Shown here piece after piece: positions 1-64,000 of a stretch of 64,000 nt of DNA. How positions within the stretch are numbered: the stretch's first letter is position 1; every line of letters starts with the position of its first letter. Location: NCBI GenBank assembly GCA_041640035.1, contig JBEQBC010000001.1:192001-256000 (forward strand). The letters are read 5' to 3'. Source of the DNA: Candidatus Nanohaloarchaea archaeon (GTDB lineage: Archaea; Nanohalarchaeota; Nanosalinia; Nanosalinales; Nanosalinaceae). The position numbers were made by a program, and so were the translations under genes. Below the pieces are notes generated by a model. That model searched no databases and had not been told where the DNA came from. It saw nothing but the letters and a program-made list of their open reading frames with translations.

Positions 1-1170
1 GGCGAAGGTACAGCCAAGTATGTATCCACGGAAGGCGACTACAAAGGAATAATCACACACGACTACCAATCACTCTACAACGCCATGAAAAAATACGACG
101 GCGGAGACAATGTAAAAGCCTGCGAATACTGCGAACAGGAATCAACATGGCTTGACAAAAACATGTCCGCAACACAGGCATACGCCAACAACTCATCAGA
201 CAGCAAAGACGGATACGAAAACGCATGGGTAACAGACAACATGGGAGCAGGAAACGAAAGAAACATCGCCAACTCAACAGGCTTCCTCGCAGACGGAGAC
301 AAAAACCCACAAGACGGTACTGTATTCCCAGGAGGATACGCAGGAAACTGCCAAGGAATCCTAATGTGGCAATTGTCCGATTCGGGAGAGGAGTGGGAAT
401 GTAGTAGTAATGTTAACCCTACTCAGGAAATCTTCTTGCCAACATTCGATTTCCCATCCGATGAACAGGAAATGGTGAGAGTAGGATTCCACATAATGCC
501 TCAACTCTTCAATACCAGTACAAGAGCGTTGGAGAGCGAATTACCATTCTCTTTCTCTCAAACAACCAGAAGATCTCTTCCTGAAGTTCAGAAACTCGAC
601 AGGTTGAACGCTGTTTGTTGGTGGGGAGATGCGAATAGGTATTCTGAACTAAAATATGAGAATGTTGGTCAGACATGGTTCACGGTAGTATACCGTGATC
701 TTCCGGAGAGTCCGGAGAATCCTATCCCTGTTCACGGAGTTATGAATGCGAGTAAGAGAGCAGATTATGGTGGTGGACCAAGCTGTAGATGGAGTTACGC
801 GGCATCGCCCGCAGTTAGGTTTGCAGATGAGGGATTAACTCATGATCCTTATGTCCTTTCAGGTACGGTGACTAATATCGCCTCAAATGCACAGAGTTTA
901 GTTGATGAGAGGAATTATACTGCCAGCAGTATCAACCTTCAGGAGGATTACACAAGTCCGATGAACTCAAATGATTTCAGAGATGTTTCATTTGAGTGGC
1001 AGAATGAAGCAGGTTATACGAGATATGATTCAGCTTCTGATGATGATGCCTACCTGGACTGTGTTCCGAACAACAAGTACTTCAAAGATCCATTAGGTAC
1101 GGACGCGCCAGGAGGTTGTATGTACTTGGATTTCATTCAGTGGCAGGCCTACGAGTACCGTCTATTCTAA
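1..1170 (+). CDS. Large acidic Cys-containing extracellular/surface protein, 5'-partial
   Basis: Frame is open from base 1 (GEGTAKYVST...) through the 85..1170 ORF; D/N/S/G/W/C-rich like the neighbouring secreted proteins. Confidence 0.6.
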   Translation, partial: GEGTAKYVSTEGDYKGIITHDYQSLYNAMKKYDGGDNVKACEYCEQESTWLDKNMSATQAYANNSSDSKDGYENAWVTDNMGAGNERNIANSTGFLADGDKNPQDGTVFPGGYAGNCQGILMWQLSDSGEEWECSSNVNPTQEIFLPTFDFPSDEQEMVRVGFHIMPQLFNTSTRALESELPFSFSQTTRRSLPEVQKLDRLNAVCWWGDANRYSELKYENVGQTWFTVVYRDLPESPENPIPVHGVMNASKRADYGGGPSCRWSYAASPAVRFADEGLTHDPYVLSGTVTNIASNAQSLVDERNYTASSINLQEDYTSPMNSNDFRDVSFEWQNEAGYTRYDSASDDDAYLDCVPNNKYFKDPLGTDAPGGCMYLDFIQWQAYEYRLF

Positions 1171-1198
1171 CATTTTTTCTTATCTTTAGAACTTCGAT

Positions 1199-2593
1199 TT
1201 AAATTTCTTCTAGCTGGTCGTAGACTTCGCCGAAGTTGTCGTACTCGTGGCTCTGATCAGTTCTAACCTCATCTACAATTTCTTCATCTTCTACTTCGTA
1301 GAATGCGAAGCCACCGCCGAAGTACTCATCATAACTATCATCTCCAGGTTCTACTGTATCTATTACGCCATTTAAATCTTCATTCTGTAAGTATTGTCCT
1401 ATAGCGAAGTTTGCCAGATCTTGTATATCGCTGAAATCTGCATTCACTCCTGATTTATTGTAATCTAGGAGTGTTCGAGTTAACTGCTCAGTAGCTCCAG
1501 TAGTCATCGTTACATTGTGAACTGGACCGTCATTCATTTCTAAGGCGTCTATATTAAAGTCATTATATGTATCTGTAGCTACGCTGTAAATCATCTCAAC
1601 TGCCTGATTTTTTGCGTCTTCGAAGCTGATTCCTTCTCTGTCCCATTCATCTGTGTGGAAGAGTACTGGATGGTGGAAGTTTTCAGGGTTGCCTTGTGCG
1701 CCTCCATCGTCGTTGTTGATTACATTCCATTCCTGTATTTCTGAGTGGAACTGTCTTGATTCATCTAGCCATGCCCCTCCTACATTGAATGTTCTGACTT
1801 TATCGTCGTCTGGAGAGTACATCATTCCAGAGTTCTGTGCGCCATCACGCATCGGTACTCCCCATGCCAAGACATCGAAGTCGTGATGTCGCTGGTAGGC
1901 CTCTCTTATGGTTACTGCTTGTTCTTCCATAGAGAGATTTATTCCATAGCCGTTCATTGAGACTAACAGATTGTGACCTAAATCAAGAGAATCTTCTACT
2001 GTGTCTGCATTTAACCAGGCCTCTGAGTCATAGCTAGAAGGACTATCTACATCGTGTCTTAGAAAAGCACTTGTCTTCGCTTCCTCATACATAGAGTCAT
2101 CTACGAAAGCTTCTACGGCTTCTTCCATCGGCCCCGTATCGGGATCTGCGGCCATTATGTCGAAGTTGCTGTCTCTGTATAGTTTTAGTGCTTCAAAGTC
2201 TACTTCGTGGTCGTCTCGTTCACTTTCGGTAGAGAAATCGAATGCCGGGTGGTCTTGTACTACTCCGCCGATGCTTCCACTGATGTACTGGCTTAGTTCG
2301 TTACGCAGTGCGTCGTTCCTTCCTGGCTTCATGTCCCAGCGGTAGTTGTCGGGACGGTTCACATTCTGGTCGTCTTCTTCAGTATCTGTTTCTTCATCTT
2401 CGTCATCTGTCGGTGTTTCATCGTCTGTCGGTGTACCGTCTTGAGGTGTATCACTGGAAGTGTCTGGCGGTGTATCTGTACCGTTTCCTGTGGGTGTTCC
2501 GTCTTCTCCGTCGCCTGAACATCCTGCTCCAAGAACTGTTGCTCCGAGTGTTCCAGCGCCTTGAAGGAATCTTCGTCTGCTGATATCTTCCAT
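1199..2593 (-). CDS. Tat-signal lipoprotein, haloarchaeal-like
   Basis: SRRRFL twin-arginine motif, hydrophobic stretch, lipobox GAGC, D/T/P-rich linker. Confidence 0.75.
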   Translation of the reverse strand: MEDISRRRFLQGAGTLGATVLGAGCSGDGEDGTPTGNGTDTPPDTSSDTPQDGTPTDDETPTDDEDEETDTEEDDQNVNRPDNYRWDMKPGRNDALRNELSQYISGSIGGVVQDHPAFDFSTESERDDHEVDFEALKLYRDSNFDIMAADPDTGPMEEAVEAFVDDSMYEEAKTSAFLRHDVDSPSSYDSEAWLNADTVEDSLDLGHNLLVSMNGYGINLSMEEQAVTIREAYQRHHDFDVLAWGVPMRDGAQNSGMMYSPDDDKVRTFNVGGAWLDESRQFHSEIQEWNVINNDDGGAQGNPENFHHPVLFHTDEWDREGISFEDAKNQAVEMIYSVATDTYNDFNIDALEMNDGPVHNVTMTTGATEQLTRTLLDYNKSGVNADFSDIQDLANFAIGQYLQNEDLNGVIDTVEPGDDSYDEYFGGGFAFYEVEDEEIVDEVRTDQSHEYDNFGEVYDQLEEI

Positions 2594-2711
2594 AATAAAA
2601 TTACACCAGTGTTACCTTGTAGTGATTAATTACTCACAGTGATTTAAATATTTTGTTGATTTCAACGGGTGAAGGCCACATTATTTATTTAGGGTACGAA
2701 CAGAGTAAGTT

Positions 2712-5645
2712 ATGCGTAAGAAGTTATCCATAATTGTATCTTTGCTACTTTTGACCTCGGTTCCAGTTCTTGCGTATGAATATGGTGGTTCAACTGATGT
2801 ACCTGAACAACCTGCGAATACGGATCAGTTCTCATATGATCTAGGAGCAGGATATACATTTTCAGGTGGCGTACCGGATGAAAGTGGTAGAGCTGCATTC
2901 TTTGGATCAAGGACAATACAAGTAAACGAATCAGGAACATATGAATACCCTGACTTAGAGGACAGTGAAGACTCCATTCTAGAAAGATATATTACGAATG
3001 AAGGAAGTAACCAGTGGGGCAAAGGCACTATTGAATCAACAGTTATACAAGTAGATGACGCCATAGTTAGGTCAAACCGAGACGGAATACCATATCTCGT
3101 AGACCCTCCGCATCCAGAAGCAAATCAGCCAGAAAATCGGTGCGGTGACGCAATCACAAGCGGTATGAACGATGAAAGAACATGTCCAGAAGACCACGGT
3201 CTTCCCTCAGATGATAACGACGATAGTACTACTGCAGATGTAGCCAACACCGTTACCAATACTTTCAACGATGTAGTCGGCGAATATGGAGTGAACGAAA
3301 TAGGATCTGTAAGTAATGTTGGAGATAGTGGAGATGATACTAATGATTATATCAGTTATGACCCAGATTTAGTTGGAGATATTGCGTTTTGGGCCGAAGA
3401 ACACGATGATGACGAAGATCCAGATATTACTGGACCGAACCAAGGCTCAGATACTGTTGTTTACGAGGATCAAGATTGGGAGGAGACGCCAGATTATTTC
3501 TTGAAAGATGGTGGAACCGAAATCTGGATGATCTATGTAGAAAAAGACGGTACGAAACATATAGCTGATCAATCTACTAAAGACTACACCTACGGCTATT
3601 CCTACACCGATTACAAATACGAGGGAACGGTATCAGATGACTCATGTTCTGCGCCTGGAGGCTGGAGCTGTGATATGAAGGATATTAATAAGCCATGCTG
3701 GTCAACGAACGATAATAAAATAACTCATCATACCCTGACCACAGACACTGAAAAATATACTGCAGAAGGGCCAGAGCGCTTTGAGACATCAGAGGGTAGT
3801 GATCACGGAAGTACTTACGGAGTGGATGAACACACTCCCAGTGACTTCTCATTTGATGTTGATGTTAAATACAACGATGGTTCGACCACTGAAAAAAAGG
3901 ATGCTCACGATTGTACTGACGAAAATAAAAATGTCAAGGAATATACAGGATGTACCAATACAAGTTGGTCCACGCCTGACAGCCCTCAGTGCGATGTATC
4001 ATACGGCATGGCGGATTGGTACAAAGATGACTCTTCCTCCGAAGATTATAACGGACCTCTGCCTGGAAAGTGGAATGATGGGACGGAAAACCACGAGTGG
4101 ACCTATGAATACCAAGACTTAGATTTCAGAACTGAGAAAATCTGGGATATTAATCCGGCTGAGAATCCTTCTGGTAATCCTCTTCCTTCTCATTACGCGA
4201 TGTTTAGAGATACAGACTTCAAGACCAATGAGGGTTCTGCATATAATGTAGACCAAAGCAGCAGAGATAAAATAAATGTTCATAGCCATTCTGATGGAAG
4301 AGCTTACTGGTCTTTCGATGTGGATCCAGGTTCTGAAGGTTTCTCGAATGACCACGCAGTCAGTCTATCTCGATTTAAGATGGATGTAGAAAGAGGTAGT
4401 CAGGACTTCTATATTACGAGAGATTACCATGAATCATACGACCCAGATGGACCTTACGGTGAATCAGACGGCTATATTGCAATCGAACATGATGTAATTA
4501 ATGAAGGACAGTACAATGAGCAAAAAAGTAGCTCCAGGCAAATTGTAGGTACAACCTCACTTTTCATGCAGAGAGAATCTGGTCTAAGCGATAGTGCCAG
4601 CAACATACAGTTTACAGACTTCGTAGACACAGGAGACATAAATGTGCCTGCATGTCCTTGGGAGGAGACGAAGTGCGTTGCAGCAGTTGACATAAGCATG
4701 AAGGATCTGAAGAATTGGGGAAGCATCAACCCGACAGATGGAATAAGACTAGATGTAAGCGAAACATACGCAGCAAATGAATCAATGAGTGTCTGCAAAA
4801 TGTATCAGCAAATCAGTGGTAGCGGAGACTTGAATCTAGGTTCTTCCGATAATCAACAATGTGATTTCGAAGAAGGAGACTATACAAGCTGTACTGGTTG
4901 TGGAAGTGAAGATCCTCCTGAACCTCCTCCGCCTCCACCTTGTGGTTCTCCAGGAGAGAGATGGCATACCATGGAAGGGCCTGAAGTTAATGAAGATGCT
5001 TTCACATCTACGAATGAGCAGGAAGTCGTAGATGACTACGAAGAGTGCGTTCAGCATTCTCAGTGTGTATACAAGGGTTCTCCTGTAGATGAAGGGTATG
5101 TCGCAAATGTTGCAAGTGACACACAGTCAGGTTACGAAGTCGGAGGAGGGTCTAACGACTGGGAAGTCTGCCTGAATATTCATCATACCGATAAATACCC
5201 TGATGCTGATAACGGATATCACAGTAAAGGAGCACATGAATTCGGCGGACAGTGGTACGACCTTGATGATGACCGAGTAGATTACTACCTCCGACCAAGC
5301 AATGATAACGGCGGAAACGGTGGAGAAGATGACTACGATGGAGCAGGTCACCGCCTGATTTCACAGGCCACGGAAAGTGAACAGGAGAATCCTAACCATA
5401 TCTCCTATTACTACAGAAGAAATCCAAATCCAGAGCATCCAGATTGGAATCCAAGAGGATACACCGGTTCAGGATCTAACAAGAATTACTACTATGGTTT
5501 CAATATAGAAGATGACTGCGATTCAGACCTGAGTGGCTGTGATGACTCTGGTGTGCAGACGAACTTCTTCTACTCCTTCATCTGGGAAAATCAGGGAATG
5601 CGCGTTGAAGACTACGATCATGTGAGGTCGCCACCGGTATCATGA
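2712..5645 (+). CDS. Large secreted Cys-rich surface protein (977 aa)
   Basis: Sec signal MRKKLSIIVSLLLLTSVPVLA; many paired Cys; PPEPPPPPP linker; ATGA overlap with next gene. Confidence 0.7.
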   Translation: MRKKLSIIVSLLLLTSVPVLAYEYGGSTDVPEQPANTDQFSYDLGAGYTFSGGVPDESGRAAFFGSRTIQVNESGTYEYPDLEDSEDSILERYITNEGSNQWGKGTIESTVIQVDDAIVRSNRDGIPYLVDPPHPEANQPENRCGDAITSGMNDERTCPEDHGLPSDDNDDSTTADVANTVTNTFNDVVGEYGVNEIGSVSNVGDSGDDTNDYISYDPDLVGDIAFWAEEHDDDEDPDITGPNQGSDTVVYEDQDWEETPDYFLKDGGTEIWMIYVEKDGTKHIADQSTKDYTYGYSYTDYKYEGTVSDDSCSAPGGWSCDMKDINKPCWSTNDNKITHHTLTTDTEKYTAEGPERFETSEGSDHGSTYGVDEHTPSDFSFDVDVKYNDGSTTEKKDAHDCTDENKNVKEYTGCTNTSWSTPDSPQCDVSYGMADWYKDDSSSEDYNGPLPGKWNDGTENHEWTYEYQDLDFRTEKIWDINPAENPSGNPLPSHYAMFRDTDFKTNEGSAYNVDQSSRDKINVHSHSDGRAYWSFDVDPGSEGFSNDHAVSLSRFKMDVERGSQDFYITRDYHESYDPDGPYGESDGYIAIEHDVINEGQYNEQKSSSRQIVGTTSLFMQRESGLSDSASNIQFTDFVDTGDINVPACPWEETKCVAAVDISMKDLKNWGSINPTDGIRLDVSETYAANESMSVCKMYQQISGSGDLNLGSSDNQQCDFEEGDYTSCTGCGSEDPPEPPPPPPCGSPGERWHTMEGPEVNEDAFTSTNEQEVVDDYEECVQHSQCVYKGSPVDEGYVANVASDTQSGYEVGGGSNDWEVCLNIHHTDKYPDADNGYHSKGAHEFGGQWYDLDDDRVDYYLRPSNDNGGNGGEDDYDGAGHRLISQATESEQENPNHISYYYRRNPNPEHPDWNPRGYTGSGSNKNYYYGFNIEDDCDSDLSGCDDSGVQTNFFYSFIWENQGMRVEDYDHVRSPPVS

Positions 5646-8600
5646 AGAAGTATGTAATACTTTCAGCCCTTTTTCTTTTCTCTCTGTCGGCGGCGTCAGC
5701 CCAGGGTATAGAGGTAGAAACAGGGTACTTCATGGCCGATGGTACCGGAACCCAGACCGTTGATGTAGGATTCGAGCCAGAGATGGTAGAGTTTACAGCC
5801 AATCAGAAAATAAATTCAATAAACAGAGACTTTGCAACCACAACTAACTCTAACTGTCCTCAGAATGTCAACGGATGGTCTGAAGGAACAGCAGTATTCG
5901 ACTCTAACGGTTTGCAGAAACAGATGGCAATCGGAAGCTTCCGTAACTCCGACAGCACCAACCAGCACAGAGTAGCTTCCTCACAGAGCGATATAATCAA
6001 GAACATCTACACTGACAGAAACGGGAACGAATGTGGAAAATTGGAGATCACATTGAATCAGCAGACCTCAAACGGCTTTGAAATTGATATCCAGAACAAA
6101 TACAACCAATGGGACGATGTAGTTATGTACCGCGCCTACAACATCCCGAGCAATATCGAATACGATGCAGGACTGGACATGGTAAGTTCTACAGGTCAAA
6201 AAGATGTGGACGATCTAGGGTTCGAACCATACTACCTGAAAATCAGGAACGCCCAACTACTCCAAAGCTACAATACAAATGTTAACAAGGGAGGAAGTTA
6301 TATTGGTCGTTCACAGGGCTACGGACTGATCAAAAACGATGGCAGCATCGAACAGTACTCAATGGGATACGGAGCAAACTCCCACTCTACAAATGCTCAC
6401 CACTCATACTCAAGCGATGTCAATATAATCCGGAATAAATACAGCGGCCAGAACGGAGCTGATGACGGATCAACCAAGGCCTCACTTGAATCCGGTCTCA
6501 ACAATGGTTTCAGGCTTAATGTAGGAAGCAATCAACACAATGAAGTGTTTATGTACAGAGCCTTCGGTTCAGGTAACTACCGCGTTGAACTAGGTCATAG
6601 AACCATCAGTTCGACAGGCAACAAAGTCCTAGACTTCGGATTCACTCCAGATCACATATCTCTACACAGCGGTCAGAGAATAAGCGGAATGAACCAAGTC
6701 TACAACTCACCCACGAACAGCGGTTGTTCCAACGGCTACGGCTGGATGGACGGCTGGATGGATGTAGCGGACGGAGACCAGTACGCGATCGGAACTGGTA
6801 GAAGCTCCGACTCAATGAACGCCGACCATGTATTCGCAAGCAACTCACAGATGCTGATGAATGTATACACAGGTCAGAACTCAGGAGAATGTGGGCAGCT
6901 AACAGGATCTGTGACCTCGATAGTAGACGGACAGGGAGCAGAACTCGATGTTAACAATATTTATGTAAACGAGATGCTTCTGTTCAACGCTTGGGATCTA
7001 TCGGTAGTCGACTCAGATCCACAATTCTCTGGAGATAGATATGTAGCGGATGAAACCGAAAAAGGAGATGGAGCAACGATTTATACTGGTTCACCGGAGT
7101 TCGGTATAGATGTTAACCATCCCGACGATGTAGAAGTTACGGTAGAATTCCTCGCTGGTGATGGCAGCAGTTTCGCCACAGATTATGTTGATGAGAGCGG
7201 CGAAGCAACAGCGACATGGTCTGGTCTTCAGAACGGTGAAACATATGAATGGGAGGTCAGAGCCTGTGATAACTACGGTAACTGCCAGACTTCAAGCACA
7301 TGGACATTTACAGTAGACTATAATGACCAGCTAGGTAGAAGAGATGATGACTACCATCCACAGGGAGCTAATGTCTCACAGGATAGCCCATTCTTCACAG
7401 GCTATATCGACAGGATAATGGATAACTCTTCACAGCTTGAACCAGGAATGGAATCAACTTTCTACGATATGAGCGATCCAACAGCAGATCCTGATAAGTA
7501 CCACAGAGATTATGCGTTTATCGCTGATGCAGAGGAGGCAAAATGGTTCGATTCACAGGGAACAACAGATCGTTCAGATAGATGGAGTATTTCAGACGAT
7601 GTATCGGAGAGTATAGGTAATACTGGTAAGGCGTGGGACTCAGGAGGGACATACTATCATCCAGGTTACTCAGGAACGGAAAGAGATGAGGCTAATGATC
7701 CTACTATTCCGAAGCCAGCAAAGGTATTCGCTAACTCTTACGCAGCTGTAGCAACCTCAGAACTAGAGGCAGATAGCTCAGGAATAAGAGAAGGATTCGG
7801 CGTGTGGATAGATCCTGATAACATCAAGAAGTTTGACGAATACTACGAAAACTCCTGGGAACAGAAAGTTCAGTTTGGAATTGATCTCACCGGTCCCGAC
7901 GCAGGCGTAGGATTTGATTCGATGTCTTACGGCGGAAACTCGTTAAACGACTTTGAATACCGTTACAATGAAGATACAGAAGTAATTGGAGATATATACT
8001 GGCAGAATGAGTACAGAGGAATGAGTGAGGTACCTGGTGAACTTCAGCAATCAATGTGTGGAGACGACGGTACAGAATACCTAGTAGAAGAAGTAGGAGA
8101 AATTAATAACTCTGCAAGATATGCCGGAAATTACGCCTGCGCAACCACCAATGATGTATGTTATCATAGCAAGGTAAGCGGTAGAAAACTGTTTAGCACT
8201 GGTCAGTACCTTGACACAGGAGATGCCTCAGAGTACGAGGGAAGAGCCAAGAATGATAGAGAAAACTGCAGACAGTACGACTGGGATGAGGGACGGTTCT
8301 CAAGTATACAGGCAGACCTCTTCCCCGGATGGTACGACCAGGACTTCAAACAACAGTACTGCAGTGAAAACACAATATTCGGAAATGGAGGAGTAAGATG
8401 GTTCGACTCGTCCTATGTAAGCGAGAACCCTCATGCGGTCACAGGAGGTATTGACGATGACTGGAACTCATATGTTTCAGGAAAGATAGGTTCTGTCTCT
8501 TCAGTAGATCCTTACACCTCCCGGCCTGATCAGGAAAGCTGGGTCGGAATGCAGACACCTGTACCAACAGGAAACGATGGTAACAATAACATAGCGACTC

Positions 8601-9391
8601 TAGGTTTCTGTGGAGGAGATGACTCGGCAGAATACCTCGTAACACAGGACTGTGTAGCGGGAGCATGCAGCACAAACAGAGATGTACAAGGAGTGTCCAA
8701 AGACCCTGACAACTGCGTAGCCGATGGAGAGGTCATCGCCTCGACTCAGCCTGATGTTAACAATGTAGATTACCAAGATGAGAACGGTAACTGGCAGGAC
8801 ATGGAAGGAACTGACGCCAGAAGAATAGTGCCGGAAGGAAGAAGTATTGAACTGAATTACGGTGGGGCGACAACCGAGCTTACATGCTTCGCAGGATCAT
8901 TCCTCTCAGAATGGCCGGTAATCTTCCAGGAAGACACAGTATCAGTACCTTACGGCGAAACATCTACAGTCACCTTCAGACTAGTAAACCCTGACGAAGA
9001 AGCAGTCGAATACGAAGTCGATCTTATAACTCAGACTGACTCCTCAGTGACAGGAGCGGGACTCGAAAGCTTCACATCTCTGGTAGATCAGGACGGACAG
9101 ACAACATTCAATACAGAAGTTCCTGCCAGAAGCGGAAAAGCTTACCAAGTAGAGATCAGAGGAGGAAATCAGCAGATAGACGACCCAACCGATAATAAAG
9201 TCGAGATCAGGGCAGAAAGCACAGACGGCAGGATCACAGGAAGCGACTCAGTAGGTGTACAGGTAGTAGAAACCGAAACAACAGGAGCCGGTCAACAGGG
9301 AACATCGCCTGATGCAATTCCGGGAATAATGCCTCTACAAGTTCTGATGATGATCATGTTTGCCGCAGCAACAGTATTCTTCTGGTCCTAA
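5642..9391 (+). CDS. Large secreted surface protein with three N-terminal repeats, Fn3-like module and PGF-CTERM-like anchor (1249 aa)
   Basis: Signal peptide; WSGLQNGETYEWEVRACD Fn3-like motif; C-terminal IPG plus TM helix. Confidence 0.7.
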   Translation: MKKYVILSALFLFSLSAASAQGIEVETGYFMADGTGTQTVDVGFEPEMVEFTANQKINSINRDFATTTNSNCPQNVNGWSEGTAVFDSNGLQKQMAIGSFRNSDSTNQHRVASSQSDIIKNIYTDRNGNECGKLEITLNQQTSNGFEIDIQNKYNQWDDVVMYRAYNIPSNIEYDAGLDMVSSTGQKDVDDLGFEPYYLKIRNAQLLQSYNTNVNKGGSYIGRSQGYGLIKNDGSIEQYSMGYGANSHSTNAHHSYSSDVNIIRNKYSGQNGADDGSTKASLESGLNNGFRLNVGSNQHNEVFMYRAFGSGNYRVELGHRTISSTGNKVLDFGFTPDHISLHSGQRISGMNQVYNSPTNSGCSNGYGWMDGWMDVADGDQYAIGTGRSSDSMNADHVFASNSQMLMNVYTGQNSGECGQLTGSVTSIVDGQGAELDVNNIYVNEMLLFNAWDLSVVDSDPQFSGDRYVADETEKGDGATIYTGSPEFGIDVNHPDDVEVTVEFLAGDGSSFATDYVDESGEATATWSGLQNGETYEWEVRACDNYGNCQTSSTWTFTVDYNDQLGRRDDDYHPQGANVSQDSPFFTGYIDRIMDNSSQLEPGMESTFYDMSDPTADPDKYHRDYAFIADAEEAKWFDSQGTTDRSDRWSISDDVSESIGNTGKAWDSGGTYYHPGYSGTERDEANDPTIPKPAKVFANSYAAVATSELEADSSGIREGFGVWIDPDNIKKFDEYYENSWEQKVQFGIDLTGPDAGVGFDSMSYGGNSLNDFEYRYNEDTEVIGDIYWQNEYRGMSEVPGELQQSMCGDDGTEYLVEEVGEINNSARYAGNYACATTNDVCYHSKVSGRKLFSTGQYLDTGDASEYEGRAKNDRENCRQYDWDEGRFSSIQADLFPGWYDQDFKQQYCSENTIFGNGGVRWFDSSYVSENPHAVTGGIDDDWNSYVSGKIGSVSSVDPYTSRPDQESWVGMQTPVPTGNDGNNNIATLGFCGGDDSAEYLVTQDCVAGACSTNRDVQGVSKDPDNCVADGEVIASTQPDVNNVDYQDENGNWQDMEGTDARRIVPEGRSIELNYGGATTELTCFAGSFLSEWPVIFQEDTVSVPYGETSTVTFRLVNPDEEAVEYEVDLITQTDSSVTGAGLESFTSLVDQDGQTTFNTEVPARSGKAYQVEIRGGNQQIDDPTDNKVEIRAESTDGRITGSDSVGVQVVETETTGAGQQGTSPDAIPGIMPLQVLMMIMFAAATVFFWS

Positions 9392-9441
9392 AGGATGACC
9401 GGAAGAATTAAAAAATTCTCTTTTACCTTTCTACTATACAA

Positions 9442-9480
9442 ATGAACGGTGGCTGTGTCCCTCGGTTACAGAACTTCTGA
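9442..9480 (+). CDS. Putative leader peptide MNGGCVPRLQNF (first uORF of proS leader)
   Basis: ATG..TGA read by hand; GG-x-VP motif shared with next uORF; GGCTGTG/CACAGCC stem (9451-9497) followed by a T-run. Confidence 0.4.
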   Translation: MNGGCVPRLQNF

Positions 9481-9529
9481 AAAAGAGTTTCACAGCCGTT
9501 TTTCTACCCGAATTTTCGAGGTATTTTCT

Positions 9530-9577
9530 ATGAACTATTCAACGAAGGGTGGACGCGTTCCACTCACGACTAACTGA
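9530..9577 (+). CDS. Putative leader peptide MNYSTKGGRVPLTTN (second uORF of proS leader)
   Basis: SD-like GAGGT upstream; contains GGTGGACGCGTTC; 8-bp hairpin ACTGAGTC/GACTCAGT over the stop. Confidence 0.55.
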   Translation: MNYSTKGGRVPLTTN

Positions 9578-9643
9578 GTCAAAAACGGACTCAGTCAAAC
9601 AGGTTTCAAAATCTGAAATAAATTTCTCCGGCGGTGAGCTTCT

Positions 9644-10849
9644 GTGAAACGAAGCCAGCTGTTCGCAACAATATCCAAGGAGGAGCAGTCAGGTCTAGAC
9701 TGTCGCAGCGCCGAACTGATGGTGAAAGCCGGACTGGTGAAAAACTTCGGCACCGGCACATGGAGCTACACACATCTAGGTGAAAAAGTACTCGAAAACC
9801 TGGAATCGATCATCAGGGAACAGATGGATGACATCGGTCAGGAGGTCCGGATGAACCAGTTACAGACCTCAGAGATCTGGAAGGAAAGCGGCAGATGGCA
9901 GAACTTCGAGGGAGAAGAGTTCTTCAACTTCAAGAACCGTGACGACAAGGACTTCACCATCTCCGCAACCCATGAAGAAGCAGCAACAGAACTCGCCAAG
10001 GACTACATCCGTAGTTACAGAGACCTTGACCTCACGATCTATCAGATAGGCAGGAAGTACAGGGACGACCATGCAAGAAAGGGCTTACTGAGAGCGAAAG
10101 AGTTCATTATGAAAGATGCCTACAGCTTCCACAGAGATCAGGAATCACTTGACCAGAAATACAACAAGTTCATCGAATCCTACACACGGATCTTCGAAAA
10201 GATGGGATTAGAATTCTCCAGGGTAGAAGCTGATAACGGATCGATGGGAGGCAACCGTTCCCATGAATTCATGGCAGAGTCTGAGGTCGGAAGCGACACC
10301 TACCTCAAATGCACGAACCAGGAATGCCGATACGCCTCCAAAGACATGGAAGTAGACAAATGTGAAGAATGTGGATCAGATCTCAGAAAGGTTAACGGTA
10401 TCGAGATAGGTCACTGCTTCCAGTTACAGCACCGGTACAGTGAAGCCATGGATCTAACATTCACAGATCAGAATGGAGAGGAACAAAATGTACTCATGGC
10501 ATCATACGGTATCGGTGTATCCCGCCTGATCTCAGCTATCATCGAACAAAACAACGATGAAAGCGGTATCACCTGGAATCGAAAAGTCTCAGCCTTCACT
10601 ACAGCCGTGATTGTAGCAGGTGAGGAAAAAGAACTGGTGGAAAAAGCTGATGAAGTTCAGGAAGCATTGGATGAAGAAGCTCTAATCTTTGATGGTGATA
10701 GATCTGTTGGAGAGAAGTTTGCTGAAGCCGACCTGATAGGTGTGAACAGGAAAGTTATCCTAGGTAACAACTACCTCGAAACAGGCAAGATCGAGGTAGA
10801 GACTAGGTCTGGAGAAACCACGGAGGTGGAGAAAGCCACGGATCTATAA
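9644..10849 (+). CDS. proS: Prolyl-tRNA synthetase, bacterial-type, short form without full editing insertion
   Basis: ESGRW, THEE, YQIGRKYRD, GLLRAKEFIMKDAYSF, GIEIGHCFQL, MASYGIGVSR, ADLIG; GTG start with SD GGCGGTGA. Confidence 0.9.
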   Translation: MKRSQLFATISKEEQSGLDCRSAELMVKAGLVKNFGTGTWSYTHLGEKVLENLESIIREQMDDIGQEVRMNQLQTSEIWKESGRWQNFEGEEFFNFKNRDDKDFTISATHEEAATELAKDYIRSYRDLDLTIYQIGRKYRDDHARKGLLRAKEFIMKDAYSFHRDQESLDQKYNKFIESYTRIFEKMGLEFSRVEADNGSMGGNRSHEFMAESEVGSDTYLKCTNQECRYASKDMEVDKCEECGSDLRKVNGIEIGHCFQLQHRYSEAMDLTFTDQNGEEQNVLMASYGIGVSRLISAIIEQNNDESGITWNRKVSAFTTAVIVAGEEKELVEKADEVQEALDEEALIFDGDRSVGEKFAEADLIGVNRKVILGNNYLETGKIEVETRSGETTEVEKATDL

Positions 10850-10912
10850 CCTCAATTTCTTACATTTCTTCTTCCGTTTAGTTTAAAGTATTTCTTCAGT
10901 ACATCTACAGAT

Positions 10913-11686
10913 ATGGCGATGAAGTCCGCTAAAACTATACTTGAAGATATGATTGAAAAGGGAAGTCATGAGATCGATAGAGATGCAGACGGACTTTTCC
11001 TATCCAGCCTCTCGGCAGGCCTGGATATCGGATTCGGACCACTTCTTATGGGAGTAATACTAACTCTGGCAACAACAGGATACGGAAACCTGGGTACAGA
11101 ACTGCTACTGGCTTCCGCCTATTCAGTAGGATTCATATTCGTTATATTAGGCCGTTCAGAACTTTTCACCGAACATACCACTTTAGCGGTGATGCCGGTG
11201 ATAGACGGCAAATCATCACTGAAACAACTGGCAAGACTTTGGGGAATAGTTTACGCAGGGAATATAATCGGCGGTATAATCTTCACAGGTCTTGCAGTAC
11301 TGTTGATGCCGGGACTGGGAGTTATCGAGCAGGCAGCTTTCGGAACAATCGCGGACAAGCTGATCAGTCACCCTGTTCACTGGCTTCTGATAGCAGGGAT
11401 CTTCGCAGGCTGGCTGATGGGGCTCCTAGCATGGCTTGTAACCTCAGCAGAAAACACGATAGGCAGAGTATTCTTCATCTGGATGGTTACAGCAACTATC
11501 GGAATGCTTCACCTACCTCACAGCATTGCAGGAAATGTAGAAGTCCTCCTAGGATTATTCACCTCCTCGGTAACCGTCATGGAGTACATTACATTCCTAT
11601 CGGTATCAACAGTAGGTAATGCAATCGGAGGAGCATTCTTCGTAGCCTTGATGAAGTACGGACATGTAACAAGAGGCGGAAAATAA
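10913..11686 (+). CDS. Formate/nitrite transporter family protein
   Basis: SELFTE, GNIIGG, HSIA, GNAIGG motifs; multiple TM helices. Confidence 0.85.
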   Translation: MAMKSAKTILEDMIEKGSHEIDRDADGLFLSSLSAGLDIGFGPLLMGVILTLATTGYGNLGTELLLASAYSVGFIFVILGRSELFTEHTTLAVMPVIDGKSSLKQLARLWGIVYAGNIIGGIIFTGLAVLLMPGLGVIEQAAFGTIADKLISHPVHWLLIAGIFAGWLMGLLAWLVTSAENTIGRVFFIWMVTATIGMLHLPHSIAGNVEVLLGLFTSSVTVMEYITFLSVSTVGNAIGGAFFVALMKYGHVTRGGK

Positions 11687-11715
11687 AAAACAGAGACTAG
11701 GTAAAATTTCCTTAT

Positions 11716-12324
11716 ATGGACTTCAGGGAACTGGCTTCGTGGCTTGAAGAACTGGATAGTTCTGTTGATCTTGAGGAGAAGTTAGCTCTTGTTTTCCTGC
11801 TTACTGATGTCAAGCCCGGTGTGGTTCTGATGGGTGTCAGCAAAGGTTCGAATATCTACGATTTTGCTGAAGAGTTTGATCTCAAAGTCCTGCATGTTGA
11901 TGGGGAGGACCGCTCACTTCTGAACCGTTTACTCGGCAGAGACAACCGTTTCCAGAAAGACACGGTATTTCTTGCGGAAGACGGACAGAGATTCGAAGTA
12001 CTTGAAGACGAAGAACCAGGTTTCGCCGGCTTCACAGATGAATCCGTAGGAGAGTTTCTGGGCTATCCTGAAAGCTCGCTGGAGTACTATGGCTCTGTAG
12101 AGGCACCGGGACATGATTTCCGTGAAAAGATAGAAGATCTGGATTTCAGTGAAGAGCAGCTGAAGTACCTGAACCTTGTCTTCTATGTACCGGCTCCAGA
12201 GGAGGAGCAAGTTGAGGAAGCAATCCAGGAAGGAAAGAGAAGAGCTGAAAAACTAGAGGATTTATCTGATGAGACCAATGTGGATCTGTTTGATGAGTAC
12301 AGGGAGAGAGTTTTGAGTGACTGA
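11716..12324 (+). CDS. Hypothetical protein, paralog of 48739..49353
   Basis: Shared VGxFLG(Y/F)PE and YVPxPEE motifs. Confidence 0.7.
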   Translation: MDFRELASWLEELDSSVDLEEKLALVFLLTDVKPGVVLMGVSKGSNIYDFAEEFDLKVLHVDGEDRSLLNRLLGRDNRFQKDTVFLAEDGQRFEVLEDEEPGFAGFTDESVGEFLGYPESSLEYYGSVEAPGHDFREKIEDLDFSEEQLKYLNLVFYVPAPEEEQVEEAIQEGKRRAEKLEDLSDETNVDLFDEYRERVLSD

Positions 12325-12381
12325 AGTTACTTTCAAAACAGTTCACGGGGAAAACGGTTACAGAGGTATTCAAAAAATACT

Positions 12382-13860
12382 ATGTCACAGGAACTCGGAA
12401 TAACGGTCAAGAAAGACCAGGACCCTTCTGAATGGTACACACAGGTAGTCAAAAAAGCAGATCTAGCGGATTATGCACCGGTCAAAGGATGCATGGTCAT
12501 CAAACCGTACGGAATGAAACTATGGGAATCAATTAAAGAGGACTTCGACTCCAAGATACAGGACACAGGAGTTGACAACGCATACTTCCCATTATTCATA
12601 CCGGAAAGCTACCTTGAGAAAGAAAGCGATATTGTAGAAGGATTTGATCCCGAAGTTGCCTGGGTAACTCACGGCGGTAACAAAGAATTGGAAGAACGCC
12701 TGGCTGTACGCCCAACAAGCGAGTCAATCATCGCACCTTTCATGAGCGACTGGATCCGCAGCCATCGAGACCTTCCCATGAGGCTTAATCAATGGGCGAA
12801 TGTGGTTCGATGGGAGGCAACCGACACAAGGCCGTTCCTCCGTACCAGAGAATTCCTCTGGCAGGAAGGGCATACTGCTCACGCGTCCGAGGAAGGTGCT
12901 GACGAGGAGACAATGCTACGGCTTGAACAGTACCGAGAAGTAATCGAAGACCACCTCGCAATCCCATCAATTCTAGGATACAAGCCAGAGCACGACAAGT
13001 TCCCTGGAGCAAAATATACTACAACTATCGAAACCCTGATGCCGGACGGAAAAAGCATCCAGTCAGGAACAAGTCATCAATTAGGTCAGCACTTTGCAGA
13101 AGCCTTCGATATAACATACGAGGGAAGAGATAGCAACGAGAACACTGCATGGACCACAAGCTGGGGACTATCCACCCGTACAATCGGAGCACTCATCATG
13201 GCGCATGGAGACGATGACGGTCTTCGACTCCCTCCAAGCATCGCACCAAAACAGGTCGTAGTAGTACCTATCTTCCAGGAGGACAACAAGGAGGAAGTAA
13301 TGGATTATGCGGAAGAAGTCTCAGATAGTCTTGAAGAACAGGGTGTTCGTGTGGAGTTTGATTACAGAGAGCATCGTACCCCTGGCTACAAGTTCAATGA
13401 GTGGGAGCTGAAGGGAGTGCCTCTCAGGGTAGAGGTCGGACCGAACGAGATGGAAGATGAAGCAGTTACAACTGTGAGACGAGACACCGGAGACAAGGAG
13501 ATGGGTCTCGATCGTGAAGAGTTCATAGAAACTGCAGAAGAAACTCTCGACGACATCCAGGAGTCAATGTACAACGAACTGGAAGAATACCTTGAAGAAA
13601 ACATTCGAGAAGCAGAATCTAAAAACGAGATCCTTGCCACCATCGGCAAGAACCGGGGATATGTCAAAACCCGATGGTGCGGAGACGAAGAATGCGAAGA
13701 AGAAATCAAAGACGAAGTCAGTGCGGAGATCGTCGTACTACCATTCCAGGAAGACTCCAAACCAGCCACCATCCAGGATGAGGATGAAGAGATCGACGGC
13801 GAATGTAGCATCTGCGGAGAAGAAGCAGAACGCTGGGCATACTTCGCAAAGAACTACTGA
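12382..13860 (+). CDS. proS: Prolyl-tRNA synthetase, archaeal/eukaryotic type
   Basis: RPTSES, NQWANVVRWE, PFLRTREFLWQEGHT, SWGLSTR, WELKGVPLR, C-terminal FAKNY. Confidence 0.95.
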   Translation: MSQELGITVKKDQDPSEWYTQVVKKADLADYAPVKGCMVIKPYGMKLWESIKEDFDSKIQDTGVDNAYFPLFIPESYLEKESDIVEGFDPEVAWVTHGGNKELEERLAVRPTSESIIAPFMSDWIRSHRDLPMRLNQWANVVRWEATDTRPFLRTREFLWQEGHTAHASEEGADEETMLRLEQYREVIEDHLAIPSILGYKPEHDKFPGAKYTTTIETLMPDGKSIQSGTSHQLGQHFAEAFDITYEGRDSNENTAWTTSWGLSTRTIGALIMAHGDDDGLRLPPSIAPKQVVVVPIFQEDNKEEVMDYAEEVSDSLEEQGVRVEFDYREHRTPGYKFNEWELKGVPLRVEVGPNEMEDEAVTTVRRDTGDKEMGLDREEFIETAEETLDDIQESMYNELEEYLEENIREAESKNEILATIGKNRGYVKTRWCGDEECEEEIKDEVSAEIVVLPFQEDSKPATIQDEDEEIDGECSICGEEAERWAYFAKNY

Positions 13861-13902
13861 ATTTCGATATATTTTTTATTCTTTTCTTCTATCAATAGCC
13901 TA

Positions 13903-15474
13903 ATGGAGCTAGGAGAGAAATTGGATGTGCGTTTGGCTTGGAATAAGACCAAATTTGCTTATGGAGATCGTTCATTTGTTGATAGCCCTTATTTTGTAGA
14001 TTTGTTGAACGAAAATCGAGGTGAGTGGTTATCTCGCGTAGAAGAAGACTTAAATCAAGGTTATAATACGAACAATTCTAGAATTGCTGATATGCCTAAA
14101 GGAAATTTCCATGTGCGTCCTGTCTCTATATTAAAAATTTCTGACTCTTTAATTTACTCTGCTCTTTTAGTTGAGTTACATGAGGATATTGCTGAAACAA
14201 TTAGTTGGTCGGAGGGAATCTATAGATATTCGCATATATTAAAACAAGATATAGAGGACAAGAAATGGCTTGAATACTATTATGATTATTGGCAAAGTTG
14301 GAATGATAAATCTCGCCGATTGATATCTGAGGATTATAACTATGTGGTTTTCAGTGATGTAGCTGGTTTTTATGAGAATATTTCAATTAAACGGTTAATT
14401 TCAGATCTTAGGCAAATATCAGATAAGGATGAGGTTATTAACCAGCTGAGAGATTGTCTCCAAACTTGGGCAGAGCCTAGAAACTCTGGAATTCCGCAAG
14501 GTTATTATCCTTCGGATATACTCGCCGAAGTATATCATAACTCTATAGATAAACGGCTTAGTAATAATGGATATAAGTTCCTGAGATACAATGATGATTT
14601 GAGAATATTTACGGAGACCAAAGAGGAGGCAAAATTAGCTCTCAAATATTTATCTAACTTATATAGGGAGAAAGGCCTTAATTTGCATTCTGCGAAGACT
14701 TCTATTCTGGCAAAAAATAAAGCTGAGAAAAGAATAGATGAAGTGGATGACAATATTAAGAAAATCCAGGAAGCTCAGGAAGCGACAGAAATTGACTGGG
14801 ATGCTGAATGGGAAGAAGTCATTAGTTATGGGGATGAATCTAAGGAGAATGAAGAACGAAAAGAGGATAAGAGACCTAGCCAAGATTTGGTTGAAGATGC
14901 CTTCAAAAAGTTCTATATTGATGACGAAGAGGAGGGCAATAAGCATTTATTCCGGTTCTTGGTTAGCAATCTAGGTTATCACAAGAGCCAAACTGGAGTG
15001 GAATATTGTATAAACCATATTAAGGAGGGGAGGAGAGATATATCAAAAATATTAGAGGGTTATTTTTCTGAGTTAGATAATAAAAAAGATATTGGAGATA
15101 TGCTTGCGGAAATGCTGGCTAATGATGAGCTAATTTACTCTTATCAGACTTATTATATTGTAAGATGGTTATTTGAAGAAGAAATTAGATCTGAAAAAAT
15201 ACTTACTGCTATAAGATCGTGCTTAGATAAAGCTAAGATGCAGGAAACTCGGAATTATTGTATCGCGTATCTTGGTGAGTTTGGAGATAATTCAGATCTT
15301 GATAAAATTCAAAAGGAATATCACGAGGAAATAAGCCCAGTTACTAAATCCATTATTGTTATCGCTCTATATAGAATGGAGAAGTCTCGCAGAAATGCAT
15401 TTTATGGGAGAATAGAAGATGATCATGAATTTGTCCGGTATGCTATCGAAAAAGCTAAAAATAAAAGTCACTAA
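13903..15474 (+). CDS. Reverse transcriptase with C-terminal alpha-helical/HEAT-like repeats (Abi/UG/DRT-like)
   Basis: PK...RP, DVAGFYENI, GIPQG, RYNDD, GLNLHSAKT motifs; AT-rich relative to flanks. Confidence 0.88.
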   Translation: MELGEKLDVRLAWNKTKFAYGDRSFVDSPYFVDLLNENRGEWLSRVEEDLNQGYNTNNSRIADMPKGNFHVRPVSILKISDSLIYSALLVELHEDIAETISWSEGIYRYSHILKQDIEDKKWLEYYYDYWQSWNDKSRRLISEDYNYVVFSDVAGFYENISIKRLISDLRQISDKDEVINQLRDCLQTWAEPRNSGIPQGYYPSDILAEVYHNSIDKRLSNNGYKFLRYNDDLRIFTETKEEAKLALKYLSNLYREKGLNLHSAKTSILAKNKAEKRIDEVDDNIKKIQEAQEATEIDWDAEWEEVISYGDESKENEERKEDKRPSQDLVEDAFKKFYIDDEEEGNKHLFRFLVSNLGYHKSQTGVEYCINHIKEGRRDISKILEGYFSELDNKKDIGDMLAEMLANDELIYSYQTYYIVRWLFEEEIRSEKILTAIRSCLDKAKMQETRNYCIAYLGEFGDNSDLDKIQKEYHEEISPVTKSIIVIALYRMEKSRRNAFYGRIEDDHEFVRYAIEKAKNKSH

Positions 15475-15534
15475 TTTTACCGCTTAACTCTAATTGCTTT
15501 TGATTCTTAAATCTCAGGTCTCATTTACGACTTT

Positions 15535-16803
15535 GTGATACTCAAAAACATCCGATACCTGGTTACTCAGAACCGTGAAAGGGAGATTTTGGAGAATGTT
15601 GACATCTTGATTAGTGGTTCTGAGATTGCTGCGATCGGAAGAGATATTCCGGAAGGCAATCACGAAGTCCTTGACTGCAGTGATAAGGTTGTTATGCCGG
15701 GTTTGATTAATGCTCATACTCATGCTTCTATGACTCTTTTGCGTGGTATCTCCGACAATAAGGAACTGCAGGAGTGGCTTGAACAGGATATCTTTCCTGC
15801 GGAAGAGAAACTGGATGAGACTGATGCGTATGTAGGTTCTCTCTTGGCTTCGATAGAGATGCTTGAAACCGGTACCACTACTTTCAACGATATGTATGAT
15901 AATATGGATCAGGTAGCTGAAGCAGTGGATCAGACCGGTATCCGTGCGGTTCTTGGAAGAGGACTGATGGATATGGATGGAGAAATCGAGGAAAGAATGG
16001 AGGAAGCAGTTGACCTGGTGGAGAACTACAGTAGTCATGAGCGGATCACTGCCTGTTTCGCACCTCACGCCGTATACACTGCTTCAGAACAGCTTTTACT
16101 GGAGGCCAAGGACTGTGCAGAAATATTCAACACGCCGTATCACATACATGTATCTGAGACAGAGCAGGAGAAGCTTGATGCTATGGAGGAACAGGGAGAA
16201 ACACCTCTCGAATACTTGGACCAGCTCGGACTCGTAAATGATGATTTAGTAGCTGCTCACGGTGTCTGGCTCACTGAAACAGAGAAAGAATTACTTGAGA
16301 ACCAGGGCGGAAATGTGGTACACAATCCTGCAGCTAATCTCAAACTGGGAAGCGGTATCGCAGATGTACCCGATCTACTCAACCGAGGGATAAATGTAGC
16401 TCTGGGAACAGATGGAGTAGCATCCAACAACAACCTGAACCTTTTCGAGGAAGCCAAGCTAACATCTATCCTTCATAAGAGAGGTTCTCCTGAGGATATC
16501 GATGAGCAGCAAGTCCTTGATATGGCGACGATCAACGGAGCGAAAGCATTAGGAATCAATGATCAAGTAGGTTCTATCGAACTAGGTAAACAAGCTGATC
16601 TGATAACGATAAGTCTTGATAAGCCGTCGATGAATCCGGTTCACGGGGAAAGAGGATTGATATCCAACCTTGTGTACTCCTTCAGCGGCGATGTAGATGA
16701 AGTGATTGTGAACGGTGATCTTAAAGTGAAGAACGGAGAAGTTCAAACTGTTAAGAAAGATAGGATAGTTGAAGAGGCTTCCTCCCGTTCCAGCAAGTTC
16801 TAG
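15535..16803 (+). CDS. Amidohydrolase, MTA/SAH-deaminase-like
   Basis: PGLINAHTH, APHAVYT, HIHVSET, LGTDG motifs. Confidence 0.88.
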   Translation: MILKNIRYLVTQNREREILENVDILISGSEIAAIGRDIPEGNHEVLDCSDKVVMPGLINAHTHASMTLLRGISDNKELQEWLEQDIFPAEEKLDETDAYVGSLLASIEMLETGTTTFNDMYDNMDQVAEAVDQTGIRAVLGRGLMDMDGEIEERMEEAVDLVENYSSHERITACFAPHAVYTASEQLLLEAKDCAEIFNTPYHIHVSETEQEKLDAMEEQGETPLEYLDQLGLVNDDLVAAHGVWLTETEKELLENQGGNVVHNPAANLKLGSGIADVPDLLNRGINVALGTDGVASNNNLNLFEEAKLTSILHKRGSPEDIDEQQVLDMATINGAKALGINDQVGSIELGKQADLITISLDKPSMNPVHGERGLISNLVYSFSGDVDEVIVNGDLKVKNGEVQTVKKDRIVEEASSRSSKF

Positions 16804-17858
16804 TAATTTCTGAGGAACTCCTTGATAATTCTCTCAAACTTTTGCATACTCTGCTTTAAAATGTACTCTTCGTCGCCATGAATTCCACCACCTTTTGGAC
16901 CCATTACAACGCTGGGTACATCTTGTTCCGAGAAATGCCGCATATCACTCGCTGCAGTCTTCCTCTCCAAGACAGCTTCACTCCTTTCTGAAGCGATATC
17001 CAAGAGTTTCTGAACATTCTGATCTTCTCTATCAGTTTTCAGCTTCGGATCAACATGAGTCATATCCCATTCAAGCCCCTCTATTTCACTCAAGTCCTCT
17101 CTGATCTCTTCAGGACTATACTCCTCAGTATATCTGATATCCAGCCCTGCTTCAGCCTCATCCGGGACCACATTCATCGCACCCGGCGATTCAAAGTATC
17201 CAAGGTTGACAGTTGTCGTCCATTCTCCTTCCTCGTTCCTGAAGTTCTCTCTGAACTCGGAGTATTTGCTCCACAGCTTTTCAGCAGCGTTTTCACCATT
17301 CCAAGGCTGCGATCCGTGCGCATTATCCCCCTTGGCTTTTAGTTTCAGCCGGATTACTCCTTTCTGATCTGTGACTATCTGCATCTCGTTTTCGCTGGAG
17401 TTAGGTTCAGCGCTTAACGCAAATTCAGGGCTGTATTCCTTTGCGAGTGGTTGCGCGCCGTCGAAACCACCGATTTCCTCATCTGAAACAATCATCAGAC
17501 CTACTGATCCAAGTTGATTCTCTTCTGATAGTTCTTTGACTGCTTTCATGAGGCATGCAAGCCCTGATTTCATGTCTGCTGCGCCTCTGCCGTAGATTTT
17601 TTCCTCGTCCTCTGAAGGTTCGAACATTTCCTCATTGGCATCTACCACATCTAGATGGCCGTGAAGCAAGACATCTGGGTCTTCCTCCGTGGATATGACC
17701 ATAGTTGTGTGTCCATTTATCTCATGGCGGCGTATATCCAAATCTGTGTTGCTGAAGTAGTTCTCTATGTATTGGAATCCTCTTTCGAACTCTTCTGTGT
17801 TTTCTTTGACTGTTCTGAATTTGACAAGGCTTTTCGTGATCTGTTCCAAGCTTTCCAT
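16800..17858 (-). CDS. M20 family metallopeptidase/deacylase
   Basis: GHLDVV, GRGAADMK, DEEIGG, C-terminal H. Confidence 0.9.
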   Translation of the reverse strand: MESLEQITKSLVKFRTVKENTEEFERGFQYIENYFSNTDLDIRRHEINGHTTMVISTEEDPDVLLHGHLDVVDANEEMFEPSEDEEKIYGRGAADMKSGLACLMKAVKELSEENQLGSVGLMIVSDEEIGGFDGAQPLAKEYSPEFALSAEPNSSENEMQIVTDQKGVIRLKLKAKGDNAHGSQPWNGENAAEKLWSKYSEFRENFRNEEGEWTTTVNLGYFESPGAMNVVPDEAEAGLDIRYTEEYSPEEIREDLSEIEGLEWDMTHVDPKLKTDREDQNVQKLLDIASERSEAVLERKTAASDMRHFSEQDVPSVVMGPKGGGIHGDEEYILKQSMQKFERIIKEFLRNY

Positions 17859-17862
17859 AATT

Positions 17863-19041
17863 TTACACCTCTAATGCCTGTGAAGTACCGTAATCTGTAT
17901 CTTCCTCTGCATCGCTGTACGGTATGCCGGCTTCATCCATGAATTCGGCAGCTTCGTTTACAAACTGTTTGACATATGTCTCATCGGATGGACGGTACTG
18001 AAGTTCTAAGGCGTCACGGTTTTCATCTCCTGACTCCAGTTTTCCAGGGTTGAATCCTGCGTACTCGAACCCGAGATCATGTAGTTGCTGGGCTGCATCC
18101 ATACCTGCTGGACTGTTCGCATCAAGCGATATTCCTACCCAGAAGTCGTCGCCTTCGGAGATATCTCTCTGGGCATCGACTATTTCACCGAGCACATCGT
18201 CCCAGGTGTAGTCACCGTCTTCATCCGCTACAACTGATACCTCAGCGAAGTTCATAGGATCATCTTCTGGTTTATCGACTGCCTTGGACTCAACACTGTA
18301 CCTCTGATCTTCCCTACTTTCTGATTCGTTGAGAACATCTCTGGTGATATCTTCCAGGCTCTCATCTCTTTTATCTTCAATATTATCCAGTGCTGAGTTA
18401 ACCAGGCTTTCGGCTTCTTCCGGCGTGTAGACCTCTTCCTGGTCGTTCTCTATACGGCTGTCGGCCCAGAGCATATCCACGACTGTTACTCGGCCTTTTC
18501 CTTCGTAGGCAATCGGGAACTTCTTGTCGTAGACACCTGTTACAGCGAAGTCGTGTTTATCGGCTGTATGTTGTGTGGCTGCGGATTTATCCGCCAGCAA
18601 CTGTGTATTAACTAGGTCTACAGCACCTTGATCCTTTAGCTGAGCGGCTGCATCAAGTCTTTCCTCGAAAAGCCTGTCGTATACGCCCTGTCCTTCAGGT
18701 GTACTGCTTTCCCGGTACTCAGGTACTATTATAGTTGAACCTAGTTCCGCAAGGTTTTCATGGAACTTGATGGCTCCGGCTCCGACAAAATCACGGTTAT
18801 CTTCGTTTTCAACCGCCCATAGCATTTCTTCAGGCGGATCTTCAGGATCTACCTGTTCTGGCATCTCTTCAGTGAACTCTTCGAGTGCTTCTGTGTCTAC
18901 ATATTTTCCGTAGTATTTGACATATTCGTCGTTGAATGCTTCTACTATTTTTTCTGCGTGCTGTGTTTCAGCTGTCTGTATATCCGGTTCTACGGAATCG
19001 TGTTGCGTGGCGTCGTTCTGTGCGTTGTTCTGTATTGACAT
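17863..19041 (-). CDS. Divergent tandem GNAT-fold acyltransferase
   Basis: AELGSTIIVPEYR...GQGVY motif A; second-domain LGFEYAGFNP. Confidence 0.6.
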   Translation of the reverse strand: MSIQNNAQNDATQHDSVEPDIQTAETQHAEKIVEAFNDEYVKYYGKYVDTEALEEFTEEMPEQVDPEDPPEEMLWAVENEDNRDFVGAGAIKFHENLAELGSTIIVPEYRESSTPEGQGVYDRLFEERLDAAAQLKDQGAVDLVNTQLLADKSAATQHTADKHDFAVTGVYDKKFPIAYEGKGRVTVVDMLWADSRIENDQEEVYTPEEAESLVNSALDNIEDKRDESLEDITRDVLNESESREDQRYSVESKAVDKPEDDPMNFAEVSVVADEDGDYTWDDVLGEIVDAQRDISEGDDFWVGISLDANSPAGMDAAQQLHDLGFEYAGFNPGKLESGDENRDALELQYRPSDETYVKQFVNEAAEFMDEAGIPYSDAEEDTDYGTSQALEV

Positions 19042-19110
19042 TATTTTGTCTTAATCACCTGTTGAGAAAGCGGTTCACCCATTTTGGAAATTATAGTTGG
19101 GAAAACCGAT

Positions 19111-19179
19111 TCAGAAGCTATAGAAGTAGAAATAGCTGGAGCTACTCATCAAAGATGCAGATAGAGTGTTTCCAGCCAT
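19111..19179 (-). CDS. Putative leader/precursor peptide MAGNTLSASLMSSSSYFYFYSF
   Basis: ATG downstream of a TATA-like TTTAAT; 9-bp hairpin over the start; Tyr/Phe codon run; hairpin after the stop. Confidence 0.55.
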   Translation of the reverse strand: MAGNTLSASLMSSSSYFYFYSF

Positions 19180-19245
19180 ACCCAAGATGTTACCCGGTGA
19201 TAATTAAATACCTTTTGACTAAGGGAAAGAAGAAAAGGAAGGATA

Positions 19246-20001
19246 TCATCCCTGTTTTCTGGCTTTGAAACCTACCATATCATCATATCCTGTCGTTGAC
19301 ATCAACACAGGGTAGAAATCTTCATCTGCCTTCAGCTTGTCTCCTGGTTTCTCGGCGTATGTTTCTCCTTTCTGTACTTTCTGGAAGTTCTCCTTCATGA
19401 ACTGATATCCGCTGCCCTGAACAGTCTCGTATATCCGGTACTTCTCAGGGTTCCTCTGTTTGACTTCTCCAGGAAGAACATCATTCGCCATCAGGAAGTT
19501 CTTCAGCACCGAGTAAGCGTTCCTGATCGTCTTTTCCGAACGCACATATCCACATTCAACAGCAATCCTATCACATCCGGGTATCTGATGACTGTAAGCT
19601 TCCTCGATGCTCACCGCTTTATCCACGCCAAGGTTCCTCAACTGTTTACTGGAGAAGTCCGAGCCTTCAGTCTCCAGTCCGAACGCCTCCGGATGTGAGA
19701 AAGAGGAGTGTATGTCCAAAACTTTCTTTCCTCTGATCTCTTCTTCGATTTTCCTGGCCAGTTCCTTTTCATGAGTGTCCTCTGAGTCTGTGCTCCAGAC
19801 ACGGTTGAGGTCGTCTTCCAGCTGGCTTCTACCCTTGCTGTATGCTTTCTCGTTCGCGAATACGAACTTGACAGGTTTCTGAACTTCAATGTCTCGATGC
19901 ATCAGTCTTTCTACTGCCAGTTTGCCGCATGGTTCGTTTCCGTGTACGCAGTACATGACCGCGTGTTCAGGTTCGCCTTCTCCCAGTTTCTTTACCTTCA
20001 T
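19246..20001 (-). CDS. Succinylglutamate desuccinylase/aspartoacylase (AstE/AspA) family
   Basis: HGNE, DLNR, LDIHS, VECG motifs. Confidence 0.88.
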   Translation of the reverse strand: MKVKKLGEGEPEHAVMYCVHGNEPCGKLAVERLMHRDIEVQKPVKFVFANEKAYSKGRSQLEDDLNRVWSTDSEDTHEKELARKIEEEIRGKKVLDIHSSFSHPEAFGLETEGSDFSSKQLRNLGVDKAVSIEEAYSHQIPGCDRIAVECGYVRSEKTIRNAYSVLKNFLMANDVLPGEVKQRNPEKYRIYETVQGSGYQFMKENFQKVQKGETYAEKPGDKLKADEDFYPVLMSTTGYDDMVGFKARKQG

Positions 20002-21449
20002 TGTAACTCCCTCTCTGCATCGTATGCCGTCAGGTTTCTAGTCATGTAAGCTACCTGTCCGGCATCATCCAAGGCGTTTTCAAGCTCGGATAAAGCTACT
20101 TCTCTACCTGCTACTTCTTCGAATAGTTCCTGGTTACGGTCGTAGAACTGTTCTAGGCTTTCTACATCGAACTTCTCCGATCCACGGTTCACATTCAGGT
20201 TGTCATCGTCGTCTGAAACTCTCGCAATATATGAAGCAGTGTCTGGTTCTCCGTTGGATACTATCAGTGGTACGAAGTCGATTGGACCGCCGTCAGCTTC
20301 AACTATGTGGTATTTATCGCCGTCCATCTCTGTGGTTCCTGCAGCAGCTTGCTCCATTACTGCGTAATCCGTATCTCCACGGCTATAGAATCCCTCTTCT
20401 CCTACCAGGTCTATATCTCCTCTGTTTGATTTCTCTGAGACTCTGGCGGACTCACTGTCAATCATCACATCCACATAGTCCTGGATATTATCTGAAGCGT
20501 TTTGCCCGTCAAGAAGCGCTCTCCCGCTGTATTCTCCTTTCACGAACTGTCTCTGCACTGCGGTCTGAAAATCTTCGTAGTCGAATACGACGATGCTGTC
20601 TCCCCAGCTACCCATTGGATCAGTCTTCAGTACAACTGATTCTCCATCCTGGAAACTGTCCTGAACCATCTCGTAGATCTCTTCTCTGCTCTCCACTGTC
20701 TGTGCATCTACTGCCTGCGCCTGATCGAACCCCTGCACCACGGAGTTGGCTTTATCCATCAACGCGGGTTTCTGTGTCTCTTCAAGTCCGGAGTTCCATA
20801 CTGCTGTAGGAGCATTCACGATATTTCCTAATGCAGCCGGCTCAGAGATTCTTTCTGTAAGGTTTTCTCCTCGATCACTCAGATTGATACATCCATCAAC
20901 GGTTCTACCATCATACACAATCTCGCCCTCTATATCTTCGATGTTCCGTCCGCCGTATGTCAGATGAACAGTTTCTACACCTTCTGCATCAGGAATACCT
21001 GAGAGACCAGAGCTTCCATATTCGGCTCCTTTTGCAAGATTCAGTTTCTCCTCTATCAGCCATTCCTCGCTCAATCCAAGTTCTCTTATCTGACTGCTGA
21101 AACCGTCATCTTGAGGATCAGGTAGTTCCTCTGCTGTAACGAGGCCTTCATCGCCGGTGAAAGCGTATTCGGGCAGGTTTACAACTATCTCGCCGTTGAC
21201 CTGTTCAGTCAGTGCTTCTGCCACCTGGCCTGTGATATCCTCTTCTTGAAGGCTGCTGTGCTTCATCAGTCCTTCGGGGAACGCGTTGATATCTCCGACT
21301 ATGACGGCTTCGTATTGGTCCCTGTCCTCGTTGTATGCCAGTTTGGTGTCAGCGCTTGTCAGCGCCGAAGCCTCCAGATTTTCTGTTCTGGTTTCTGGTG
21401 CGTCCGGTTCCAGAGCTTCTTCAACGCCTTTCAGTTTTCCGGCGCTCAT
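19998..21449 (-). CDS. Divergent RimK-like ATP-grasp protein
   Basis: VVLKTDPMGSWGDSI, AVMEQ, YIARV...NVNRG; the terminal ExN motif is not evident. Confidence 0.55.
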   Translation of the reverse strand: MSAGKLKGVEEALEPDAPETRTENLEASALTSADTKLAYNEDRDQYEAVIVGDINAFPEGLMKHSSLQEEDITGQVAEALTEQVNGEIVVNLPEYAFTGDEGLVTAEELPDPQDDGFSSQIRELGLSEEWLIEEKLNLAKGAEYGSSGLSGIPDAEGVETVHLTYGGRNIEDIEGEIVYDGRTVDGCINLSDRGENLTERISEPAALGNIVNAPTAVWNSGLEETQKPALMDKANSVVQGFDQAQAVDAQTVESREEIYEMVQDSFQDGESVVLKTDPMGSWGDSIVVFDYEDFQTAVQRQFVKGEYSGRALLDGQNASDNIQDYVDVMIDSESARVSEKSNRGDIDLVGEEGFYSRGDTDYAVMEQAAAGTTEMDGDKYHIVEADGGPIDFVPLIVSNGEPDTASYIARVSDDDDNLNVNRGSEKFDVESLEQFYDRNQELFEEVAGREVALSELENALDDAGQVAYMTRNLTAYDAERELQ

Positions 21450-21580
21450 AGAGCTCTGTACCTGCCTTTGTTTCCGTTAGAAGGTTTTGAATTGCGGCGT
21501 TGGGTTGCGTTTGCGTAGTTCTGTTTAATTGTTTGATCACCTTGTAGAAGTACGAGTAAGTCTATATTCGGAGACTTACT

Positions 21581-21658
21581 CTATTTCATAAACTCAAAGA
21601 AAAAGCTGAAGCTGCCACTAAAGTTCTGAATGTCAGATTCTTGGCAGCCTGTAGACAT
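21581..21658 (-). CDS. Putative leader/precursor peptide MSTGCQESDIQNFSGSFSFFFEFMK
   Basis: GGCTGCCA/TGGCAGCT stem; six Phe codons; 10-bp hairpin GAGTAAGTCT/AGACTTACTC at the stop. Confidence 0.55.
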   Translation of the reverse strand: MSTGCQESDIQNFSGSFSFFFEFMK

Positions 21659-21770
21659 ACTCCAAAATAGTGGTGTCTGTTCTTTAATAATTTACCCTGC
21701 GTAGAAAGTTCTCATCTATGCCGTGCAGAAGGGAAATAAAAGGGAGAGAAAGAGATGTGGAGAGTACTTT

Positions 21771-22877
21771 TTATACATTCGCGTCCTTGAGATCTGGTTT
21801 CTCGTCGATACGCGGTATATCAAGTGAGCTCTTGATCTTTCTGAACTTCTGGTGGTCGTTGCTTTCCAGAAGTGTGATTGCTTCTCCTTCTCGTCCCTGT
21901 CTTCCGGCTCGACCGATTCTATGTGTGTATGTGTCGGCTGTATCCGGTACATCGTAGTTGAATACATGTGTTACTCGGTCTACATCGATTCCTCTTGCTG
22001 CTACATCTGTTGCCACGATTACTTTGATATCGCCGTTTTCGAACTTCTCCAGTGTATCTTCTCTCTGGTTCTGGCTCATGTCGCCGTTCAGTTCCTGTGC
22101 ATCGATACTGTTTTTCCTTAGTTTGTCGGCCAACCATCGTGTAGTGTTCTTGGTCTGGCAGAAAACTATTGCGAGATCTCTGTCCTTCTCTTCGAGGAAG
22201 GTGTAGAGGTAGGAGAGCTTGTTATTGTTCTTCACATTAACATACTTCTCCTCAAGCTCTGCGGTGTGCTCTCCAGGTTCAATCCTGATGATCTCCGGAT
22301 CGATATCGTAACGGTCGCACATCTTCGTCAAAGCCTTCGGAATCGTTGCTCCGAACAAGAGATTCTGTCTTTCTTCCGGCAGGAAGCTGATGATTGATTC
22401 CAGTTCGTCCTGGAATCCCATGTCGAGCATCCGGTCTGCTTCGTCAAGTACAAAGTACTCTAGGTTTTCTACATCGATCTTTCCTTTCTGCAGAAGGTCG
22501 AGTACCCGTCCTGGTGTTCCGACTACGATGTTTGCGGTCTTTGCGCCTTCGATCTGTGGTTCATATGAAACTCCTCCGTAGATTGTTACTGCGTCAATCT
22601 GTGAGGATGCCATTTCGATCTCTGCTGTGATCTGTTTGGCTAGTTCTCTTGTTGGTGAGAGGACGAGTGCTTTGGTTTCGTCGCCTTCCAGTTGTTCGAT
22701 TATTGGTAGTGAGAAGGCTAGTGTTTTTCCTGATCCGGTCTCTGATTCGACCAGCAGGTCTTTGCCTTCGAAAACTTTTGGTATTGCTTTTTCCTGTACT
22801 TCTGTAGCTTCTGTGATGCCTTCTTTTTCAAGTCGCTGAACGGTGTGTTGTGAAATATCTAGTTCTGAGAAATTCAT
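21771..22877 (-). CDS. DEAD-box RNA helicase
   Basis: ETGSGKT, PTRELA, TPGR, LDEAD, ARGID, HRIGRAGR. Confidence 0.95.
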   Translation of the reverse strand: MNFSELDISQHTVQRLEKEGITEATEVQEKAIPKVFEGKDLLVESETGSGKTLAFSLPIIEQLEGDETKALVLSPTRELAKQITAEIEMASSQIDAVTIYGGVSYEPQIEGAKTANIVVGTPGRVLDLLQKGKIDVENLEYFVLDEADRMLDMGFQDELESIISFLPEERQNLLFGATIPKALTKMCDRYDIDPEIIRIEPGEHTAELEEKYVNVKNNNKLSYLYTFLEEKDRDLAIVFCQTKNTTRWLADKLRKNSIDAQELNGDMSQNQREDTLEKFENGDIKVIVATDVAARGIDVDRVTHVFNYDVPDTADTYTHRIGRAGRQGREGEAITLLESNDHQKFRKIKSSLDIPRIDEKPDLKDANV

Positions 22878-22966
22878 GCTGTAATTCAAACTCGTTATAA
22901 AAAGAATATGGTGGGGGAAGGCTTTTAGAACTGACCGCAGATAGAAATCGTTTCTGATTCTGGGAA

Positions 22967-24088
22967 CTAGCTGTTTTTAACGGCCAGACGCTTGCTTATC
23001 CCGTAATAAGCGTTTCTCAATTTCTTCAGGGTCTCTACCTCACACATCTCGTTCTCCCCATGAACTGTTTTTTGATTGGTTCCCAGTTCTATGAACGGAG
23101 TATCCTTTTCTGCGAAGAATCTTCCGTCGCTGGCTCCTCCGTCAGTAATCTCATCAGGACGGTTTTCACGAACTTCCTTCAATGTTTCTATAGATGCCTC
23201 TCTGAAATCAGGGTCCTGAAGCTCGAAAGCACCGCCGTGATCCTGTTCGACTTCTACTCTGAAACCGCACTCTATTCCTTCTAAAGCGTTTTCAACATCT
23301 TCCACGATTTGTTCGATGCTCTGGGATGGCAGGTACCGTATATCCATTCCGATCTCCAGTTCTCCAGGAACGCTGTTATAGGTCTGAGTTGTTTCTATCC
23401 GTGTTACTTCCTTGCTTGGGTCCGGTAGAGTACCTTTATTCTCGAATGTAAGCTCCATATTGTTTAAACGATCCAGTACCTCTGGTAGCTCCTCCATAAG
23501 ATGGATTTCCGCCAGATTTGCTCTACTGGCATGTATTCCCTCTCCTTCTAGCTGGATGTTCAGCCAGACCACTCCGCGTGTACCGACCTGTACATTCATA
23601 TCGGTGGCTTCACCGACAATCGCATAGTCGAAGCCGTCTCCTTCACTGTAGTATTCATCTACAAGTGGTTGAGAGCCTTTGAAACCACCGATTTCTTCGT
23701 CTCCAACAGCCATGAGAACTGCTCTTCCGTTGAACTCACTGTCCCTGTGGAGGTCGATAAATGCTTTGACCTGTGCTGCGAGTGCTGCTTTCATGTCGGC
23801 TGCGCCTCTTCCGTACAGTTTTCCGTCCTCGATTACAGGGTCAAAAGGTTCTGTGACGCTCCATTGACCTTCTGGTTCTACTACATCAAGGTGTCCGTTG
23901 AGGCAGATGCTTGGTCCTTCGTCTCCTGTCTCTGCTGTCAGGTTGTATACTCCGTCGATTTCGTGTATCTCTGCCTGTATGCCGTGTTCTTCTAGCAGTC
24001 CTTTCAGGTACTGGAATATTTCAGGGTTTTCAACCGGTGAAACGGTTTCGTACTTCATAAGTTCCATTGCTATTTCTTCTGTCTTCAT
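22967..24088 (-). CDS. M20 family (DapE/ArgE-like) metallohydrolase
   Basis: NGHLDVV, GRGAADMK, DEEIGG, GGASDGRF. Confidence 0.9.
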   Translation of the reverse strand: MKTEEIAMELMKYETVSPVENPEIFQYLKGLLEEHGIQAEIHEIDGVYNLTAETGDEGPSICLNGHLDVVEPEGQWSVTEPFDPVIEDGKLYGRGAADMKAALAAQVKAFIDLHRDSEFNGRAVLMAVGDEEIGGFKGSQPLVDEYYSEGDGFDYAIVGEATDMNVQVGTRGVVWLNIQLEGEGIHASRANLAEIHLMEELPEVLDRLNNMELTFENKGTLPDPSKEVTRIETTQTYNSVPGELEIGMDIRYLPSQSIEQIVEDVENALEGIECGFRVEVEQDHGGAFELQDPDFREASIETLKEVRENRPDEITDGGASDGRFFAEKDTPFIELGTNQKTVHGENEMCEVETLKKLRNAYYGISKRLAVKNS

Positions 24089-24090
24089 CC

Positions 24091-25992
24091 TTAGTCTGCA
24101 CCTACTGAATTTGTGCGTTTGTTGTCTTCGAATCCTGCATGTGGATTTGTTGATGTGGCTTGTTTTTCAATTTTCTCTGCCTCAGTTCCTTCATCAACAT
24201 AGTTAAGCATCTCTTCACGGTATGTATCGGTAAACCAGTCAACAAACTGGCTGTATTCATCTTCAAATTCGTCAACACTGTATGTGCCGGGTTCAAGATC
24301 TTTTTCATCGTACAGCTGAGCGGTGTAATCCGCAAAATCGGATAAATCATCGAACTGGCTATCCAAGTATCCTTCAAAGCTGTCATAATGATCTAGATCG
24401 TCAAGAACAAGTTCAGCAGAGAAAGGAAGTTCGCCGCTGAAAGATTCTCTGACTCCCTCCGCAAGAATATCCACAAGCTCGTTCTCATAAACTGCGTCTA
24501 GATCAGCACCACTTGGAAGCTCTGCATCAAGCCCGTTTCTCTTCGCGTCTTCACGGAACTCCAACGCGTTTTCTGTCTCCAAGCCGTGTTCATGGAATAG
24601 TTCCTGAACCTGATCGTAGACATTTATCAGGCTTTTCTGGGTTAGAAGCGCTTCATGGCTTCTCGGACTGTTGCTGAATGAACGGAACTCGATTATCCCA
24701 TCGTTCTTCGGAGCGATATCAGGTCTGACAAAGGTATTATGGTATGTAAAGTATCCTGCCTCATCTTCAGTTCCAAGGCCTGCTACTTCCAGGAATTCTT
24801 CGGTTGAGAGATCTGAGTGATCGACCTTGACAGGTTTCATCACTTCTTCGCCGTCTTCCTCTACCAGTATCTCTCCAAGGTACTGCTGATCCTCAGCGAA
24901 CTGTTCGAAGGTGACTACTGACTCCTCTATTCCGGAGAGCCCAGGCATCACCCAGGTTGATTCCATTCCGTACTCTTCATCTACAGTTCCCTCTGGCTGG
25001 TGTGTTTCTTCATCCAGAACCTGTATCTCTGATCCGTCAACTTCGGGAGAGAGGATCATCGGCCGTTCCATAACCATCTCTATATAGTCCTCGTGGTCTT
25101 CTACATCGGATAGATCCTCTATATTTCCGTAGTTCTCGTTGGTAGGTAGTGCTTCGTCAAGTACATCGCCCCAGCGCTCTGTTCCGTTCCGCAGAGCTGC
25201 TGGAGAATTGGAGACAAACAGGTCATATATCAGGTCTCTTCCGCCTTCAGCAACTGCCTCATACAGTCCGTCTTCGTCCTCTTCTAGTACAGGGTCGTTG
25301 GAGAATAGTGTGTCTACCCCGGGTATTACATCGAGCATTCCTGGTTTTTCTCCGCCGTTAAAGAAGCTGTGGAAGAATTCCTCTATCTCCTGCTCTTCTC
25401 CTACAGGTGTACCAGTGTTGAGCTGTGTTGCTGCAGGCCAGCCCATAGCATCGAACAGTTCTCCGTGTCTGCTTCTCAAGCCGGTGTAACGCGGCTTTGG
25501 TCTTCTGTTCCTGTCAGCTTCACCTTCAGTGGCGAACTCCCTCATCAGACCGTTTTCGTATGCTTCATGTCCTTCTGGCAGGTTCCGGTCCCTCATCTGT
25601 GAGAGGTGTTCCATCCGGAACATCATATCTGACGGGTTCTGGAATACTTCAGTTGCTATCTCGCTCTGAGCCGGGTGGTAGTCCGTATCGATTTCCGCTG
25701 AGAAATCTTTGTGTTCTTTGAAGTTATCGTCTTCTACGCTGACGCCGAGCATTTTTTTCTCTCCGTTGATTTCCTCAGTCTCAGGTTCGGCGTCTTCGTT
25801 TGCAATTAAGTTTTGGAACGCTTCTACTGCTTCTTCGTTGTCGATCAGTCCGTCTTCTTTTCTGATGATGTCTTCTTTTTCTGCTCCGACATTTGCTTGG
25901 CTGTTTTCTGTAAAGTTTTCATCCCAGAGTGTTCCCAGTGATTCTACTAACTGGTTCTGAGTACTTTTGCTTTTTTGCTGGCTTGCTGACAT
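24091..25992 (-). CDS. Divergent glutamate-cysteine-ligase-2 (carboxylate-amine ligase) fold protein
   Basis: VGAEKE, QSEIAT, ATQLNTG, VRPD...GIIEFR motifs. Confidence 0.6.
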   Translation of the reverse strand: MSASQQKSKSTQNQLVESLGTLWDENFTENSQANVGAEKEDIIRKEDGLIDNEEAVEAFQNLIANEDAEPETEEINGEKKMLGVSVEDDNFKEHKDFSAEIDTDYHPAQSEIATEVFQNPSDMMFRMEHLSQMRDRNLPEGHEAYENGLMREFATEGEADRNRRPKPRYTGLRSRHGELFDAMGWPAATQLNTGTPVGEEQEIEEFFHSFFNGGEKPGMLDVIPGVDTLFSNDPVLEEDEDGLYEAVAEGGRDLIYDLFVSNSPAALRNGTERWGDVLDEALPTNENYGNIEDLSDVEDHEDYIEMVMERPMILSPEVDGSEIQVLDEETHQPEGTVDEEYGMESTWVMPGLSGIEESVVTFEQFAEDQQYLGEILVEEDGEEVMKPVKVDHSDLSTEEFLEVAGLGTEDEAGYFTYHNTFVRPDIAPKNDGIIEFRSFSNSPRSHEALLTQKSLINVYDQVQELFHEHGLETENALEFREDAKRNGLDAELPSGADLDAVYENELVDILAEGVRESFSGELPFSAELVLDDLDHYDSFEGYLDSQFDDLSDFADYTAQLYDEKDLEPGTYSVDEFEDEYSQFVDWFTDTYREEMLNYVDEGTEAEKIEKQATSTNPHAGFEDNKRTNSVGAD

Positions 25993-26125
25993 TCTAGTTT
26001 GTTTCCACCTTGTTGTTGGTTGTGTTCTTGGTGGAATGCAGAAACAGAGACTGTTTATTTTACCAAACAGTTCTTCGAGGTCCCGTCCCCGTTTCTACAT
26101 TCCGATCTGTAGGGAAGGACCTCGG

Positions 26126-26218
26126 TCATACAATAATTGAGATAATAATGATAGCGATAAGGCTAACCAAACCTGCTGAACCAGTACTTTCTGTCTCTTG
26201 GTTAGCCGTTAAAGACAT
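26126..26218 (-). CDS. Putative leader/precursor peptide MSLTANQETESTGSAGLVSLIAIIIISIIV
   Basis: 10-bp GGCTAACCAA/TTGGTTAGCC stem; seven Ile codons; hairpins after the stop; alternative in-frame ATG at 26230. Confidence 0.55.
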   Translation of the reverse strand: MSLTANQETESTGSAGLVSLIAIIIISIIV

Positions 26219-26282
26219 GTTTACAAACATTCCTTGTTGCCAAACGGTTTTAAAGGTACTCTAGGCCCCGGATGGTTGTACC

Positions 26283-28013
26283 TCAAACTACTCTCGGACT
26301 AAGTTCCTCCTGAACTTCCGGCGAACCTGAAAGGCGTTCCTCTACATATTCTGCGAAGCCATCCGCGTACTCCGGAGCCATTGCTTCCGCAGTCGCCATC
26401 ACATCATCATCGTAGACCTCTCTGAATACTTCTCCCCAGACCTCTTCATCATCGTAGTCTGGAACTGTTTCGGGATTCGATGGGTCGATACCTTGCTGTT
26501 CCATTGCTTCACGGATCTTATCGCCGTGAGGCATTATCGCAGCTTTCGCGAGTGCTACGCTTGGTTCGTCTTCATAGTTCTGACGGGAGTTTCTGTACTC
26601 GAATCCTCCGGTCTGGAATTTGGGTCTTACATCGTGGTGTAGTCCGCCGATGTGTTGTTCCGAAAAGTTGCCCTTATGATACTCCTTGAGCTCGTCTTCG
26701 CTCATACCTGTTAGATCGACCGTTCCACGGACTCGTTTCAATCCGTCCTCTCCATCTGTGACTATCTTGGTGAAATCTACTTCGCCGTCCTCGATATACT
26801 CTCTCGGCGTCTTTGGATTTTCAGGATCGACTGTCAGCATAGCCACACTTTCATAGTCAAAGTCTTCAGGTACATCGTCCTTGAACTCGACATGTTCTCT
26901 GTCAGGTTTGGCTATCCAAGCCATGTGGTGGCCGGTCATGTACTCATCTACCATTCCTTGGAAGGCATCTCCGTCACTGTCCATAATCGAATCGATGACA
27001 TTCCATGGTGTACCGGTTCTATCAAGCGCTGCCTCATCTACATCGGCATCATCGAGGAAGTGCTGACCATATGCACTGTTCTCCCAGTAGTCCTGGTTAA
27101 CACCGGTTTCCGGCTGTCCCTCATCTTCCTCGCTGTAAACATTAGAGGTCAATACATCGAAAGCTCCTTCAAACACTATCCGGTAAGCCATCTCTTCAGA
27201 CATGCGTTCGTCTACATCGATTTCTCCGTCATCGCTCCAGAGACCGGATGTGAGCTGTGTGGATCCTCCGAACATGTTCTCCATTATCTGAGGTCCGAAG
27301 ATCGTACTGATGTAATCGGCACAGTACTCCACAGAGCTGAAATGATCGTAAAACTCCTCTGAGAACTCTACAGCTTCATCTCGTCCGTATTCGTCTCCTA
27401 AGCCACGCTTGACAACTTCACGGTCACCGATCTCGTCAGGTGTCCTCTCCGGTTCACGGAATTGACGGGTTAAACCTTGATCTGCGAATTCAAGGTCGGG
27501 GTGGTTCTCCTGTATGTATTTTCTCGTTCCTTCTCTCAGGCTTTTCAGTACATCAAGAAGTGTTCCGAAGTTTCCGGAGCCGTCTATCTGGAAGGCACCT
27601 GAGTCTATCTCGATCTGAGGTCCGATCTCCCAGTCTGCTGCTGGAGCACCGATAACCTGATCTGACTCCTGACTTTCTTCAACCTCTATCTCTGCTGGTC
27701 TATCCTCGAAATGACCTTTTTCCTTAACGCCCTTGAGTTCGAAGCTGAATTCTTCTCCGTAGCCGTCTACATTCTCTTCGAGTTCTTCCTCGATGCTCTC
27801 CCAAAGTCCTTCGCTGATTATATCCTGATAATCTGGGGCTAACGGCATAACACCGTCTTCTTCTCTGACTATCGGGTTCTCGCTCTCCACGCCCATGCCG
27901 GTTGGCCCGACATTTTCCTCATAGTTGTCCTTGAATTCCTCTGTGAACTCTTCTACGATTTCATCGTAGTCAAGTTCTGCGGCAGCGGTGGAGGTTTCGC
28001 CTGTTGCTGACAT
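26283..28013 (-). CDS. Divergent glutamate-cysteine-ligase-2 (carboxylate-amine ligase) fold protein
   Basis: MGVESE, PQIEIDS, STQLTSG, HDVRPK...GGFEYR motifs; SD GGAGGT. Confidence 0.65.
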   Translation of the reverse strand: MSATGETSTAAAELDYDEIVEEFTEEFKDNYEENVGPTGMGVESENPIVREEDGVMPLAPDYQDIISEGLWESIEEELEENVDGYGEEFSFELKGVKEKGHFEDRPAEIEVEESQESDQVIGAPAADWEIGPQIEIDSGAFQIDGSGNFGTLLDVLKSLREGTRKYIQENHPDLEFADQGLTRQFREPERTPDEIGDREVVKRGLGDEYGRDEAVEFSEEFYDHFSSVEYCADYISTIFGPQIMENMFGGSTQLTSGLWSDDGEIDVDERMSEEMAYRIVFEGAFDVLTSNVYSEEDEGQPETGVNQDYWENSAYGQHFLDDADVDEAALDRTGTPWNVIDSIMDSDGDAFQGMVDEYMTGHHMAWIAKPDREHVEFKDDVPEDFDYESVAMLTVDPENPKTPREYIEDGEVDFTKIVTDGEDGLKRVRGTVDLTGMSEDELKEYHKGNFSEQHIGGLHHDVRPKFQTGGFEYRNSRQNYEDEPSVALAKAAIMPHGDKIREAMEQQGIDPSNPETVPDYDDEEVWGEVFREVYDDDVMATAEAMAPEYADGFAEYVEERLSGSPEVQEELSPRVV

Positions 28014-28061
28014 CAGGAAGACCTCCGAGAAACAGTTGAATTATTGATTTTAGAAATAGTT

Positions 28062-28127
28062 TTAGAACTGTCCGTAGATGTGGATCTCGTCCTGCAGAAC
28101 GCGTCCACCTGTGATTGCTACTGACAT
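28062..28127 (-). CDS. Putative leader peptide MSVAITGGRVLQDEIHIYGQF
   Basis: Contains GGTGGACGCGTTC (28109-28097); ATG downstream of TTTAAA. Confidence 0.55.
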   Translation of the reverse strand: MSVAITGGRVLQDEIHIYGQF

Positions 28128-28333
28128 ACCATGCCTGTTAGTAACTTAACGGTTTTAAATGTTGTTCAGTTCCACATCTTTTCCAGAGAACCTGCGAGCC
28201 ATCTATATAAATCTAGGTCGAGTATACTTTGGTAGAGCGAGCACGGTCTGTCTAAGCGGATCGTTGTTAGAGAACTGCTCTGAATTTAAGTTTCTGATCT
28301 ATTATACAAACAAAAAATGGAGGATAAAGGATA

Positions 28334-28990
28334 ATGGTTGAACAGATGCAACACCGTCAGCAGAAGGAAATGGAAGAATTCGAAACCGGTACTACAACAC
28401 TAGGACTTACAACAGAAGAAGGAGTCATCCTGGCAGCAGACAAAAGAGCTGCACTGGGAGGACGACTGGTAAGCAACAAGCACGCCAAGAAAGTCTTTGA
28501 ACTGGATGACCAGCTAGGACTTACGATCGCAGGAAGCGTAGGAGACGCACAGAAGATTGTCCGCGTAATGAGAAGCCAGCTGAACCTGCACAAGCTAGAG
28601 ACCAAGGAGCTTTCGGTCAAAGGAGCAGGAACACTACTCTCTAACATCCTGCACGGCAACAAGATGATGCCGTTTATGAACCAGTTCATCCTTGGAGGAG
28701 TAAGAGAAGACGAAGGCGGAATTGTTTACAGCCTTGACCCTGCAGGAGGACTAATGGGACATGAAGACTACACAGCTACGGGTTCCGGAAGCCAGATGGC
28801 ATTCGGAGTACTCGAAGACAACTACGAACATGGTATGGATCACGAGGAAGCTAAGGAAGTAGCTGCCAACGCAATCGAGGCAGCGATGGAAAGAGATACA
28901 GCTTCCGGAAACGGTATCATGGTCGCTGAGATCACTGAGGACGGTTATGATGTAGTCAGTGATCAGGAAGTTGAATCCAAGCTGAAGTGA
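28334..28990 (+). CDS. psmB: Proteasome beta subunit
   Basis: Propeptide followed by TG/TTT; AGSVGDAQ, TGSGS, RDTASG. Confidence 0.95.
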   Translation: MVEQMQHRQQKEMEEFETGTTTLGLTTEEGVILAADKRAALGGRLVSNKHAKKVFELDDQLGLTIAGSVGDAQKIVRVMRSQLNLHKLETKELSVKGAGTLLSNILHGNKMMPFMNQFILGGVREDEGGIVYSLDPAGGLMGHEDYTATGSGSQMAFGVLEDNYEHGMDHEEAKEVAANAIEAAMERDTASGNGIMVAEITEDGYDVVSDQEVESKLK

Positions 28991-29114
28991 TTATATAAGA
29001 GTAGGCTTCGTTTACAGGTTTTACCGAAAAGGGGTTTTCTCCCTGTAAATTTTTGTTATACACGAAAAACCCTTTTCTCACGATTTACTCATTCAATAGA
29101 GGTTTACAGAATTT

Positions 29115-30989
29115 ATGGAAGAACTTGATGACATTAAAGACATGCTGCCGGATAACGCACAGGTTGACGAACTTCGATACGAAGCTTCAGATATCGTAGT
29201 CTACACTGGTAGCAAAGAATTTTTCTTGAATAACTCAGATGTTGTAAAAGAAATTGTATCCAAAATCAAGAAGCGAGTGGAGATCAGACCTTCATCCAAA
29301 CTATTCATGGATCCAGAACGAGCAGAAGAGAAAGTTCATGAGGTAGTTAGTGATGATGCAGGTCTTGAAGAAGTTATTTTCCAGCCTTCACTCGGTAAAA
29401 TGATACTAAGAGCAGAAAAACCTGGAAAGGTAATTGGGAACAACGGCAGAGGACTTGACGAACTAAGAGAGAAAACGATGTGGAGTCCACAGGTCGAAAG
29501 AGTTCCTGCAATCCAGTCAAATGTAGTTGACCGAGCAAGAGAGCTTACAGTAGAGGATCCAGAGTTCAGGAAAGACTTCCTCCACGATGTAGGTCAGAAG
29601 ATCAGACTGGACAAATCAGTAGGAGATGAATGGATAAGAATCTCCTCACTAGGAGGATTCCGGCAGGTAGGGCGCTCATGCGTACTACTTCAGACAGAGG
29701 AATCAAATGTACTGATGGACTGTGGAATCGATCCAAGCGCTGAACCAGGCAGTAGGGAGAACTTCCCGTACCTGAACGCACCTGAACTGAACCTTCAGGA
29801 ACTTGATGCAGTGATTCTATCACACGCACATATGGACCATGTCGGAATGATACCGTACCTGTACAAGATGGGGTATGATGGCCCGCTTTACTGTACAGAA
29901 CCGACCAGAGATCTGATGATTATGCTTACACTGGATTACATCGGCCTGGCGCATTCAGAGAACAACAAGGCGCCTTATGACTCCAGTGCGATTAAAAAGG
30001 CGGTCAAGCGTACAATTACTCCTGATTATGGAGAGGTTACTGATATCACTCCGGATATGCGTTTGACTTTGAGAAACTCAGGTCATATCATCGGAAGTGC
30101 ATTGACCCATATCCATGTTGGAGAAGGACTGCACAACATCCTGTACACCGGAGATTACAACTATGATACTACAGAGATGCTGAGTCCTGCATCCACCAAC
30201 TTCCAGAGAGTGGAGACCATGATCACAGAATCCACTTACGGTGGACGCGACGACGAGCAGACTCCGCGTGAGGAAGCGAACAAGAAGTTCCTCTCCAAGG
30301 TTAAACAGACATTGAACAAGGGAGGAAAGGTTATCGTTCCGGCGTTCGCTGTCGGTAGAAGCCAGGAAGTACTTGGTCTTCTCGCAGATGAGATGGACCG
30401 AAGCTACTTCGACTACAATGTATACATAGACGGTATGATCAACGATGTCAACGCGTTGCATACCGCTTACCCTGAGTTCCTTTCCGATAAAGTACAGAAC
30501 AAGGTGCACCGAGAGGACTCACCTTTCCTCAAGGAGAACATCGAGGTCATAGGAAGCCACCGGGAGCGTGAACAAGTGAAGGAAGACGATGGATGCGTTA
30601 TTCTGACAACTTCCGGAAGCCTCACAGGAGGCCCCGTTCTCTCATACCTGAAAGAGTTCGCCGACGACCCAGACAACGCACTGGTCTTCGTAGGATACCA
30701 GTTCGAAGGATCACTAGGACGAAAGATTCAGGAAGGAGCCGACCATGTAGAGATCGACGGCGAGTCAGTAGAAGTCAATCTTGAAACAGAAACCGTATCA
30801 GGTTTCTCAGCACATAGCGACAGACAGCAGATAATCAACTTTGCGAAGAACCTGCGTTCCAGTCCAAGAAGAGTGTTCACTAACCACGGGGAGGAGAAGA
30901 AATGCTTCAGCCTAGCTTCCACACTTCATAAAGTGCTGAATATCGATACATCCGCACCTCAGAACCTGGAAGTCAACAGGCTGGAATAA
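29115..30989 (+). CDS. aCPSF1/FttA beta-CASP ribonuclease with KH domains
   Basis: PGKVIG KH motif, SHAHMDH, GHIIGS, ESTYG, GFSAHSD. Confidence 0.93.
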   Translation: MEELDDIKDMLPDNAQVDELRYEASDIVVYTGSKEFFLNNSDVVKEIVSKIKKRVEIRPSSKLFMDPERAEEKVHEVVSDDAGLEEVIFQPSLGKMILRAEKPGKVIGNNGRGLDELREKTMWSPQVERVPAIQSNVVDRARELTVEDPEFRKDFLHDVGQKIRLDKSVGDEWIRISSLGGFRQVGRSCVLLQTEESNVLMDCGIDPSAEPGSRENFPYLNAPELNLQELDAVILSHAHMDHVGMIPYLYKMGYDGPLYCTEPTRDLMIMLTLDYIGLAHSENNKAPYDSSAIKKAVKRTITPDYGEVTDITPDMRLTLRNSGHIIGSALTHIHVGEGLHNILYTGDYNYDTTEMLSPASTNFQRVETMITESTYGGRDDEQTPREEANKKFLSKVKQTLNKGGKVIVPAFAVGRSQEVLGLLADEMDRSYFDYNVYIDGMINDVNALHTAYPEFLSDKVQNKVHREDSPFLKENIEVIGSHREREQVKEDDGCVILTTSGSLTGGPVLSYLKEFADDPDNALVFVGYQFEGSLGRKIQEGADHVEIDGESVEVNLETETVSGFSAHSDRQQIINFAKNLRSSPRRVFTNHGEEKKCFSLASTLHKVLNIDTSAPQNLEVNRLE

Positions 30990-31006
30990 CGCCTTTAATC
31001 CTCTCT

Positions 31007-31549
31007 TTATTTTTCTCCATATTCTATTGGTATCTTTCTAGCAGTATTGTTCTGAATTTCTGCAGTAGCTATTACTACACCGTTGCCTCTGACTGTTCCA
31101 TTTTCTACATTGATCGTTTCTGGTCGGTATCCAGGGAAGACAAATATTTGATCACCATTCAGTATTTTACTGGAGACATTACCTCTTGGGCCTATTACCG
31201 TCAGTGTATCGTTGATCTGAAGTTCTCCATCAATAGCGGATTTGTTCTCCTTACTTCGCCACCTACCTTGGCTAACCCTTCTCTCACCGCTGATTACTGC
31301 TGGAAAAGTACTTTTATCCCGTCTTATGAACACATTTAGGTTTAAAGGTTCTGAATTTGTGGTGTCTTTAACCATAATCTGTGCTGTTTGATTGCTTTGA
31401 TTATAGCTGATATCAAGCTCCGGTATCTCAAGGATACTTTCTTCAATCGAGGGCGAGGGATTCAGGGTACTGTTAAAACTGACTATGTAAACTGACAGAA
31501 TCGCTATCATAAGGACTGATAGCAGAGGGATTAATTTTGTACTTTTCAT
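31007..31549 (-). CDS. Membrane-anchored exported protein
   Basis: N-terminal hydrophobic helix; AT-rich; coupled to the upstream protease gene. Confidence 0.55.
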   Translation of the reverse strand: MKSTKLIPLLSVLMIAILSVYIVSFNSTLNPSPSIEESILEIPELDISYNQSNQTAQIMVKDTTNSEPLNLNVFIRRDKSTFPAVISGERRVSQGRWRSKENKSAIDGELQINDTLTVIGPRGNVSSKILNGDQIFVFPGYRPETINVENGTVRGNGVVIATAEIQNNTARKIPIEYGEK

Positions 31550-31550
31550 T

Positions 31551-32711
31551 TCAGTAGAAGGTTCCTCCTAATTCGTTTTCAACAGTTTCAGCGCTTGTTC
31601 CTATAATGCGTTCGTAGTAATCATCACCATTACTGTCGTACTTTCCTATATGTACACCACCGATTTTGGCATTATGATGGTTGTCAGAGGAGTCATAAAC
31701 TTCTAGAAAATAAGGTCCACCGGAGTCCCCACCTTCTGATGTGCGCGTATCGAGGGTTACAGCTTGTACGTTGCCAAAGATATCTTCAATAACTCCATCT
31801 ACATATGTACTAACGCGACAACTTGTTTGTCCTTGCATATTCATATCCCAGCTTTGATCGTCTACATGGTTTCGGAGGGCATCATCAGTTAAAACCCCGG
31901 ATTCAAGTTCTCGATTTTTATTGCTAGTGTAATCGCTCGAGGCTATCCACTCTATAGGGTCTATATCTCCGGTTGGCTCTATGAAGGTACAATCAATATA
32001 ACCAGAGTCAGTATAGTCTCTAGTTACTCCAATTTTTTCTGTTACTCCGTCAACTTCGTGGAATACATCCACATTATTTCCGCCAGCAACATGACCTGCA
32101 GTTACCCATCCATCACCATATTCATTTGAATTGAAAGGACCGGCAATTGTTCCGAGATTGTCTCCTCCGGCACCGAGTAATATAGGCGCTGCACCTGAGA
32201 CATTATCATATAAGGTGCTGGAATCATAGCAGTCTGTATTCTCTTCTATTATATCAGGGGTTTCAATTCGGACTGGAATTTCATTAGATGCTTCAAAACC
32301 ATTTCTTGTCGCTCTTCCCCTGATTTTTCTAGGAATGATGCTTTCAACATGGCTTTTGTCTTCATAATTTTCTCTTAGAATAACCTCAACTCCAAAACCA
32401 GTCGGACTATCATCCATCCCCGTGAATCTCAGATGAGGTCTAGGAATGTTAGACTCGTCTTCTAGTTTTTCTCCTAGGCTTTCCAAGCCTTCTTGAGTTG
32501 TATATATTTCCTCCCATTCCTGTCTAGTTAGTGTTTTATACACTGGCTTTCTCTCAGGTCCAGAACTGGTGTTTACTGTTTTGTAAGAATGTAGATATGG
32601 TATTTTTTCATTTTCTGTACTTCTTTCTTGTGGTTGAGGAAGCCCTATAGTTAAGCCAGCAACTCCAGCTTTCTTCAAAAATTCTCGGCGGTTGTGTGAA
32701 TCCTTGTCCAT
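31551..32711 (-). CDS. Tat-signal chymotrypsin-like (S1) serine protease
   Basis: NRREFLK, TAGH, DCTFI, GDSGG; start placed at MDKDSH. Confidence 0.8.
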   Translation of the reverse strand: MDKDSHNRREFLKKAGVAGLTIGLPQPQERSTENEKIPYLHSYKTVNTSSGPERKPVYKTLTRQEWEEIYTTQEGLESLGEKLEDESNIPRPHLRFTGMDDSPTGFGVEVILRENYEDKSHVESIIPRKIRGRATRNGFEASNEIPVRIETPDIIEENTDCYDSSTLYDNVSGAAPILLGAGGDNLGTIAGPFNSNEYGDGWVTAGHVAGGNNVDVFHEVDGVTEKIGVTRDYTDSGYIDCTFIEPTGDIDPIEWIASSDYTSNKNRELESGVLTDDALRNHVDDQSWDMNMQGQTSCRVSTYVDGVIEDIFGNVQAVTLDTRTSEGGDSGGPYFLEVYDSSDNHHNAKIGGVHIGKYDSNGDDYYERIIGTSAETVENELGGTFY

Positions 32712-32876
32712 ATGCACTTTTAGTCTCCCTAAAGTTTGTTTAAAAATCTTAGGCTTCATTTCGAGGCTTTTTTTGTTTATAACTAGTTTTGATCTGATTT
32801 AGGCCTATTTTGGGCTTAAATATAGGACTTATTTTACCACACTGGTTTTTTATTTCAGAGAGGTTAACTAAGTTGT

Positions 32877-33137
32877 ATGGTTTATTCTAAAAAGTGTGTG
32901 AACTGCGATAAGCTTATTGATTTCGGAAGTACTGATCCAGAGGAAGATAACTTGAAGCCGGCTGAGCTTCCTGAGAATGCTATGAGATTTAACGGCGATC
33001 TTTACTGTAAGGAATGTGTGAAGGAGTTTGTTCAGTTCGGTACCGGTGATCTTCAGTCCCGTATCGAGTTCCTTGAGGAAAAAATGGAGGATGTAGCTGA
33101 AGCACTTGGAATGCAGAAAACACTCAACTCAGAATAA
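32877..33137 (+). CDS. Small Zn-finger/coiled-coil protein
   Basis: CVNC...CKEC plus a heptad tail. Confidence 0.65.
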   Translation: MVYSKKCVNCDKLIDFGSTDPEEDNLKPAELPENAMRFNGDLYCKECVKEFVQFGTGDLQSRIEFLEEKMEDVAEALGMQKTLNSE

Positions 33138-33221
33138 TATTTCTTTCATTTCTTGTAGAACAGAACTAGCTAGATTATAGATAAATAGAAAATTAGATAG
33201 ATAGAAATGTAGAGTACTTTT

Positions 33222-33596
33222 TTACTCTTCCTGGACTGCGTCGCTACTTCGCTCAATTTCTGCAAAGCTTGGACATGCGATAACCCAGTCCTCGTCTACG
33301 CCTGCCATGTCTCCGTCGATAGCTTTGATCGTCTTCTTCAGTCTCTTGATTGCTCTCTTCAGCTTGGTCATGTCTTTGTTCTTTAGTGGACGGATGTTTA
33401 CCCAGACGATATGGTTGTTTCTCAGGTGTTCCTGTACTTCGTCTACATCGTCAAATTCCTTCAGTGTAACCGCTCTTACTACTACTTTTTGTCTTTCCTC
33501 TGTTGCTACTGCGTCTAGTTCTACGAAGTCGTCGTCTACCGTTACATTTTCGGAGTCGTCTGAACTGTCTTTCTTTAGAAACCCAAGATCAACCAT
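33222..33596 (-). CDS. sepF: Cell division protein SepF
   Basis: IVWVNIRPL...AIDGDMAGV...VIACP pattern of archaeal SepF. Confidence 0.8.
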   Translation of the reverse strand: MVDLGFLKKDSSDDSENVTVDDDFVELDAVATEERQKVVVRAVTLKEFDDVDEVQEHLRNNHIVWVNIRPLKNKDMTKLKRAIKRLKKTIKAIDGDMAGVDEDWVIACPSFAEIERSSDAVQEE

Positions 33597-33707
33597 TTTT
33601 TGATTACCTCTTAGTTATAAGCGGTAACTTAGTTTTTTTATAGTTTATCAAGGCTGTATTACAGAACTTGGGAAATTGGTGGAAAATAAGTGGTGAGAAT
33701 ATGACTT

Positions 33708-33953
33708 TTACTCCAGGCTTTCTACTTTGGAAGCGATGTTCCAGATCTCTGTCCTGGTATGCTGTCTGATATTGGGATCGTTGCTTACCTGGTCAAGAAT
33801 GGATGATGCGCTGTTAACTCTTACTGAAATCTCTTTATCTTCGTTTTCGAGGATGTCTGCTGCTTCATCAAGTTTCTCTGCTACATTTGAGGGTATATCG
33901 TCTCCCTCGCTGAGGTCTCTTACTCTTGCGACTACTCCGTTTACTGATGCCAT
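33708..33953 (-). CDS. UPF0147 family protein
   Basis: IPSNV, SNDPNI, HTRTEIWNI. Confidence 0.85.
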   Translation of the reverse strand: MASVNGVVARVRDLSEGDDIPSNVAEKLDEAADILENEDKEISVRVNSASSILDQVSNDPNIRQHTRTEIWNIASKVESLE

Positions 33954-34003
33954 AAAAAATACACCTTGTAGAAAATAGGGTTTTGGGAACCGGTTTTATC
34001 CGG

Positions 34004-34339
34004 TTATTGCCCCATTTGCTGTCTGAATTTTTGCTGGCTTTCCTGCATTTCTTCTTGCAGGTTCTCTTCTTTCTTCTCTAGACTCTTGATTCTTACTTCT
34101 AGATCTTCTTTCTCTTCTTCTAGCTCTTCCTTAAGTTGGTCTGTGTCCTTTGCGATCATTAGATCGCCGACCTGTCTGTATACCTGGCCATTGTCTCCTT
34201 CCTCGATCTCGTCAAGTGCCTTTTGAACTCCTTCAAGTTCGTTTTGGCTTTCTTCTTTCTGAGCTGTGATTTCCTGAAGTTTCTGCTGATTTTCCTGAAG
34301 CTGCATCATCATCTTCTGTGCGTCTTGTTGATCTGACAT
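34004..34339 (-). CDS. pfdB: Prefoldin beta subunit
   Basis: VYRQVGDLMI hairpin between coiled coils; superoperon position. Confidence 0.88.
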   Translation of the reverse strand: MSDQQDAQKMMMQLQENQQKLQEITAQKEESQNELEGVQKALDEIEEGDNGQVYRQVGDLMIAKDTDQLKEELEEEKEDLEVRIKSLEKKEENLQEEMQESQQKFRQQMGQ

Positions 34340-34347
34340 AGTTGTAG

Positions 34348-34572
34348 TTAAACCTCTTTTGAGTATATCTTGTCTGCAAGCATTATTAACCTGAACACTG
34401 AATCGGAACAACCTCGAAGCACTCCTAGTTTCTCGGTTTGTATATTGATATCAAGAGAATCTTCCTGATTCTCCAATCTGTATGTAACTTTTTCGTTATT
34501 TTTGAGGCTTGGACGGACTGAATCAGCTGTAAGAACTGGTTCTGATAATTCAAAGCTGATATCGGTTTTCAT
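34348..34572 (-). CDS. KEOPS subunit Pcc1-like
   Basis: Size, LGVLRG...FRLI motif and position between rpoP and pfdB. Confidence 0.65.
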   Translation of the reverse strand: MKTDISFELSEPVLTADSVRPSLKNNEKVTYRLENQEDSLDINIQTEKLGVLRGCSDSVFRLIMLADKIYSKEV

Positions 34573-34655
34573 ATTTTATCCTCCAAAGCTCTAAGCAATA
34601 TCTGTGGATATTGAAAAGGGAAAAATTAATTTTGAGGGGGAAAGCAGAGCGTTGT

Positions 34656-34796
34656 TTAAACTGCCTCTACTTCATTAGGTGTCTCTGGTCGTTTCTTGAA
34701 GAGAACTCTGTGACTGCATTTAGGACAGATTACTTTCTCATTGACAGGGTCGACTTCTACCTCTTCCTCACACTTTACGCATACATATGCTGGCAT
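34656..34796 (-). CDS. rpoP: RNA polymerase subunit P (Rpo12)
   Basis: Hand translation MPAYVCVKC...ICPKCSHRVLFKKRP (46 aa, below the ORF-track cutoff). Confidence 0.9.
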   Translation of the reverse strand: MPAYVCVKCEEEVEVDPVNEKVICPKCSHRVLFKKRPETPNEVEAV

Positions 34797-34807
34797 AAAG
34801 TACTCAC

Positions 34808-35092
34808 CTATTCCTCAATCTGCTCTTTTGCAGCTTCAAGTTCCTCGGTTTCGACCTTTAGAGCCTTATCCAGAAGTTCGTCTGCTCCTGTATCCTGTTC
34901 GTATGCTCCACCTGCTTCTTTATGACCGCATTTCTGACATTCCCATACTCCTGCTGCCGGTCTTTCCATCTGATCTGACCCGCATTCTGGGCATTCTTCA
35001 TCTGTACGGTCTTCTGCTTCGTCTACATTCTTCCTGATACGGCTTCCGTAACGGGAACCGAATCTTTTGGAGGACTTGTTCTCTCGTGGCAT
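34808..35092 (-). CDS. rpl37ae: 50S ribosomal protein eL43 (L37ae)
   Basis: RFGSRYG, CPEC, GVWECQKC, GGAY. Confidence 0.93.
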   Translation of the reverse strand: MPRENKSSKRFGSRYGSRIRKNVDEAEDRTDEECPECGSDQMERPAAGVWECQKCGHKEAGGAYEQDTGADELLDKALKVETEELEAAKEQIEE

Positions 35093-35142
35093 TGTTTTAG
35101 TCTTTCACCTTCTATATTGTGAGAGATGGGAGGGGAATTTTT

Positions 35143-35931
35143 TTATTCCTCCGCATCCCGGAGAAGTTCTCTCAGTTTCTCTGTCTGGTTTTTCGCTTCT
35201 TCCATGGTGTCCTTGATCTCTTCCTGACTGTAAGGCTGCATGCCTCCTTTCTGCATGGCTACTACACTGTCGTCTTCAGTCAGTGTAACTGTCATTCTTG
35301 CGTCGAGAGCTTCTTCCTCTTCGCCGGTGGTATCCCACATAAGTGAGTCCTCGATCTTCCGACCTGTAACTGTTACAGGTTCCTTCTCTAGAGGGATATC
35401 CTGACTTTCATCATCTCTGTCAAGTGTGTCCTCTTCCTCGTCGTAAGGAGGTAGGTATCCTGTCTGAAGTGCTGCTACAGCTCCAAGAGCTGATGCATCA
35501 ATCAGGTTACCGTCGTCGTTGAGAACATGTACATCGATGAATAGTGTGTAGACTTTCTCTCCTTCTACGATGCAGAGTTCTTCAAGATCTACTGCTTCGC
35601 TTTCTCTTATCCCTCGGTCGACTACCCGTGCTAGTTCTACTCCATCTTCCTGTGGCGGTCCGGATTCGAACTCTCGGGAAGCCATAGGTGCAAGTTCAGC
35701 GTTCGTGACAATTGTACCTGATTCCGGTCTGTCCGGGTAAGGTTCCTCGATGTCTACGCTGAGTCCTACTACTACATCGGTGTCTCCGATCTTGACTCTT
35801 GCTGATCCCTGGCTTGTGGTTGGGATATAGTCTGTTTCTAACTGGATTTCTCTGTATTCGTCTAGGTCTCGGCCGTCCAGGCGTTCGCCGTCTCGGGCCA
35901 TCTTCTTGATTGTCTGTTCGTTAAGCTTCAT
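35143..35931 (-). CDS. rrp42: Exosome subunit Rrp42
   Basis: RLDGR, ELARVVDRGIRES, DDGNLIDA. Confidence 0.93.
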   Translation of the reverse strand: MKLNEQTIKKMARDGERLDGRDLDEYREIQLETDYIPTTSQGSARVKIGDTDVVVGLSVDIEEPYPDRPESGTIVTNAELAPMASREFESGPPQEDGVELARVVDRGIRESEAVDLEELCIVEGEKVYTLFIDVHVLNDDGNLIDASALGAVAALQTGYLPPYDEEEDTLDRDDESQDIPLEKEPVTVTGRKIEDSLMWDTTGEEEEALDARMTVTLTEDDSVVAMQKGGMQPYSQEEIKDTMEEAKNQTEKLRELLRDAEE

Positions 35932-36662
35932 TCGAAATCACCTGCTTCTTTATCGTACTTTTCTTTCAGTGCTTTTCTCTGCATCTCGTCAAGGTCTGCA
36001 CATCCTTCCTTTGCTAGGCTGACACAGTCGTCAACCTGTTCGATTGTCAGGTCGCCGTCCATCTGGAGAAGTGTTATTTCGTCTCCGCCGTTGATGGTTG
36101 CGATCGGGATGTCTGCGTTTCCTTCCTTATCTTCCTTTCCGATTACATCCAGTACGGGTGTATCGTCGACTACTCCTGCTGCGCATGCGGATACAAGTCC
36201 TTTCATAGGCATTCCTGCGTCTGCTAGTGCTAGACTAGCTGCTGTGATGCCTGCTGCTCGTGTTCCTCCGTCACTTTCGATGATTTCCATGGAGATGTCG
36301 ATTCCTGCGGTTGGGAATTCATCGAGTTCGATTGCTGGTTCTAGTGCGCGTCGTGCGACTAATCCGATTTCTTTTGCTCTTCGGTTTGGTCCAGGGCTCA
36401 TTCTGTCGTCTACGGAGAATGGAGCCATGTTGTATCGCATCTTGATTACTGCTCTATCACTTTTTTGCAGGTGCTTTGGGTGCAGGTCCTGTGGTCCGAA
36501 AACGGAAGCTACTACTCTGGTGTTTCCTACTTCTACCATTGCTGATCCGTCTGCTTCGGTGAGGACGCCTGCTTCCATGGTTGTTTCTCGCATTTCGTCT
36601 TTTTCTCTTCCGTCGATTCTCTTTCCTTCGTCGTCAAACCATTCTACTTCTTGTTCGCTCAT
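35928..36662 (-). CDS. rrp41: Exosome subunit Rrp41
   Basis: RIDGR, ADGSA, YNMAPFS, SDGGTR, LLQMDG. Confidence 0.95.
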   Translation of the reverse strand: MSEQEVEWFDDEGKRIDGREKDEMRETTMEAGVLTEADGSAMVEVGNTRVVASVFGPQDLHPKHLQKSDRAVIKMRYNMAPFSVDDRMSPGPNRRAKEIGLVARRALEPAIELDEFPTAGIDISMEIIESDGGTRAAGITAASLALADAGMPMKGLVSACAAGVVDDTPVLDVIGKEDKEGNADIPIATINGGDEITLLQMDGDLTIEQVDDCVSLAKEGCADLDEMQRKALKEKYDKEAGDFE

Positions 36663-37360
36663 TGTTCGTCACCTTCGTTGTCTTCTGTTTTTTCTTCTAG
36701 CCATTCGGCTATTCTGTCGGTCAATCCGTCTGTATGTGCTTCTTCTTCGACTTTCTTGACTGCCTTAGCTGCAAGGCTCATGTTGCCTCCGTTGATCCAT
36801 ACTAGTCCGTTCTGTCCGACCAGGATGTTTGCGTCTGTGTAGTCGATGATCTGTTTGACCATTGTTCCCTGTTTTCCGATTACTCGTGGGACTTTGCTTG
36901 GAGCGATTTCGATTATTCGTCCGCCTTCAAGCTTCTTGCATCTTCGGTCTTCCATGGACATGTCGACATCTTTGGATTCGCTGACTGATGTGATCTCGAT
37001 CATTACTGCGTCTCCTACATCGAAGAAGTCTGTTAGGTCGTCTTCGTCTAGGTCGACATATTCGTCGGTTGCGTCTGCGATGTTCAGTGTTCCCTCGTAT
37101 GGGGAGTTGAAGTCGACATTCCAGCGGGAGTAGCTTACCCGGCTGATTTCTCCGATTACGATGTCGCCTTCCTGTGGGACATATCTTCCGGAGAGTGGTC
37201 TGACCTGGATGTGGTTGTTTTTGTACTGGACTGAGCCCAAGTATTTAGAGTAGATTTTGCCGTTTTTCTGGTAAACGCCTGATGCTGCGTCGACATCTGT
37301 TCCGTCGAATACAGCTTCTCCTGGCGTTACAATTTCATTAGAGTCTTTCAAACGAGTCAT
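36659..37360 (-). CDS. rrp4: Exosome subunit Rrp4
   Basis: YVPQEGDIVIG S1 domain; PSKVPRVIGKQG KH domain. Confidence 0.93.
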   Translation of the reverse strand: MTRLKDSNEIVTPGEAVFDGTDVDAASGVYQKNGKIYSKYLGSVQYKNNHIQVRPLSGRYVPQEGDIVIGEISRVSYSRWNVDFNSPYEGTLNIADATDEYVDLDEDDLTDFFDVGDAVMIEITSVSESKDVDMSMEDRRCKKLEGGRIIEIAPSKVPRVIGKQGTMVKQIIDYTDANILVGQNGLVWINGGNMSLAAKAVKKVEEEAHTDGLTDRIAEWLEEKTEDNEGDEQ

Positions 37361-37526
37361 GTGATGTTATTACCTCGAAAAAATTTGTGTTTAGCTGAGA
37401 GCCCCTGAACCGTTGAAATGTATTATAGTTCAGAAGCCGTTATCTAGCTTTTCTTTATAGTTACAGTTTAAAGAAGAAGTTTTTTATAAGCTGATTACCT
37501 AGCCCCAGTGAAAGTCTTTACTGGTT

Positions 37527-38216
37527 CTATATGTCTTCCTTGACCTGTGTCTTACCTGAAGTCATCTCCTGCAGCTCTTCAAGAAGTTCTGAGAAAACTC
37601 CTGCCGGCATGGTAACCTTTGCGTAGAAGTAGTCGCTACCCCATTCCTCTTTTTCAACTTCAGCCTGGCTCTGAATCTTGTCATAAGCCTTCCCAGATTC
37701 ATCGTTCGGTATCTGAAGAACAACAGTTTTCTCATCCAGCGAGACAGGGATAATCGGCCTGATCATATCTATAGCCTCCTGGAACTGATCTTCAACATCC
37801 TCGAACGCATCAGCGTTGAAACCTGCTTCATCAAGTGCGTTCTCAACTCTCTGCGGCGGATGCGGGTTACCTGTCTTCGGGTTTTGAACCCTGCGTGCGA
37901 TCATGTTAACTACCTGTTTGTATTTGTCTTCCCGGATTTCTGCTTTCTGTTCGGTGGTTAGCTGCATCTCACCTTTCTCGAATATTTCCTCGGCAGCTTT
38001 CATTACCTGCTTGGTTCCAAACTCGTCTTCCAGTTCTTCTGCGGATGCTCTTTCTCCGGCTCCGGCGTCCGTGAAGATGTCCTGTACGAATAATAGTCTC
38101 TGTATATCGACATCTTTACCTTCCAGTTTGGCTTCCTTCGCCAGGTCAGGGTCAACTAGAATTTCGAATTCCTTTCCGTTATCGTATCTTATCCGTACAG
38201 CATCCGATGTGTCCAT
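37527..38216 (-). CDS. Ribosome maturation factor SBDS/Sdo1
   Basis: FEILVDP, GEMQLT, NPKTGNPHPPQR. Confidence 0.93.
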   Translation of the reverse strand: MDTSDAVRIRYDNGKEFEILVDPDLAKEAKLEGKDVDIQRLLFVQDIFTDAGAGERASAEELEDEFGTKQVMKAAEEIFEKGEMQLTTEQKAEIREDKYKQVVNMIARRVQNPKTGNPHPPQRVENALDEAGFNADAFEDVEDQFQEAIDMIRPIIPVSLDEKTVVLQIPNDESGKAYDKIQSQAEVEKEEWGSDYFYAKVTMPAGVFSELLEELQEMTSGKTQVKEDI

Positions 38217-38232
38217 ATGTGTGGATGCGGGT

Positions 38233-38583
38233 TTATTCTTTAAACCTGTTTTTGACCTGTGTCGGTAGGAGTCTGTAGTACCATTTTTCTCTTTCTCTGG
38301 CCGCTATGTTCAGGATTAGGAGTGCGGTGGTCATGGTGAGTGTGACGAATGTTCCTGCTAGGGATCCGACCAGTAGATTGGTTCCTTCTGTCATTGTGCT
38401 GTTGATTATGACTCCTGCTTCTGCCAGGAATCCTGCCATCAGGAGCAGCATAGCGGTTCTTACATCTCCATGGCTTAATGCGAGGTATTCAAGTGCCTGT
38501 TCAGGTTCTTCGTATATTCTTTTCAGCAGTGTTGCTGCAAAGAACGGTATCGGCAAGGTTATCAGAAAGGCAATCCAAGCCAT
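38233..38583 (-). CDS. Small 3-TM membrane protein (pair 1, second gene)
   Basis: Three hydrophobic segments; overlaps its partner gene. Confidence 0.6.
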   Translation of the reverse strand: MAWIAFLITLPIPFFAATLLKRIYEEPEQALEYLALSHGDVRTAMLLLMAGFLAEAGVIINSTMTEGTNLLVGSLAGTFVTLTMTTALLILNIAAREREKWYYRLLPTQVKNRFKE

Positions 38584-38900
38584 CTACTTTCACGGTTGTT
38601 TACGATATCGTTCATGATTTTGAAGAATACAGCCCAGAAAACCAGGCAGGCATCGAATAACCAGGTCATCAAGGTGTAAGAGTCCTGTGCGAGAAAGAAT
38701 GTTGCGGTGCTTGAGAGAACTGTGGCTATGAACATGGCTGAAAAGGCTATCTTTGATCTATCCTCGTTAAGTTTGATTAGATGTGCTGCTGTTTTACGGT
38801 CGTCTCTCCAGGAACGCTCAAAGCCAACAAGGTTGTATATAATGTATGCTAGAACTGCCAGTACCGTTAGATCTTTGGCGATCAGCAGTTCCTCGATCAT
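38562..38900 (-). CDS. Small 3-TM membrane protein (pair 1, first gene)
   Basis: Three hydrophobic segments; TM1-loop pattern resembles pairs 2 and 3. Confidence 0.6.
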   Translation of the reverse strand: MIEELLIAKDLTVLAVLAYIIYNLVGFERSWRDDRKTAAHLIKLNEDRSKIAFSAMFIATVLSSTATFFLAQDSYTLMTWLFDACLVFWAVFFKIMNDIVNNRESRWLGLPF

Positions 38901-39012
38901 GTTGACTAATTCAGGCTTTCAGCAGTTTAAACTTGTGGTGGAGAATTTGATCAAACTATTCGAAATTCTGGAGATAAATCAAAAGGAGAGAAATTAGAGG
39001 TAAAAAAGGGTT

Positions 39013-39723
39013 TTAAAGTCCTAGACCTCTTTCCTCAAGTTCTTCAGGAGTGATTCGCTGGAAGCTGTCGTCTTCGTCTACCTTGGACATTTCAAGGTTT
39101 GCTGTATCTAGTTCTTCTTCTCCCTGGTTGAGTGCTTCTACAGCAAGTTCGATTGCCTCTTCTTCGGAAAGATTTTCTTCCCAGTTTTCCTCTAGGTGTT
39201 CTTGAGCTTCTTTACCGTCTTTTCCGATTGCGATTGCCTGCCACTGGTTGAGTGTTCCGGAAGGATCGGTCTGGTAGACTGTTGCTTCTCCATCCTTGAT
39301 CCCACCGCTGATTGTGGCCAGTCCGTACGGTCTTACTCCTCCGTACTGTGTGAACTGCTGGCATCTATCGGCGACGAACTTAGCGAGGACGCTTGGGTCA
39401 ATTGCTTCGTCGTATGTCATCAGGTTTTTCTGTGCTTCCTCTCTGGCTTCTTCAACAAGCGTTCTTCCGTCCGCTACAAGACCGGATGTTGCGATTCCGA
39501 TATGGTCGTCAATCTTGAATACCTTTTCAGGGTTTCTTACCTGAAGCTCTGGAGTGCTTCTTGTGGCACCAAGGACTACACCGTCCTCGTAAACTATTCC
39601 AAGGCTTGTAGCACCTTTTTTCACTGCTTCCTTTGCGTATTCTACCTGGAAAAGTCTTCCATCAGGTGAGAAGATTGTTATTCCGCGGTCGTACTGAGCC
39701 TGCTGTTGATTGGTCATCTGCAT
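39013..39723 (-). CDS. psmA: Proteasome alpha subunit
   Basis: YDRGITIFSPDGRLFQVEYA, RPYG, DPSG. Confidence 0.97.
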   Translation of the reverse strand: MQMTNQQQAQYDRGITIFSPDGRLFQVEYAKEAVKKGATSLGIVYEDGVVLGATRSTPELQVRNPEKVFKIDDHIGIATSGLVADGRTLVEEAREEAQKNLMTYDEAIDPSVLAKFVADRCQQFTQYGGVRPYGLATISGGIKDGEATVYQTDPSGTLNQWQAIAIGKDGKEAQEHLEENWEENLSEEEAIELAVEALNQGEEELDTANLEMSKVDEDDSFQRITPEELEERGLGL

Positions 39724-39893
39724 TATTATTTGGTCACCTATATATCATGTTTGAAAAGTTTGAGAAAACTCTGTATATACAGTATACTAATAGAATATTT
39801 ATTAACCTGATCCGGAGAACAAGAATCGCTGGAAAAAATAAGAAAGCCTTTTTTAGATTACACCCACCACAACACAGATATACAACACGCATT

Positions 39894-40020
39894 GGTCCAT
39901 TAGCTCAGGGGTTAGAGCACCGTCCTTATAAGGACCTCACACAGAAAAAACCTTACTTGATCCTGTGTGTTGCCTCCATAAGAGAGGCGGCGGTCCCGGG
40001 TTCGAATCCCGGATGGACCA
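39894..40020 (+). tRNA. tRNA-Ile(UAU) with 54-nt intron (39931-39984) at 37/38
   Basis: Acceptor GGTCCAT/ATGGACC; anticodon stem CCGTC/GGCGG; loop CT-TAT-A; CTTA/TAAG BHB-type helix; TTCGAAT T-loop. Confidence 0.85.
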
Positions 40021-40091
40021 ACAAATTTGTAGAGTGTTGGACTGTAACATTTCAGATACTTTTTTATCAGGGGTTGAGATTATATCTATTT

Positions 40092-40415
40092 GTGAATCTG
40101 GATTCTATCCTTGTCTTGGTAGACGGTTTTCGTGCTGTCATCGGTATTTTGTTTGGTCTCTTCGCACTGGCTATTTACTGGAAGGTCAGGAATGATAGCG
40201 ACTTGGCGATGAGCTCGTTCCAGTTGAATAAGGAGGAGATTAAACAGGACTACAGAATCATACTTTATGCTAATATTATGATGGTTTTCGCTCTTGTGGC
40301 GCATATTCTTGGAGCCATGAACATTATCGGTCTTCTTACCGGAAGTATTCTCAGAACAGTCTACATTGCAGTGATAGCGTTTGTTCTTATCAGATGGGTG
40401 AGAAACTTCCGATGA
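40092..40415 (+). CDS. Small 3-TM membrane protein (pair 2, first gene)
   Basis: GTG start inside the long ORF; AMSSFQL and RW motifs shared with 61897..62214. Confidence 0.7.
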   Translation: MNLDSILVLVDGFRAVIGILFGLFALAIYWKVRNDSDLAMSSFQLNKEEIKQDYRIILYANIMMVFALVAHILGAMNIIGLLTGSILRTVYIAVIAFVLIRWVRNFR

Positions 40416-40750
40416 TAGAGCTTGAAATACTGTTTGGTGTCGTCAATCTTCTAATTTATCTGCCGGCAATTTACTTTACCCACCGTATTTTACAGCATCT
40501 GGAGGAGGATGGAGATGTTGCTTCAGCAATGTTCTTTATCAAGAAAGATGCAGAGAAGACTTTCCGTATTTCAGCTATCCTGGTAGCTTTGGTGCTTGTC
40601 GGAGAAGTATTTATATACGGAAGTCACTTCCGCGGTGATGTATATCTTGGTATAGGTTATGCTTTAGTCACAATTGCTTCGCTAGGGGTGCTTTACTGGG
40701 TTAAAACCCTTACCAGTGTAACTGCTAACCCTTCAGAAACTAAGGAATAG
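40412..40750 (+). CDS. Small 3-TM membrane protein (pair 2, second gene)
   Basis: ATGA overlap; AMFFIK...FRISAI resembles 62219..62569. Confidence 0.7.
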   Translation: MIELEILFGVVNLLIYLPAIYFTHRILQHLEEDGDVASAMFFIKKDAEKTFRISAILVALVLVGEVFIYGSHFRGDVYLGIGYALVTIASLGVLYWVKTLTSVTANPSETKE

Positions 40751-40760
40751 CTATTTGATC

Positions 40761-41495
40761 TCAGTTTTCCAATGCATGTTTTTCCACAGACCTTTCCACG
40801 ACCTGGTTGTAGTGGTCCCGGTCGATCTCTCCTTCAGTTCTACCACTAATCCATGCCGCAGCTACAGCATCTTCAACTAAACTGCTATACTTCTCAGAAT
40901 TAGCCAGGATTTGATCAGGTTCTACATCGTATTCGTCCAATGTAAGTGCTACCTGGTATCCGGCCGCATGGTGCAAATCTGGATGATTTCCAGGGTTCTC
41001 TTCATATTCTTCCCATTCTGTCTCGTCCTCTTTTAGTTGTTCGAGGTTATCAAATTCGACATTGTAGGCTTCTGGAAGGTTGAAGTACTGTAACTGGTTT
41101 AGGTACGCCAGAGCCTCGGAAAATGCTTTATCGGTGGCTGAATCTGTAGCAGTAAAATCAATCTCTTCCTCAGTTGCTGCCTGTTCTAATGTTTCGTAGA
41201 TGTTTTCGACCTGGTGAGCTACTTCATGCGGAATATGTACAGGATCCTGCACATAGATCTGTAGTTCTCCTTCTTCGAACGGGTTATGTTTCCAGAGCGG
41301 TGGACTGTTCCCCGGCTCTCTCATCGGTCTGCCGTTCCGTTCACTGTACTCTGTAGGTCCGTCAACTGAAACAGTTTCTATATCCGCGAACTCTACTACT
41401 TCTTCAAATCTATCTGTAGTGTCTATGATTATTCCTTCCAGAATACTTCTTTCTTCCTCTCCCAGCTCCAGTTCATCAGTGAGTTCTATTTTCAT
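40761..41495 (-). CDS. Acidic protein with HExxH zincin-like motif
   Basis: PHEVAH plus downstream FSEALA. Confidence 0.5.
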   Translation of the reverse strand: MKIELTDELELGEEERSILEGIIIDTTDRFEEVVEFADIETVSVDGPTEYSERNGRPMREPGNSPPLWKHNPFEEGELQIYVQDPVHIPHEVAHQVENIYETLEQAATEEEIDFTATDSATDKAFSEALAYLNQLQYFNLPEAYNVEFDNLEQLKEDETEWEEYEENPGNHPDLHHAAGYQVALTLDEYDVEPDQILANSEKYSSLVEDAVAAAWISGRTEGEIDRDHYNQVVERSVEKHALEN

Positions 41496-41511
41496 CTTAC
41501 TGTGAATAAAC

Positions 41512-42306
41512 CTATTTTACCCTAGCTTTGGTTATTATCTCGTTATCTCCGTCTTCCACTTCCTTTCTTTCCGCGTGTCTGCCCTCCATCTCGATATCGG
41601 TGAAACCGTTTTCTGTAAGCCATTTCTGAATTTCTTCTGGAGTGAATCCTCTATGTCTCTGAGTGTCCTCGAAGCTTACTTCTTCTCTGGTTGATCGATC
41701 GAATAATGTGTATTCAACATCCCAGGTCCATGTATGATTTTCAGGGTCGTAGTCTGATACCTCGTCATCTATCTCAACCATTACTCTGCCGAAATGGTAC
41801 TGTCCGTGTCCACCAAGTCTTCCCTCCTGTGGATCGCCTGTATCTTCTCTGAAATTATCGAAAAGGAAAACACCATCTTCTTTCAGCACATCATTTACTT
41901 CATTCATCATATTGTCTACTTCGCTGTCTTCCGTGAGGTAGGTCATCGTCCTGCCCAGCATGATTACTGCGTCGAAAGAATCTTCCTGAATCGGTAACTG
42001 TCTGATATCGCCTTGTACATGTCCTGCTTCAGTCTTCTCCCGGGATATTTCAAGCATCTCCTGACTCATATCTAAACCTACGATATCGTAGTCGTTATCG
42101 ATTCTGCCAGTAAGATTGCCTGAACCGTTCCCTAAGTAGAGTACTTTGCTGCCTTCAGGGATGTAGTCTCTAAGAACTTGTTCTTGCGTCTCATAGTCGT
42201 CGGTTCTTTCGTTAAGTGCGTCATAGAATTCTGCCTGGCTACCGTATGAGTCACCGTCTTTAACATCAACTTCTCCGTCCAGGATATCGTAGAATATCTC
42301 AGGCAT
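41512..42306 (-). CDS. Class I SAM-dependent methyltransferase
   Basis: VLYLGNGSG, GLDMS, GDIRQLP, FDAV. Confidence 0.85.
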   Translation of the reverse strand: MPEIFYDILDGEVDVKDGDSYGSQAEFYDALNERTDDYETQEQVLRDYIPEGSKVLYLGNGSGNLTGRIDNDYDIVGLDMSQEMLEISREKTEAGHVQGDIRQLPIQEDSFDAVIMLGRTMTYLTEDSEVDNMMNEVNDVLKEDGVFLFDNFREDTGDPQEGRLGGHGQYHFGRVMVEIDDEVSDYDPENHTWTWDVEYTLFDRSTREEVSFEDTQRHRGFTPEEIQKWLTENGFTDIEMEGRHAERKEVEDGDNEIITKARVK

Positions 42307-42344
42307 ACAACCGTTGTTATCAACAAGTTATAAAATAATTTTGT

Positions 42345-43322
42345 TTATGGTAGAGCTGCTCTGCTCTGGTCGATATTTTCCTCTATCTGACCTGCTTTCT
42401 GCTTTGCGTTCTCCAGTTTCTGAACATTCTTCTCTGCGATGTTCTTTGATTCCTGTAACTGTTCCTCTAGCTCCGGGAAGTCAAAGCTCGCTGACTGTAT
42501 ATCGCTCTCTAAGGCGTTCATCTCTGATACAGAGTTATTCATGTCCTCCAGTAATCGGTCGATTTCATTTTCCAGCTCGGATACATTATCTGCCTCGATC
42601 TGGATAATCTCCTCTATCTCAGCTTCATCCTGCTTTACGGCATCCTCCTCCTGGGATTCCAGTCTTTCGATTTTCTCTATGACTTCGGGATCTACATCGT
42701 GTCCCTCCTCCAGCTGTTCCAGGAACTTGATGTTGCTGTGATCTTCCTGCTTCATCTCCATCTCTTTTCTCTCCTCCTCGGATAGGTTTTCCACTTGTTC
42801 GCTTAGTCTAAGCATCAGGCTTACTGCTTCAACGGCCAGTTCAGCTTCCTTGTTCATCTCCTTCATCTCCTGAAGCTCGTCCGAGAAAGCTTCCTTCAGT
42901 AGATTCCTGTTTCCTGATTCCTCAGCTTTCTGTCTCTCCTGGTCGACCTGGTTAAGCTGCTCGCTCATCGTTCCCTCACTTTTCGAAAGTATATCGACCA
43001 TCCTGGCTCCGTACTCCGCTACCTTTTTCTCATCTGCCGTTAAGTTATGAGTCTTGTCGATTATATCTTCATAGTTCTCTACTTCATCAATCTGAGAGGT
43101 GATAGCTTTCTGAACTGCTTTTCCTGGTAGAGAAGCGTTTCTAGCCTGCTCTTTACTCATCTCACGGCTCTTCTCTACAGCCTTCTGGTATGCACCGGTA
43201 TCGCTTAGAAACTGTGCTATCTCAGCTACTTGTTCCTGGTTTTCATCAAGTATGGTCGCTGCTTCTCTCGATAGAGAGTAACAGGTCTTCAATCCTTTTG
43301 CTACGGCTGCAGGTGCTGGCAT
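42345..43322 (-). CDS. Coiled-coil protein
   Basis: E/Q/K-rich heptads; start placed at MPAPAA to avoid overlap with the GNAT gene. Confidence 0.6.
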   Translation of the reverse strand: MPAPAAVAKGLKTCYSLSREAATILDENQEQVAEIAQFLSDTGAYQKAVEKSREMSKEQARNASLPGKAVQKAITSQIDEVENYEDIIDKTHNLTADEKKVAEYGARMVDILSKSEGTMSEQLNQVDQERQKAEESGNRNLLKEAFSDELQEMKEMNKEAELAVEAVSLMLRLSEQVENLSEEERKEMEMKQEDHSNIKFLEQLEEGHDVDPEVIEKIERLESQEEDAVKQDEAEIEEIIQIEADNVSELENEIDRLLEDMNNSVSEMNALESDIQSASFDFPELEEQLQESKNIAEKNVQKLENAKQKAGQIEENIDQSRAALP

Positions 43323-43327
43323 AGATA

Positions 43328-43873
43328 TCAGTTTTCCTCCGTGGAGAAGTATTCGTCTTCCAGGATGCTCATCCAGATTACATCTTTCCATTCGCCGTTC
43401 ACATACTTGAAATCTCTTCCTCGTCCTTCCTCGGTGAATCCGGCTTTCTCCATAACTATTCTAGATGCTTCGTTTCGTTCAAGATATCCTCCCTTCAGTC
43501 TGTGTCTATTCAGTGTCTCAAAGGCATATTTGACGATTAACTCTGTTGCTTTGGTACCGACACCTTGATTATGGTAGTCCGGATGTACTGATATCCCGAA
43601 CTCGCTTTTCCTGTAAGCCTTATCTAGATCTCCTATGCTTATTGAGCCGGCTTTCTCACCTTGGTACATTATCAGGAAGCTTTCCTTATCTTCTCCATCA
43701 AGTGATTCGATATGGTTTTCCTCCTGCACGAGGTTTACAGGTCTTGGATCCCTGCCTATAGTATCTCTAACTTCTGGATGCTGAACCAGTCTCTGCAGAA
43801 ACTCTGCATCCTCTTTTTCGACGGGCCTGAGAACAACATCATCCTTTTCTAGGAACTTGCTTTTCACATCCAT
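43328..43873 (-). CDS. RimJ/RimL-family GNAT acetyltransferase
   Basis: HPDYHNQGVG, NEAS, GFTEEG. Confidence 0.9.
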   Translation of the reverse strand: MDVKSKFLEKDDVVLRPVEKEDAEFLQRLVQHPEVRDTIGRDPRPVNLVQEENHIESLDGEDKESFLIMYQGEKAGSISIGDLDKAYRKSEFGISVHPDYHNQGVGTKATELIVKYAFETLNRHRLKGGYLERNEASRIVMEKAGFTEEGRGRDFKYVNGEWKDVIWMSILEDEYFSTEEN

Positions 43874-44391
43874 TCACCTCGTTTCACACCAAGATAAACC
43901 ACATCACGGTACTCTCCTTCCGCAAAGGTATGATCTCTCAGTTTACCTTCCTGCTGGAAATCCAGTTTTTCCCATACAGAAATTGAAGGATTGTTGTCCT
44001 CTCTGGCTCTCGCGTATATCTTGTGATAGTCCAGCTGTTGGAAAGCATGGTCTGTAAGTAGTTCGGCTGCCTCTGAACCGTATCCTTTCCCGTGGAAGTC
44101 CGGATGCAGCCATATACCCAGTTCACCTATCTGACCCTCATCATCCTCATCTATCAATGAGATGATTCCTTTCGGATAACCATCTCTGCATATCATCAGG
44201 CTTATCCCGTCTTTATCTGATACAACCTCTTCGATAAATTCCTCTTCTTCATCAAGATTCTTCGGACGAGTGTTGCCCATCCAAACTCTTACATCCGGAT
44301 GGTTTACGCCGTCTCTCAAGAACTCTGCGTCCTCTCTTTCAATAGTTCTGAGATTTACATCTTCTCCTTCGATAAAAACTGGGCCTGGCAT
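43864..44391 (-). CDS. RimJ/RimL-family GNAT acetyltransferase (tandem paralog)
   Basis: HPDFHGKGYG, NNPS, FQQEG. Confidence 0.9.
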   Translation of the reverse strand: MPGPVFIEGEDVNLRTIEREDAEFLRDGVNHPDVRVWMGNTRPKNLDEEEEFIEEVVSDKDGISLMICRDGYPKGIISLIDEDDEGQIGELGIWLHPDFHGKGYGSEAAELLTDHAFQQLDYHKIYARAREDNNPSISVWEKLDFQQEGKLRDHTFAEGEYRDVVYLGVKRGEWM

Positions 44392-44417
44392 ACTTTCAAC
44401 ATGGATTTTACTGGTTT

Positions 44418-45284
44418 TTACATGTTCCGCAGCCTTTCAATCCGTTTCTCCAGAGGAGGATGAGTTGAGAACAGGGAAGCCTTGTTCTTGAACGGGTTCG
44501 AGAAATACAGATGGCTTACCGCCTTGTTCGAGTCCATGCTTGTACTCTGGTTATGAATCTTCTCAAGTGCTCCTGCCAGTCCCTCCGGGTAGCGGGTCAT
44601 CTCAGCTCCGGTCGCATCTGCCAGGTACTCTCTTTTCCGGCTCATCGCCAGCTGTACAGCTCTTGCGGATATCGGTGCGAATATAGCCAGTAGAAGTCCG
44701 GCTGCTGCCAGCCATGGTGGCGCGTCATCGTCAGCTCCGAACCACATGCTGTGAAGCAGTAGTTCGCTGAGAATACTGATTACTCCGATCAAGGCGACTG
44801 CCAGGGTCATGAACATCACATCTCGGTTCTGGATATGTGCGAGTTCATGTGCTAGGACGCCTTCCAGTTCGTCTTTATCCAGTTTTTCGAGTGCTCCTGT
44901 GGTGACCGATATTTTTCCGTTCTTGGGTTTACGTCCTGTTGCGAAAGCATTGATCTCCGGCTTGTCCTGTATGTACAACTCTGGTTTTGGTAGTCCGGAT
45001 GCGACGGTAAGTCCTTCTACAAGGTTATGATACTGTCTGTACTGGTTTTCAGGTGCTTTCTGTGCTCCTGTTACCTGTATTATCATTTCATCGCTCTTGA
45101 AGTAGGAGAATAGAACATAGATGACTGATACAGCGATTCCTAGTGAGAGAATCAGGAAAGGACTCATCGTAGGTACGAACATGCGTCCTATTACAAAGAT
45201 AAGTGCCAGAAGAATCAGTGGGACTATGAAAAGTAGCGCATAACTTTTTCTCTGATTCCACTTTATCTGATCTTCCAGCATCAT
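44418..45284 (-). CDS. htpX: HtpX M48 membrane metalloprotease
   Basis: NAFATG, HELAH, SRKREYLAD, STHPP. Confidence 0.92.
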   Translation of the reverse strand: MMLEDQIKWNQRKSYALLFIVPLILLALIFVIGRMFVPTMSPFLILSLGIAVSVIYVLFSYFKSDEMIIQVTGAQKAPENQYRQYHNLVEGLTVASGLPKPELYIQDKPEINAFATGRKPKNGKISVTTGALEKLDKDELEGVLAHELAHIQNRDVMFMTLAVALIGVISILSELLLHSMWFGADDDAPPWLAAAGLLLAIFAPISARAVQLAMSRKREYLADATGAEMTRYPEGLAGALEKIHNQSTSMDSNKAVSHLYFSNPFKNKASLFSTHPPLEKRIERLRNM

Positions 45285-45303
45285 CGGTCTAACTCACTTC
45301 TCT

Positions 45304-45873
45304 TTACTCTGATTCGCCGGAGAAATCGACTTCAGGAAGCTCACGGTCCGCTGTCTCAATCTGAAGCTGATCCTTCTCGCTGTGGCCGAAAATGTTAGCG
45401 AACACTACTGCCGGGAATGTCTCGATTGCGTTGTTGTATTCAAGTATCGCATCATTGTAGTGCTGTCGTGCGTATGCAACCTTGTTCTCGATGCTTGAGA
45501 GCTCCTGCTGCAGTTCCTTGAAGTTTTCACTTGCCTTTAGGTCAGGATAGTCTTCTGCTACTGCGAAAAGCGATTTCAGTGCTTCTCCCATTTCATCTCC
45601 GGCCTTGGCTTCCTCCTCAGGGCTCTGTGCATTCATTATTTTTTCACGGCTCTCAGAGACCCGGTCCATAACTTCTCTTTCATGCTCCATGTAGCCTTCT
45701 ACAGTTTCCATAAGGTTAGGTATAAGATCGGCTCTTTTCTTCAGTTGGACATCTATTTGGCTCCAGGAGTTATCGATACGGTTTTCTAGAGTAACAAATC
45801 GGTTGTAGTAGTAAACTGTCAGCAGACCTAGAAGGACTACTGCACCTATTCCACCATAAAGTAAAAGAGACAT
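45304..45873 (-). CDS. lemA: LemA family protein
   Basis: QLKKRADLIPNL, AEDYPDLKA. Confidence 0.92.
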   Translation of the reverse strand: MSLLLYGGIGAVVLLGLLTVYYYNRFVTLENRIDNSWSQIDVQLKKRADLIPNLMETVEGYMEHEREVMDRVSESREKIMNAQSPEEEAKAGDEMGEALKSLFAVAEDYPDLKASENFKELQQELSSIENKVAYARQHYNDAILEYNNAIETFPAVVFANIFGHSEKDQLQIETADRELPEVDFSGESE

Positions 45874-45983
45874 AATAAATTTCTTTGCTCTCGCAATCTT
45901 ATAACTTGATTCGATTTAATATGAAGAAGTTGGCCGGAAGAGGGAAAACGATTATAATATATTAGTTCAATTATCTAATTACA

Positions 45984-46034
45984 ATGATTTCCGTCCTTAG
46001 AACTCAGGGTGGACGCGTTCTGGAGCATCAATAA
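45984..46034 (+). CDS. Putative leader peptide MISVLRTQGGRVLEHQ
   Basis: Contains GGTGGACGCGTTC (46008-46020); ATG downstream of an AT-rich TATA-like stretch. Confidence 0.55.
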   Translation: MISVLRTQGGRVLEHQ

Positions 46035-46094
46035 TAGCTTCCAGAATAAAATAATTTCTAAAATCTCTAACTATCCGTTCGCAGGTGTTTTCCT

Positions 46095-46775
46095 GTGACT
46101 CAGGTGCTTTCTGACTGGGAGGTAAGCGTTGTTGACGCAACCTTGGAATGGCCTCGTTACAGCAACCGGTTCAATGAGCTTTTGGGCGATGATATCAAGA
46201 AGTACAAGGCGATGAAACATGAGTTTCCGGAAGATCCGGAAGTAGTAATTATCTCAGGCTCAACCTCCGGAATCTACGAGGACGAGGAATGGATCGACGC
46301 ATTAGTGGAGAAGACTCGGGAATACATCGAGAACGATGTACCCGTGCTTGGCCTCTGCTTCGGTCATCAGGTGATTGCCAAGGCGATGGGTGCTGAAGTC
46401 GTTCAGATGGATGAGTATGAAATCGGTTACCGGCCTGTAGAGTTGGGAGAAAGCGAGATATTTGAAGGACTGGACTCTGTGGAGTACCCGTTCAACACGC
46501 ATCAGGATAAAGTGATTGACTTACCGGACGACTTGGAGACTATCGCTGAAACTGATGTATCCGTTCAGGGCATTCAGCATAGTAAGAAGAAGGTTTATGG
46601 TGTTCAGTTCCATCCGGAGTTGACGCCGCCCATCAAGGAGAAAGCGATCCGGACGAAGGATATGCCTGAGGCTAAGAAAGAGAGACTTTTGAGAGAAGTG
46701 AATGATGCGAACTTTGATCGTGCGAAACGGGTTCTCAGGATATTCGAGAACTTTCAGAACATTTTAGTCAATTAA
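46095..46775 (+). CDS. Class I glutamine amidotransferase-like protein
   Basis: GLCFGHQ, QFHPE catalytic motifs. Confidence 0.9.
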   Translation: MTQVLSDWEVSVVDATLEWPRYSNRFNELLGDDIKKYKAMKHEFPEDPEVVIISGSTSGIYEDEEWIDALVEKTREYIENDVPVLGLCFGHQVIAKAMGAEVVQMDEYEIGYRPVELGESEIFEGLDSVEYPFNTHQDKVIDLPDDLETIAETDVSVQGIQHSKKKVYGVQFHPELTPPIKEKAIRTKDMPEAKKERLLREVNDANFDRAKRVLRIFENFQNILVN

Positions 46776-46809
46776 AGACTAAAATCTTTTTTTCTCTACT
46801 TTTTATTCG

Positions 46810-47208
46810 TTATTCGCTGCTCGCTGGGCCTATGGAGTGATGGCTTTGGTGTAGTGAAGCTCCTTCTAGGTCAGTTATGTTCATTTCGACCCGTACTAGT
46901 TGATCGGGGTCTGCTTCGACTAGAACGGTGATTGGCTGGTTCTTGGAGACGCCGTCTATTCTACGGTTCTCTATTGATTCTCTTACTTCTCCGTTAACTG
47001 AGATGTTGTAGGTGGCCAGTACATTGATTGTTTCGTTGCTGTTCGGTATGTACAGGAATTCTGCGTCACCGTCTGCGTAACTGGATACTTCAACATTAAA
47101 TCCTGGATCAGGATCTGTTTCAACCTGTGTAGGATCAAGTACCAGTATAGCGCCGGTAACTAGGAGAAGGGGTACACCGGTCGCGAACGCAGCATCTCGA
47201 ATGTTCAT
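46810..47208 (-). CDS. Membrane-anchored hypothetical protein
   Basis: N-terminal TM helix. Confidence 0.55.
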   Translation of the reverse strand: MNIRDAAFATGVPLLLVTGAILVLDPTQVETDPDPGFNVEVSSYADGDAEFLYIPNSNETINVLATYNISVNGEVRESIENRRIDGVSKNQPITVLVEADPDQLVRVEMNITDLEGASLHQSHHSIGPASSE

Positions 47209-47254
47209 AACTACTGTTGAGACACAAAAAGTAAAATAGTTGATGGAGAGGTGG

Positions 47255-48019
47255 TTATCCTAACTCCATATCTCCCAGTTTGTCTCTTCTGTAAAGATCG
47301 AGTTCCGCGACTGTGTTGTTCTGATCCTGTCTTGCAGCAAACACTATTCCATCAGCGATCTGTTCAGGCTCGGTAACGGATCCTTCTTCGAACTCTTCCT
47401 TGAAAGCTGTTCCTTCCTCTGAGTTGAACTCTGTGCGGACTTCAGATGGATTTACTACGGTTACTGCTACTCCTTCGTCACCTATTTGGCTTGAAAGGCT
47501 TCTGGCGAATCCTCTTGTCCACCATTTTGAAGCTGCGTATACAGGGTTGACTCCTCGTGGATACTGGCCAGCGATGCTTCCCAGGAAGATCAGGTTACCC
47601 TGTGTTTCTTTCAGATACCTGATTGATTCCCGTGCTACATAGAACATTCCGTCGAGATTGACCGAGTTCGTTTTCTCATAGTGGTCGGTCGGCATATCTT
47701 CGACTTCGCCACTGTATACTAGTCCTGCGTTGCTGACTACTATATCTATCTGTCCGAAGACTTCTTCTGTTTTATTAAACAGGTTTTCTACCTGTTCTTC
47801 ACTAGTTACATCTGTTGATACCACAAGTGTTTCCACGCCGTGTTCTGATTCGATTTTATCTGCTGTTTCCTGTAGTTCCTCTTTACTTCGTGAAGCCAGT
47901 ACGATTTTGGCTTTTTCCTCTGCGAGTCTGTGTGCCGTTGCTTTTCCTATTCCGGAGGACGCACCGGTTATTACCGCGGTATTATCTTCTAGTTCTTGCA
48001 TAGTTTTTACCTCTACCAT
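47255..48019 (-). CDS. SDR oxidoreductase
   Basis: TGASSGIG, NAG, YAASK. Confidence 0.93.
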   Translation of the reverse strand: MVEVKTMQELEDNTAVITGASSGIGKATAHRLAEEKAKIVLASRSKEELQETADKIESEHGVETLVVSTDVTSEEQVENLFNKTEEVFGQIDIVVSNAGLVYSGEVEDMPTDHYEKTNSVNLDGMFYVARESIRYLKETQGNLIFLGSIAGQYPRGVNPVYAASKWWTRGFARSLSSQIGDEGVAVTVVNPSEVRTEFNSEEGTAFKEEFEEGSVTEPEQIADGIVFAARQDQNNTVAELDLYRRDKLGDMELG

Positions 48020-48103
48020 TACAGTGTTGAATGGTTTGATTTATCATCTGGCTGGACGGCCGGATGTAATCGTTAAAAGACTTCGAGTCGGAAATCTGAT
48101 TAT

Positions 48104-48736
48104 ATGAGTTTGAAACTCCTCGTGACCAGTGACTTCCACGCTGATGAAGAACTGAAGGAAGCCGCCGTAGAAGAAGCTAACAGCGGTGATTACGACCTTT
48201 TCATCAACCTGGGAGACTACATGGGATTTGATTATGCGGAAGACATGTTTGACCGTATCGATATCCCGGCGATAGGTACTACAGGTAACCGTGACTCGAT
48301 GGATAAAGACCGTTTCGAGGAAAGCAGCGTACCTGTATACAAGTTCCTGGAAGCAAATGTTGACGACGACTACCTTGTAATACTGATCGGAGGAAGCTTC
48401 CCGGATGATATCAAGGATCAGGTGAATGAGATAATTGAGGAGCACGGAGACCCTGAAAAAGTTATAATCGGATCACATTATCCGCCGAAAAAGCTTCAGG
48501 ACACGATTAGTTCAGGTCGACATATAGGTTTCGATCAGTTCCGTGAAATCATTATGCGGAAGAAGCCAGCTATCTGGATGTCGGGACATGTACATGAAGA
48601 CTACGGTAGAGATTCCCTGTTTAATACTGAGATAATAAACGCGGCCTCAGAAGAAACTGGCAAAGGCTACAAGGTAGTGATGTCCGATGAAGGCGGTGTT
48701 GAAAGTATTGAAGAAGTAGTTCTGGTCGAAGAATAG
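48104..48736 (+). CDS. Metallophosphoesterase
   Basis: SDFH, GD, GNRD, GHVHE. Confidence 0.88.
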   Translation: MSLKLLVTSDFHADEELKEAAVEEANSGDYDLFINLGDYMGFDYAEDMFDRIDIPAIGTTGNRDSMDKDRFEESSVPVYKFLEANVDDDYLVILIGGSFPDDIKDQVNEIIEEHGDPEKVIIGSHYPPKKLQDTISSGRHIGFDQFREIIMRKKPAIWMSGHVHEDYGRDSLFNTEIINAASEETGKGYKVVMSDEGGVESIEEVVLVEE

Positions 48737-48738
48737 CT

Positions 48739-49353
48739 TCAGAGGTTATTCAGGTATCTTTTAAGAACCTCTTTTCCTACATCTAGTTGATGTTTTTCAT
48801 CGAACTTTTCCACGGCTTTAACGTACTCTGATCCTTTATCTACACATCTCTTGATATTGTCCTCTTCTGGTTTCGGTACATAGCTTGCGACTTCTAGGTA
48901 TTTCATGCTTCCCTGACCTATTTTCCTTTCCGATATCATTTGCTTTGTTTTTTCTCGTGCTTCAGGTTCTATCTGTCCGTCCTTTATGTTTTCGCTGAAA
49001 TACTTAGCATCCTCCTCAGGAAAGCCCAGAAACTTTCCTACATTTATATCGGTGTAGCCGCAGAAACGGCCGTTTTGCTTCTCCAGCAACTTCATCCGGT
49101 TTTTCTCATGGGTGATGAATACTGAAGTAGTGCTCAGCCGGGATTCACCTTCTTCAATTCTGTAGTAGAGATTGTAATCTTTGCAGAACTGTTTGATCTT
49201 CTCTATCTCTTTTTCTTCAAGGTTCATTATCAGGCAGGCCGGTCTCTTATCTATGAACATCAGGAAGAGGTCGAGCACATCTCGGTAAGGAAGTTCTTCC
49301 AGAAAGTAACTGAAGTATTCCTGGATTTTGTCTTCCTGTTCTATTTCTGTCAT
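48739..49353 (-). CDS. Hypothetical protein, paralog of 11716..12324
   Basis: VGKFLGFPE and YVPKPEE motifs. Confidence 0.7.
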   Translation of the reverse strand: MTEIEQEDKIQEYFSYFLEELPYRDVLDLFLMFIDKRPACLIMNLEEKEIEKIKQFCKDYNLYYRIEEGESRLSTTSVFITHEKNRMKLLEKQNGRFCGYTDINVGKFLGFPEEDAKYFSENIKDGQIEPEAREKTKQMISERKIGQGSMKYLEVASYVPKPEEDNIKRCVDKGSEYVKAVEKFDEKHQLDVGKEVLKRYLNNL

Positions 49354-49470
49354 ATATCTGATAGGTTTCAGTGAATGGTTAATGCTTTTTCCGTTTAACT
49401 CTCTTTCAGACCTGTTTCTTGGTTTCGATTATCGAAAAATCTATTAACATGTGATGGGGATTTACTGGTT

Positions 49471-49872
49471 ATGGATGAGGTTGATCAGAGGATAATTGAA
49501 ATTCTGGAGGAGGATGCCCGTGCATCTTTTACTGATATTGCTGAAGAGGTTGGTGTCTCTGAAGGCACGGTCAGGAACCGTGTGGAGTCGATGGAAGAAA
49601 ATGATGTTATAGATAAGTATACTGTTGAACTGGGCGCTGGTAGCAGTATATCGGCTTTTATATCTGTGAAGGTTTCTGCTGATAGATCGTTCGATCAGAT
49701 AACTTCCAATTTTCCACAAGAACTCGAAGTGTACGAACTTGCTGGAGATATCGATATACTGATTAAGGTACGGAGAGATTCAGCGGAGCAGGTTAACGAA
49801 CTTGTGGATGAAATCAGAGCTATAGAGGGAGTTAACTCCACTCAGACATACATGGTTCTGGCGGAAAAATAA
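49471..49872 (+). CDS. Lrp/AsnC transcriptional regulator
   Basis: MDEVDQRII...IAEEVGVSEGTVRNRV HTH plus RAM domain. Confidence 0.92.
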   Translation: MDEVDQRIIEILEEDARASFTDIAEEVGVSEGTVRNRVESMEENDVIDKYTVELGAGSSISAFISVKVSADRSFDQITSNFPQELEVYELAGDIDILIKVRRDSAEQVNELVDEIRAIEGVNSTQTYMVLAEK

Positions 49873-49900
49873 ATGTGGAAAAACCGGTAATTTCGGGTGT

Positions 49901-50209
49901 TTAAATTGCTTCTTCGGTTAGTAGATTGTAGAGTTCTTCGCTGCTCTCCGGAAGAGCTTCGTAAGGGTTTTCTGATTCCACATAGGTCTCATGTTCTATG
50001 CCTTCTGGTCCTCTTACCTGTACATGATAGCTCTCATCTCTTTCAGTAACTGTTACATCGTACTCCTCGTCCAGTTCCAGAGTACCGCGTGCTTGATGGT
50101 ACTCTCCGTGGAGAACTCCTTGTAGCCGTTCAAAGCTTACATCATCGACAGTGCTGAGTGCCATTTCTACTCCGAAGTCTGAATTTGAGTTACCTGTTGT
50201 TACGCTCAT
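49901..50209 (-). CDS. Acidic hypothetical protein
   Basis: ORF with genome-typical acidic composition. Confidence 0.5.
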   Translation of the reverse strand: MSVTTGNSNSDFGVEMALSTVDDVSFERLQGVLHGEYHQARGTLELDEEYDVTVTERDESYHVQVRGPEGIEHETYVESENPYEALPESSEELYNLLTEEAI

Positions 50210-50357
50210 TATGGGATCACAGTATAAATAATACGAAAAAACCTTATAAAATTATGATATTCGAAGTAATATTTGTATATCACTTATCTAATTATGTTGA
50301 AAGTTCTTTTTATCGAAAGGAACTTAAAGTATTGCATTAAATTATTGTTTCGTACCA

Positions 50358-50417
50358 ATGACTGGTGACCGTTTTAAGATCGGACACATTTACGCAAACT
50401 ACTCAAAATCTTTCTAA
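50358..50417 (+). CDS. Putative leader peptide MTGDRFKIGHIYANYSKSF upstream of lysS
   Basis: TGDRFK resembles TGGRVL/GGRVP; HIY and terminal F shared with 28062..28127. Confidence 0.5.
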   Translation: MTGDRFKIGHIYANYSKSF

Positions 50418-50447
50418 CAGCCGTAGCTATACCCAAGGTGTTCTTCC

Positions 50448-51887
50448 ATGAGCTCAGAACAGGAAGAACGCGAGGAACTTATCTCCCAACTCCGTGAAAA
50501 CGGTGAAGAACCGTTCCCGCATAACTTCTCCCGAACACATACCGTGGAGGAATTAAACCGCCAGAGAGGAACAGATGAACAGGAACTACCTAGTCAAGAA
50601 TTCAGTACAGCAGGTAGAATCATGGAGATCCGTGACTTCGGAGGAATAGCCTTCCTGGACCTGAGAGGAGAAAGAGAAGAAATACAGATAGTCCTAAGAA
50701 AAGAAGAACACCTTGAAACACTGGAAAACCTTCACAGCGGTGATATAGCAGGAGTTACAGGTGACCTAACCTACACGGATAAAGGAGAGTTCTCACTGGA
50801 GGCTGACGAGCTGGAGCTTTTGACAAAAGCAGTGAAACCTGTTCCTTCAAGCTACTACGGACTTGAAGATCAGGAAACACAGTACCGTCAGCGCTCACTA
50901 CACCTAATCGACAGCATCGACGCACGAGAATCATTCAGAAATCGCAGCAGGATAATCAGCGAAATGCGAAGATTCCTTGAGGAAGATGGTTTTATGGAAG
51001 TAGAAACACCTGTCATCCAACCTGTGTACGGTGGAGCAAACGCAAGGCCTTTCACAACTCATGTGAACGACAAAGACATGGAAGCCTACCTCCGTATAGC
51101 ACCTGAGCTGTACCTGAAAAGACTGATCATCGGCGGTTACGAAAAAGTGTTCGAGATAGGGAAAAACTTCAGGAACGAGTCAATAGATACAACTCACAAC
51201 CCTGAATACACAGCGATGGAGCTCTACCAGGCATACGCCGACTACGAGGATATGATGCAGATAACCGAGGAACTCGTCGAACACATCACAGAAGAAGTTA
51301 CCGGTGATACAGTGATCGAATACCAGGGAGTAGAACTTGATATGTCAGCTCCATGGAAAAGGATGACAATGAGAGAAGCCATCCTCGAGTACGGAGGCTT
51401 CGATGTAGAAAACCTTGGAGACGATGAGATCAGAGATAAAATGATTGAATATGGAGCGGAGCTTGAATCCGAATATGAGCGAGGGCTAGCTATCGCCGAA
51501 CTATTCGAGGAAGTAGCAGAGGAAGAACTTGTTCAGCCCACATTCATAACTGACTATCCCCGTGAAACCACTCCGCTCTGCAAACTTCACAGAGAAAACG
51601 AAGACCTGATCGAACGTTTTGAAGCCTTCGCAGCAGGAATGGAGCTGGCCAACGCCTACACCGAGCTCAGAGATCCTATCCAGCAGGAACAACATTTCAG
51701 AGAGGAACAGCAGAGAGCCGAACAAGGAGATGAAGAAGCCCACGAGATGGATGAAGACTTTGTAGAAGCGCTGCGCCACGGAATGCCTCCTACCGGAGGA
51801 CTCGGAATCGGAGTAGACAGACTCGTCATGCTTCTAACCGACTCAGAGTCAATAAGAGATGTCATCCTCTTCCCCATGATGAAGTAG
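50448..51887 (+). CDS. lysS: Lysyl-tRNA synthetase, class II
   Basis: LRIAPELYLKRL, FRNE, HNPEYT, GMPPTGGLGIGVDR. Confidence 0.96.
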   Translation: MSSEQEEREELISQLRENGEEPFPHNFSRTHTVEELNRQRGTDEQELPSQEFSTAGRIMEIRDFGGIAFLDLRGEREEIQIVLRKEEHLETLENLHSGDIAGVTGDLTYTDKGEFSLEADELELLTKAVKPVPSSYYGLEDQETQYRQRSLHLIDSIDARESFRNRSRIISEMRRFLEEDGFMEVETPVIQPVYGGANARPFTTHVNDKDMEAYLRIAPELYLKRLIIGGYEKVFEIGKNFRNESIDTTHNPEYTAMELYQAYADYEDMMQITEELVEHITEEVTGDTVIEYQGVELDMSAPWKRMTMREAILEYGGFDVENLGDDEIRDKMIEYGAELESEYERGLAIAELFEEVAEEELVQPTFITDYPRETTPLCKLHRENEDLIERFEAFAAGMELANAYTELRDPIQQEQHFREEQQRAEQGDEEAHEMDEDFVEALRHGMPPTGGLGIGVDRLVMLLTDSESIRDVILFPMMK

Positions 51888-52000
51888 AAGACGGAGGTTT
51901 AAGCGAAAATTATCTTTTTCTTTCTCTTCTTATAATGAAATTGAGCAGGGTGAACTGAAGAATCCAGGTAATCAACTATGACTTCATACCTGAGAAAGGA

Positions 52001-52687
52001 ATGCAGAAAGATGAAATGAAGCAAATGCAGAGAAAAATAGCTGAAAAAGCAGTCTTCGCCGACCAGAACGAACTTGAACGACCTGAAGACCTCACTGTCG
52101 TAGGTGTAGATCAGGCGTTTACCGAGGATAGATGTGTAACTGCGGCGGTCGTCATGGAAGATGGGGAAACAGTTGAAGAAGCCTATGCTGATGTTGAACT
52201 GGAGATCCCGTATATTCCTGGTCTTCTAGCCTTCAGAGAAGGTCGATCTATCGTAGAAGCTTTGAAGAAGCTGGAATCGGATATAGATCTGATGATTCTT
52301 GACGGAAGCGGCAGAGTACATTTTAGACAGGCAGGGATAGCTACTCATATAGGAGTAATATTCGATAAACCCTCGATTGGTGTAGCGAAGAATCTTCTCT
52401 GCGGCCAAACAGGTTGGAACGGAGAAAAACTCTCAAAGGATGAGCATAAGCCTATCAAACCGGATTCCAAGTTAGAAAGGGTTGAAGATGAAGTTCTAGG
52501 TTATCTCTACCAGTCCAAGCAGTACAGCGGAGACAGAAAAGTTAATCCACTGTATATAAGTCCCGGTCACAGAATCAGTGCAGATAAATCAGTCGAAATG
52601 GTCGCTAACTATATAGATGGATACAAATTACCTGAGCCGGTAAAAATTGCTGACAGCAAGGTAGCAGAGTTCAAAGATAATCTATGA
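52001..52687 (+). CDS. nfi: Endonuclease V
   Basis: GVD, PYIPGLLAFRE, DGSG, ISPGH, LPEP. Confidence 0.92.
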   Translation: MQKDEMKQMQRKIAEKAVFADQNELERPEDLTVVGVDQAFTEDRCVTAAVVMEDGETVEEAYADVELEIPYIPGLLAFREGRSIVEALKKLESDIDLMILDGSGRVHFRQAGIATHIGVIFDKPSIGVAKNLLCGQTGWNGEKLSKDEHKPIKPDSKLERVEDEVLGYLYQSKQYSGDRKVNPLYISPGHRISADKSVEMVANYIDGYKLPEPVKIADSKVAEFKDNL

Positions 52688-52794
52688 AAGATTTTTCACC
52701 TCGCCCTGAATAACTCCATATAGATAACCTAATGGATGCTCCAATAATCTTTGTTTTTAAAACAATTACAGCCTGATACATGGGTATAGTGACT

Positions 52795-52868
52795 GGGCTC
52801 TTAGTTCAGCTTGGCGGAACGCTTCCTTGGCAGGGAAGAGGCCCCGGGTTCAAATCCCGGAGAGTCCA
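52795..52868 (+). tRNA. tRNA-Ala(GGC)
   Basis: GGGCTCT/AGAGTCC acceptor with G3:U70; CTTCC-TT-GGC-AG-GGAAG anticodon arm. Confidence 0.93.
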
Positions 52869-53053
52869 CTAATCCTCAACTTTCTTGATTAGCTTCGAAC
52901 TGAAAAATGCTGATACAGGCAGGCTCACTGCGAACAGTACAAGTCCTGCAACAAGGTTAGAAAGAAATGTAGAAATTAATAGTATAGTCAGTGATATCAG
53001 GTTGGTTACTACAAGTCCTTTACCTAGCTGAGCTCTTTCTTCCATAGATTCTT

Positions 53054-53494
53054 CTACATTAATGCTTCAGCGATAGAAAGCTTAAGTTTGTTCCAGAATC
53101 CTTCTGCCTCATATTCTATATCTCCATCGTTAAACTCGGTGATAGCTGTTCCAACCGGATTATTCGATTCTGCGATAGTACTTACAGTTTCCTGATCCGT
53201 AGTTATCTCGATTGTGGCGTTCTCATATCCTTCTGCCTGCATCTCGGTTACAACCAGCCCTTCAATCTTTGCGCCCGCGGTAACATCCGTGCCGTCACTG
53301 TTCTCCATGTTCATGTTAACGGTCTGATTGCCTACAAGTCCTGAGAGAAATGGTGGAGCGTTATCTGTCTGATTGTTGATAACTGACTCGTACTGTCCTA
53401 AATCTCCGTTTTGAAGATCTGATACCTGGAAACCTGCTCCAGATCCGACCAGTAGAGCGATAGTAACCGCGAACAATAATCTCTTCATAAACAT
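53054..53494 (-). CDS. Secreted hypothetical protein
   Basis: Signal peptide MKRLLFAVTIALLVG. Confidence 0.6.
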   Translation of the reverse strand: MFMKRLLFAVTIALLVGSGAGFQVSDLQNGDLGQYESVINNQTDNAPPFLSGLVGNQTVNMNMENSDGTDVTAGAKIEGLVVTEMQAEGYENATIEITTDQETVSTIAESNNPVGTAITEFNDGDIEYEAEGFWNKLKLSIAEALM

Positions 53495-53530
53495 ACAGTA
53501 GCTGCCGTTATGATATAAAACTGCTGGTCC

Positions 53531-55255
53531 CTACTTCACGGTCACGCTTTTCGCCAGGTTCCTCGGCTTATCAGGATTGTTATCCAGTTTCAGAGAGGTC
53601 CTGTACGCCAGTAACTGGAACGGTACAACCTTCAATATTTCCGAGTTCTCGTCTTCCGGTATCTGGATATGGAAGTCAGAGAAGTCATGTTCTTCATGGT
53701 CCACAGTTGTCACATTCGCACCTCGAGATTCAGCCTCCTTCGTATTGGAAACAATATCTTCTCTACCTGTATCTCCAATAAAGGATACAACTGCGGTGTC
53801 ATCTTCGACAAGTGAGATGTTTCCGTGTTTGAATTCTCCGCCTGGGAAGCTCTCTGAGTGGATGTATGATAGTTCTTTCAGTTTCAGGTCTGCTTCCTTA
53901 GCTAGATCATAGCTGGTGTATCTTCCGATGAAGTATACATGTTCTTTCTCCTTCAGGAACTTGCTGAGTTCATCAATAGTCTCCTCATTATCCTCAAGAA
54001 CATCCTCTATCATATCCGCGGTGTTCACGAGACTATCTCTACCCTCACGAAGCCGGTCTTCCAGAGTGTATTTGAGAAGTTTCAGTACTGCTACCTGTCC
54101 AGTGAATGCTTTCGTTGATGCTACCCCTATCTCCGGTCCTGCATTTATCAGAAGTGTGTGATCGCTGTCACGGTCAAGTGTTGATCCTTTCACATTCAGG
54201 ATAGAGAGAACAGGAGCTTCTATCTCATTAGTTACTGCAAGTAAATCAGCGGTTTCCCCACTCTGACTTATCGCGATTACAAGGTCATCCTCATCTACTT
54301 CATCTGTTCTGTACTCCATTTCGTGTGCTTGTTCTGCTACTGCGTCTATACCGCATGAGCGCAGGTATTTGGCTCCAAGGTCCGCTGCAAAGCTGGATGT
54401 TCCTGCTGCGGTTAGGTATACTTTTTCTGCTTCTTTAACCATTTCTCTGGCCTCTTCCATGTCGCTTTTGTCCTGGAAGGCAGCTCTCTTGACTGTTTTC
54501 GGTTGTTCAAGTATTTCTTTCTTCATGTAGTGGTTGTATTCTTTCTTTGATGCCTGCTGTGCGTCCCAGTCAATTTCTTTAACTTCTCTCTCGATTTTCT
54601 CGTCGCCATTGTGTATTTCCAACTGGTCTTTTTCTATGTGTGCGATGTCTCCGTCTTCGAGAAATACTGCTTTTTCTGTGTGTTCTAGGAATGGTGTTAC
54701 ATCTGATGCGACAAAATGTTCTTCTTCGCCTTTTCCGATTACGAGAGGTGAACCTTCCTTGAATGCGATAAGCTCGTCTTCCTCTGTAACTACGGCTACA
54801 GCGTATGATCCTTCAAGTCTTTCGACCGTGTTTTTGACGGCCTGAAGTGTTGTCTCTGTGTATCTTCTTTCCTCTTCTATTAGTTTGGGTATTACTTCGG
54901 TGTCGGTTTCTGATTCGAATAGGTGTTCGCCGATTTCCTGTTTTAGTTCTTCGTAGTTATTGATTATTCCGTTGTGTACTACGGCTATGTCTTCTTCTGT
55001 GGATGTGTGTGGATGTGCGTTGGTGTCGTTGACTCCTCCGTGTGTTGCCCATCTTGTGTGTCCGATGCTTGTGTCTCCTGGTTTTTCTTTCGTTGATACT
55101 TCTTCGATGGTGCCTTCTCCTTTGCTTACATGGACCTGTTGGTCTACTGTGGCGATTCCTGCTGAGTCGTATCCTCGGTATTCAAGTTTCTTCAATCCTT
55201 TGTAAACTACTCTAGAGGCTTTCTTATCTCCTCGGTATCCTACGATTCCGCACAT
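53531..55255 (-). CDS. glmS: Glutamine-fructose-6-phosphate aminotransferase
   Basis: MCGIVG, EYRGYDSAG, GHTRWATHG, PRNLAKSVTV. Confidence 0.97.
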   Translation of the reverse strand: MCGIVGYRGDKKASRVVYKGLKKLEYRGYDSAGIATVDQQVHVSKGEGTIEEVSTKEKPGDTSIGHTRWATHGGVNDTNAHPHTSTEEDIAVVHNGIINNYEELKQEIGEHLFESETDTEVIPKLIEEERRYTETTLQAVKNTVERLEGSYAVAVVTEEDELIAFKEGSPLVIGKGEEEHFVASDVTPFLEHTEKAVFLEDGDIAHIEKDQLEIHNGDEKIEREVKEIDWDAQQASKKEYNHYMKKEILEQPKTVKRAAFQDKSDMEEAREMVKEAEKVYLTAAGTSSFAADLGAKYLRSCGIDAVAEQAHEMEYRTDEVDEDDLVIAISQSGETADLLAVTNEIEAPVLSILNVKGSTLDRDSDHTLLINAGPEIGVASTKAFTGQVAVLKLLKYTLEDRLREGRDSLVNTADMIEDVLEDNEETIDELSKFLKEKEHVYFIGRYTSYDLAKEADLKLKELSYIHSESFPGGEFKHGNISLVEDDTAVVSFIGDTGREDIVSNTKEAESRGANVTTVDHEEHDFSDFHIQIPEDENSEILKVVPFQLLAYRTSLKLDNNPDKPRNLAKSVTVK

Positions 55256-55425
55256 AACAACTTCAATTCTTGAATGGAACTATTTAAAGGGTTTTGACTA
55301 GTAGAGAAGCCAGTAAAACGGTTTTTTGACAGGAAACAGGTTTTAGACTGAATCCTCCGCTCACTGTTAAAAGGCTTGACCGAAACCAGTAAAAAAGATG
55401 TTGTACCAGTAAAGAATTAATTGGA

Positions 55426-56346
55426 ATGGCTTTGATACTTGAAGAAGATGACGGCGGCTTCCTCAAACTTAAATCAAGAGAAATGACGGACGAAATGATC
55501 AACTCACTCAGAGACCAAACCCGCCGCAACATCCTATCAGAACTCGCAGAAGAACCAGCATACCCGGCAGAGATAGCACGCAAACTGGACATATCCAAAC
55601 AGAAAACATACTACCACATCGAAAACCTTCAGGATGCAGACCTGATAGAAGAAGAACGCAGCGAAAATGTCTCAGGCGGCACGGCCACAATCTACAGATC
55701 AAAGGTAGACGCATTACACCTCAAATTTTCTGAGGGAACTGAATCAGGCTTCAAACCTTTAACCGAAGATATATCACAGTTCCTGAAACCTTTGAACAAG
55801 GAAGATGAAGAACTCTCGATAGTTGTTGGTTCACCTGATGAACACGGACCAGACCGAGTAAGAGCAAGAGACGGACATCTAGCAGGTGAAATCGGTCTCA
55901 GACTTGGAAGCTATCTACAACCCGATTCTGTCAAAGTTGTCCAGGATGTTGAACTGGTAAGAGATGAAGACTTCGATAGAAACATGCTTTTCCTCGGAGG
56001 AGTGCTTACGAATACTGTTAGCAAAAGGTTCAACGAACATTTCCCGGTTAAATTCTCTGGAGAAAGCTTCCCATACCGAGAGATCACCACCCCGGAATCG
56101 ACATTCAGCGAGGAAAACATCGGGGTGATAACTCGGACTGAACATCCCGATAACCCGGATAAATCAGTGTTTATGGTGGCCGGAGTCCGGAATAAAGGTA
56201 CGAAGGCTGCGGTGTATGCTTTCAAAAACCTGGAAACCATTATAGAGGATTACAGGGAAGGTGAGTTCTACGCAGTGGTGCGTGGACTTGACCTTGACGG
56301 GGATGGGGAAGTCGACAGCTTTGAGACCGTGGAAAAATCAACATGA
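55426..56346 (+). CDS. ArsR-type wHTH regulator with C-terminal alpha/beta domain
   Basis: RRNILSEL...YPAEIARKL...YYHIENL. Confidence 0.75.
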   Translation: MALILEEDDGGFLKLKSREMTDEMINSLRDQTRRNILSELAEEPAYPAEIARKLDISKQKTYYHIENLQDADLIEEERSENVSGGTATIYRSKVDALHLKFSEGTESGFKPLTEDISQFLKPLNKEDEELSIVVGSPDEHGPDRVRARDGHLAGEIGLRLGSYLQPDSVKVVQDVELVRDEDFDRNMLFLGGVLTNTVSKRFNEHFPVKFSGESFPYREITTPESTFSEENIGVITRTEHPDNPDKSVFMVAGVRNKGTKAAVYAFKNLETIIEDYREGEFYAVVRGLDLDGDGEVDSFETVEKST

Positions 56347-57551
56347 AAGACTGGAAAGTATTCCAACAGGATGTACTAGATGTACTTAGACAGTACGAAG
56401 GCTACTTCGACTTCTTCGAAAGAGTAGGCAGCCTCAGCGACCGCTCAAGACCCGACTCAGTCGCACGGATCTCCCGTGAAGACAAGAAAGAGATCTGGAT
56501 ACTGGACGCCAAGAACAAGGACGAAGTCGACGAAGAAGACCTTGAACGCATGAACCAGTACATCAAGTCCCTGAAAAGAAAACCATTAGATGTAGGACTT
56601 GAAGAAGCAGAAATATCAAGCTACGAATTCAGACCTGTTTTCGTACTTTCTGATCGCTCACAGGTAGATATGGATGCAGACTTGGTGCCGTTCTCAGCAC
56701 TACACCAGTTCCTACAAAGAGAACTAGTTTATACAGATACTTCAAGAGCTGTACGAGAAATCGCAAAGATGGCAGAAAGAAGACAACTCAGCCACGGACA
56801 GATAAGACTACTAGCTCAAAGCCTGAAACCGTACGAAGACCGTGTGCAGACCGTAGTTGATGACCTGAAGAAACTTGAGACAGATTACTCATCACTTGAG
56901 CTTGAGAAACCCTTCGAAGAAGGAGAAGCTCCTGTTGATGTAGTGGTCCGTCACAAACCGTCAGGACAAAAGTTCTTCTTCGATATTCCTTACTCTAGAG
57001 AAGAGCTTGACCGTATCGATGACAGAGTAGAGGACCTAAAAGAGGTTGTAGATTCTGATGCCTCTGTGTATTACGCGGCTGTCAATACTTTCGAAGAGGT
57101 TGAATCGGATTTCATTATCAGGAAAGAAAAACTGGAGAGAGAAATTAATGAAACGCTGGGAATACTATCTGTGGAGAAAGTAGCTGATGTATTTGAGCCC
57201 AAAGTTAAATGTACTCGGAGCTATGGTGATGGATTTATCGAGATAAAGCCTGTTGATTCCGATGAGATGGTTCTGAAGGTCAATACTGAGGACGACCGCA
57301 GCTTCCGTGTAGAAGCTCTTCTCAGCGATGAGATAATCAGTAGGTTGAAGGAGAGAAAACTGAACTCCGGGAACTCTTTCGGCAGGATTGAGGACAATAG
57401 ATTTATACATGAATTCGAGGTCAATGAAGATCTCAGGATAGAGCATGATTCTGGAGAGGAAACTCTATCATCCTACAAAAGAAATGTCGCCGACTTCTAC
57501 CATTCCGTGATCAGCTCTTTCTTAGGAAAGAAGGTCAAGAAGAAGGTTTAG
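56343..57551 (+). CDS. Putative PD-(D/E)xK restriction-endonuclease-fold protein
   Basis: WKVFQQDV...RPD...ILDAK; ATGA-coupled to the regulator. Confidence 0.45.
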   Translation: MKDWKVFQQDVLDVLRQYEGYFDFFERVGSLSDRSRPDSVARISREDKKEIWILDAKNKDEVDEEDLERMNQYIKSLKRKPLDVGLEEAEISSYEFRPVFVLSDRSQVDMDADLVPFSALHQFLQRELVYTDTSRAVREIAKMAERRQLSHGQIRLLAQSLKPYEDRVQTVVDDLKKLETDYSSLELEKPFEEGEAPVDVVVRHKPSGQKFFFDIPYSREELDRIDDRVEDLKEVVDSDASVYYAAVNTFEEVESDFIIRKEKLEREINETLGILSVEKVADVFEPKVKCTRSYGDGFIEIKPVDSDEMVLKVNTEDDRSFRVEALLSDEIISRLKERKLNSGNSFGRIEDNRFIHEFEVNEDLRIEHDSGEETLSSYKRNVADFYHSVISSFLGKKVKKKV

Positions 57552-58189
57552 TCCTCTTCCTTATACCTGACGAACCGTACTTTCCCGTGTGAATATTCTT
57601 CATCGTTTTCTGAATCGTAAACTCTTATCTCCTGAACTGCTCCGGTTCCGACAGGACCCACAATTCTACCACCTTCGTTCAGATGCTGTTTTGCGTCATC
57701 AAATGTACTCTGTTCTACAGCGCATGAGAATATTATGCGGTCAAAACTGGACTGAACCTTTTCCAGGCCCTCACCGTGCACGATTTCAGTGTTGTCGTAT
57801 TTCTGTAGTTTTTTCCGGCTGTACTCCGCTACCTCTCTATCGATCTCGACTCCGACTACTTCATCCGCAATACGGGAGATTATCGCTGCCTGGTATCCTG
57901 ATCCTGATCCGATCTCCAGAACCCTTTGACCTTGCTCAAGTTCAAGTAGTTCAAGCATCTTCGCTACTACGGTTGGCTGGCTGATCGTGGATTCTTCGGT
58001 TAATGGATATACCTCGTTCATGTACGGGTTTCTTTCATGACTGAGGAATACCTCTCCCTCTCTATGGCTTTGATCTCTGTCAGGTGTGAAGTCACCACGG
58101 TCTACTTGTCGAAAAGCTGATTCCAGTTGATTTGATTTCAATGTTCCTTCATCTCTCAGGTAATCTACCAGTTCATCATTTGTCTCCAT
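57548..58189 (-). CDS. pcm: Protein-L-isoaspartate O-methyltransferase
   Basis: TISQP, VLEIGSGSGY, FDRI, VRFV. Confidence 0.9.
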   Translation of the reverse strand: METNDELVDYLRDEGTLKSNQLESAFRQVDRGDFTPDRDQSHREGEVFLSHERNPYMNEVYPLTEESTISQPTVVAKMLELLELEQGQRVLEIGSGSGYQAAIISRIADEVVGVEIDREVAEYSRKKLQKYDNTEIVHGEGLEKVQSSFDRIIFSCAVEQSTFDDAKQHLNEGGRIVGPVGTGAVQEIRVYDSENDEEYSHGKVRFVRYKEED

Positions 58190-58258
58190 ATACCAGAAAA
58201 TTTTTTGATTCTCTGCGGTTAATAATTATGGTGTGAAGACAGGAGGAGTATCCAGAAG

Positions 58259-58684
58259 TTGAAAGATGAAGACTACAAATCTCTGAAACGCCTGGAGAAA
58301 GAAGTGGAAAAGATAGACAGGGATGTGTATTCGGTGATAGTAGAAGGTTTCAGCGATATGAAAGCGATCAAAGAACTTGGTTTCACCGGCCGGATCTACA
58401 TGTCAGCAGAAAAATCTGTGGAAGATCTATCCGAAGATGTGATAAGAGGTTCCGAATCAGTCGCAATCCTCACAGATTTTGACTCACATGGTAAGGAGCA
58501 GAACCGGAAGATTTCCCAAGTTCTACAGGAAGAAGTTATCGTTGATTTTTCAGCTCGGAAAAGCTTTGGAAAAGAGCTTACATCTCAAGACCGTCACGCA
58601 GTAGAGGATGTAATACCTCTGTTCAGTTCTTGGCGAGATAAGTTTACGGAAGCTACTTTAGACCGGCTTTTTCCCGGAGAATAA
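58259..58684 (+). CDS. Small TOPRIM-domain protein
   Basis: IVEG..D, ILTDFDSHG. Confidence 0.85.
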   Translation: MKDEDYKSLKRLEKEVEKIDRDVYSVIVEGFSDMKAIKELGFTGRIYMSAEKSVEDLSEDVIRGSESVAILTDFDSHGKEQNRKISQVLQEEVIVDFSARKSFGKELTSQDRHAVEDVIPLFSSWRDKFTEATLDRLFPGE

Positions 58685-58724
58685 ACCGAGTTTTTATATT
58701 TGAAGCCAGAGAATTAACCAGTAT

Positions 58725-59210
58725 ATGTTGGGAAAGCCCGATGAAAACCGTAACAAGTTTCTCAGCTCAATTGTATTCCTCTTTGTCGCCGTAGGGTTCG
58801 GGCTCGGACTCACAGTTTTCATAGGATTAAATATACTGAATAACTCCCAGCTAGTATCAGACGGAGAATCATCAATCGCACTTCTCTCATTCGCATTACT
58901 TATCCTATCATTCTTCATAGGTCCAGCAGTATCCGCATTCACAGGATTCATGACCGGGATGAAATCAGAATCATCCGGAAAAGGCATGACCACCAGCCTG
59001 TTTGGATCATTTATCGGCTTCCTGCTGATGATGGTCCTAGCCCTGACTTTTGGTTCACAGGCTATTTCAGAAGAGCTTATGAATCAGTTGATCGGCGATC
59101 AGAACTTCCTGCGTTACATGGTCGGTCCTGTGCTTCAGGCAAGCATACCGACAAGCATAGTCGGACTGGTAGCAGCAATCGTAGGATTCAGATTCAACCA
59201 GGAAGATTAA
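58725..59210 (+). CDS. 4-TM membrane protein
   Basis: Four hydrophobic helices. Confidence 0.65.
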   Translation: MLGKPDENRNKFLSSIVFLFVAVGFGLGLTVFIGLNILNNSQLVSDGESSIALLSFALLILSFFIGPAVSAFTGFMTGMKSESSGKGMTTSLFGSFIGFLLMMVLALTFGSQAISEELMNQLIGDQNFLRYMVGPVLQASIPTSIVGLVAAIVGFRFNQED

Positions 59211-60172
59211 AAATCAGTAAGCGAGCTCTGATTCTCCTTCAAAGCCCTAGCATTATATCCATATTCTCTTTTCAGATGTGAGGCAAACTCAGAATCAAAA
59301 CCGTGATGTGTGTAGACTTTTTCTGGATCAACCTGTTGGACAAGCTCTACGAGATCATCAAAACCACAGTGATCTGAAAGCGGGAATACCTTATCGTATC
59401 CTCCCCGGTGTCTATAGGATTCCTGCACGCCCCATCCTGAAAAACCGGCTTTAAGACCATCTGATTTCTCTACAAGCTTCTGTACTGCATCGCTCCGTGA
59501 AAAACTTGTCGGACCTATGAAAACCGCTTCTCCATCTCTAAGAAGATCCTTGTTCTTCCCGTATTCAAGTGCATCAAATGAAAGATCAGTATGTTCTTCT
59601 ACGATTCTGTTCATCTTCATAACGCTTCCGTGTGCGACTATCGATTTATCCGTGCTGTTTTTGACGATGTGCTGTATCTTCTGCGCTTTACCTAGAGAGT
59701 AACCGAACAGGTAAGGTGTTTTACTGGTGTCCTGGATCCAGTCCCCGATCTGTTTCTCCACCTCTCTCTGTTCAGGTAAACGATAAGCTGGAATGCCGTA
59801 GGTTGACTCTATTACCAGTTTGTCTGCCTGTACGGGTTGAAATCCTTCGAGGTAGACTCGGTTCTGCAGCGATACATCACCGGTGTAGAGTACTTTTTCG
59901 CCGTTCCCCTCGATAAGTACAGAGGAAGAACCGATTATATGTCCAGAAGACATCAGTTCGATGTTCCCGTGCTTTTCTGTTTCAATCTCGCTGTTAAGCC
60001 TCTCAGAACCAAGTTTTTGAGTTAGTTCAGAGGTTATAACAGGATTGTCTCCGCGGTGTACATGGTCCATGTGTGCGTGTGATACGACTGTGTGGTCACC
60101 TGATGCTTTTCTGGAGTCTATCACATACCTGTTTTCAAGTTCTATATGAATTCCATCCTTTTCTCGTATCAC
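59207..60172 (-). CDS. MBL/beta-CASP-like exonuclease
   Basis: SHAHMDH, GHIIGS, ESTYG, LSDHC, HG. Confidence 0.85.
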   Translation of the reverse strand: MIREKDGIHIELENRYVIDSRKASGDHTVVSHAHMDHVHRGDNPVITSELTQKLGSERLNSEIETEKHGNIELMSSGHIIGSSSVLIEGNGEKVLYTGDVSLQNRVYLEGFQPVQADKLVIESTYGIPAYRLPEQREVEKQIGDWIQDTSKTPYLFGYSLGKAQKIQHIVKNSTDKSIVAHGSVMKMNRIVEEHTDLSFDALEYGKNKDLLRDGEAVFIGPTSFSRSDAVQKLVEKSDGLKAGFSGWGVQESYRHRGGYDKVFPLSDHCGFDDLVELVQQVDPEKVYTHHGFDSEFASHLKREYGYNARALKENQSSLTDF

Positions 60173-60266
60173 GGATTACCTGTAGTAGTTGAACTCTTTT
60201 ACCGGATTCCCTTTCCGTATAAAAAACCTGATACAAATGATTTGAAACAGAGGATTCCTTTTCAGA

Positions 60267-60404
60267 GGGAGTGTAGCTCAATCTGGGAGAGCGACCGCCT
60301 CCAGAACAATTTACTGGAGGAATGAGAACCGGTTTGAACTGGTTCGATGATTAACTCTTCGTGGAGTAAGCGGTAGGTTGCATGTTCAAATCATGCCACT
60401 CCCA
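60267..60404 (+). tRNA. tRNA-Trp(CCA) with 64-nt intron (60305-60368)
   Basis: GGGAGTG/CACTCCC acceptor; ACCGC/GCGGT stem; CTCC/GGAG BHB helix. Confidence 0.9.
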
Positions 60405-60579
60405 ATTCTCAAATCATTTAGATGGTTCTAAAGGGTAGTTAAGGGTTTTAACATCATTTTTAGTTGGTTTTAAAAGGTTCCTTGATGTGTTAATGTATAT
60501 TAGAGAAAGAGGATACCTGGGCTTTCCAATGTTTAAATCATGGGTCAGGTATCGCTCTTTTCGAACAGAGTGAGTTACA

Positions 60580-61140
60580 ATGGCAGATGAAGAAGAATCT
60601 GAAGATATTGACAGTAACGAGGAGCAGGAACCGGAAGAAGTTCCAGAGGAAGAAGTAGTCGAAGAAATTGAAGAAGAGACTTCAGGCGGACTTCTAGGTT
60701 CCTTTTCAAGCGAAGCACTTCTGGCCGGAGGAGTTATCTTCGGTATCGCTCTAGGACTAATCACAGGATACGGACTGGCATCAACCAGCTCCGGAGTACA
60801 GAAAGTAAGTCCTGAAGAAGTTCAGAGCACAGTCAGTCAACTTGTTGGCGAGAACGCAGATGTAGGCACACCTGAAGTCCAGAACGGACTTTACAGACTG
60901 ACAATTGAAAGTCAGAGAGAAGTAACCAACCAGACAACCAACGAGACAACCATGCAGACTGCAACGCAGGAAGTATACGCAACTCTCGATAACGAGAAGC
61001 TGTTCGCACAGTACCAAGGATCATTCTATGTCCTGACCGATGTGCAGACAGCTCTGAACAACTTGAACAACCAGCAACCTGCTCAAGGCACTGGAAATCA
61101 AACTTCCGGCAACCAGACCACTGGTAATCAAACAAGTTAA
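60580..61140 (+). CDS. Single-pass membrane protein with acidic N-tail
   Basis: E-rich N-terminus, one TM, GNQT repeats (N-x-T sequons) at the C-terminus. Confidence 0.65.
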   Translation: MADEEESEDIDSNEEQEPEEVPEEEVVEEIEEETSGGLLGSFSSEALLAGGVIFGIALGLITGYGLASTSSGVQKVSPEEVQSTVSQLVGENADVGTPEVQNGLYRLTIESQREVTNQTTNETTMQTATQEVYATLDNEKLFAQYQGSFYVLTDVQTALNNLNNQQPAQGTGNQTSGNQTTGNQTS

Positions 61141-61272
61141 TTGAGTTGCTCCTCGTAGAACGATTTTCCCCCCTTCCCCTCTCATATTTTTCTTAATTTA
61201 TTTTTACTCCAAGGTAACTTCCTGCTTTATACAACTAACAGCCAAAATAGTCAATAAGGTGAATTTATTCTC

Positions 61273-61863
61273 ATGGTAGAACTTGCAGAACTAAAATACG
61301 ATTATGACGCTCTTGAACCCGTAATATCCGAACAGGTCCTTGAATGGCACCACGATGTCCATCATCAGGGATATGTGAACGGCTGGAACCAAGCAGAGGA
61401 AGATCTTGAAGACCAGAGAGATAGTAAAGATTTCTCATCGACTGGAAGCATCCTGAACAGCTTCACACACAATTACTGTGGAACAGTTCTCCACGATCTC
61501 TTCTGGAATGTAATGTCTCCGAACGCGGGAGGCGAACCGGAAGGAGAGTTACTGGAGAAAATCGAGGAAGACTTCGGAAGCTACGAGAACTGGAAGAAAG
61601 AGTTCAAAGCAGCAGCAAAGTCAGCTGGCGGATGGGCACTACTGGTCTACATCCCGAGAACCGACAAACTGCATAATGTAGCAGTTGACAAGCATGATGA
61701 AGGAGCAGTTTGGGGAGCACATCCCGTACTTGCTCTGGATGTCTGGGAGCACAGCTATTACCACGATTATGGTCCGGATCGAGGCGAGTTTATTGATGGT
61801 TTCTTCGATCTTGTTGACTGGAGTCAGGTTGCGGATGAGTTTGAGAACTTGCCTGTACGGTAA
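61273..61863 (+). CDS. sod: Fe/Mn superoxide dismutase
   Basis: HHDVHHQGYV, DVWEHSYY. Confidence 0.96.
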   Translation: MVELAELKYDYDALEPVISEQVLEWHHDVHHQGYVNGWNQAEEDLEDQRDSKDFSSTGSILNSFTHNYCGTVLHDLFWNVMSPNAGGEPEGELLEKIEEDFGSYENWKKEFKAAAKSAGGWALLVYIPRTDKLHNVAVDKHDEGAVWGAHPVLALDVWEHSYYHDYGPDRGEFIDGFFDLVDWSQVADEFENLPVR

Positions 61864-61896
61864 ATTATTTACCCGTCCGTTTCCTATTTTCTTTTT

Positions 61897-62214
61897 ATGC
61901 ATTATAGTGTGCCGCTCAGCTTTTCACTTGCATTTTTCGGAGCCGCAGCGGCTTTTCTTTCAGTTATGATCTATATCAAGTTAAGAGAGGATAGCAAGAC
62001 AGCTATGGTTTCCTTCCAGCTTAAGCCAAGTCAGTCAATCATGGATTTCCGTGCGATTTACTTGGCTAGTTTTATAGAGCTCCTATCATTTGTGATATAC
62101 TTTTTCGGCGCTCTTTCATCCCATTCACTGCTTATGAACTTTGGTAGGATGCTTTCCGCATTGTTCGCGGCGATAACCCTGGTAGTGATGTATCGTTGGT
62201 GGAGGCGGTTCTAG
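61897..62214 (+). CDS. Small 3-TM membrane protein (pair 3, first gene)
   Basis: AMVSFQL and RWW motifs like 40092..40415. Confidence 0.7.
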   Translation: MHYSVPLSFSLAFFGAAAAFLSVMIYIKLREDSKTAMVSFQLKPSQSIMDFRAIYLASFIELLSFVIYFFGALSSHSLLMNFGRMLSALFAAITLVVMYRWWRRF

Positions 62215-62218
62215 AAAG

Positions 62219-62569
62219 ATGTTTCTGCCTGATGTACTTTTCGGATTTTTCGGTACCCTCATCATGATTTTGATGACGGCATACTTGGCTATGATACAGC
62301 AGAACTTCCGTGAACAGAGAAAAATAGCTCTCACGATGTTTTTCCTCAGGGATAAAGGAGCAGGACATTTCAAAGTATTAGCCATATCGATGGTGATCTA
62401 CTCGGCCTCAATGTTTGCTGTAGGTATAGAAATGATCTATGACAGCTATCTCTTGGAGGTTATGTCGAGAATAACCATACTTGTATCTATGGCTGGACTG
62501 CTTTACTTCGTCCGCGGTGTGGAGTTGATTACTGGTATGAGTGAAGATGAGTTAGAGAAAAATAAGTAG
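62219..62569 (+). CDS. Small 3-TM membrane protein (pair 3, second gene)
   Basis: TMFFLR...FKVLAI like 40412..40750. Confidence 0.7.
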   Translation: MFLPDVLFGFFGTLIMILMTAYLAMIQQNFREQRKIALTMFFLRDKGAGHFKVLAISMVIYSASMFAVGIEMIYDSYLLEVMSRITILVSMAGLLYFVRGVELITGMSEDELEKNK

Positions 62570-62646
62570 AAAAATAGAGTTGGGTTATAGAGGCTTTTGG
62601 AAAAGTGATTATGCCTCTATAAGGTTTGAGCGCCTTATTGAAGGGT

Positions 62647-62832
62647 TTAAGCTCTTTTTCCTTCAGATTTCCACTTGTTGACGATGTTGTTACCTTTGTT
62701 CGCTTTCTTGGTACTTGAGTCGTCACTTACATGTTCCTCAGCTCTGTGGATGCCTTCCTTGGTAATTGCATCCTGATCGTCGTCACTGTGGAACTCCTCC
62801 CCGCAATAAGGACATGTGGTTGATTCAGTCAT
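62647..62832 (-). CDS. Small C2H2-type Zn-finger protein
   Basis: CPYC...HRAEEH. Confidence 0.6.
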   Translation of the reverse strand: MTESTTCPYCGEEFHSDDDQDAITKEGIHRAEEHVSDDSSTKKANKGNNIVNKWKSEGKRA

Positions 62833-62989
62833 CTATGTTGTCACCTTTGTATAATGATTATTTTATTCCTTTTGGCTTGCAGTCAATCACGACATGCAAA
62901 GGCCTAAGATTTTCTAGTCTAAGAAGACTAACATATCTAAATCGAACGGTAATCTTTATAAAACAAATGGTTGTTTAACAGGGGTTTGT

Positions 62990-64000
62990 TCATTGAACCC
63001 GGAACTTTGGCAAGTCAGATTTGATCGGCTCCTTCTTATCCGGCTCACTTTCCGAGAGCTCTTTTCTCTCATCCAGCTCAGTGAAAAATGTACTCTGATT
63101 TCCTTGCTCAGCGGTGAAATAAAGATAGTTCTCCGCTCTAGTAGAAGCCACATAGAAAAGCCGCCTCTCCTCATCATAGTTATCAGGCAGAGCCTTCGTC
63201 AGTATCTCACTCTTCCAGTTATCATAAACCACTCCGTCCTCCGCACTGTATATCTTCCTTTTTCGTATACCTGCTGTTTCATCGAACATGACTGCCGAGT
63301 AATTACTGTTGGTGCTCGGGAACTGATCTCTGTTAATATTGGAGACGAAGACGACAGGATACTCCAGCCCTTTTGCGGAGTGAATAGTCTGAACGGTGAC
63401 AGCGTTTTCAGTAGTATTATTATCGGTTTGATAGGTCTCACCTTCCTCGATGTTCTGTTCTATGAACTCTATCAGATCTGAACGGGAGATATAGGTATTT
63501 GTGAAAGTACTATCGATAACCTCTATCATTTTTGTCGTCAAACTGTTGATACAGCCGTATCTCTGGAAAACAGTTGCCGCGATTCCCTGAACAGTCTCCT
63601 TCTCACCCAGTTTATCCCTAAACTCCAGAAGGTTTCCAGGGTACTTCTCATTCTCCAGGATAGCTTCTGCCTCATCCAGGCTATAACCAGTGAACTCCAG
63701 AATCGGTGCCCAACCCTTCGATGAGTTCTTGTTGTTCAAAACTCTGAGCCAGGCAAGCAACAGTTTTCCGGGCCGAGTATTGAATATCTCCATACCTCCC
63801 TCATAAGCTGCTGGTATCCCGTAACTGTCGGCCATCCGCTGTATTTCTATCGCAAAGCTTCTGTTCCTTGATAGAACTGCTATATCTCTGTACTCTATCT
63901 CCCTGCTACCGTTCTCTGTTTCGATCTGGTAGTCAGAATTGTTTACTATCTCTTGTATCTTCGATAAAACTGCTTTATGTTCCTCAGGTGACTCTATCCT
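62990..64000 (-). CDS. UvrD/PcrA-like ATP-dependent helicase, C-terminal part (gene begins beyond the window)
   Basis: DIAVLSR, TIHSAKGLEYPVVF, EERRLFYVASTRA; frame is open to the window edge. Confidence 0.9.
   Translation of the reverse strand, partial: RIESPEEHKAVLSKIQEIVNNSDYQIETENGSREIEYRDIAVLSRNRSFAIEIQRMADSYGIPAAYEGGMEIFNTRPGKLLLAWLRVLNNKNSSKGWAPILEFTGYSLDEAEAILENEKYPGNLLEFRDKLGEKETVQGIAATVFQRYGCINSLTTKMIEVIDSTFTNTYISRSDLIEFIEQNIEEGETYQTDNNTTENAVTVQTIHSAKGLEYPVVFVSNINRDQFPSTNSNYSAVMFDETAGIRKRKIYSAEDGVVYDNWKSEILTKALPDNYDEERRLFYVASTRAENYLYFTAEQGNQSTFFTELDERKELSESEPDKKEPIKSDLPKFRVQ

What the first reader, a model, noticed from the sequence alone, without database searches (positions are those of the whole stretch)
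9430..50450. Dispersed 'GGRV' leader-peptide element whose variable codon matches the downstream aminoacyl-tRNA synthetase
Seen in sequence: the identical 13-mer GGTGGACGCGTTC occurs in three intergenic leaders, at 9548-9560 (+, before bacterial-type proS), 46008-46020 (+, before the GATase) and 28109-28097 (-, before a GCS2-fold ligase). Each time it lies inside a short ATG-started ORF read as G-G-R-V: MNYSTKGGRVPLTTN, MISVLRTQGGRVLEHQ and MSVAITGGRVLQDEIHIYGQF. A variant precedes lysS (MTGDRFKIGHIYANYSKSF, 50358-50417, sharing HIY and the terminal F). The residue after the motif is Pro before ProRS and Lys before LysRS. All four uORFs are in frame with their downstream gene (spacers 66, 60, 48 and 30 nt, each containing a further stop). 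The motif lies 84-96 nt before the start codon, and all four leaders have TC(T)AAAATC about 30-37 nt before it. Established: bacteria regulate aaRS and amino-acid genes with leader-peptide attenuators or T-boxes; I know of no established archaeal equivalent. Inference: this is an amino-acid/tRNA-charging-sensing uORF or RNA regulon. Identical synonymous codons argue for RNA- or DNA-level constraint as well (T-box-like GGGUGG, SD-like GGTG, near-palindromic ACGCGT).
Basis: partly seen in the sequence, partly recalled or inferred. Interest (0 to 1): 0.9.

Follow-up and report, generated by a model that had tools for sequence, protein, structure and literature searches.

The report
Amino-acid sensor codons before archaeal synthetase genes
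A small archaeon and its relatives put a tiny upstream reading frame, carrying one codon for the matching amino acid at a fixed spot, in front of many tRNA-synthetase and amino-acid genes, which looks like a new way for archaea to sense amino-acid supply.

Summary
The motif sits in a short ORF that starts where a leaderless mRNA should start (TATA box, about 24 nt, then ATG). It reads G-[G/E/D]-x-[V/F/I/P]-X.

X is the cognate amino acid of the downstream gene:
- In this genome, seven synthetases directly: Pro, Lys, Gly, Val, Thr, Ser, Cys. His and Trp sensors head operons ending in HisRS and TrpRS.
- In relatives: X was cognate in 78 of 78 sensor-bearing ThrRS, LysRS, GlyRS and SerRS loci, with synonymous codon changes. 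TyrRS, HisRS, CysRS, HisG, isopropylmalate synthase and ProC/ProB also match.

It begins at the GTG inside the motif and ends on, or within a few bases of, the main start codon (ATGA, GTGA, TGATG).

My favoured mechanism (about 50%) has four steps:
- A ribosome starved at X slips +1.
- An upstream GGUGR that pairs with the 16S 3' end helps the slip.
- So does a P-site codon that can re-pair in the new frame.
- The ribosome then delivers translation to the main gene by termination-reinitiation.

Initiation at the GUG, or stall-driven RNA refolding, remain possible. No RNA data were available. I found no published equivalent.

The parts
9408..9415 (+). TATA-like box (TTAAAAAA) 27-34 nt before the first proS sensor ORF; the predicted promoter of a leaderless transcript
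   Evidence: Genome-wide, TATA-like hexamers peak at -35 to -26 from start codons.
9442..9480 (+). proS sensor ORF a: MNGGCV-P-RLQNF. Motif at 9448-9459 (GGTGGCTGTGTC); sensor codon CCT (Pro) at 9460-9462.
   Evidence: Tandem upstream Pro sensors are also seen in relatives' ProRS leaders (L024, L044, L045).
9449..9577 (+). The +1-frame ORF of sensor a. It runs in frame into sensor ORF b, forming a two-step cascade.
   Evidence: The same relation holds in L045 and L071, L075 and L080, and the His leader on contig C6.
9530..9577 (+). proS sensor ORF b: MNYSTKGGRV-P-LTTN. Motif at 9548-9559; sensor codon CCA (Pro) at 9560-9562.
   Evidence: Pro is kept as CCA, CCG or CCT in 11 canonical-motif leaders.
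9549..9647 (+). The +1-frame ORF (GTG...; VDAFHSRLTESKTDSVKQVSKSEINFSGGELL). Its TGA (9645-9647) overlaps the proS start GTG (9644-9646).
9574..9594 (+). Hairpin CUGAGUC/GACUCAG that holds the frame-1 stop codon.
9604..9613 (+). Second conserved element (TTTCAAAATC), function unknown.
   Evidence: YY[ACT]AAAAYC occurs in 67 of 100 coupled leaders at -37 to -56, where about 1 is expected.
9633..9636 (+). Shine-Dalgarno-like GGTG 8-11 nt before the proS start.
   Evidence: GGTG peaks at -15 to -11 genome-wide.
9644..10849 (+). Bacterial-type ProRS (401 aa), the regulated gene.
   Evidence: TIGR00409 at 399 bits against a cut-off of 306.7; Pfam.
28153..28160 (-). TATA box ATTTAAAA 26-33 nt before the sensor ORF of the 576-aa gene.
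28062..28127 (-). Sensor ORF MSVAITGGRV-L-QDEIHIYGQF. Motif at 28109-28098; sensor codon CTG (Leu) at 28097-28095.
   Evidence: Orthologous leaders L039, L043, L063 and L085 keep Leu as CTG or CTA.
28013..28108 (-). The +1-frame ORF (VDAFCRTRSTSTDSSKTISKINNSTVSRRSS). Its TGA overlaps the ATG of the 576-aa gene (TGATG).
28046..28056 (-). Second conserved element TTTCTAAAATC.
26283..28013 (-). 576-aa protein of unknown family, the regulated gene.
   Evidence: No Pfam, NCBIfam or PDB match. Weak Atlas leads to GCS2 and COOH-NH2 ligases.
45952..45961 (+). TATA box TTATAATATA 23-32 nt before the GATase sensor ORF.
45984..46034 (+). Sensor ORF MISVLRTQGGRV-L-EHQ. Motif at 46008-46019; sensor codon CTG (Leu) at 46020-46022.
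   Evidence: Six orthologous GATase leaders keep the ORF and motif.
46009..46098 (+). The +1-frame ORF (VDAFWSINNSFQNKIISKISNYPFAGVFL). Its TGA overlaps the GATase start GTG (GTGA). In one relative (L005) this frame is fused to the GATase.
46019..46045 (+). Hairpin directly after the sensor codon. Orthologs show compensatory changes (CTGGAG/CTCCAG, CTGGTG/CACCGG, CTGGCA/TGCCAG).
46055..46065 (+). Second conserved element TTTCTAAAATC.
46084..46087 (+). SD-like GGTG. It is predicted to be paired with the start-codon region in a small hairpin.
   Evidence: (leader fold z = -2.8).
46095..46775 (+). Class-I glutamine amidotransferase (226 aa), the regulated gene.
   Evidence: Pfam GATase at 97.8 bits. 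NCBIfam hits are all below their cut-offs.
50323..50332 (+). TATA-like CTTAAAGTAT 26-35 nt before the lysS sensor ORF.
50358..50417 (+). lysS sensor ORF MTGDRF-K-IGHIYANYSKSF. Motif at 50364-50375 (GGTGACCGTTTT); sensor codon AAG (Lys) at 50376-50378.
   Evidence: Nine of 17 LysRS loci carry M-x-G-[GED]-[RCY]-F-K.
50365..50451 (+). The +1-frame ORF (VTVLRSDTFTQTTQNLSNSRSYTQGVLP). Its TGA overlaps the lysS ATG (ATGA).
50402..50410 (+). Second conserved element CTCAAAATC.
50448..51887 (+). Class-II LysRS (479 aa), the regulated gene.
   Evidence: NF001756 at 632 bits and TIGR00499 at 568 bits.

Best explanation
This is an amino-acid-specific translational sensor placed in front of synthetase and amino-acid-biosynthesis genes.

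Proposed sequence of events:
1. The mRNA is leaderless and begins with the ATG of a short ORF (frame 1).
2. [quoted passage not shown] The P-site codon is GUU, GUC or AUU before a pyrimidine, and UUU, CCC or CCU before a purine.
3. When the cognate aminoacyl-tRNA is plentiful, the ribosome decodes X. It stays in frame 1 and terminates 3-32 codons later, far from the main gene.
4. When that tRNA is scarce, the ribosome waits with an empty A site and shifts +1. Pairing of GGUGR with the 16S 3' end, 5 nt behind the P-site codon, helps the shift, as in bacterial prfB.
5. The +1 frame is open all the way to the main start codon and stops on it (ATGA, GTGA, TGATG).
6. The terminating ribosome then reinitiates on the main gene, whose own SD and start may otherwise be structured.

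Tandem sensors form AND cascades (proS, His leader) or OR pairs (Ile+Leu leaders).

Shown here: the architecture, its conservation, the cognate-codon rule, the frame phasing, the +1-ORF coupling and the re-pairing rule.

Inferred: translation of either frame, the leaderless 5' end, the frameshift itself and the direction of regulation.

My odds: about 0.9 that this is a cognate-codon sensor of some kind, and about 0.5 that the frame change happens by hungry-codon +1 frameshifting.
For: Cognate codon:
- In G000, the sensor sits directly upstream of ProRS(P), LysRS(K), GlyRS(G), ValRS(V), ThrRS(T), SerRS(S) and CysRS(C) (identities).
- His sensors head the operon AbrB-like, 221 aa, 270 aa, HisRS. 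Trp sensors head the operon GNAT-like, M20, enolase-like, TrpRS.
- In family orthologs with a coupled sensor, X was cognate in all: ThrRS 21 of 21 (29 loci evaluated), LysRS 9 of 9 (17), GlyRS 26 of 26 (28), SerRS 22 of 22 (28). Synonymous variation is present.
- Other genera: HisRS-His, TyrRS-Tyr, HisG-His, isopropylmalate synthase-Leu-Leu, archaeal-type ProRS-Pro, and P5C reductase/amino-acid kinase-Pro.
- Other families of the order: 8 of 9 fetched loci are cognate. These are ThrRS x4 (one of the archaeal type), SerRS x3 and CysRS.

Leaderless start and phasing:
- A consensus TATA lies 22-26 nt before the ATG.
- The ATG is in frame 1 in 56 of 77 motif instances, against 7 and 4 for the other frames.

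The +1 relay:
- By definition the +1 ORF ends within -12 to +14 of the main start in all 78 sensors. Frame 1 reaches that region in 0 of 78 and frame 3 in 11 of 78.
- Fused variants exist: the GATase in L005, AbrB-like proteins and the GNAT-like protein.
- Cascades exist in which the +1 frame of sensor a is frame 1 of sensor b.

Frameshift-type features:
- GTT occurs only with X1 = C or T (57 of 57). X1 = A or G always comes with TTT, CCC or CCT (56 of 56). The +1 codon keeps at least 2 of 3 positions in 129 of 132 sensors.
- The 16S 3' end is GGAUCACCUCC. Variants that lose G1 gain pairing at positions 5-7: AGUGAUC in the CysRS leader and CGUGGUC in ThrRS leaders.
- Many sensors lie 8-48 codons from the 5' end, with no SD at a usable distance before the GUG.
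Against: - There are no RNA, TSS, Ribo-seq or peptide data.
- The GTG at motif positions 2-4 is invariant in all 132 sensors, although my search patterns required it. In one upstream copy (L037) ATG replaces it at the same register. That fits a start codon at least as well as an SD-like site.
- Motif position 6 (A in 124 of 132) and the Y-R-Y limit on positions 7-9 are not explained by the frameshift model.
- For GUU the P-site tRNA would re-pair at only 2 of 3 positions.
- The conserved hairpin begins at or just after X. That is too close to act like a classical downstream frameshift stimulator.
- X is not a rare codon; GGA and CTG are the commonest for their amino acids.
- Many X = Leu leaders precede genes with no known link to leucine: the GATase, the 576-aa protein and small acidic proteins.
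- A TATA-like second element, and in GlyRS leaders a strong TATAAAAAT 22 nt before the main ATG, suggest the main genes may also have promoters of their own.
- 7 of 17 LysRS, 8 of 29 ThrRS, 6 of 28 SerRS and 2 of 28 GlyRS loci have no sensor.
- Orthologs are not independent, so the counts overstate the number of independent events. There are about a dozen independent gene families.
Confidence: 0.5

Rival explanations
1. Two overlapping uORFs with no frameshift. Frame 1 (leaderless ATG) is the sensor. The +1 ORF is started independently at the GUG inside the motif and couples to the main gene. Ribosome traffic or stalling at X changes how often the GUG is used, through occlusion, release, or re-initiation after rescue of a stalled ribosome.
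For: - GTG is invariant at positions 2-4 while position 1 varies among G, C and A.
- ATG replaces GTG at the same register in the upstream copy of L037.
- In the fused cases V-D-A-F gives a natural short N-terminus for AbrB-like proteins.
- The commonest motif variant, C to T at position 7, is synonymous in the +1 frame (GAC/GAT) but changes Arg to Cys in frame 1.
- A hairpin about 10-12 nt after the GUG could hold a small subunit over it.
Against: - A ribosome stalled at X covers the GUG. Starvation would then lower +1-ORF translation, the wrong sign for synthetase and biosynthesis genes.
- No SD lies at a usable distance before the GUG, and in many leaders it is 8-48 codons from the 5' end.
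- The model does not explain why the ATG is always in frame 1 and never frame 3.
- It does not explain the P-site-codon/X1 rule.
Confidence: 0.2
2. Attenuation-like control with no change of frame. A ribosome stalled at X holds open the hairpin that follows the sensor, so the leader refolds and frees the main SD and start, or alters transcription termination. The +1 ORF is a secondary feature.
For: - A hairpin directly after X shows compensatory changes in GATase and GlyRS leaders.
- In the GATase leader the main SD and start are predicted to be paired, with fold z = -2.8.
- The logic is known from bacterial leader peptides, and from mycobacterial leaderless poly-Cys short ORFs (10.1101/834739; title and start of abstract seen in a search listing).
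Against: - I found no alternative pairing partner.
- Three of the five leaders folded do not fold better than shuffles (z -0.03, -0.37, +1.10), and a fourth only weakly (z -1.53).
- No terminator-like site lies in the GATase or lysS leader.
- The model does not explain why the +1 frame stays open for 25-60 codons and stops on the main start in 78 of 78 sensors while frame 1 never does.
- It does not explain the fused and cascade variants.
Confidence: 0.15
3. The motif is a DNA site for a transcription factor upstream of the promoters, and the ORFs are incidental.
For: - The nucleotides are identical across unrelated genes.
- A TATA-like element lies downstream of the motif.
- ACGCGT is palindromic in the canonical copies.
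Against: - The palindrome is not conserved: positions 7-9 vary as Y-R-Y.
- The site is always on the coding strand and phase-locked to an ATG placed at the distance of a leaderless start.
- The adjoining codon tracks the amino acid of the gene with synonymous changes.
- A DNA site would not need an open +1 frame reaching the start codon.
Confidence: 0.03

Closest known systems
Bacterial prfB (RF2) autoregulatory +1 programmed frameshift
   Same: - A short 0-frame ORF ends soon after the site.
- An SD-like element pairs with the 16S 3' end a few nt behind the P-site codon.
- The P-site codon can re-pair in the +1 frame.
- The A-site codon is decoded slowly when the product of the regulated pathway is scarce.

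The prfB features are from my own knowledge. The general SD-like stimulator is mentioned in passages of PMC8211752.
   Different: - Here the slow codon is a sense codon for one of at least 11 amino acids, not a stop.
- The shift would occur in a leader rather than inside the regulated gene. The main gene is reached by termination-reinitiation, except in the fused variants.
- The organism is archaeal and the mRNA leaderless.
- The frameshift is not demonstrated.
Ribosome-mediated attenuation by leader peptides (trp, his, leu, pheST leaders), and mycobacterial leaderless poly-Cys short ORFs (10.1101/834739; search listing only)
   Same: [quoted passage not shown] Ribosome speed at those codons sets expression. 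The mycobacterial case is also leaderless.
   Different: - There is a single sensor codon at a fixed register behind a conserved 12-nt motif, not a run of codons.
- No terminator/antiterminator pair was found.
- An overlapping +1 ORF ends on the main start.
- One module is reused for many amino acids.
T-box riboswitches
   Same: Both regulate synthetase and amino-acid genes with a triplet specific for the amino acid. There is a GGGUGG-like string.
   Different: - No Rfam match.
- The leaders are about 90-170 nt and lack a Stem I.
- The triplet is read in a translated frame phased to an ATG.
- Position 6 (the 'N' of UGGN) is A whatever the amino acid.
Translational coupling by termination-reinitiation at overlapping stop/start codons (ATGA, TGATG)
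   Same: The +1 ORF stops on or within a few nt of the main start, and an SD-like GGTG lies 8-11 nt upstream. The concept is treated for bacterial leader genes in PMC4833913 (search listing only).
   Different: The upstream partner is not a gene. It is a relay ORF that can only be entered from inside a sensor ORF.
Antizyme +1 frameshift (polyamine sensor)
   Same: A regulatory +1 frameshift serves as a metabolite sensor (passage in PMC8211752).
   Different: Antizyme is eukaryotic, has a stop codon in the A site and senses polyamines. There the product itself is the regulated protein.

Membership tests
Leader-peptide (ribosome-mediated) attenuator | A short conserved ORF upstream of the regulated gene, containing codons for the regulating amino acid | tested here: met
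   The ORF with ATG is conserved. X was cognate in 78 of 78 sensor-bearing loci across four synthetase families, and in about ten further gene families. Translation itself was not tested.
Leader-peptide (ribosome-mediated) attenuator | Several or tandem regulatory codons in the leader | tested here: not met
   There is one codon at a fixed register per sensor. Some leaders carry two sensors.
Leader-peptide (ribosome-mediated) attenuator | Mutually exclusive terminator/antiterminator (or sequester/anti-sequester) hairpins | tested here: not met
   There is no terminator-like site in the GATase or lysS leader. Folds show a hairpin after X but no alternative partner, and three of the five leaders folded do not fold better than shuffles, a fourth only weakly (z -1.53).
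T-box riboswitch | Match to the T-box covariance model (Stem I specifier loop plus the T-box/antiterminator) | tested here: not met
   No Rfam hit at gathering score in the window, nor at E up to 1 or 10 over the leaders.
T-box riboswitch | UGGN bulge whose N covaries with the tRNA discriminator base | tested here: not met
   Position 6 is A in 124 of 132 sensors, whatever the amino acid.
Programmed +1 ribosomal frameshift site (prfB-like) | The 0-frame closes soon after the site, and the +1 frame stays open to a functional end point | tested here: met
   Frame 1 stops 3-32 codons after X and reaches the main start in 0 of 78 sensors. The +1 frame ends at -9 to +11 of the main start or is fused to the protein.
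Programmed +1 ribosomal frameshift site (prfB-like) | A P-site codon whose tRNA can re-pair in the +1 frame | tested here: met
   At least 2 of 3 positions are kept in 129 of 132 sensors. GTT occurs only before C or T; TTT, CCC or CCT always precede A or G. The patterns used allowed only NTY or CCY at this codon. A GCG variant (L208) and other types would have been missed.
Programmed +1 ribosomal frameshift site (prfB-like) | An upstream SD-like stimulator complementary to the 16S rRNA 3' end, at short spacing | tested here: met
   GGUGR, AGUGAUC and CGUGGUC lie 5 nt before the P-site codon. The 16S 3' end of three relatives is GGAUCACCUCC. The 16S of G000 itself is not in the assembly.
Programmed +1 ribosomal frameshift site (prfB-like) | A slow-to-decode A-site codon and a detectable trans-frame product | not testable with these tools
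   No RNA or proteome data are available. X is not a rare codon, so slowness would have to come from starvation.
Termination-reinitiation coupling | The upstream ORF's stop overlaps or abuts the downstream start | tested here: met
   GTGA (proS, GATase), TGATG (576-aa gene) and ATGA (lysS) in the window. Offsets of -9 to +11 in 78 relatives' leaders.
Transcription-factor operator | A strand-independent, often palindromic DNA site without reading-frame phasing | tested here: not met
   The site is always on the sense strand and phased to an ATG (56 against 7 and 4). The palindrome is not conserved.

The most novel reading that the evidence does not exclude
A whole archaeal lineage (all five families of the order or phylum held here) runs a modular 'hungry-codon' +1 frameshift switch. 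One conserved cassette is made specific for any amino acid by changing a single codon. The cassette consists of a leaderless ATG, an SD-like GGUGR, a spacer codon, a slippery codon and a sensor codon X. Ribosomes starved at X change frame and are relayed to the start codon of the cognate synthetase or biosynthesis gene, sometimes through two sensors in series. This would be the first natural regulatory use of sense-codon hungry frameshifting. It would also be the first cellular +1 programmed frameshift in archaea, and the first amino-acid-sensing cis-regulator of archaeal synthetase genes.
Probability: 0.45. Interest if true: 0.97.

Novelty: new variant of a known kind. Interest (0 to 1): 0.92.

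Why it matters
How archaea match synthetase and amino-acid-pathway expression to amino-acid supply is largely unknown. T-boxes and leader-peptide attenuators are bacterial. My searches found no archaeal counterpart.

This locus gives a sequence-defined, directly testable system with a built-in specificity code: one codon. It covers at least 11 amino acids and is conserved across a lineage of roughly 1-Mb genomes that have few regulators.

If the frame change is a hungry-codon frameshift, it answers an open remark in the recoding field. Atkins et al. 2016 (PMC5009743, passage read) state that no examples are known of starvation frameshifting being put to use. A 2021 review (PMC8211752, passages read) reports only one programmed -1 frameshift in archaeal cells, so this would add a cellular +1 case.

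The cassette is short (about 20 nt plus a relay ORF), so it could also serve as a portable amino-acid reporter. For annotation, it explains dozens of 'intergenic' conserved 13-mers. It also flags GTG-started small ORFs and N-terminal extensions that gene callers will misplace.

Tried and rejected
- RNA evidence: no RNA holder was listed for window:45800-51900.
- Rfam: nothing beyond tRNAs at gathering score. Nothing at E up to 1 over 45940-50460. Only two chance-level hits at E 2.4 and 6.8 over 9400-9660.
- C/D-box sRNA and MITE readings: considered from the sequence and dropped. Box spacing does not fit, and the copies share only the motif and the second element.
- Codon-position periodicity of variation: this test for which frame is under peptide selection was uninformative. 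Neither frame shows periodicity after X in the Gly, Ser, Thr or Lys leaders.
- Rarity of X codons: no trend.
- Pairing between the U-run of the sensor and the A-run of the second element: possible for GlyRS leaders, but absent in canonical GUU-type leaders that also carry the element. Rejected as a general rule.
- A filter of pattern + ATG + TATA alone is not specific. It gave 13 hits in G000 against 8 in the reversed sequence. Specificity comes from intergenic position, coupling and the cognate codon.
- The search for related loci with ProRS gave only bacterial relatives at 32-47% identity, plus one contig of a same-genus genome whose record title names a bacterium.
- GlyRS of four other families is a different type and lacks the sensor; a fifth locus (L305) had too little upstream sequence to judge.
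- The function of the 576-aa protein was not resolved.
- Supplementary files of papers were not consulted.

Full report
**Observation.** The exact 13-mer GGTGGACGCGTTC occurs at 9548(+), 46008(+) and 28109-28097(-). No further site has up to 2 mismatches in the window; 0.61 are expected, and 1 of 100 shuffles reached 3. These are the only exact copies in the 978,572-base genome G000. The downstream genes are a 401-aa bacterial-type ProRS, a class-I GATase, a 576-aa protein of no known family, and a class-II LysRS.

**Genome context.** In 568 upstream regions of G000, TATA-like hexamers peak at -35 to -26 from start codons, so most mRNAs should be leaderless. A weaker GGTG signal at -15 to -11 marks Shine-Dalgarno use. 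In relatives the box is a consensus TTTATAAA or TTTAAAA followed by 22-26 nt and the ATG.

**Spread of the motif.**
- GGTGGAYGCGTT occurs 80 times in 40 of 50 genomes of the family, against 1 hit for the reversed pattern.
- I fetched all of these and found 77 distinct instances.
It is present in 7 and 4 for the other two frames.
- The instances without such an ATG are mostly coding coincidences. One example is an internal V-D-A-F of aEF-2-like ORFs.
- A minimal form, ATGAARGGTGRNNNNTTT, occurs 90 times in 48 of the 70 genomes of the phylum held, against 3 control hits. It is found in four of the five families (not in the single f2 genome, 61% complete).

**The sensor codon.** The codon that follows G-[G/E/D]-x-[V/F/I/P] tracks the downstream gene.

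In G000:
- ProRS has two Pro sensors in tandem.
- Single sensors precede LysRS (AAG), GlyRS (GGA), ValRS (GTA), ThrRS (ACC), SerRS (TCT) and CysRS (TGT). Enzyme identities come from NCBIfam and Pfam.
- Two His sensors head a tight same-strand gene row that ends in HisRS. Two Trp sensors head a row of overlapping genes that ends in TrpRS.
- Nine other synthetase genes examined have no sensor directly upstream: IleRS, LeuRS, archaeal-type ProRS, AspRS, TyrRS, GluRS, ArgRS, PheRS-alpha and a MetRS-like ORF. The MetRS-like ORF could not be evaluated.

Among family orthologs, a locus counts as sensor-bearing if the +1 ORF ends within -12 to +14 of the main start:

| Synthetase | Loci evaluated | With sensor | X cognate | Codons |
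|---|---|---|---|---|
| ThrRS | 29 | 21 | 21 of 21 | ACC 12, ACT 9 |
| LysRS | 17 | 9 | 9 of 9 | AAG |
| GlyRS | 28 | 26 | 26 of 26 | GGA 25, GGG 1 |
| SerRS | 28 | 22 | 22 of 22 | TCT 10, TCC 12 |

Loci dropped before these counts:
- One ThrRS locus (L125) at a contig start.
- Two GlyRS loci (L169, L172) and one SerRS locus (L190) with too little upstream sequence.
- Hits beyond the 30-locus limit of each search.

No non-cognate coupled sensor turned up. The sensor-less loci mostly follow another gene directly.

Elsewhere in the family:
- HisRS-His, TyrRS-Tyr, HisG-His, 2-isopropylmalate synthase-Leu-Leu and archaeal-type ProRS-Pro.
- A Pro sensor before a P5C-reductase/amino-acid-kinase ORF, separated from it by a masked stretch.
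- Pro is kept as CCA, CCG or CCT in 11 canonical leaders, while the +1-frame residue changes among His, Arg and Leu.

In the other families of the order, 8 of 9 fetched loci are cognate: ThrRS x4 (one of the archaeal type with its editing domain), SerRS x3 and CysRS. The ninth has a stop codon at X before an unknown gene. A Trp sensor lying divergent to GlyRS, as in G000, recurs in families f3 and f4.

**The second frame.** From the GTG inside the motif (G|GTG) the +1 frame is open.
- In the window it ends on the main start codon each time: GTGA (proS, GATase), TGATG (576-aa gene), ATGA (lysS).
- In the 78 ortholog sensors its stop lies at -9 to +11 of the main start. Frame 1 never gets there (0 of 78) and frame 3 does so in 11 of 78.
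- In some loci the +1 frame is fused to the protein itself: the GATase in L005, AbrB-like proteins and the GNAT-like protein.
- In others the +1 frame of a first sensor is frame 1 of a second sensor for the same amino acid: proS 9449-9577, the His leader, L075 and L080.
- A large further class has Ile+Leu or Leu sensors. Its +1 ORF ends in a run of Leu codons about 100-145 nt before small acidic proteins.

**Mechanism.** Four features point to a +1 frameshift at a hungry codon.
1. The ATG is phase-locked to frame 1.
2. The register GGUGR-N4-(P-site codon)-X is fixed.
3. GGUGR pairs with the 16S 3' end, GGAUCACCUCC. Variants that lose G1 gain pairing at positions 5-7: AGUGAUC and CGUGGUC.
4. 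The P-site codon follows a re-pairing rule. GTT occurs only before C or T (57 of 57), and TTT, CCC or CCT always precede A or G (56 of 56).

This resembles prfB, with a sense codon in place of the stop. The sign of regulation would be the expected one: scarce charged tRNA leads to more synthetase.

Against this:
- The GTG is invariant and is once replaced by ATG.
- The commonest variant, C to T at position 7, is synonymous only in the +1 frame.
- Position 6 (A) and the Y-R-Y limit at positions 7-9 are unexplained.
- The conserved hairpin starts at X.

I therefore keep GUG initiation and stall-driven refolding as rivals. A DNA operator is very unlikely. The patterns I used fixed GTG, R at position 5, and NTY or CCY at positions 10-12, so exceptions outside them would have been missed. 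One such exception, a GCG P-site codon in L208, was seen by eye.

**Second element.** YY[ACT]AAAAYC lies at -37 to -56 of the main start in 67 of 100 coupled leaders, where about 1 is expected. It resembles the lineage's TATA boxes. GlyRS leaders also carry a strong TATAAAAAT 22 nt before the main ATG. The main genes may therefore have basal promoters of their own. This is untested.

**Literature.** Searches found no archaeal counterpart.
- Passages of PMC5009743 state that no examples are known of hungry-codon frameshifting being used for starvation-specific products.
- Passages of PMC8211752 report only one programmed -1 frameshift in archaeal cells.
- The nearest analogue in logic is a set of mycobacterial leaderless poly-Cys short ORFs (10.1101/834739). 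I saw it only in a search listing.

**Verdict.** The finding is real and statistically overwhelming at the level of 'cognate sensor codon in a leaderless uORF coupled to the main gene'. The step that changes frame is inferred. No expression data were available.

Noticed in passing
window 9644-10849 and 12382-13860: There are two ProRS genes 1.5 kb apart. One is a 401-aa bacterial-type enzyme whose match to the model is split in two, so it apparently lacks the insertion/editing domain. The other is a 492-aa archaeal-type enzyme (TIGR00408, 582 bits). Only the bacterial type has the sensor here. In two other genera the same leader type with X = Pro precedes the archaeal-type ProRS (L037) or a ProC/ProB-like ORF (L057).
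   Followed up: partly
family loci L019-L033, L049, L050, L076-L082, L090-L094: This is a large class of leaders with Leu sensors, often preceded in the same frame by an Ile-type copy (GG[RC]F-I). The +1 ORF (28-60 aa, Ser-rich) ends in a run of Leu codons (LLLLL*), followed by a conserved AAGGCGGAGCGG-like string. About 100-145 nt further on lies a small acidic protein of no known family. It may be a second, run-of-codons stage.
   Followed up: partly
motif positions 6-9 in 132 sensors: Position 6 is A in 124 of 132 sensors. The codon at positions 7-9 is almost always Y-R-Y (Arg CGY, Cys UGY, Tyr UAY, His CAY), whatever the amino acid sensed. No model here explains this.
   Followed up: no
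window 9604-9613, 46055-46065, 28046-28056(-), 50402-50410: A second conserved leader element, YY[ACT]AAAAYC, is found in 67 of 100 leaders at -37 to -56 of the main start. It is TATA-like and could be an internal basal promoter or an RNA element.
   Followed up: partly
L214 (G028:C11, another family of the order): The sensor-like ORF MKGGIF is followed directly by TAA, so a stop codon sits at the sensor position. It lies before a 481-aa ORF with no Pfam match. It could be chance or a release-factor-type sensor.
   Followed up: partly
G000 contig C6:15111-15452(-) and loci L032, L051, L053, L059: Small AbrB/SpoVT-like proteins (78-86 aa) begin directly in the +1 frame of a sensor (VDAFTF..DSKGRVTVP). 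In G000 this gene opens the row that ends in HisRS. A DNA-binding regulator may therefore be produced under sensor control.
   Followed up: partly
window 39894-40020 and 60267-60404: Rfam finds two tRNA matches of 127 and 138 nt that ARAGORN does not report. They are probably intron-containing archaeal tRNAs. Only tRNA-Ala(GGC) at 52795-52869 is found by both tools.
   Followed up: no
L223 (public record of a same-genus contig): The public record of a same-genus contig (42,571 bases, the same length as G001:C8) encodes the closest ProRS relative, at 69% identity. Its title names a marine gamma-proteobacterium, which looks like a mislabelled genome bin.
   Followed up: no
G000 C2:62945-64633 and L303, L304, L306: The Trp-sensor operon and GlyRS are divergent neighbours in G000. 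The same arrangement occurs in genomes of two other families, where GlyRS is of another type and has no sensor of its own.
   Followed up: partly

What the first reader, a model, noticed from the sequence alone, without database searches (positions are those of the whole stretch)
17863..26230. Three cassettes of hairpin + hydrophobic-codon-run micro-ORF, each heading a ligase/transferase-peptidase pair
Seen in sequence (minus strand): 19179-19111 MAGNTLSASLMSSSSYFYFYSF precedes GNAT + M20; 21658-21581 MSTGCQESDIQNFSGSFSFFFEFMK precedes ATP-grasp + AstE; 26218-26126 MSLTANQETESTGSAGLVSLIAIIIISIIV precedes GCS2-fold ligase + M20. The layout is the same in all three. A TATA-like element is followed by the ATG, then a 9-10-bp stem built on GGCT (GGCTGGA/TCCAGCT, GGCTGCCA/TGGCAGCT, GGCTAACCAA/TTGGTTAGCC). 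A run of Tyr/Phe, Phe or Ile codons comes immediately after the stem, then the stop, a second hairpin at the stop, and an AGGTG SD. The Ile run alternates ATC/ATT in frame, so it is codon-periodic and not just a T-tract. Established: pheL/ilvL-type attenuator peptides have such codon runs, and RiPP clusters pair a short precursor with a ligase and a peptidase. Inference: either archaeal ribosome-mediated attenuation, or a family of precursor peptides (polar leader + hydrophobic core) each processed by its own adjacent enzyme pair.
Basis: partly seen in the sequence, partly recalled or inferred. Interest (0 to 1): 0.88.

Follow-up and report, generated by a model that had tools for sequence, protein, structure and literature searches.

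The report
Archaeal leader-peptide amino-acid sensors
Three tiny upstream genes, each ending in a run of isoleucine, phenylalanine or tyrosine codons and flanked by conserved RNA hairpins, most likely let the ribosome sense amino-acid supply and switch on or off the enzyme pair behind them, a bacterial-style control that my literature searches did not find described in archaea.

Summary

The organism is a ~0.98 Mb nanohaloarchaeon; relatives are named so.

The Ile-run micro-ORF is conserved. It lies upstream of 19 of 21 homologues of the 633-aa enzyme that have intact upstream DNA. Indels keep the frame, and the front half varies freely.

Four helices around it hold across relatives; the long-range helix P3 covaries most clearly. 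They are an in-ORF stem, a hairpin abutting the stop codon, P3 (which competes with that hairpin) and an anti-SD:SD helix.

Tyr/Phe-run and Phe-run ORFs recur before orthologues of the other two enzymes, with different sequences but the same layout. Paralogues carry Leu/Ile runs. One orthologue has no micro-ORF at all.

Best reading (0.7): ribosome-mediated, probably translational, attenuation that senses charged tRNA. The sign of the response is not settled. RiPP precursors are unlikely.

The enzyme labels hold unevenly. The GCS2 fold is supported, ATP-grasp and GNAT only weakly; M20 and AstE are solid.

No expression data exist.

The parts
26248..26254 (-). Cassette 3: TATA-like box, 30-36 nt before the micro-ORF start. 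This implies a leaderless or near-leaderless transcript.
   Evidence: Sequence read. The same box at the same distance is seen in relatives. No TSS data.
26126..26218 (-). Cassette 3: micro-ORF of 30 codons. Its last 11 codons include 7 Ile codons, run at 26132-26158.
   Evidence: It is conserved in 19 of 21 homologous loci with intact upstream DNA. All alignment gaps are multiples of three in 12 of 12 sequences.
26161..26207 (-). Cassette 3: helix P1 inside the ORF. Its 3' arm ends 2 nt before the Ile run.
   Evidence: 7 pairs, 100% of cells paired. Three pairs changed on both sides. Slid controls gave 11-47% paired.
26076..26124 (-). Cassette 3: hairpin P2 (segments 1 and 2), starting 2 nt after the stop codon.
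   Evidence: The helix covaries, with 4 of 8 outer pairs changed on both sides.
26091..26103 (-). Cassette 3: 5' strand of long-range helix P3. It lies in the loop and inner 3' arm of P2.
   Evidence: 18 pairs in relatives, 91.6% of cells paired. 13 doubly changed cells against 5.5 +/- 1.6 in shuffles (0 of 500 shuffles reach it).
26033..26045 (-). Cassette 3: 3' strand of P3. Its last four bases (26033-26036) are also part of the anti-SD at 26030-26036.
26003..26009 (-). Cassette 3: Shine-Dalgarno site of the 633-aa gene. It pairs with 26030-26036 (helix P4).
   Evidence: P4 is 86% paired, with 2 of 6 pairs changed on both sides.
24091..25992 (-). 633-aa protein with a glutamate-cysteine-ligase / carboxylate-amine-ligase (GCS2) fold.
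   Evidence: No Pfam or NCBIfam hit. AF2 pLDDT 86. Foldseek top hit 2gwc, E 1e-9, TM 0.70 by target; then YbdK, GshA, PafA/Dop.
22967..24088 (-). M20 peptidase (ArgE/DapE-type deacylase), partner of the 633-aa gene.
   Evidence: Pfam E 3e-36 and NCBIfam. It follows the 633-aa homologue in most loci whose downstream DNA I held, including 25-30% identical ones; the interrupted, scaffolded G067 loci show none.
21682..21694 (-). Cassette 2: TATA-like box.
21581..21658 (-). Cassette 2: micro-ORF of 25 codons, with 6 Phe among its last 13 (run 21590-21622). P1 is at 21610-21649.
   Evidence: The homologue in G042 has a 40-codon ORF with a Phe/Trp/Tyr/Met-rich tail and an equivalent P1.
21554..21581 (-). 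Cassette 2: 10-bp hairpin P2, starting at the last base of the stop codon.
21536..21542 (-). Cassette 2: SD-like site, 87 nt upstream of the annotated start. A frame without a canonical start codon stays open from here to a stop that overlaps that start.
19998..21449 (-). 483-aa protein, weakly ATP-grasp-like.
   Evidence: No Pfam hit. AF2 pLDDT 78. Foldseek best RimK 4iwx, E 2e-3, TM 0.44 by target; other ATP-grasp ligases at E 0.004-0.1. The PDB sequence profile found nothing relevant.
19246..20001 (-). AstE/AspA-family (succinylglutamate desuccinylase / aspartoacylase) hydrolase.
   Evidence: Pfam PF24827, E 2e-8. Also follows the 483-aa homologue in G042.
19201..19208 (-). Cassette 1: TATA-like box, 22-29 nt before the start codon.
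19111..19179 (-). Cassette 1: micro-ORF of 22 codons. Its last 7 are 3 Tyr, 3 Phe and 1 Ser (run 19114-19134). P1 (19132-19179) includes the start codon.
   Evidence: Tyr/Phe-rich ORFs of the same layout precede orthologues in G003, G023, G022 and G018; none in G026.
19066..19112 (-). Cassette 1: hairpin P2 at the stop codon, followed by a short pyrimidine-rich stretch.
19054..19060 (-). Cassette 1: SD of the 392-aa gene, 12 nt before its start.
17863..19041 (-). 392-aa protein, possibly GNAT-fold (Fem-like?).
   Evidence: Pfam Acetyltransf_3 only at E 0.045. PDB profile: FemX-type lipid II glycyltransferase 6snr, E 0.024. Atlas neighbours are mostly GNAT clusters, score 0.95.
16800..17858 (-). 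M20 peptidase, partner of the 392-aa gene.
   Evidence: Pfam E 9e-29. An M20a-like gene lies downstream of the 392-aa homologue in G026, G020, G032, G036 and G003 (L028), and upstream in G022. None was found within the loci for G003 (L018) or G023.
28062..28127 (-). Fourth leader micro-ORF (21 codons) of another class, with a Gly-Gly-Arg-Val-Leu-Gln core. It has a TATA-like box upstream and lies ahead of the 576-aa gene (26283-28013).
   Evidence: The 576-aa protein is weakly related to the 633-aa family (hhalign probability 64%, E 7e-5).

Best explanation
**What it is.** Each cassette is a cis-acting amino-acid sensor of the leader-peptide type.
- Transcription starts a few bases before, or at, the micro-ORF start codon, so the micro-ORF is the first thing translated.
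- Its tail is a run of codons for one amino acid or a small set: Ile; Phe; Tyr with Phe.
- How fast a ribosome crosses that run depends on the supply of the matching charged tRNA.
- Where the ribosome sits decides how the RNA behind it folds, and that sets expression of the ligase-type enzyme and the hydrolase that follow.

**Ile cassette: the RNA parts.** There are four segments.
- Segment 1 is the 5' arm of hairpin P2 and starts right after the stop codon.
- Segment 2 is the P2 loop plus the inner 3' arm.
- Segment 3 lies about 45 nt further on and can pair with segment 2 (helix P3).
- The tail of segment 3 is also the anti-SD, which pairs with segment 4, the Shine-Dalgarno site (helix P4).

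**My reading (inferred).**
- A ribosome that completes the ORF and sits on the stop codon melts segment 1. P3 then forms, competes with P4 for the shared bases, and the SD is more open.
- A ribosome stalled in the Ile run, 6-33 nt upstream of segment 1, leaves P2 intact. P4 then hides the SD.
- That gives expression when Ile-tRNA is plentiful.
- I put this sign at about 55% within the hypothesis. The opposite sign, induction on starvation as in bacterial attenuators, stays open.

**Cassettes 1 and 2.** They share the promoter, P1, run, stop and P2 layout. I could not identify their output helix. In some relatives P2 is followed by a T-tract, so it may act on transcription.

**Shown and inferred.**
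- Shown: conservation of frame, run and helices.
- Inferred: translation, leaderless start, ribosome-dependent refolding, and the sign of regulation.
For: 1. **The frame is conserved, the peptide is not.**
   - In 12 aligned Ile leaders every gap is a multiple of three (12 of 12).
   - The front half varies at all three codon positions: 9/12, 11/13 and 10/11 columns variable.
   - The tail keeps 7-10 Ile/Leu codons with synonymous changes.
   - Distant homologues (25-40% identity) keep an Ile/Leu(/Phe) run through different codons.
2. **Occurrence.**
   - Genome loci: 9 of 11.
   - Metagenome loci with intact upstream DNA: 10 of 10.
3. **Helices.**
   - P1: 100% paired, 3 of 7 pairs doubly changed.
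   - P2 and P4: 86.6% paired, 6 pairs doubly changed (19 of 500 shuffles reach this).
   - P3: 91.6% paired, 13 doubly changed cells against 5.5 +/- 1.6, 0 of 500 shuffles.
   - Slid controls for P3: 42-59% paired.
   - P1 exists in every leader class with unrelated arm sequences.
4. **Overlapping helices.**
   - P2 and P3 share the inner 3' arm of P2.
   - P3 and P4 share 3-4 bases.
5. **Position of the stop codon.** It abuts P2 in all three window cassettes, at 0-3 nt.
6. **The run tracks the enzyme.**
   - Orthologues of the 392-aa gene carry Tyr/Phe runs.
   - Its ~30% identical paralogues carry Leu/Ile runs.
7. **The platform is modular.**
   - A covariance model of the post-stop RNA hit 10 of 70 genomes of the phylum.
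   - Three hits were not found through the 633-aa protein.
   - One lies before a 576-aa-type gene, again behind an Ile/Leu-run ORF.
8. **Precedent.** Leaderless short ORFs ending in Cys runs control SD access in mycobacteria (10.1101/834739, abstract and passages read).
Against: **No expression data.**
- No RNA run holds this DNA.
- TSS, transcript ends and translation are therefore all unproven.

**Equilibrium folding gives no consistent switch.** I folded with the ribosome footprint blocked at the run or at the stop. The SD-unpaired fraction (free / stalled / at stop) was:

| Locus | free | stalled | at stop |
|---|---|---|---|
| G000 | 0.20 | 0.20 | 0.31 |
| G055 | 0.09 | 0.26 | 0.36 |
| M047 (metagenome locus L047) | 0.20 | 0.78 | 0.83 |
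| G024 | 0.16 | 0.13 | 0.14 |
| M052 (metagenome locus L052) | 0.24 | 0.14 | 0.10 |

- In several sequences a slightly shortened P3 coexists with P4.
- P3 is the ground state in most sequences even without a ribosome.
- P2-outer plus P3 could be a pseudoknot rather than alternatives.

**Limits of the covariation and of the mechanism.**
- The shuffle control is only moderate (19-37 of 500).
- The sequences are related, which inflates such scores.
- For cassettes 1 and 2 I found no anti-SD.
- The SD-like site of cassette 2 is 87 nt from the start.
- Hairpin-dependent pausing or termination is not an established property of archaeal RNA polymerase (my recall).

**Counter-examples.**
- G026 has the enzyme pair without a micro-ORF.
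- One G067 copy has a shifted frame, beside a truncated gene copy.
- G065 has the run frame without a start codon.

**Unusual targets.** The regulated genes are not biosynthetic genes or tRNA synthetases, unlike the targets I recall for known amino-acid attenuators.
Confidence: 0.7

Rival explanations
1. The micro-ORFs encode precursor or substrate peptides (RiPP-like). The adjacent ligase-type enzyme and peptidase modify or process them.
For: - Three amide-bond-forming folds, each with a peptidase, sit next to a short ORF.
- The Ile peptide tail is strongly conserved.
- Foldseek hits of the 483-aa model include ATP-grasp peptide ligases 3wvq/3wvr and 8ynd, at weak E-values of 0.004-0.07.
- PafA/Dop, which act on a small protein, are among the hits of the 633-aa model.
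Against: - Peptides before orthologous 392-aa enzymes (50-58% identity) share only Tyr/Phe richness. I saw no conserved recognition or core positions by eye; these peptides were not aligned.
- The G026 orthologue pair has no micro-ORF.
- The front half of the Ile peptide varies at all codon positions.
- The same RNA platform with a run ORF precedes other gene families.
- The covarying helices that tie the stop codon to the SD have no role in this reading.
- No RiPP-recognition or known RiPP enzyme domain was found by Pfam.
Confidence: 0.08
2. The leaders are structured RNA elements that bind a metabolite or a protein, as a riboswitch or protein-dependent leader would. The open frames are by-products and are not translated.
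For: - Nucleotide conservation in the Ile run is high even at synonymous sites among the closer relatives.
- The helices covary.
- No data show translation.
Against: - The start codon, the frame (gaps always multiples of three) and a stop at a fixed place before P2 are kept in 19 of 21 loci.
- Distant members keep the amino-acid run with other codons.
- Three cassettes with unrelated sequences share the ORF-run logic.
- The codon run itself is predicted unstructured.
- No Rfam family matches.
Confidence: 0.1
3. The micro-ORFs encode small hydrophobic peptides with their own function, for example membrane peptides or type-I-toxin-like peptides. They are merely co-transcribed with the enzymes.
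For: The Ile peptide has a hydrophobic tail of about 17 residues.
Against: - The hydrophobic stretches in cassettes 1 and 2 are only 7-11 residues and aromatic.
- Relatives vary in sequence while keeping only composition.
- The ORFs always sit as the first cistron before particular enzyme families.
Confidence: 0.04

Closest known systems
Leaderless polycysteine short ORFs of mycobacteria (cysteine-responsive translational attenuators, 'Cys ribulon'; 10.1101/834739, abstract and passages read)
   Same: - A short ORF is the first cistron, at or next to the transcript 5' end.
- A codon run for one amino acid lies at the 3' end of the ORF.
[quoted passage not shown]
- Several operons in one genome carry such ORFs.
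   Different: - In mycobacteria the Cys run itself pairs with the SD region, and the stalled ribosome frees it (induction on starvation).
- Here the run is unpaired, and a relay of three helices lies after the stop codon.
- The domain of life is Archaea.
- Several amino acids are sensed: Ile, Phe, Tyr and Leu.
- The targets are uncharacterised amidoligase-hydrolase pairs, and the sign may be reversed.
Classical leader-peptide transcription attenuators of bacteria (trp, his, phe, ilv, leu, thr leaders; recalled, and as summarised in passages of PMC4007540)
   Same: - A short leader ORF carries a run of codons for the regulating amino acid.
- Overlapping, mutually competing helices are read out through ribosome position.
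- The position of the stop codon relative to the next helix matters.
   Different: - No hairpin-plus-U-tract terminator lies before the structural gene of the Ile cassette; the last helix hides the SD.
- The regulatory codons lie upstream of segment 1, not inside it.
- The start is leaderless.
- The targets are not biosynthetic.
ermC-type translational attenuation (recalled)
   Same: A four-segment relay in which ribosome position in a leader ORF decides whether the SD of the next gene is paired.
   Different: - There the stall is drug- and peptide-dependent and lies inside segment 1.
- Here codon runs suggest sensing of tRNA charging.
Amidoligase-peptidase gene neighbourhoods: ATP-grasp, glutamine-synthetase/GCS2-like and GNAT-fold amidoligases with M20 or AstE-type peptidases. 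Recalled from comparative-genomics work by Iyer and colleagues, 2009. That paper was not retrieved; only papers citing its title appeared.
   Same: The same three amide-forming folds, each paired with a metallopeptidase.
   Different: - These proteins match no Pfam or NCBIfam model and occur only in Nanohaloarchaeota.
- I do not know of any codon-run leader described for such systems.

Membership tests
Classical leader-peptide transcription attenuator | Short leader ORF with a run of codons for the regulating amino acid | tested here: met
Classical leader-peptide transcription attenuator | Terminator hairpin followed directly by a U-tract, competing with an antiterminator | tested here: not met
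   - Ile cassette: the last helix is anti-SD:SD, and no run of four or more T follows a hairpin.
- Cassettes 1 and 2: inconclusive. P2 is followed only by a short pyrimidine-rich stretch.
- A T6 tract follows a hairpin in the G003 relative.
Classical leader-peptide transcription attenuator | Regulatory codons lie within segment 1, so that a stalled ribosome frees segment 2 | tested here: not met
   The Ile run lies 6-33 nt upstream of segment 1 and is unpaired.
Leaderless short-ORF translational attenuator (mycobacterial type) | ORF starts at the transcript 5' end | tested here: inconclusive
   A TATA-like box starts 29-36 nt before the start codon in all three cassettes and in relatives. There are no TSS data, and no RNA run is available.
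Leaderless short-ORF translational attenuator (mycobacterial type) | SD of the downstream gene is held in a helix | tested here: met
   Met for the Ile cassette only: P4 is 86% paired, with 2 of 6 pairs doubly changed. Not found for cassettes 1 and 2.
Leaderless short-ORF translational attenuator (mycobacterial type) | The codon run itself pairs with the SD region | tested here: not met
   The run is unpaired in the centroid folds.
RiPP precursor with tailoring enzymes | Conserved recognition or core sequence shared by peptides of orthologous enzymes | tested here: not met
   Cassette 1 relatives share only composition. The Ile tail is conserved.
RiPP precursor with tailoring enzymes | The peptide gene accompanies the enzymes wherever they occur | tested here: not met
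   G026 has the 392-aa homologue plus M20 without a micro-ORF.
GCS2 / carboxylate-amine ligase superfamily (633-aa protein) | Fold match to solved members | tested here: met
   2gwc at E 1e-9, then YbdK and GshA. Catalytic residues were not examined.
ATP-grasp superfamily (483-aa protein) | Fold match to solved members | tested here: inconclusive
   Best E 2e-3, TM 0.29/0.44. No sequence-profile match.
GNAT superfamily (392-aa protein) | Sequence or profile match | tested here: inconclusive
   Pfam E 0.045. PDB profile E 0.024 to a Fem-type transferase. Atlas neighbours are mostly GNAT clusters. No model was made.
Any Rfam RNA family | Match at gathering score | tested here: not met
   Only three tRNAs were found in the whole window.

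The most novel reading that the evidence does not exclude
Nanohaloarchaea carry a phylum-wide, modular family of ribosome-read sensors, an archaeal 'ribulon'.
- Leaderless micro-ORFs have Ile, Leu, Phe or Tyr runs.
- A second class has a conserved Gly-Gly-Arg-Val-Leu core that may act as an arrest peptide.
- Both gate lineage-specific amidoligase-hydrolase modules.
- The logic is the reverse of bacterial attenuators: the genes are expressed only when the matching charged tRNA is plentiful.
- The enzymes would then consume or conjugate surplus hydrophobic amino acids in an organism that appears to make few of its own.

This would be the first leader-peptide attenuation described in Archaea.
Probability: 0.3. 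Interest if true: 0.9.

Novelty: new variant of a known kind. Interest (0 to 1): 0.8.

Why it matters
**A gap in archaeal gene regulation.**
- Sensing amino-acid supply through ribosome speed on a leader peptide is a textbook bacterial mechanism.
- Eight full-text searches found no description of it in Archaea. I recall none either.
- Archaea couple transcription and translation and often use leaderless mRNAs, so the absence has been a puzzle.
- Here is a conserved, testable set of candidates with several amino-acid specificities.

**A handle on unknown enzymes.**
- The amino acid in each leader predicts the substrate class of the enzyme pair behind it.
- These ligase-hydrolase families have no known function and are found only in host-dependent nanohaloarchaea.

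**Practical use.** The leaders are small enough to test in Haloferax reporters.

Tried and rejected

- Rfam scan of the whole window: only tRNAs.
- Expression data: no RNA holder listed for this DNA.
- Laying contigs of four DNA runs:
  - Relatives about 95% identical cover all three leaders.
  - The listed indels fall outside the micro-ORFs.
  - The tables were truncated (2423 differences and 77 indels not shown), so I draw nothing from them.
- Peptide-enzyme complex prediction, 633-aa family with the 30-residue Ile peptide: no verdict.

**Analyses that failed or misled**
- Equilibrium folding with blocked footprints gave no consistent change in SD accessibility. A simple thermodynamic switch is therefore rejected, and a kinetic, co-transcriptional one is assumed.
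- A C/D-box sRNA reading of cassette 1 was considered by eye. I dropped it because the other cassettes lack the boxes.
- Slippery-site or frameshift and shunt-like readings of the hairpin after the stop were considered but not tested.
- The genome-wide scan found no further hydrophobic-run cassette in this genome. A four-Trp ORF on C10 and others lay antisense to, or inside, coding regions without a promoter or hairpins.
- BLASTP among the four large proteins showed no paralogy. Only hhalign linked the 576-aa and 633-aa proteins, weakly.
- Biosynthesis check:
  - IlvD was not found in this 89% complete genome.
  - A prephenate dehydratase is present on contig C16.
  - Full auxotrophy is therefore not shown here.
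- One search aligned the wrong coordinates (coding sequence) and was discarded.
- The script crashed on a locus without an ATG-started run ORF; it was redone.
- The MAFFT alignment A4 of whole leaders was too rough, so I split it into A5 and A6.
- G023 is misaligned in the P3 columns of A5. It counts against the helix there.
- Supplementary files of papers were not consulted.

Full report
**1. What is there**

The window is part of contig C1 of a 978,572-base, 24-contig genome.
- tRNA genes with introns point to an archaeon. A very acidic proteome is my impression from the translations.
- Database relatives of its proteins are named Candidatus Nanohalobium, Nanosalina and Nanohaloarchaea.

On the minus strand between 16800 and 28013 lie, in order of transcription:
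- a 576-aa protein;
- a 633-aa protein followed by an M20 peptidase;
- a DEAD-box helicase;
- a 483-aa protein followed by an AstE/AspA-family hydrolase;
- a 392-aa protein followed by a second M20 peptidase.

**2. Anatomy of the three cassettes**

Each cassette has the same five parts:
- a TATA-like box starting 29-36 nt before the start codon, which in archaea predicts a transcript beginning at or a few bases before that codon (inference; there are no TSS data);
- a stem P1 between the front of the ORF and the bases just before the codon run (in cassette 1 the stem includes the start codon itself);
- an unpaired codon run;
- a stop codon;
- a hairpin P2 that begins 0-3 nt after, or within, the stop codon.

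The leaders fold 2.3 to 2.8 standard deviations better than dinucleotide shuffles.

An SD site lies 12 nt (cassette 1) and 10 nt (cassette 3) before the enzyme start. In cassette 2 the SD-like site is 87 nt upstream. From there a frame without a canonical start codon stays open to a stop that overlaps the enzyme start.

A crude scan of the whole genome gave these figures:
- 758 intergenic short ORFs were found.
- 51 had a single-residue or aromatic run.
- I looked at nine others with hydrophobic runs.
- None of the nine was a promoter-proximal leader with hairpins.

**3. Conservation of the Ile cassette**

Homologues of the 633-aa protein occur in two collections:
- in 9 of 70 genomes of the phylum at E <= 1e-30, and in 9 of 61 relatives at E <= 1e-3;
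- in 13 metagenome loci.

Of 11 genome loci with uninterrupted upstream DNA:
- nine have an ATG-started micro-ORF ending in an Ile or Ile/Leu(/Phe) run (G000, G001, G024, G008, G023, G068, G055, G038, G043);
- G065 has the run frame without a start codon, behind another micro-ORF;
- one of two G067 copies, beside a truncated gene copy and runs of N, has a shifted frame.

All 10 metagenome loci with complete upstream DNA have the micro-ORF. Two pairs are near-duplicates, which leaves 8 distinct loci. Two loci cut by a contig end or by N keep only the tail.

In an alignment of 12 ORFs, analysed:
- every gap is a multiple of three;
- the front half is variable at all codon positions;
- the tail keeps the run.

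More distant members spell the run with other codons. This is the pattern expected if translation of a codon run matters. It is not expected if a particular peptide, or only an RNA motif, matters.

**4. RNA helices of the Ile cassette**

| Helix | Cells paired | Covariation | Controls |
|---|---|---|---|
| P1 | 100% (7 pairs) | 3 pairs changed on both sides | slid 11-47% paired |
| P2 and anti-SD:SD helix P4 | 86.6% | 6 pairs changed on both sides | 19 of 500 shuffles reach this |
| P3 (long-range) | 91.6% (18 pairs) | 13 doubly changed cells vs 5.5 +/- 1.6 | 0 of 500 shuffles; slid 42-59% paired |

P3 joins the loop and inner 3' arm of P2 to a segment about 45 nt downstream.

P3 shares bases with P2 on one side and with the anti-SD on the other. 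The more distant metagenome loci L046 and L049 (about 38-40% identical) rebuild the same relay with other sequences.

Caveats:
- The sequences are related, which inflates shuffle tests.
- The structure was derived from these same sequences.
- G023 is misaligned in A5.

**5. Mechanism, and what the folding does not show**

The stop codon touches segment 1, while the Ile codons lie 6-33 nt upstream. So only a ribosome that finishes the ORF can melt P2. A stalled ribosome, or no ribosome at all, leaves P2 in place.
- With P2 open, P3 can form and compete with P4.
- This predicts an open SD when Ile-tRNA is plentiful.

Equilibrium folding with the footprint blocked did not give a consistent change in SD pairing.
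- P3 is the ground state in most sequences.
- A P3 shortened by three pairs can coexist with P4.
- P2-outer plus P3 could be a pseudoknot.

If there is a switch, it must therefore be kinetic. Its sign is an inference, about 55:45.

In relatives of cassette 1 the hairpin after the stop is sometimes followed by a T-tract: T6 in G003 and T4 in G018. Melting of that hairpin by a terminating ribosome would give the same sign through transcription. I did not test this.

**6. The other two cassettes in relatives**

Orthologues of the 392-aa protein (47-58% identity):
- In G003, G023, G022 and G018 they carry micro-ORFs of 20-22 codons.
- The tails are rich in Tyr and Phe, but the sequences are otherwise unrelated.
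- The P1 arms differ in sequence yet sit in the same position.
- G026 has the enzyme and its M20 partner directly after the helicase, with no micro-ORF.

Paralogues at about 30% identity (G003, G020, G032, G036) carry Leu/Ile-run frames instead.

The 483-aa protein has few accessible relatives. G042 has a 40-codon ORF with a tail rich in Phe, Trp, Tyr and Met, and an equivalent P1.

**7. A modular platform**

A covariance model of the post-stop RNA matched once per genome wherever the 633-aa gene is present, and twice in G067. It also matched three further places:
- In G072 it lies before a homologue of the 576-aa protein (48% identity), behind an Ile/Leu-run ORF.
- In G027 it lies behind a Leu/Phe/Ile-rich ORF.
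- In G069 it lies behind a two-ORF leader.

The same regulatory module is therefore reused before different genes.

**8. The enzymes**

| Protein | Evidence |
|---|---|
| 633-aa | Modelled well (pLDDT 86). Closest to plant glutamate-cysteine ligase, YbdK and GshA, then PafA/Dop. |
| 483-aa | pLDDT 78. Resembles ATP-grasp ligases only weakly. |
| 392-aa | Weak GNAT signals only, the best being a Fem-type aminoacyl-tRNA-dependent transferase at E 0.024. |
| 576-aa | Weakly related to the 633-aa family. |

- The ligase-hydrolase pairing is conserved. An M20b orthologue follows the 633-aa homologue in most loci with downstream DNA, including those at 25-30% identity. An AstE-type gene follows the 483-aa homologue in G042.
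- All three large families are confined to Nanohaloarchaeota in a 5.8-billion-protein search.
- Function is unknown. My inference is that each pair makes and hydrolyses an amide of the amino acid named by its leader.

**9. Rivals**

- *RiPP precursors.* The arguments against are the lack of conserved peptide positions among orthologous systems, the G026 pair without a peptide, and reuse of the platform before other genes.
- *Untranslated riboswitch-like RNA.* The argument against is conservation of the start, the frame and the stop position.
- *Stand-alone hydrophobic peptides.* This does not fit cassettes 1 and 2.

The complex prediction gave no verdict and is not used.

**10. What is known**

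Eight full-text searches found no leader-peptide attenuation described in Archaea. One methods paper states in its introduction that such uORFs act in archaea too, without an example in the passage I read (PMC10219788).

The closest described systems are bacterial:
- mycobacterial leaderless poly-Cys ORFs that control SD access (10.1101/834739; outline, abstract and passages read);
- predicted leaderless leader peptides in Deinococcus (PMC4007540, passages).

I therefore rate this a new variant of a known kind: new domain of life, new helix relay, new targets and possibly a reversed sign.

**11. Limits**

- There is no transcript, ribosome or protein evidence.
- Covariation for cassettes 1 and 2 rests on five and two sequences inspected by eye.

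Noticed in passing
window 28062-28127 (-): - A fourth leaderless-looking micro-ORF (21 codons) has no hydrophobic run but a Gly-Gly-Arg-Val-Leu-Gln core.
- It has a TATA-like box upstream and lies ahead of the 576-aa gene.
- In the examples I compared by eye, much the same nucleotide core and peptide motif recur in leaders of relatives: G003, G020, G032, G036, G065, G069 and G042.
- It could be an arrest peptide or an SD-like RNA motif.
   Followed up: partly
window 45984-46034 (+), gene 46095-46775 (+): A fifth micro-ORF (16 codons) has the same Gly-Gly-Arg-Val-Leu core and nearly the same nucleotides. It lies upstream of a class-I glutamine amidotransferase / peptidase C26-like gene.
   Followed up: partly
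window 21446-21544 (-); loci L022, L023, L028: - Between the SD-like site of cassette 2 and the 483-aa start, a 32-codon frame is open but has no canonical start. Its stop overlaps the enzyme start codon.
- In relatives an ATG-started ORF sits at the equivalent place after the SD: about 36 codons in L022 and L023, and in L028 a frame that runs into the gene start.
- It may be a relay ORF for translational coupling.
   Followed up: partly
loci L022, L023, L024, L028, L037, L060: Two-part leaders occur in relatives. A leaderless Gly-Gly-Arg-type ORF is followed, about 45-125 nt later, by a Leu/Ile-run frame that lacks an ATG, then a hairpin and an SD.
   Followed up: partly
window 13903-15474 (+): A reverse-transcriptase ORF (RVT_1, E 5e-16) lies in a low-GC patch, 0.37 against about 0.45 elsewhere.
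   Followed up: no
window 21771-22889 (-): A DEAD-box helicase sits between the cassettes. Its orthologue also lies directly upstream of the 392-aa homologue in G023 and G026.
   Followed up: partly
window 39894-40020 and 60267-60404 (+): Two tRNA matches of 127 and 138 nt, presumably containing introns.
   Followed up: no
G000 contig C16:889-1386 (L053): A prephenate dehydratase homologue is present, while IlvD was not found in this 89% complete genome. Aromatic amino-acid auxotrophy is therefore not established here.
   Followed up: partly
G067 contig C7 (L035, L038, L039): Two partial copies of the 633-aa gene are separated by runs of N. One leader has a shifted micro-ORF frame. This may be an assembly artefact or a decaying duplicate.
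   Followed up: no
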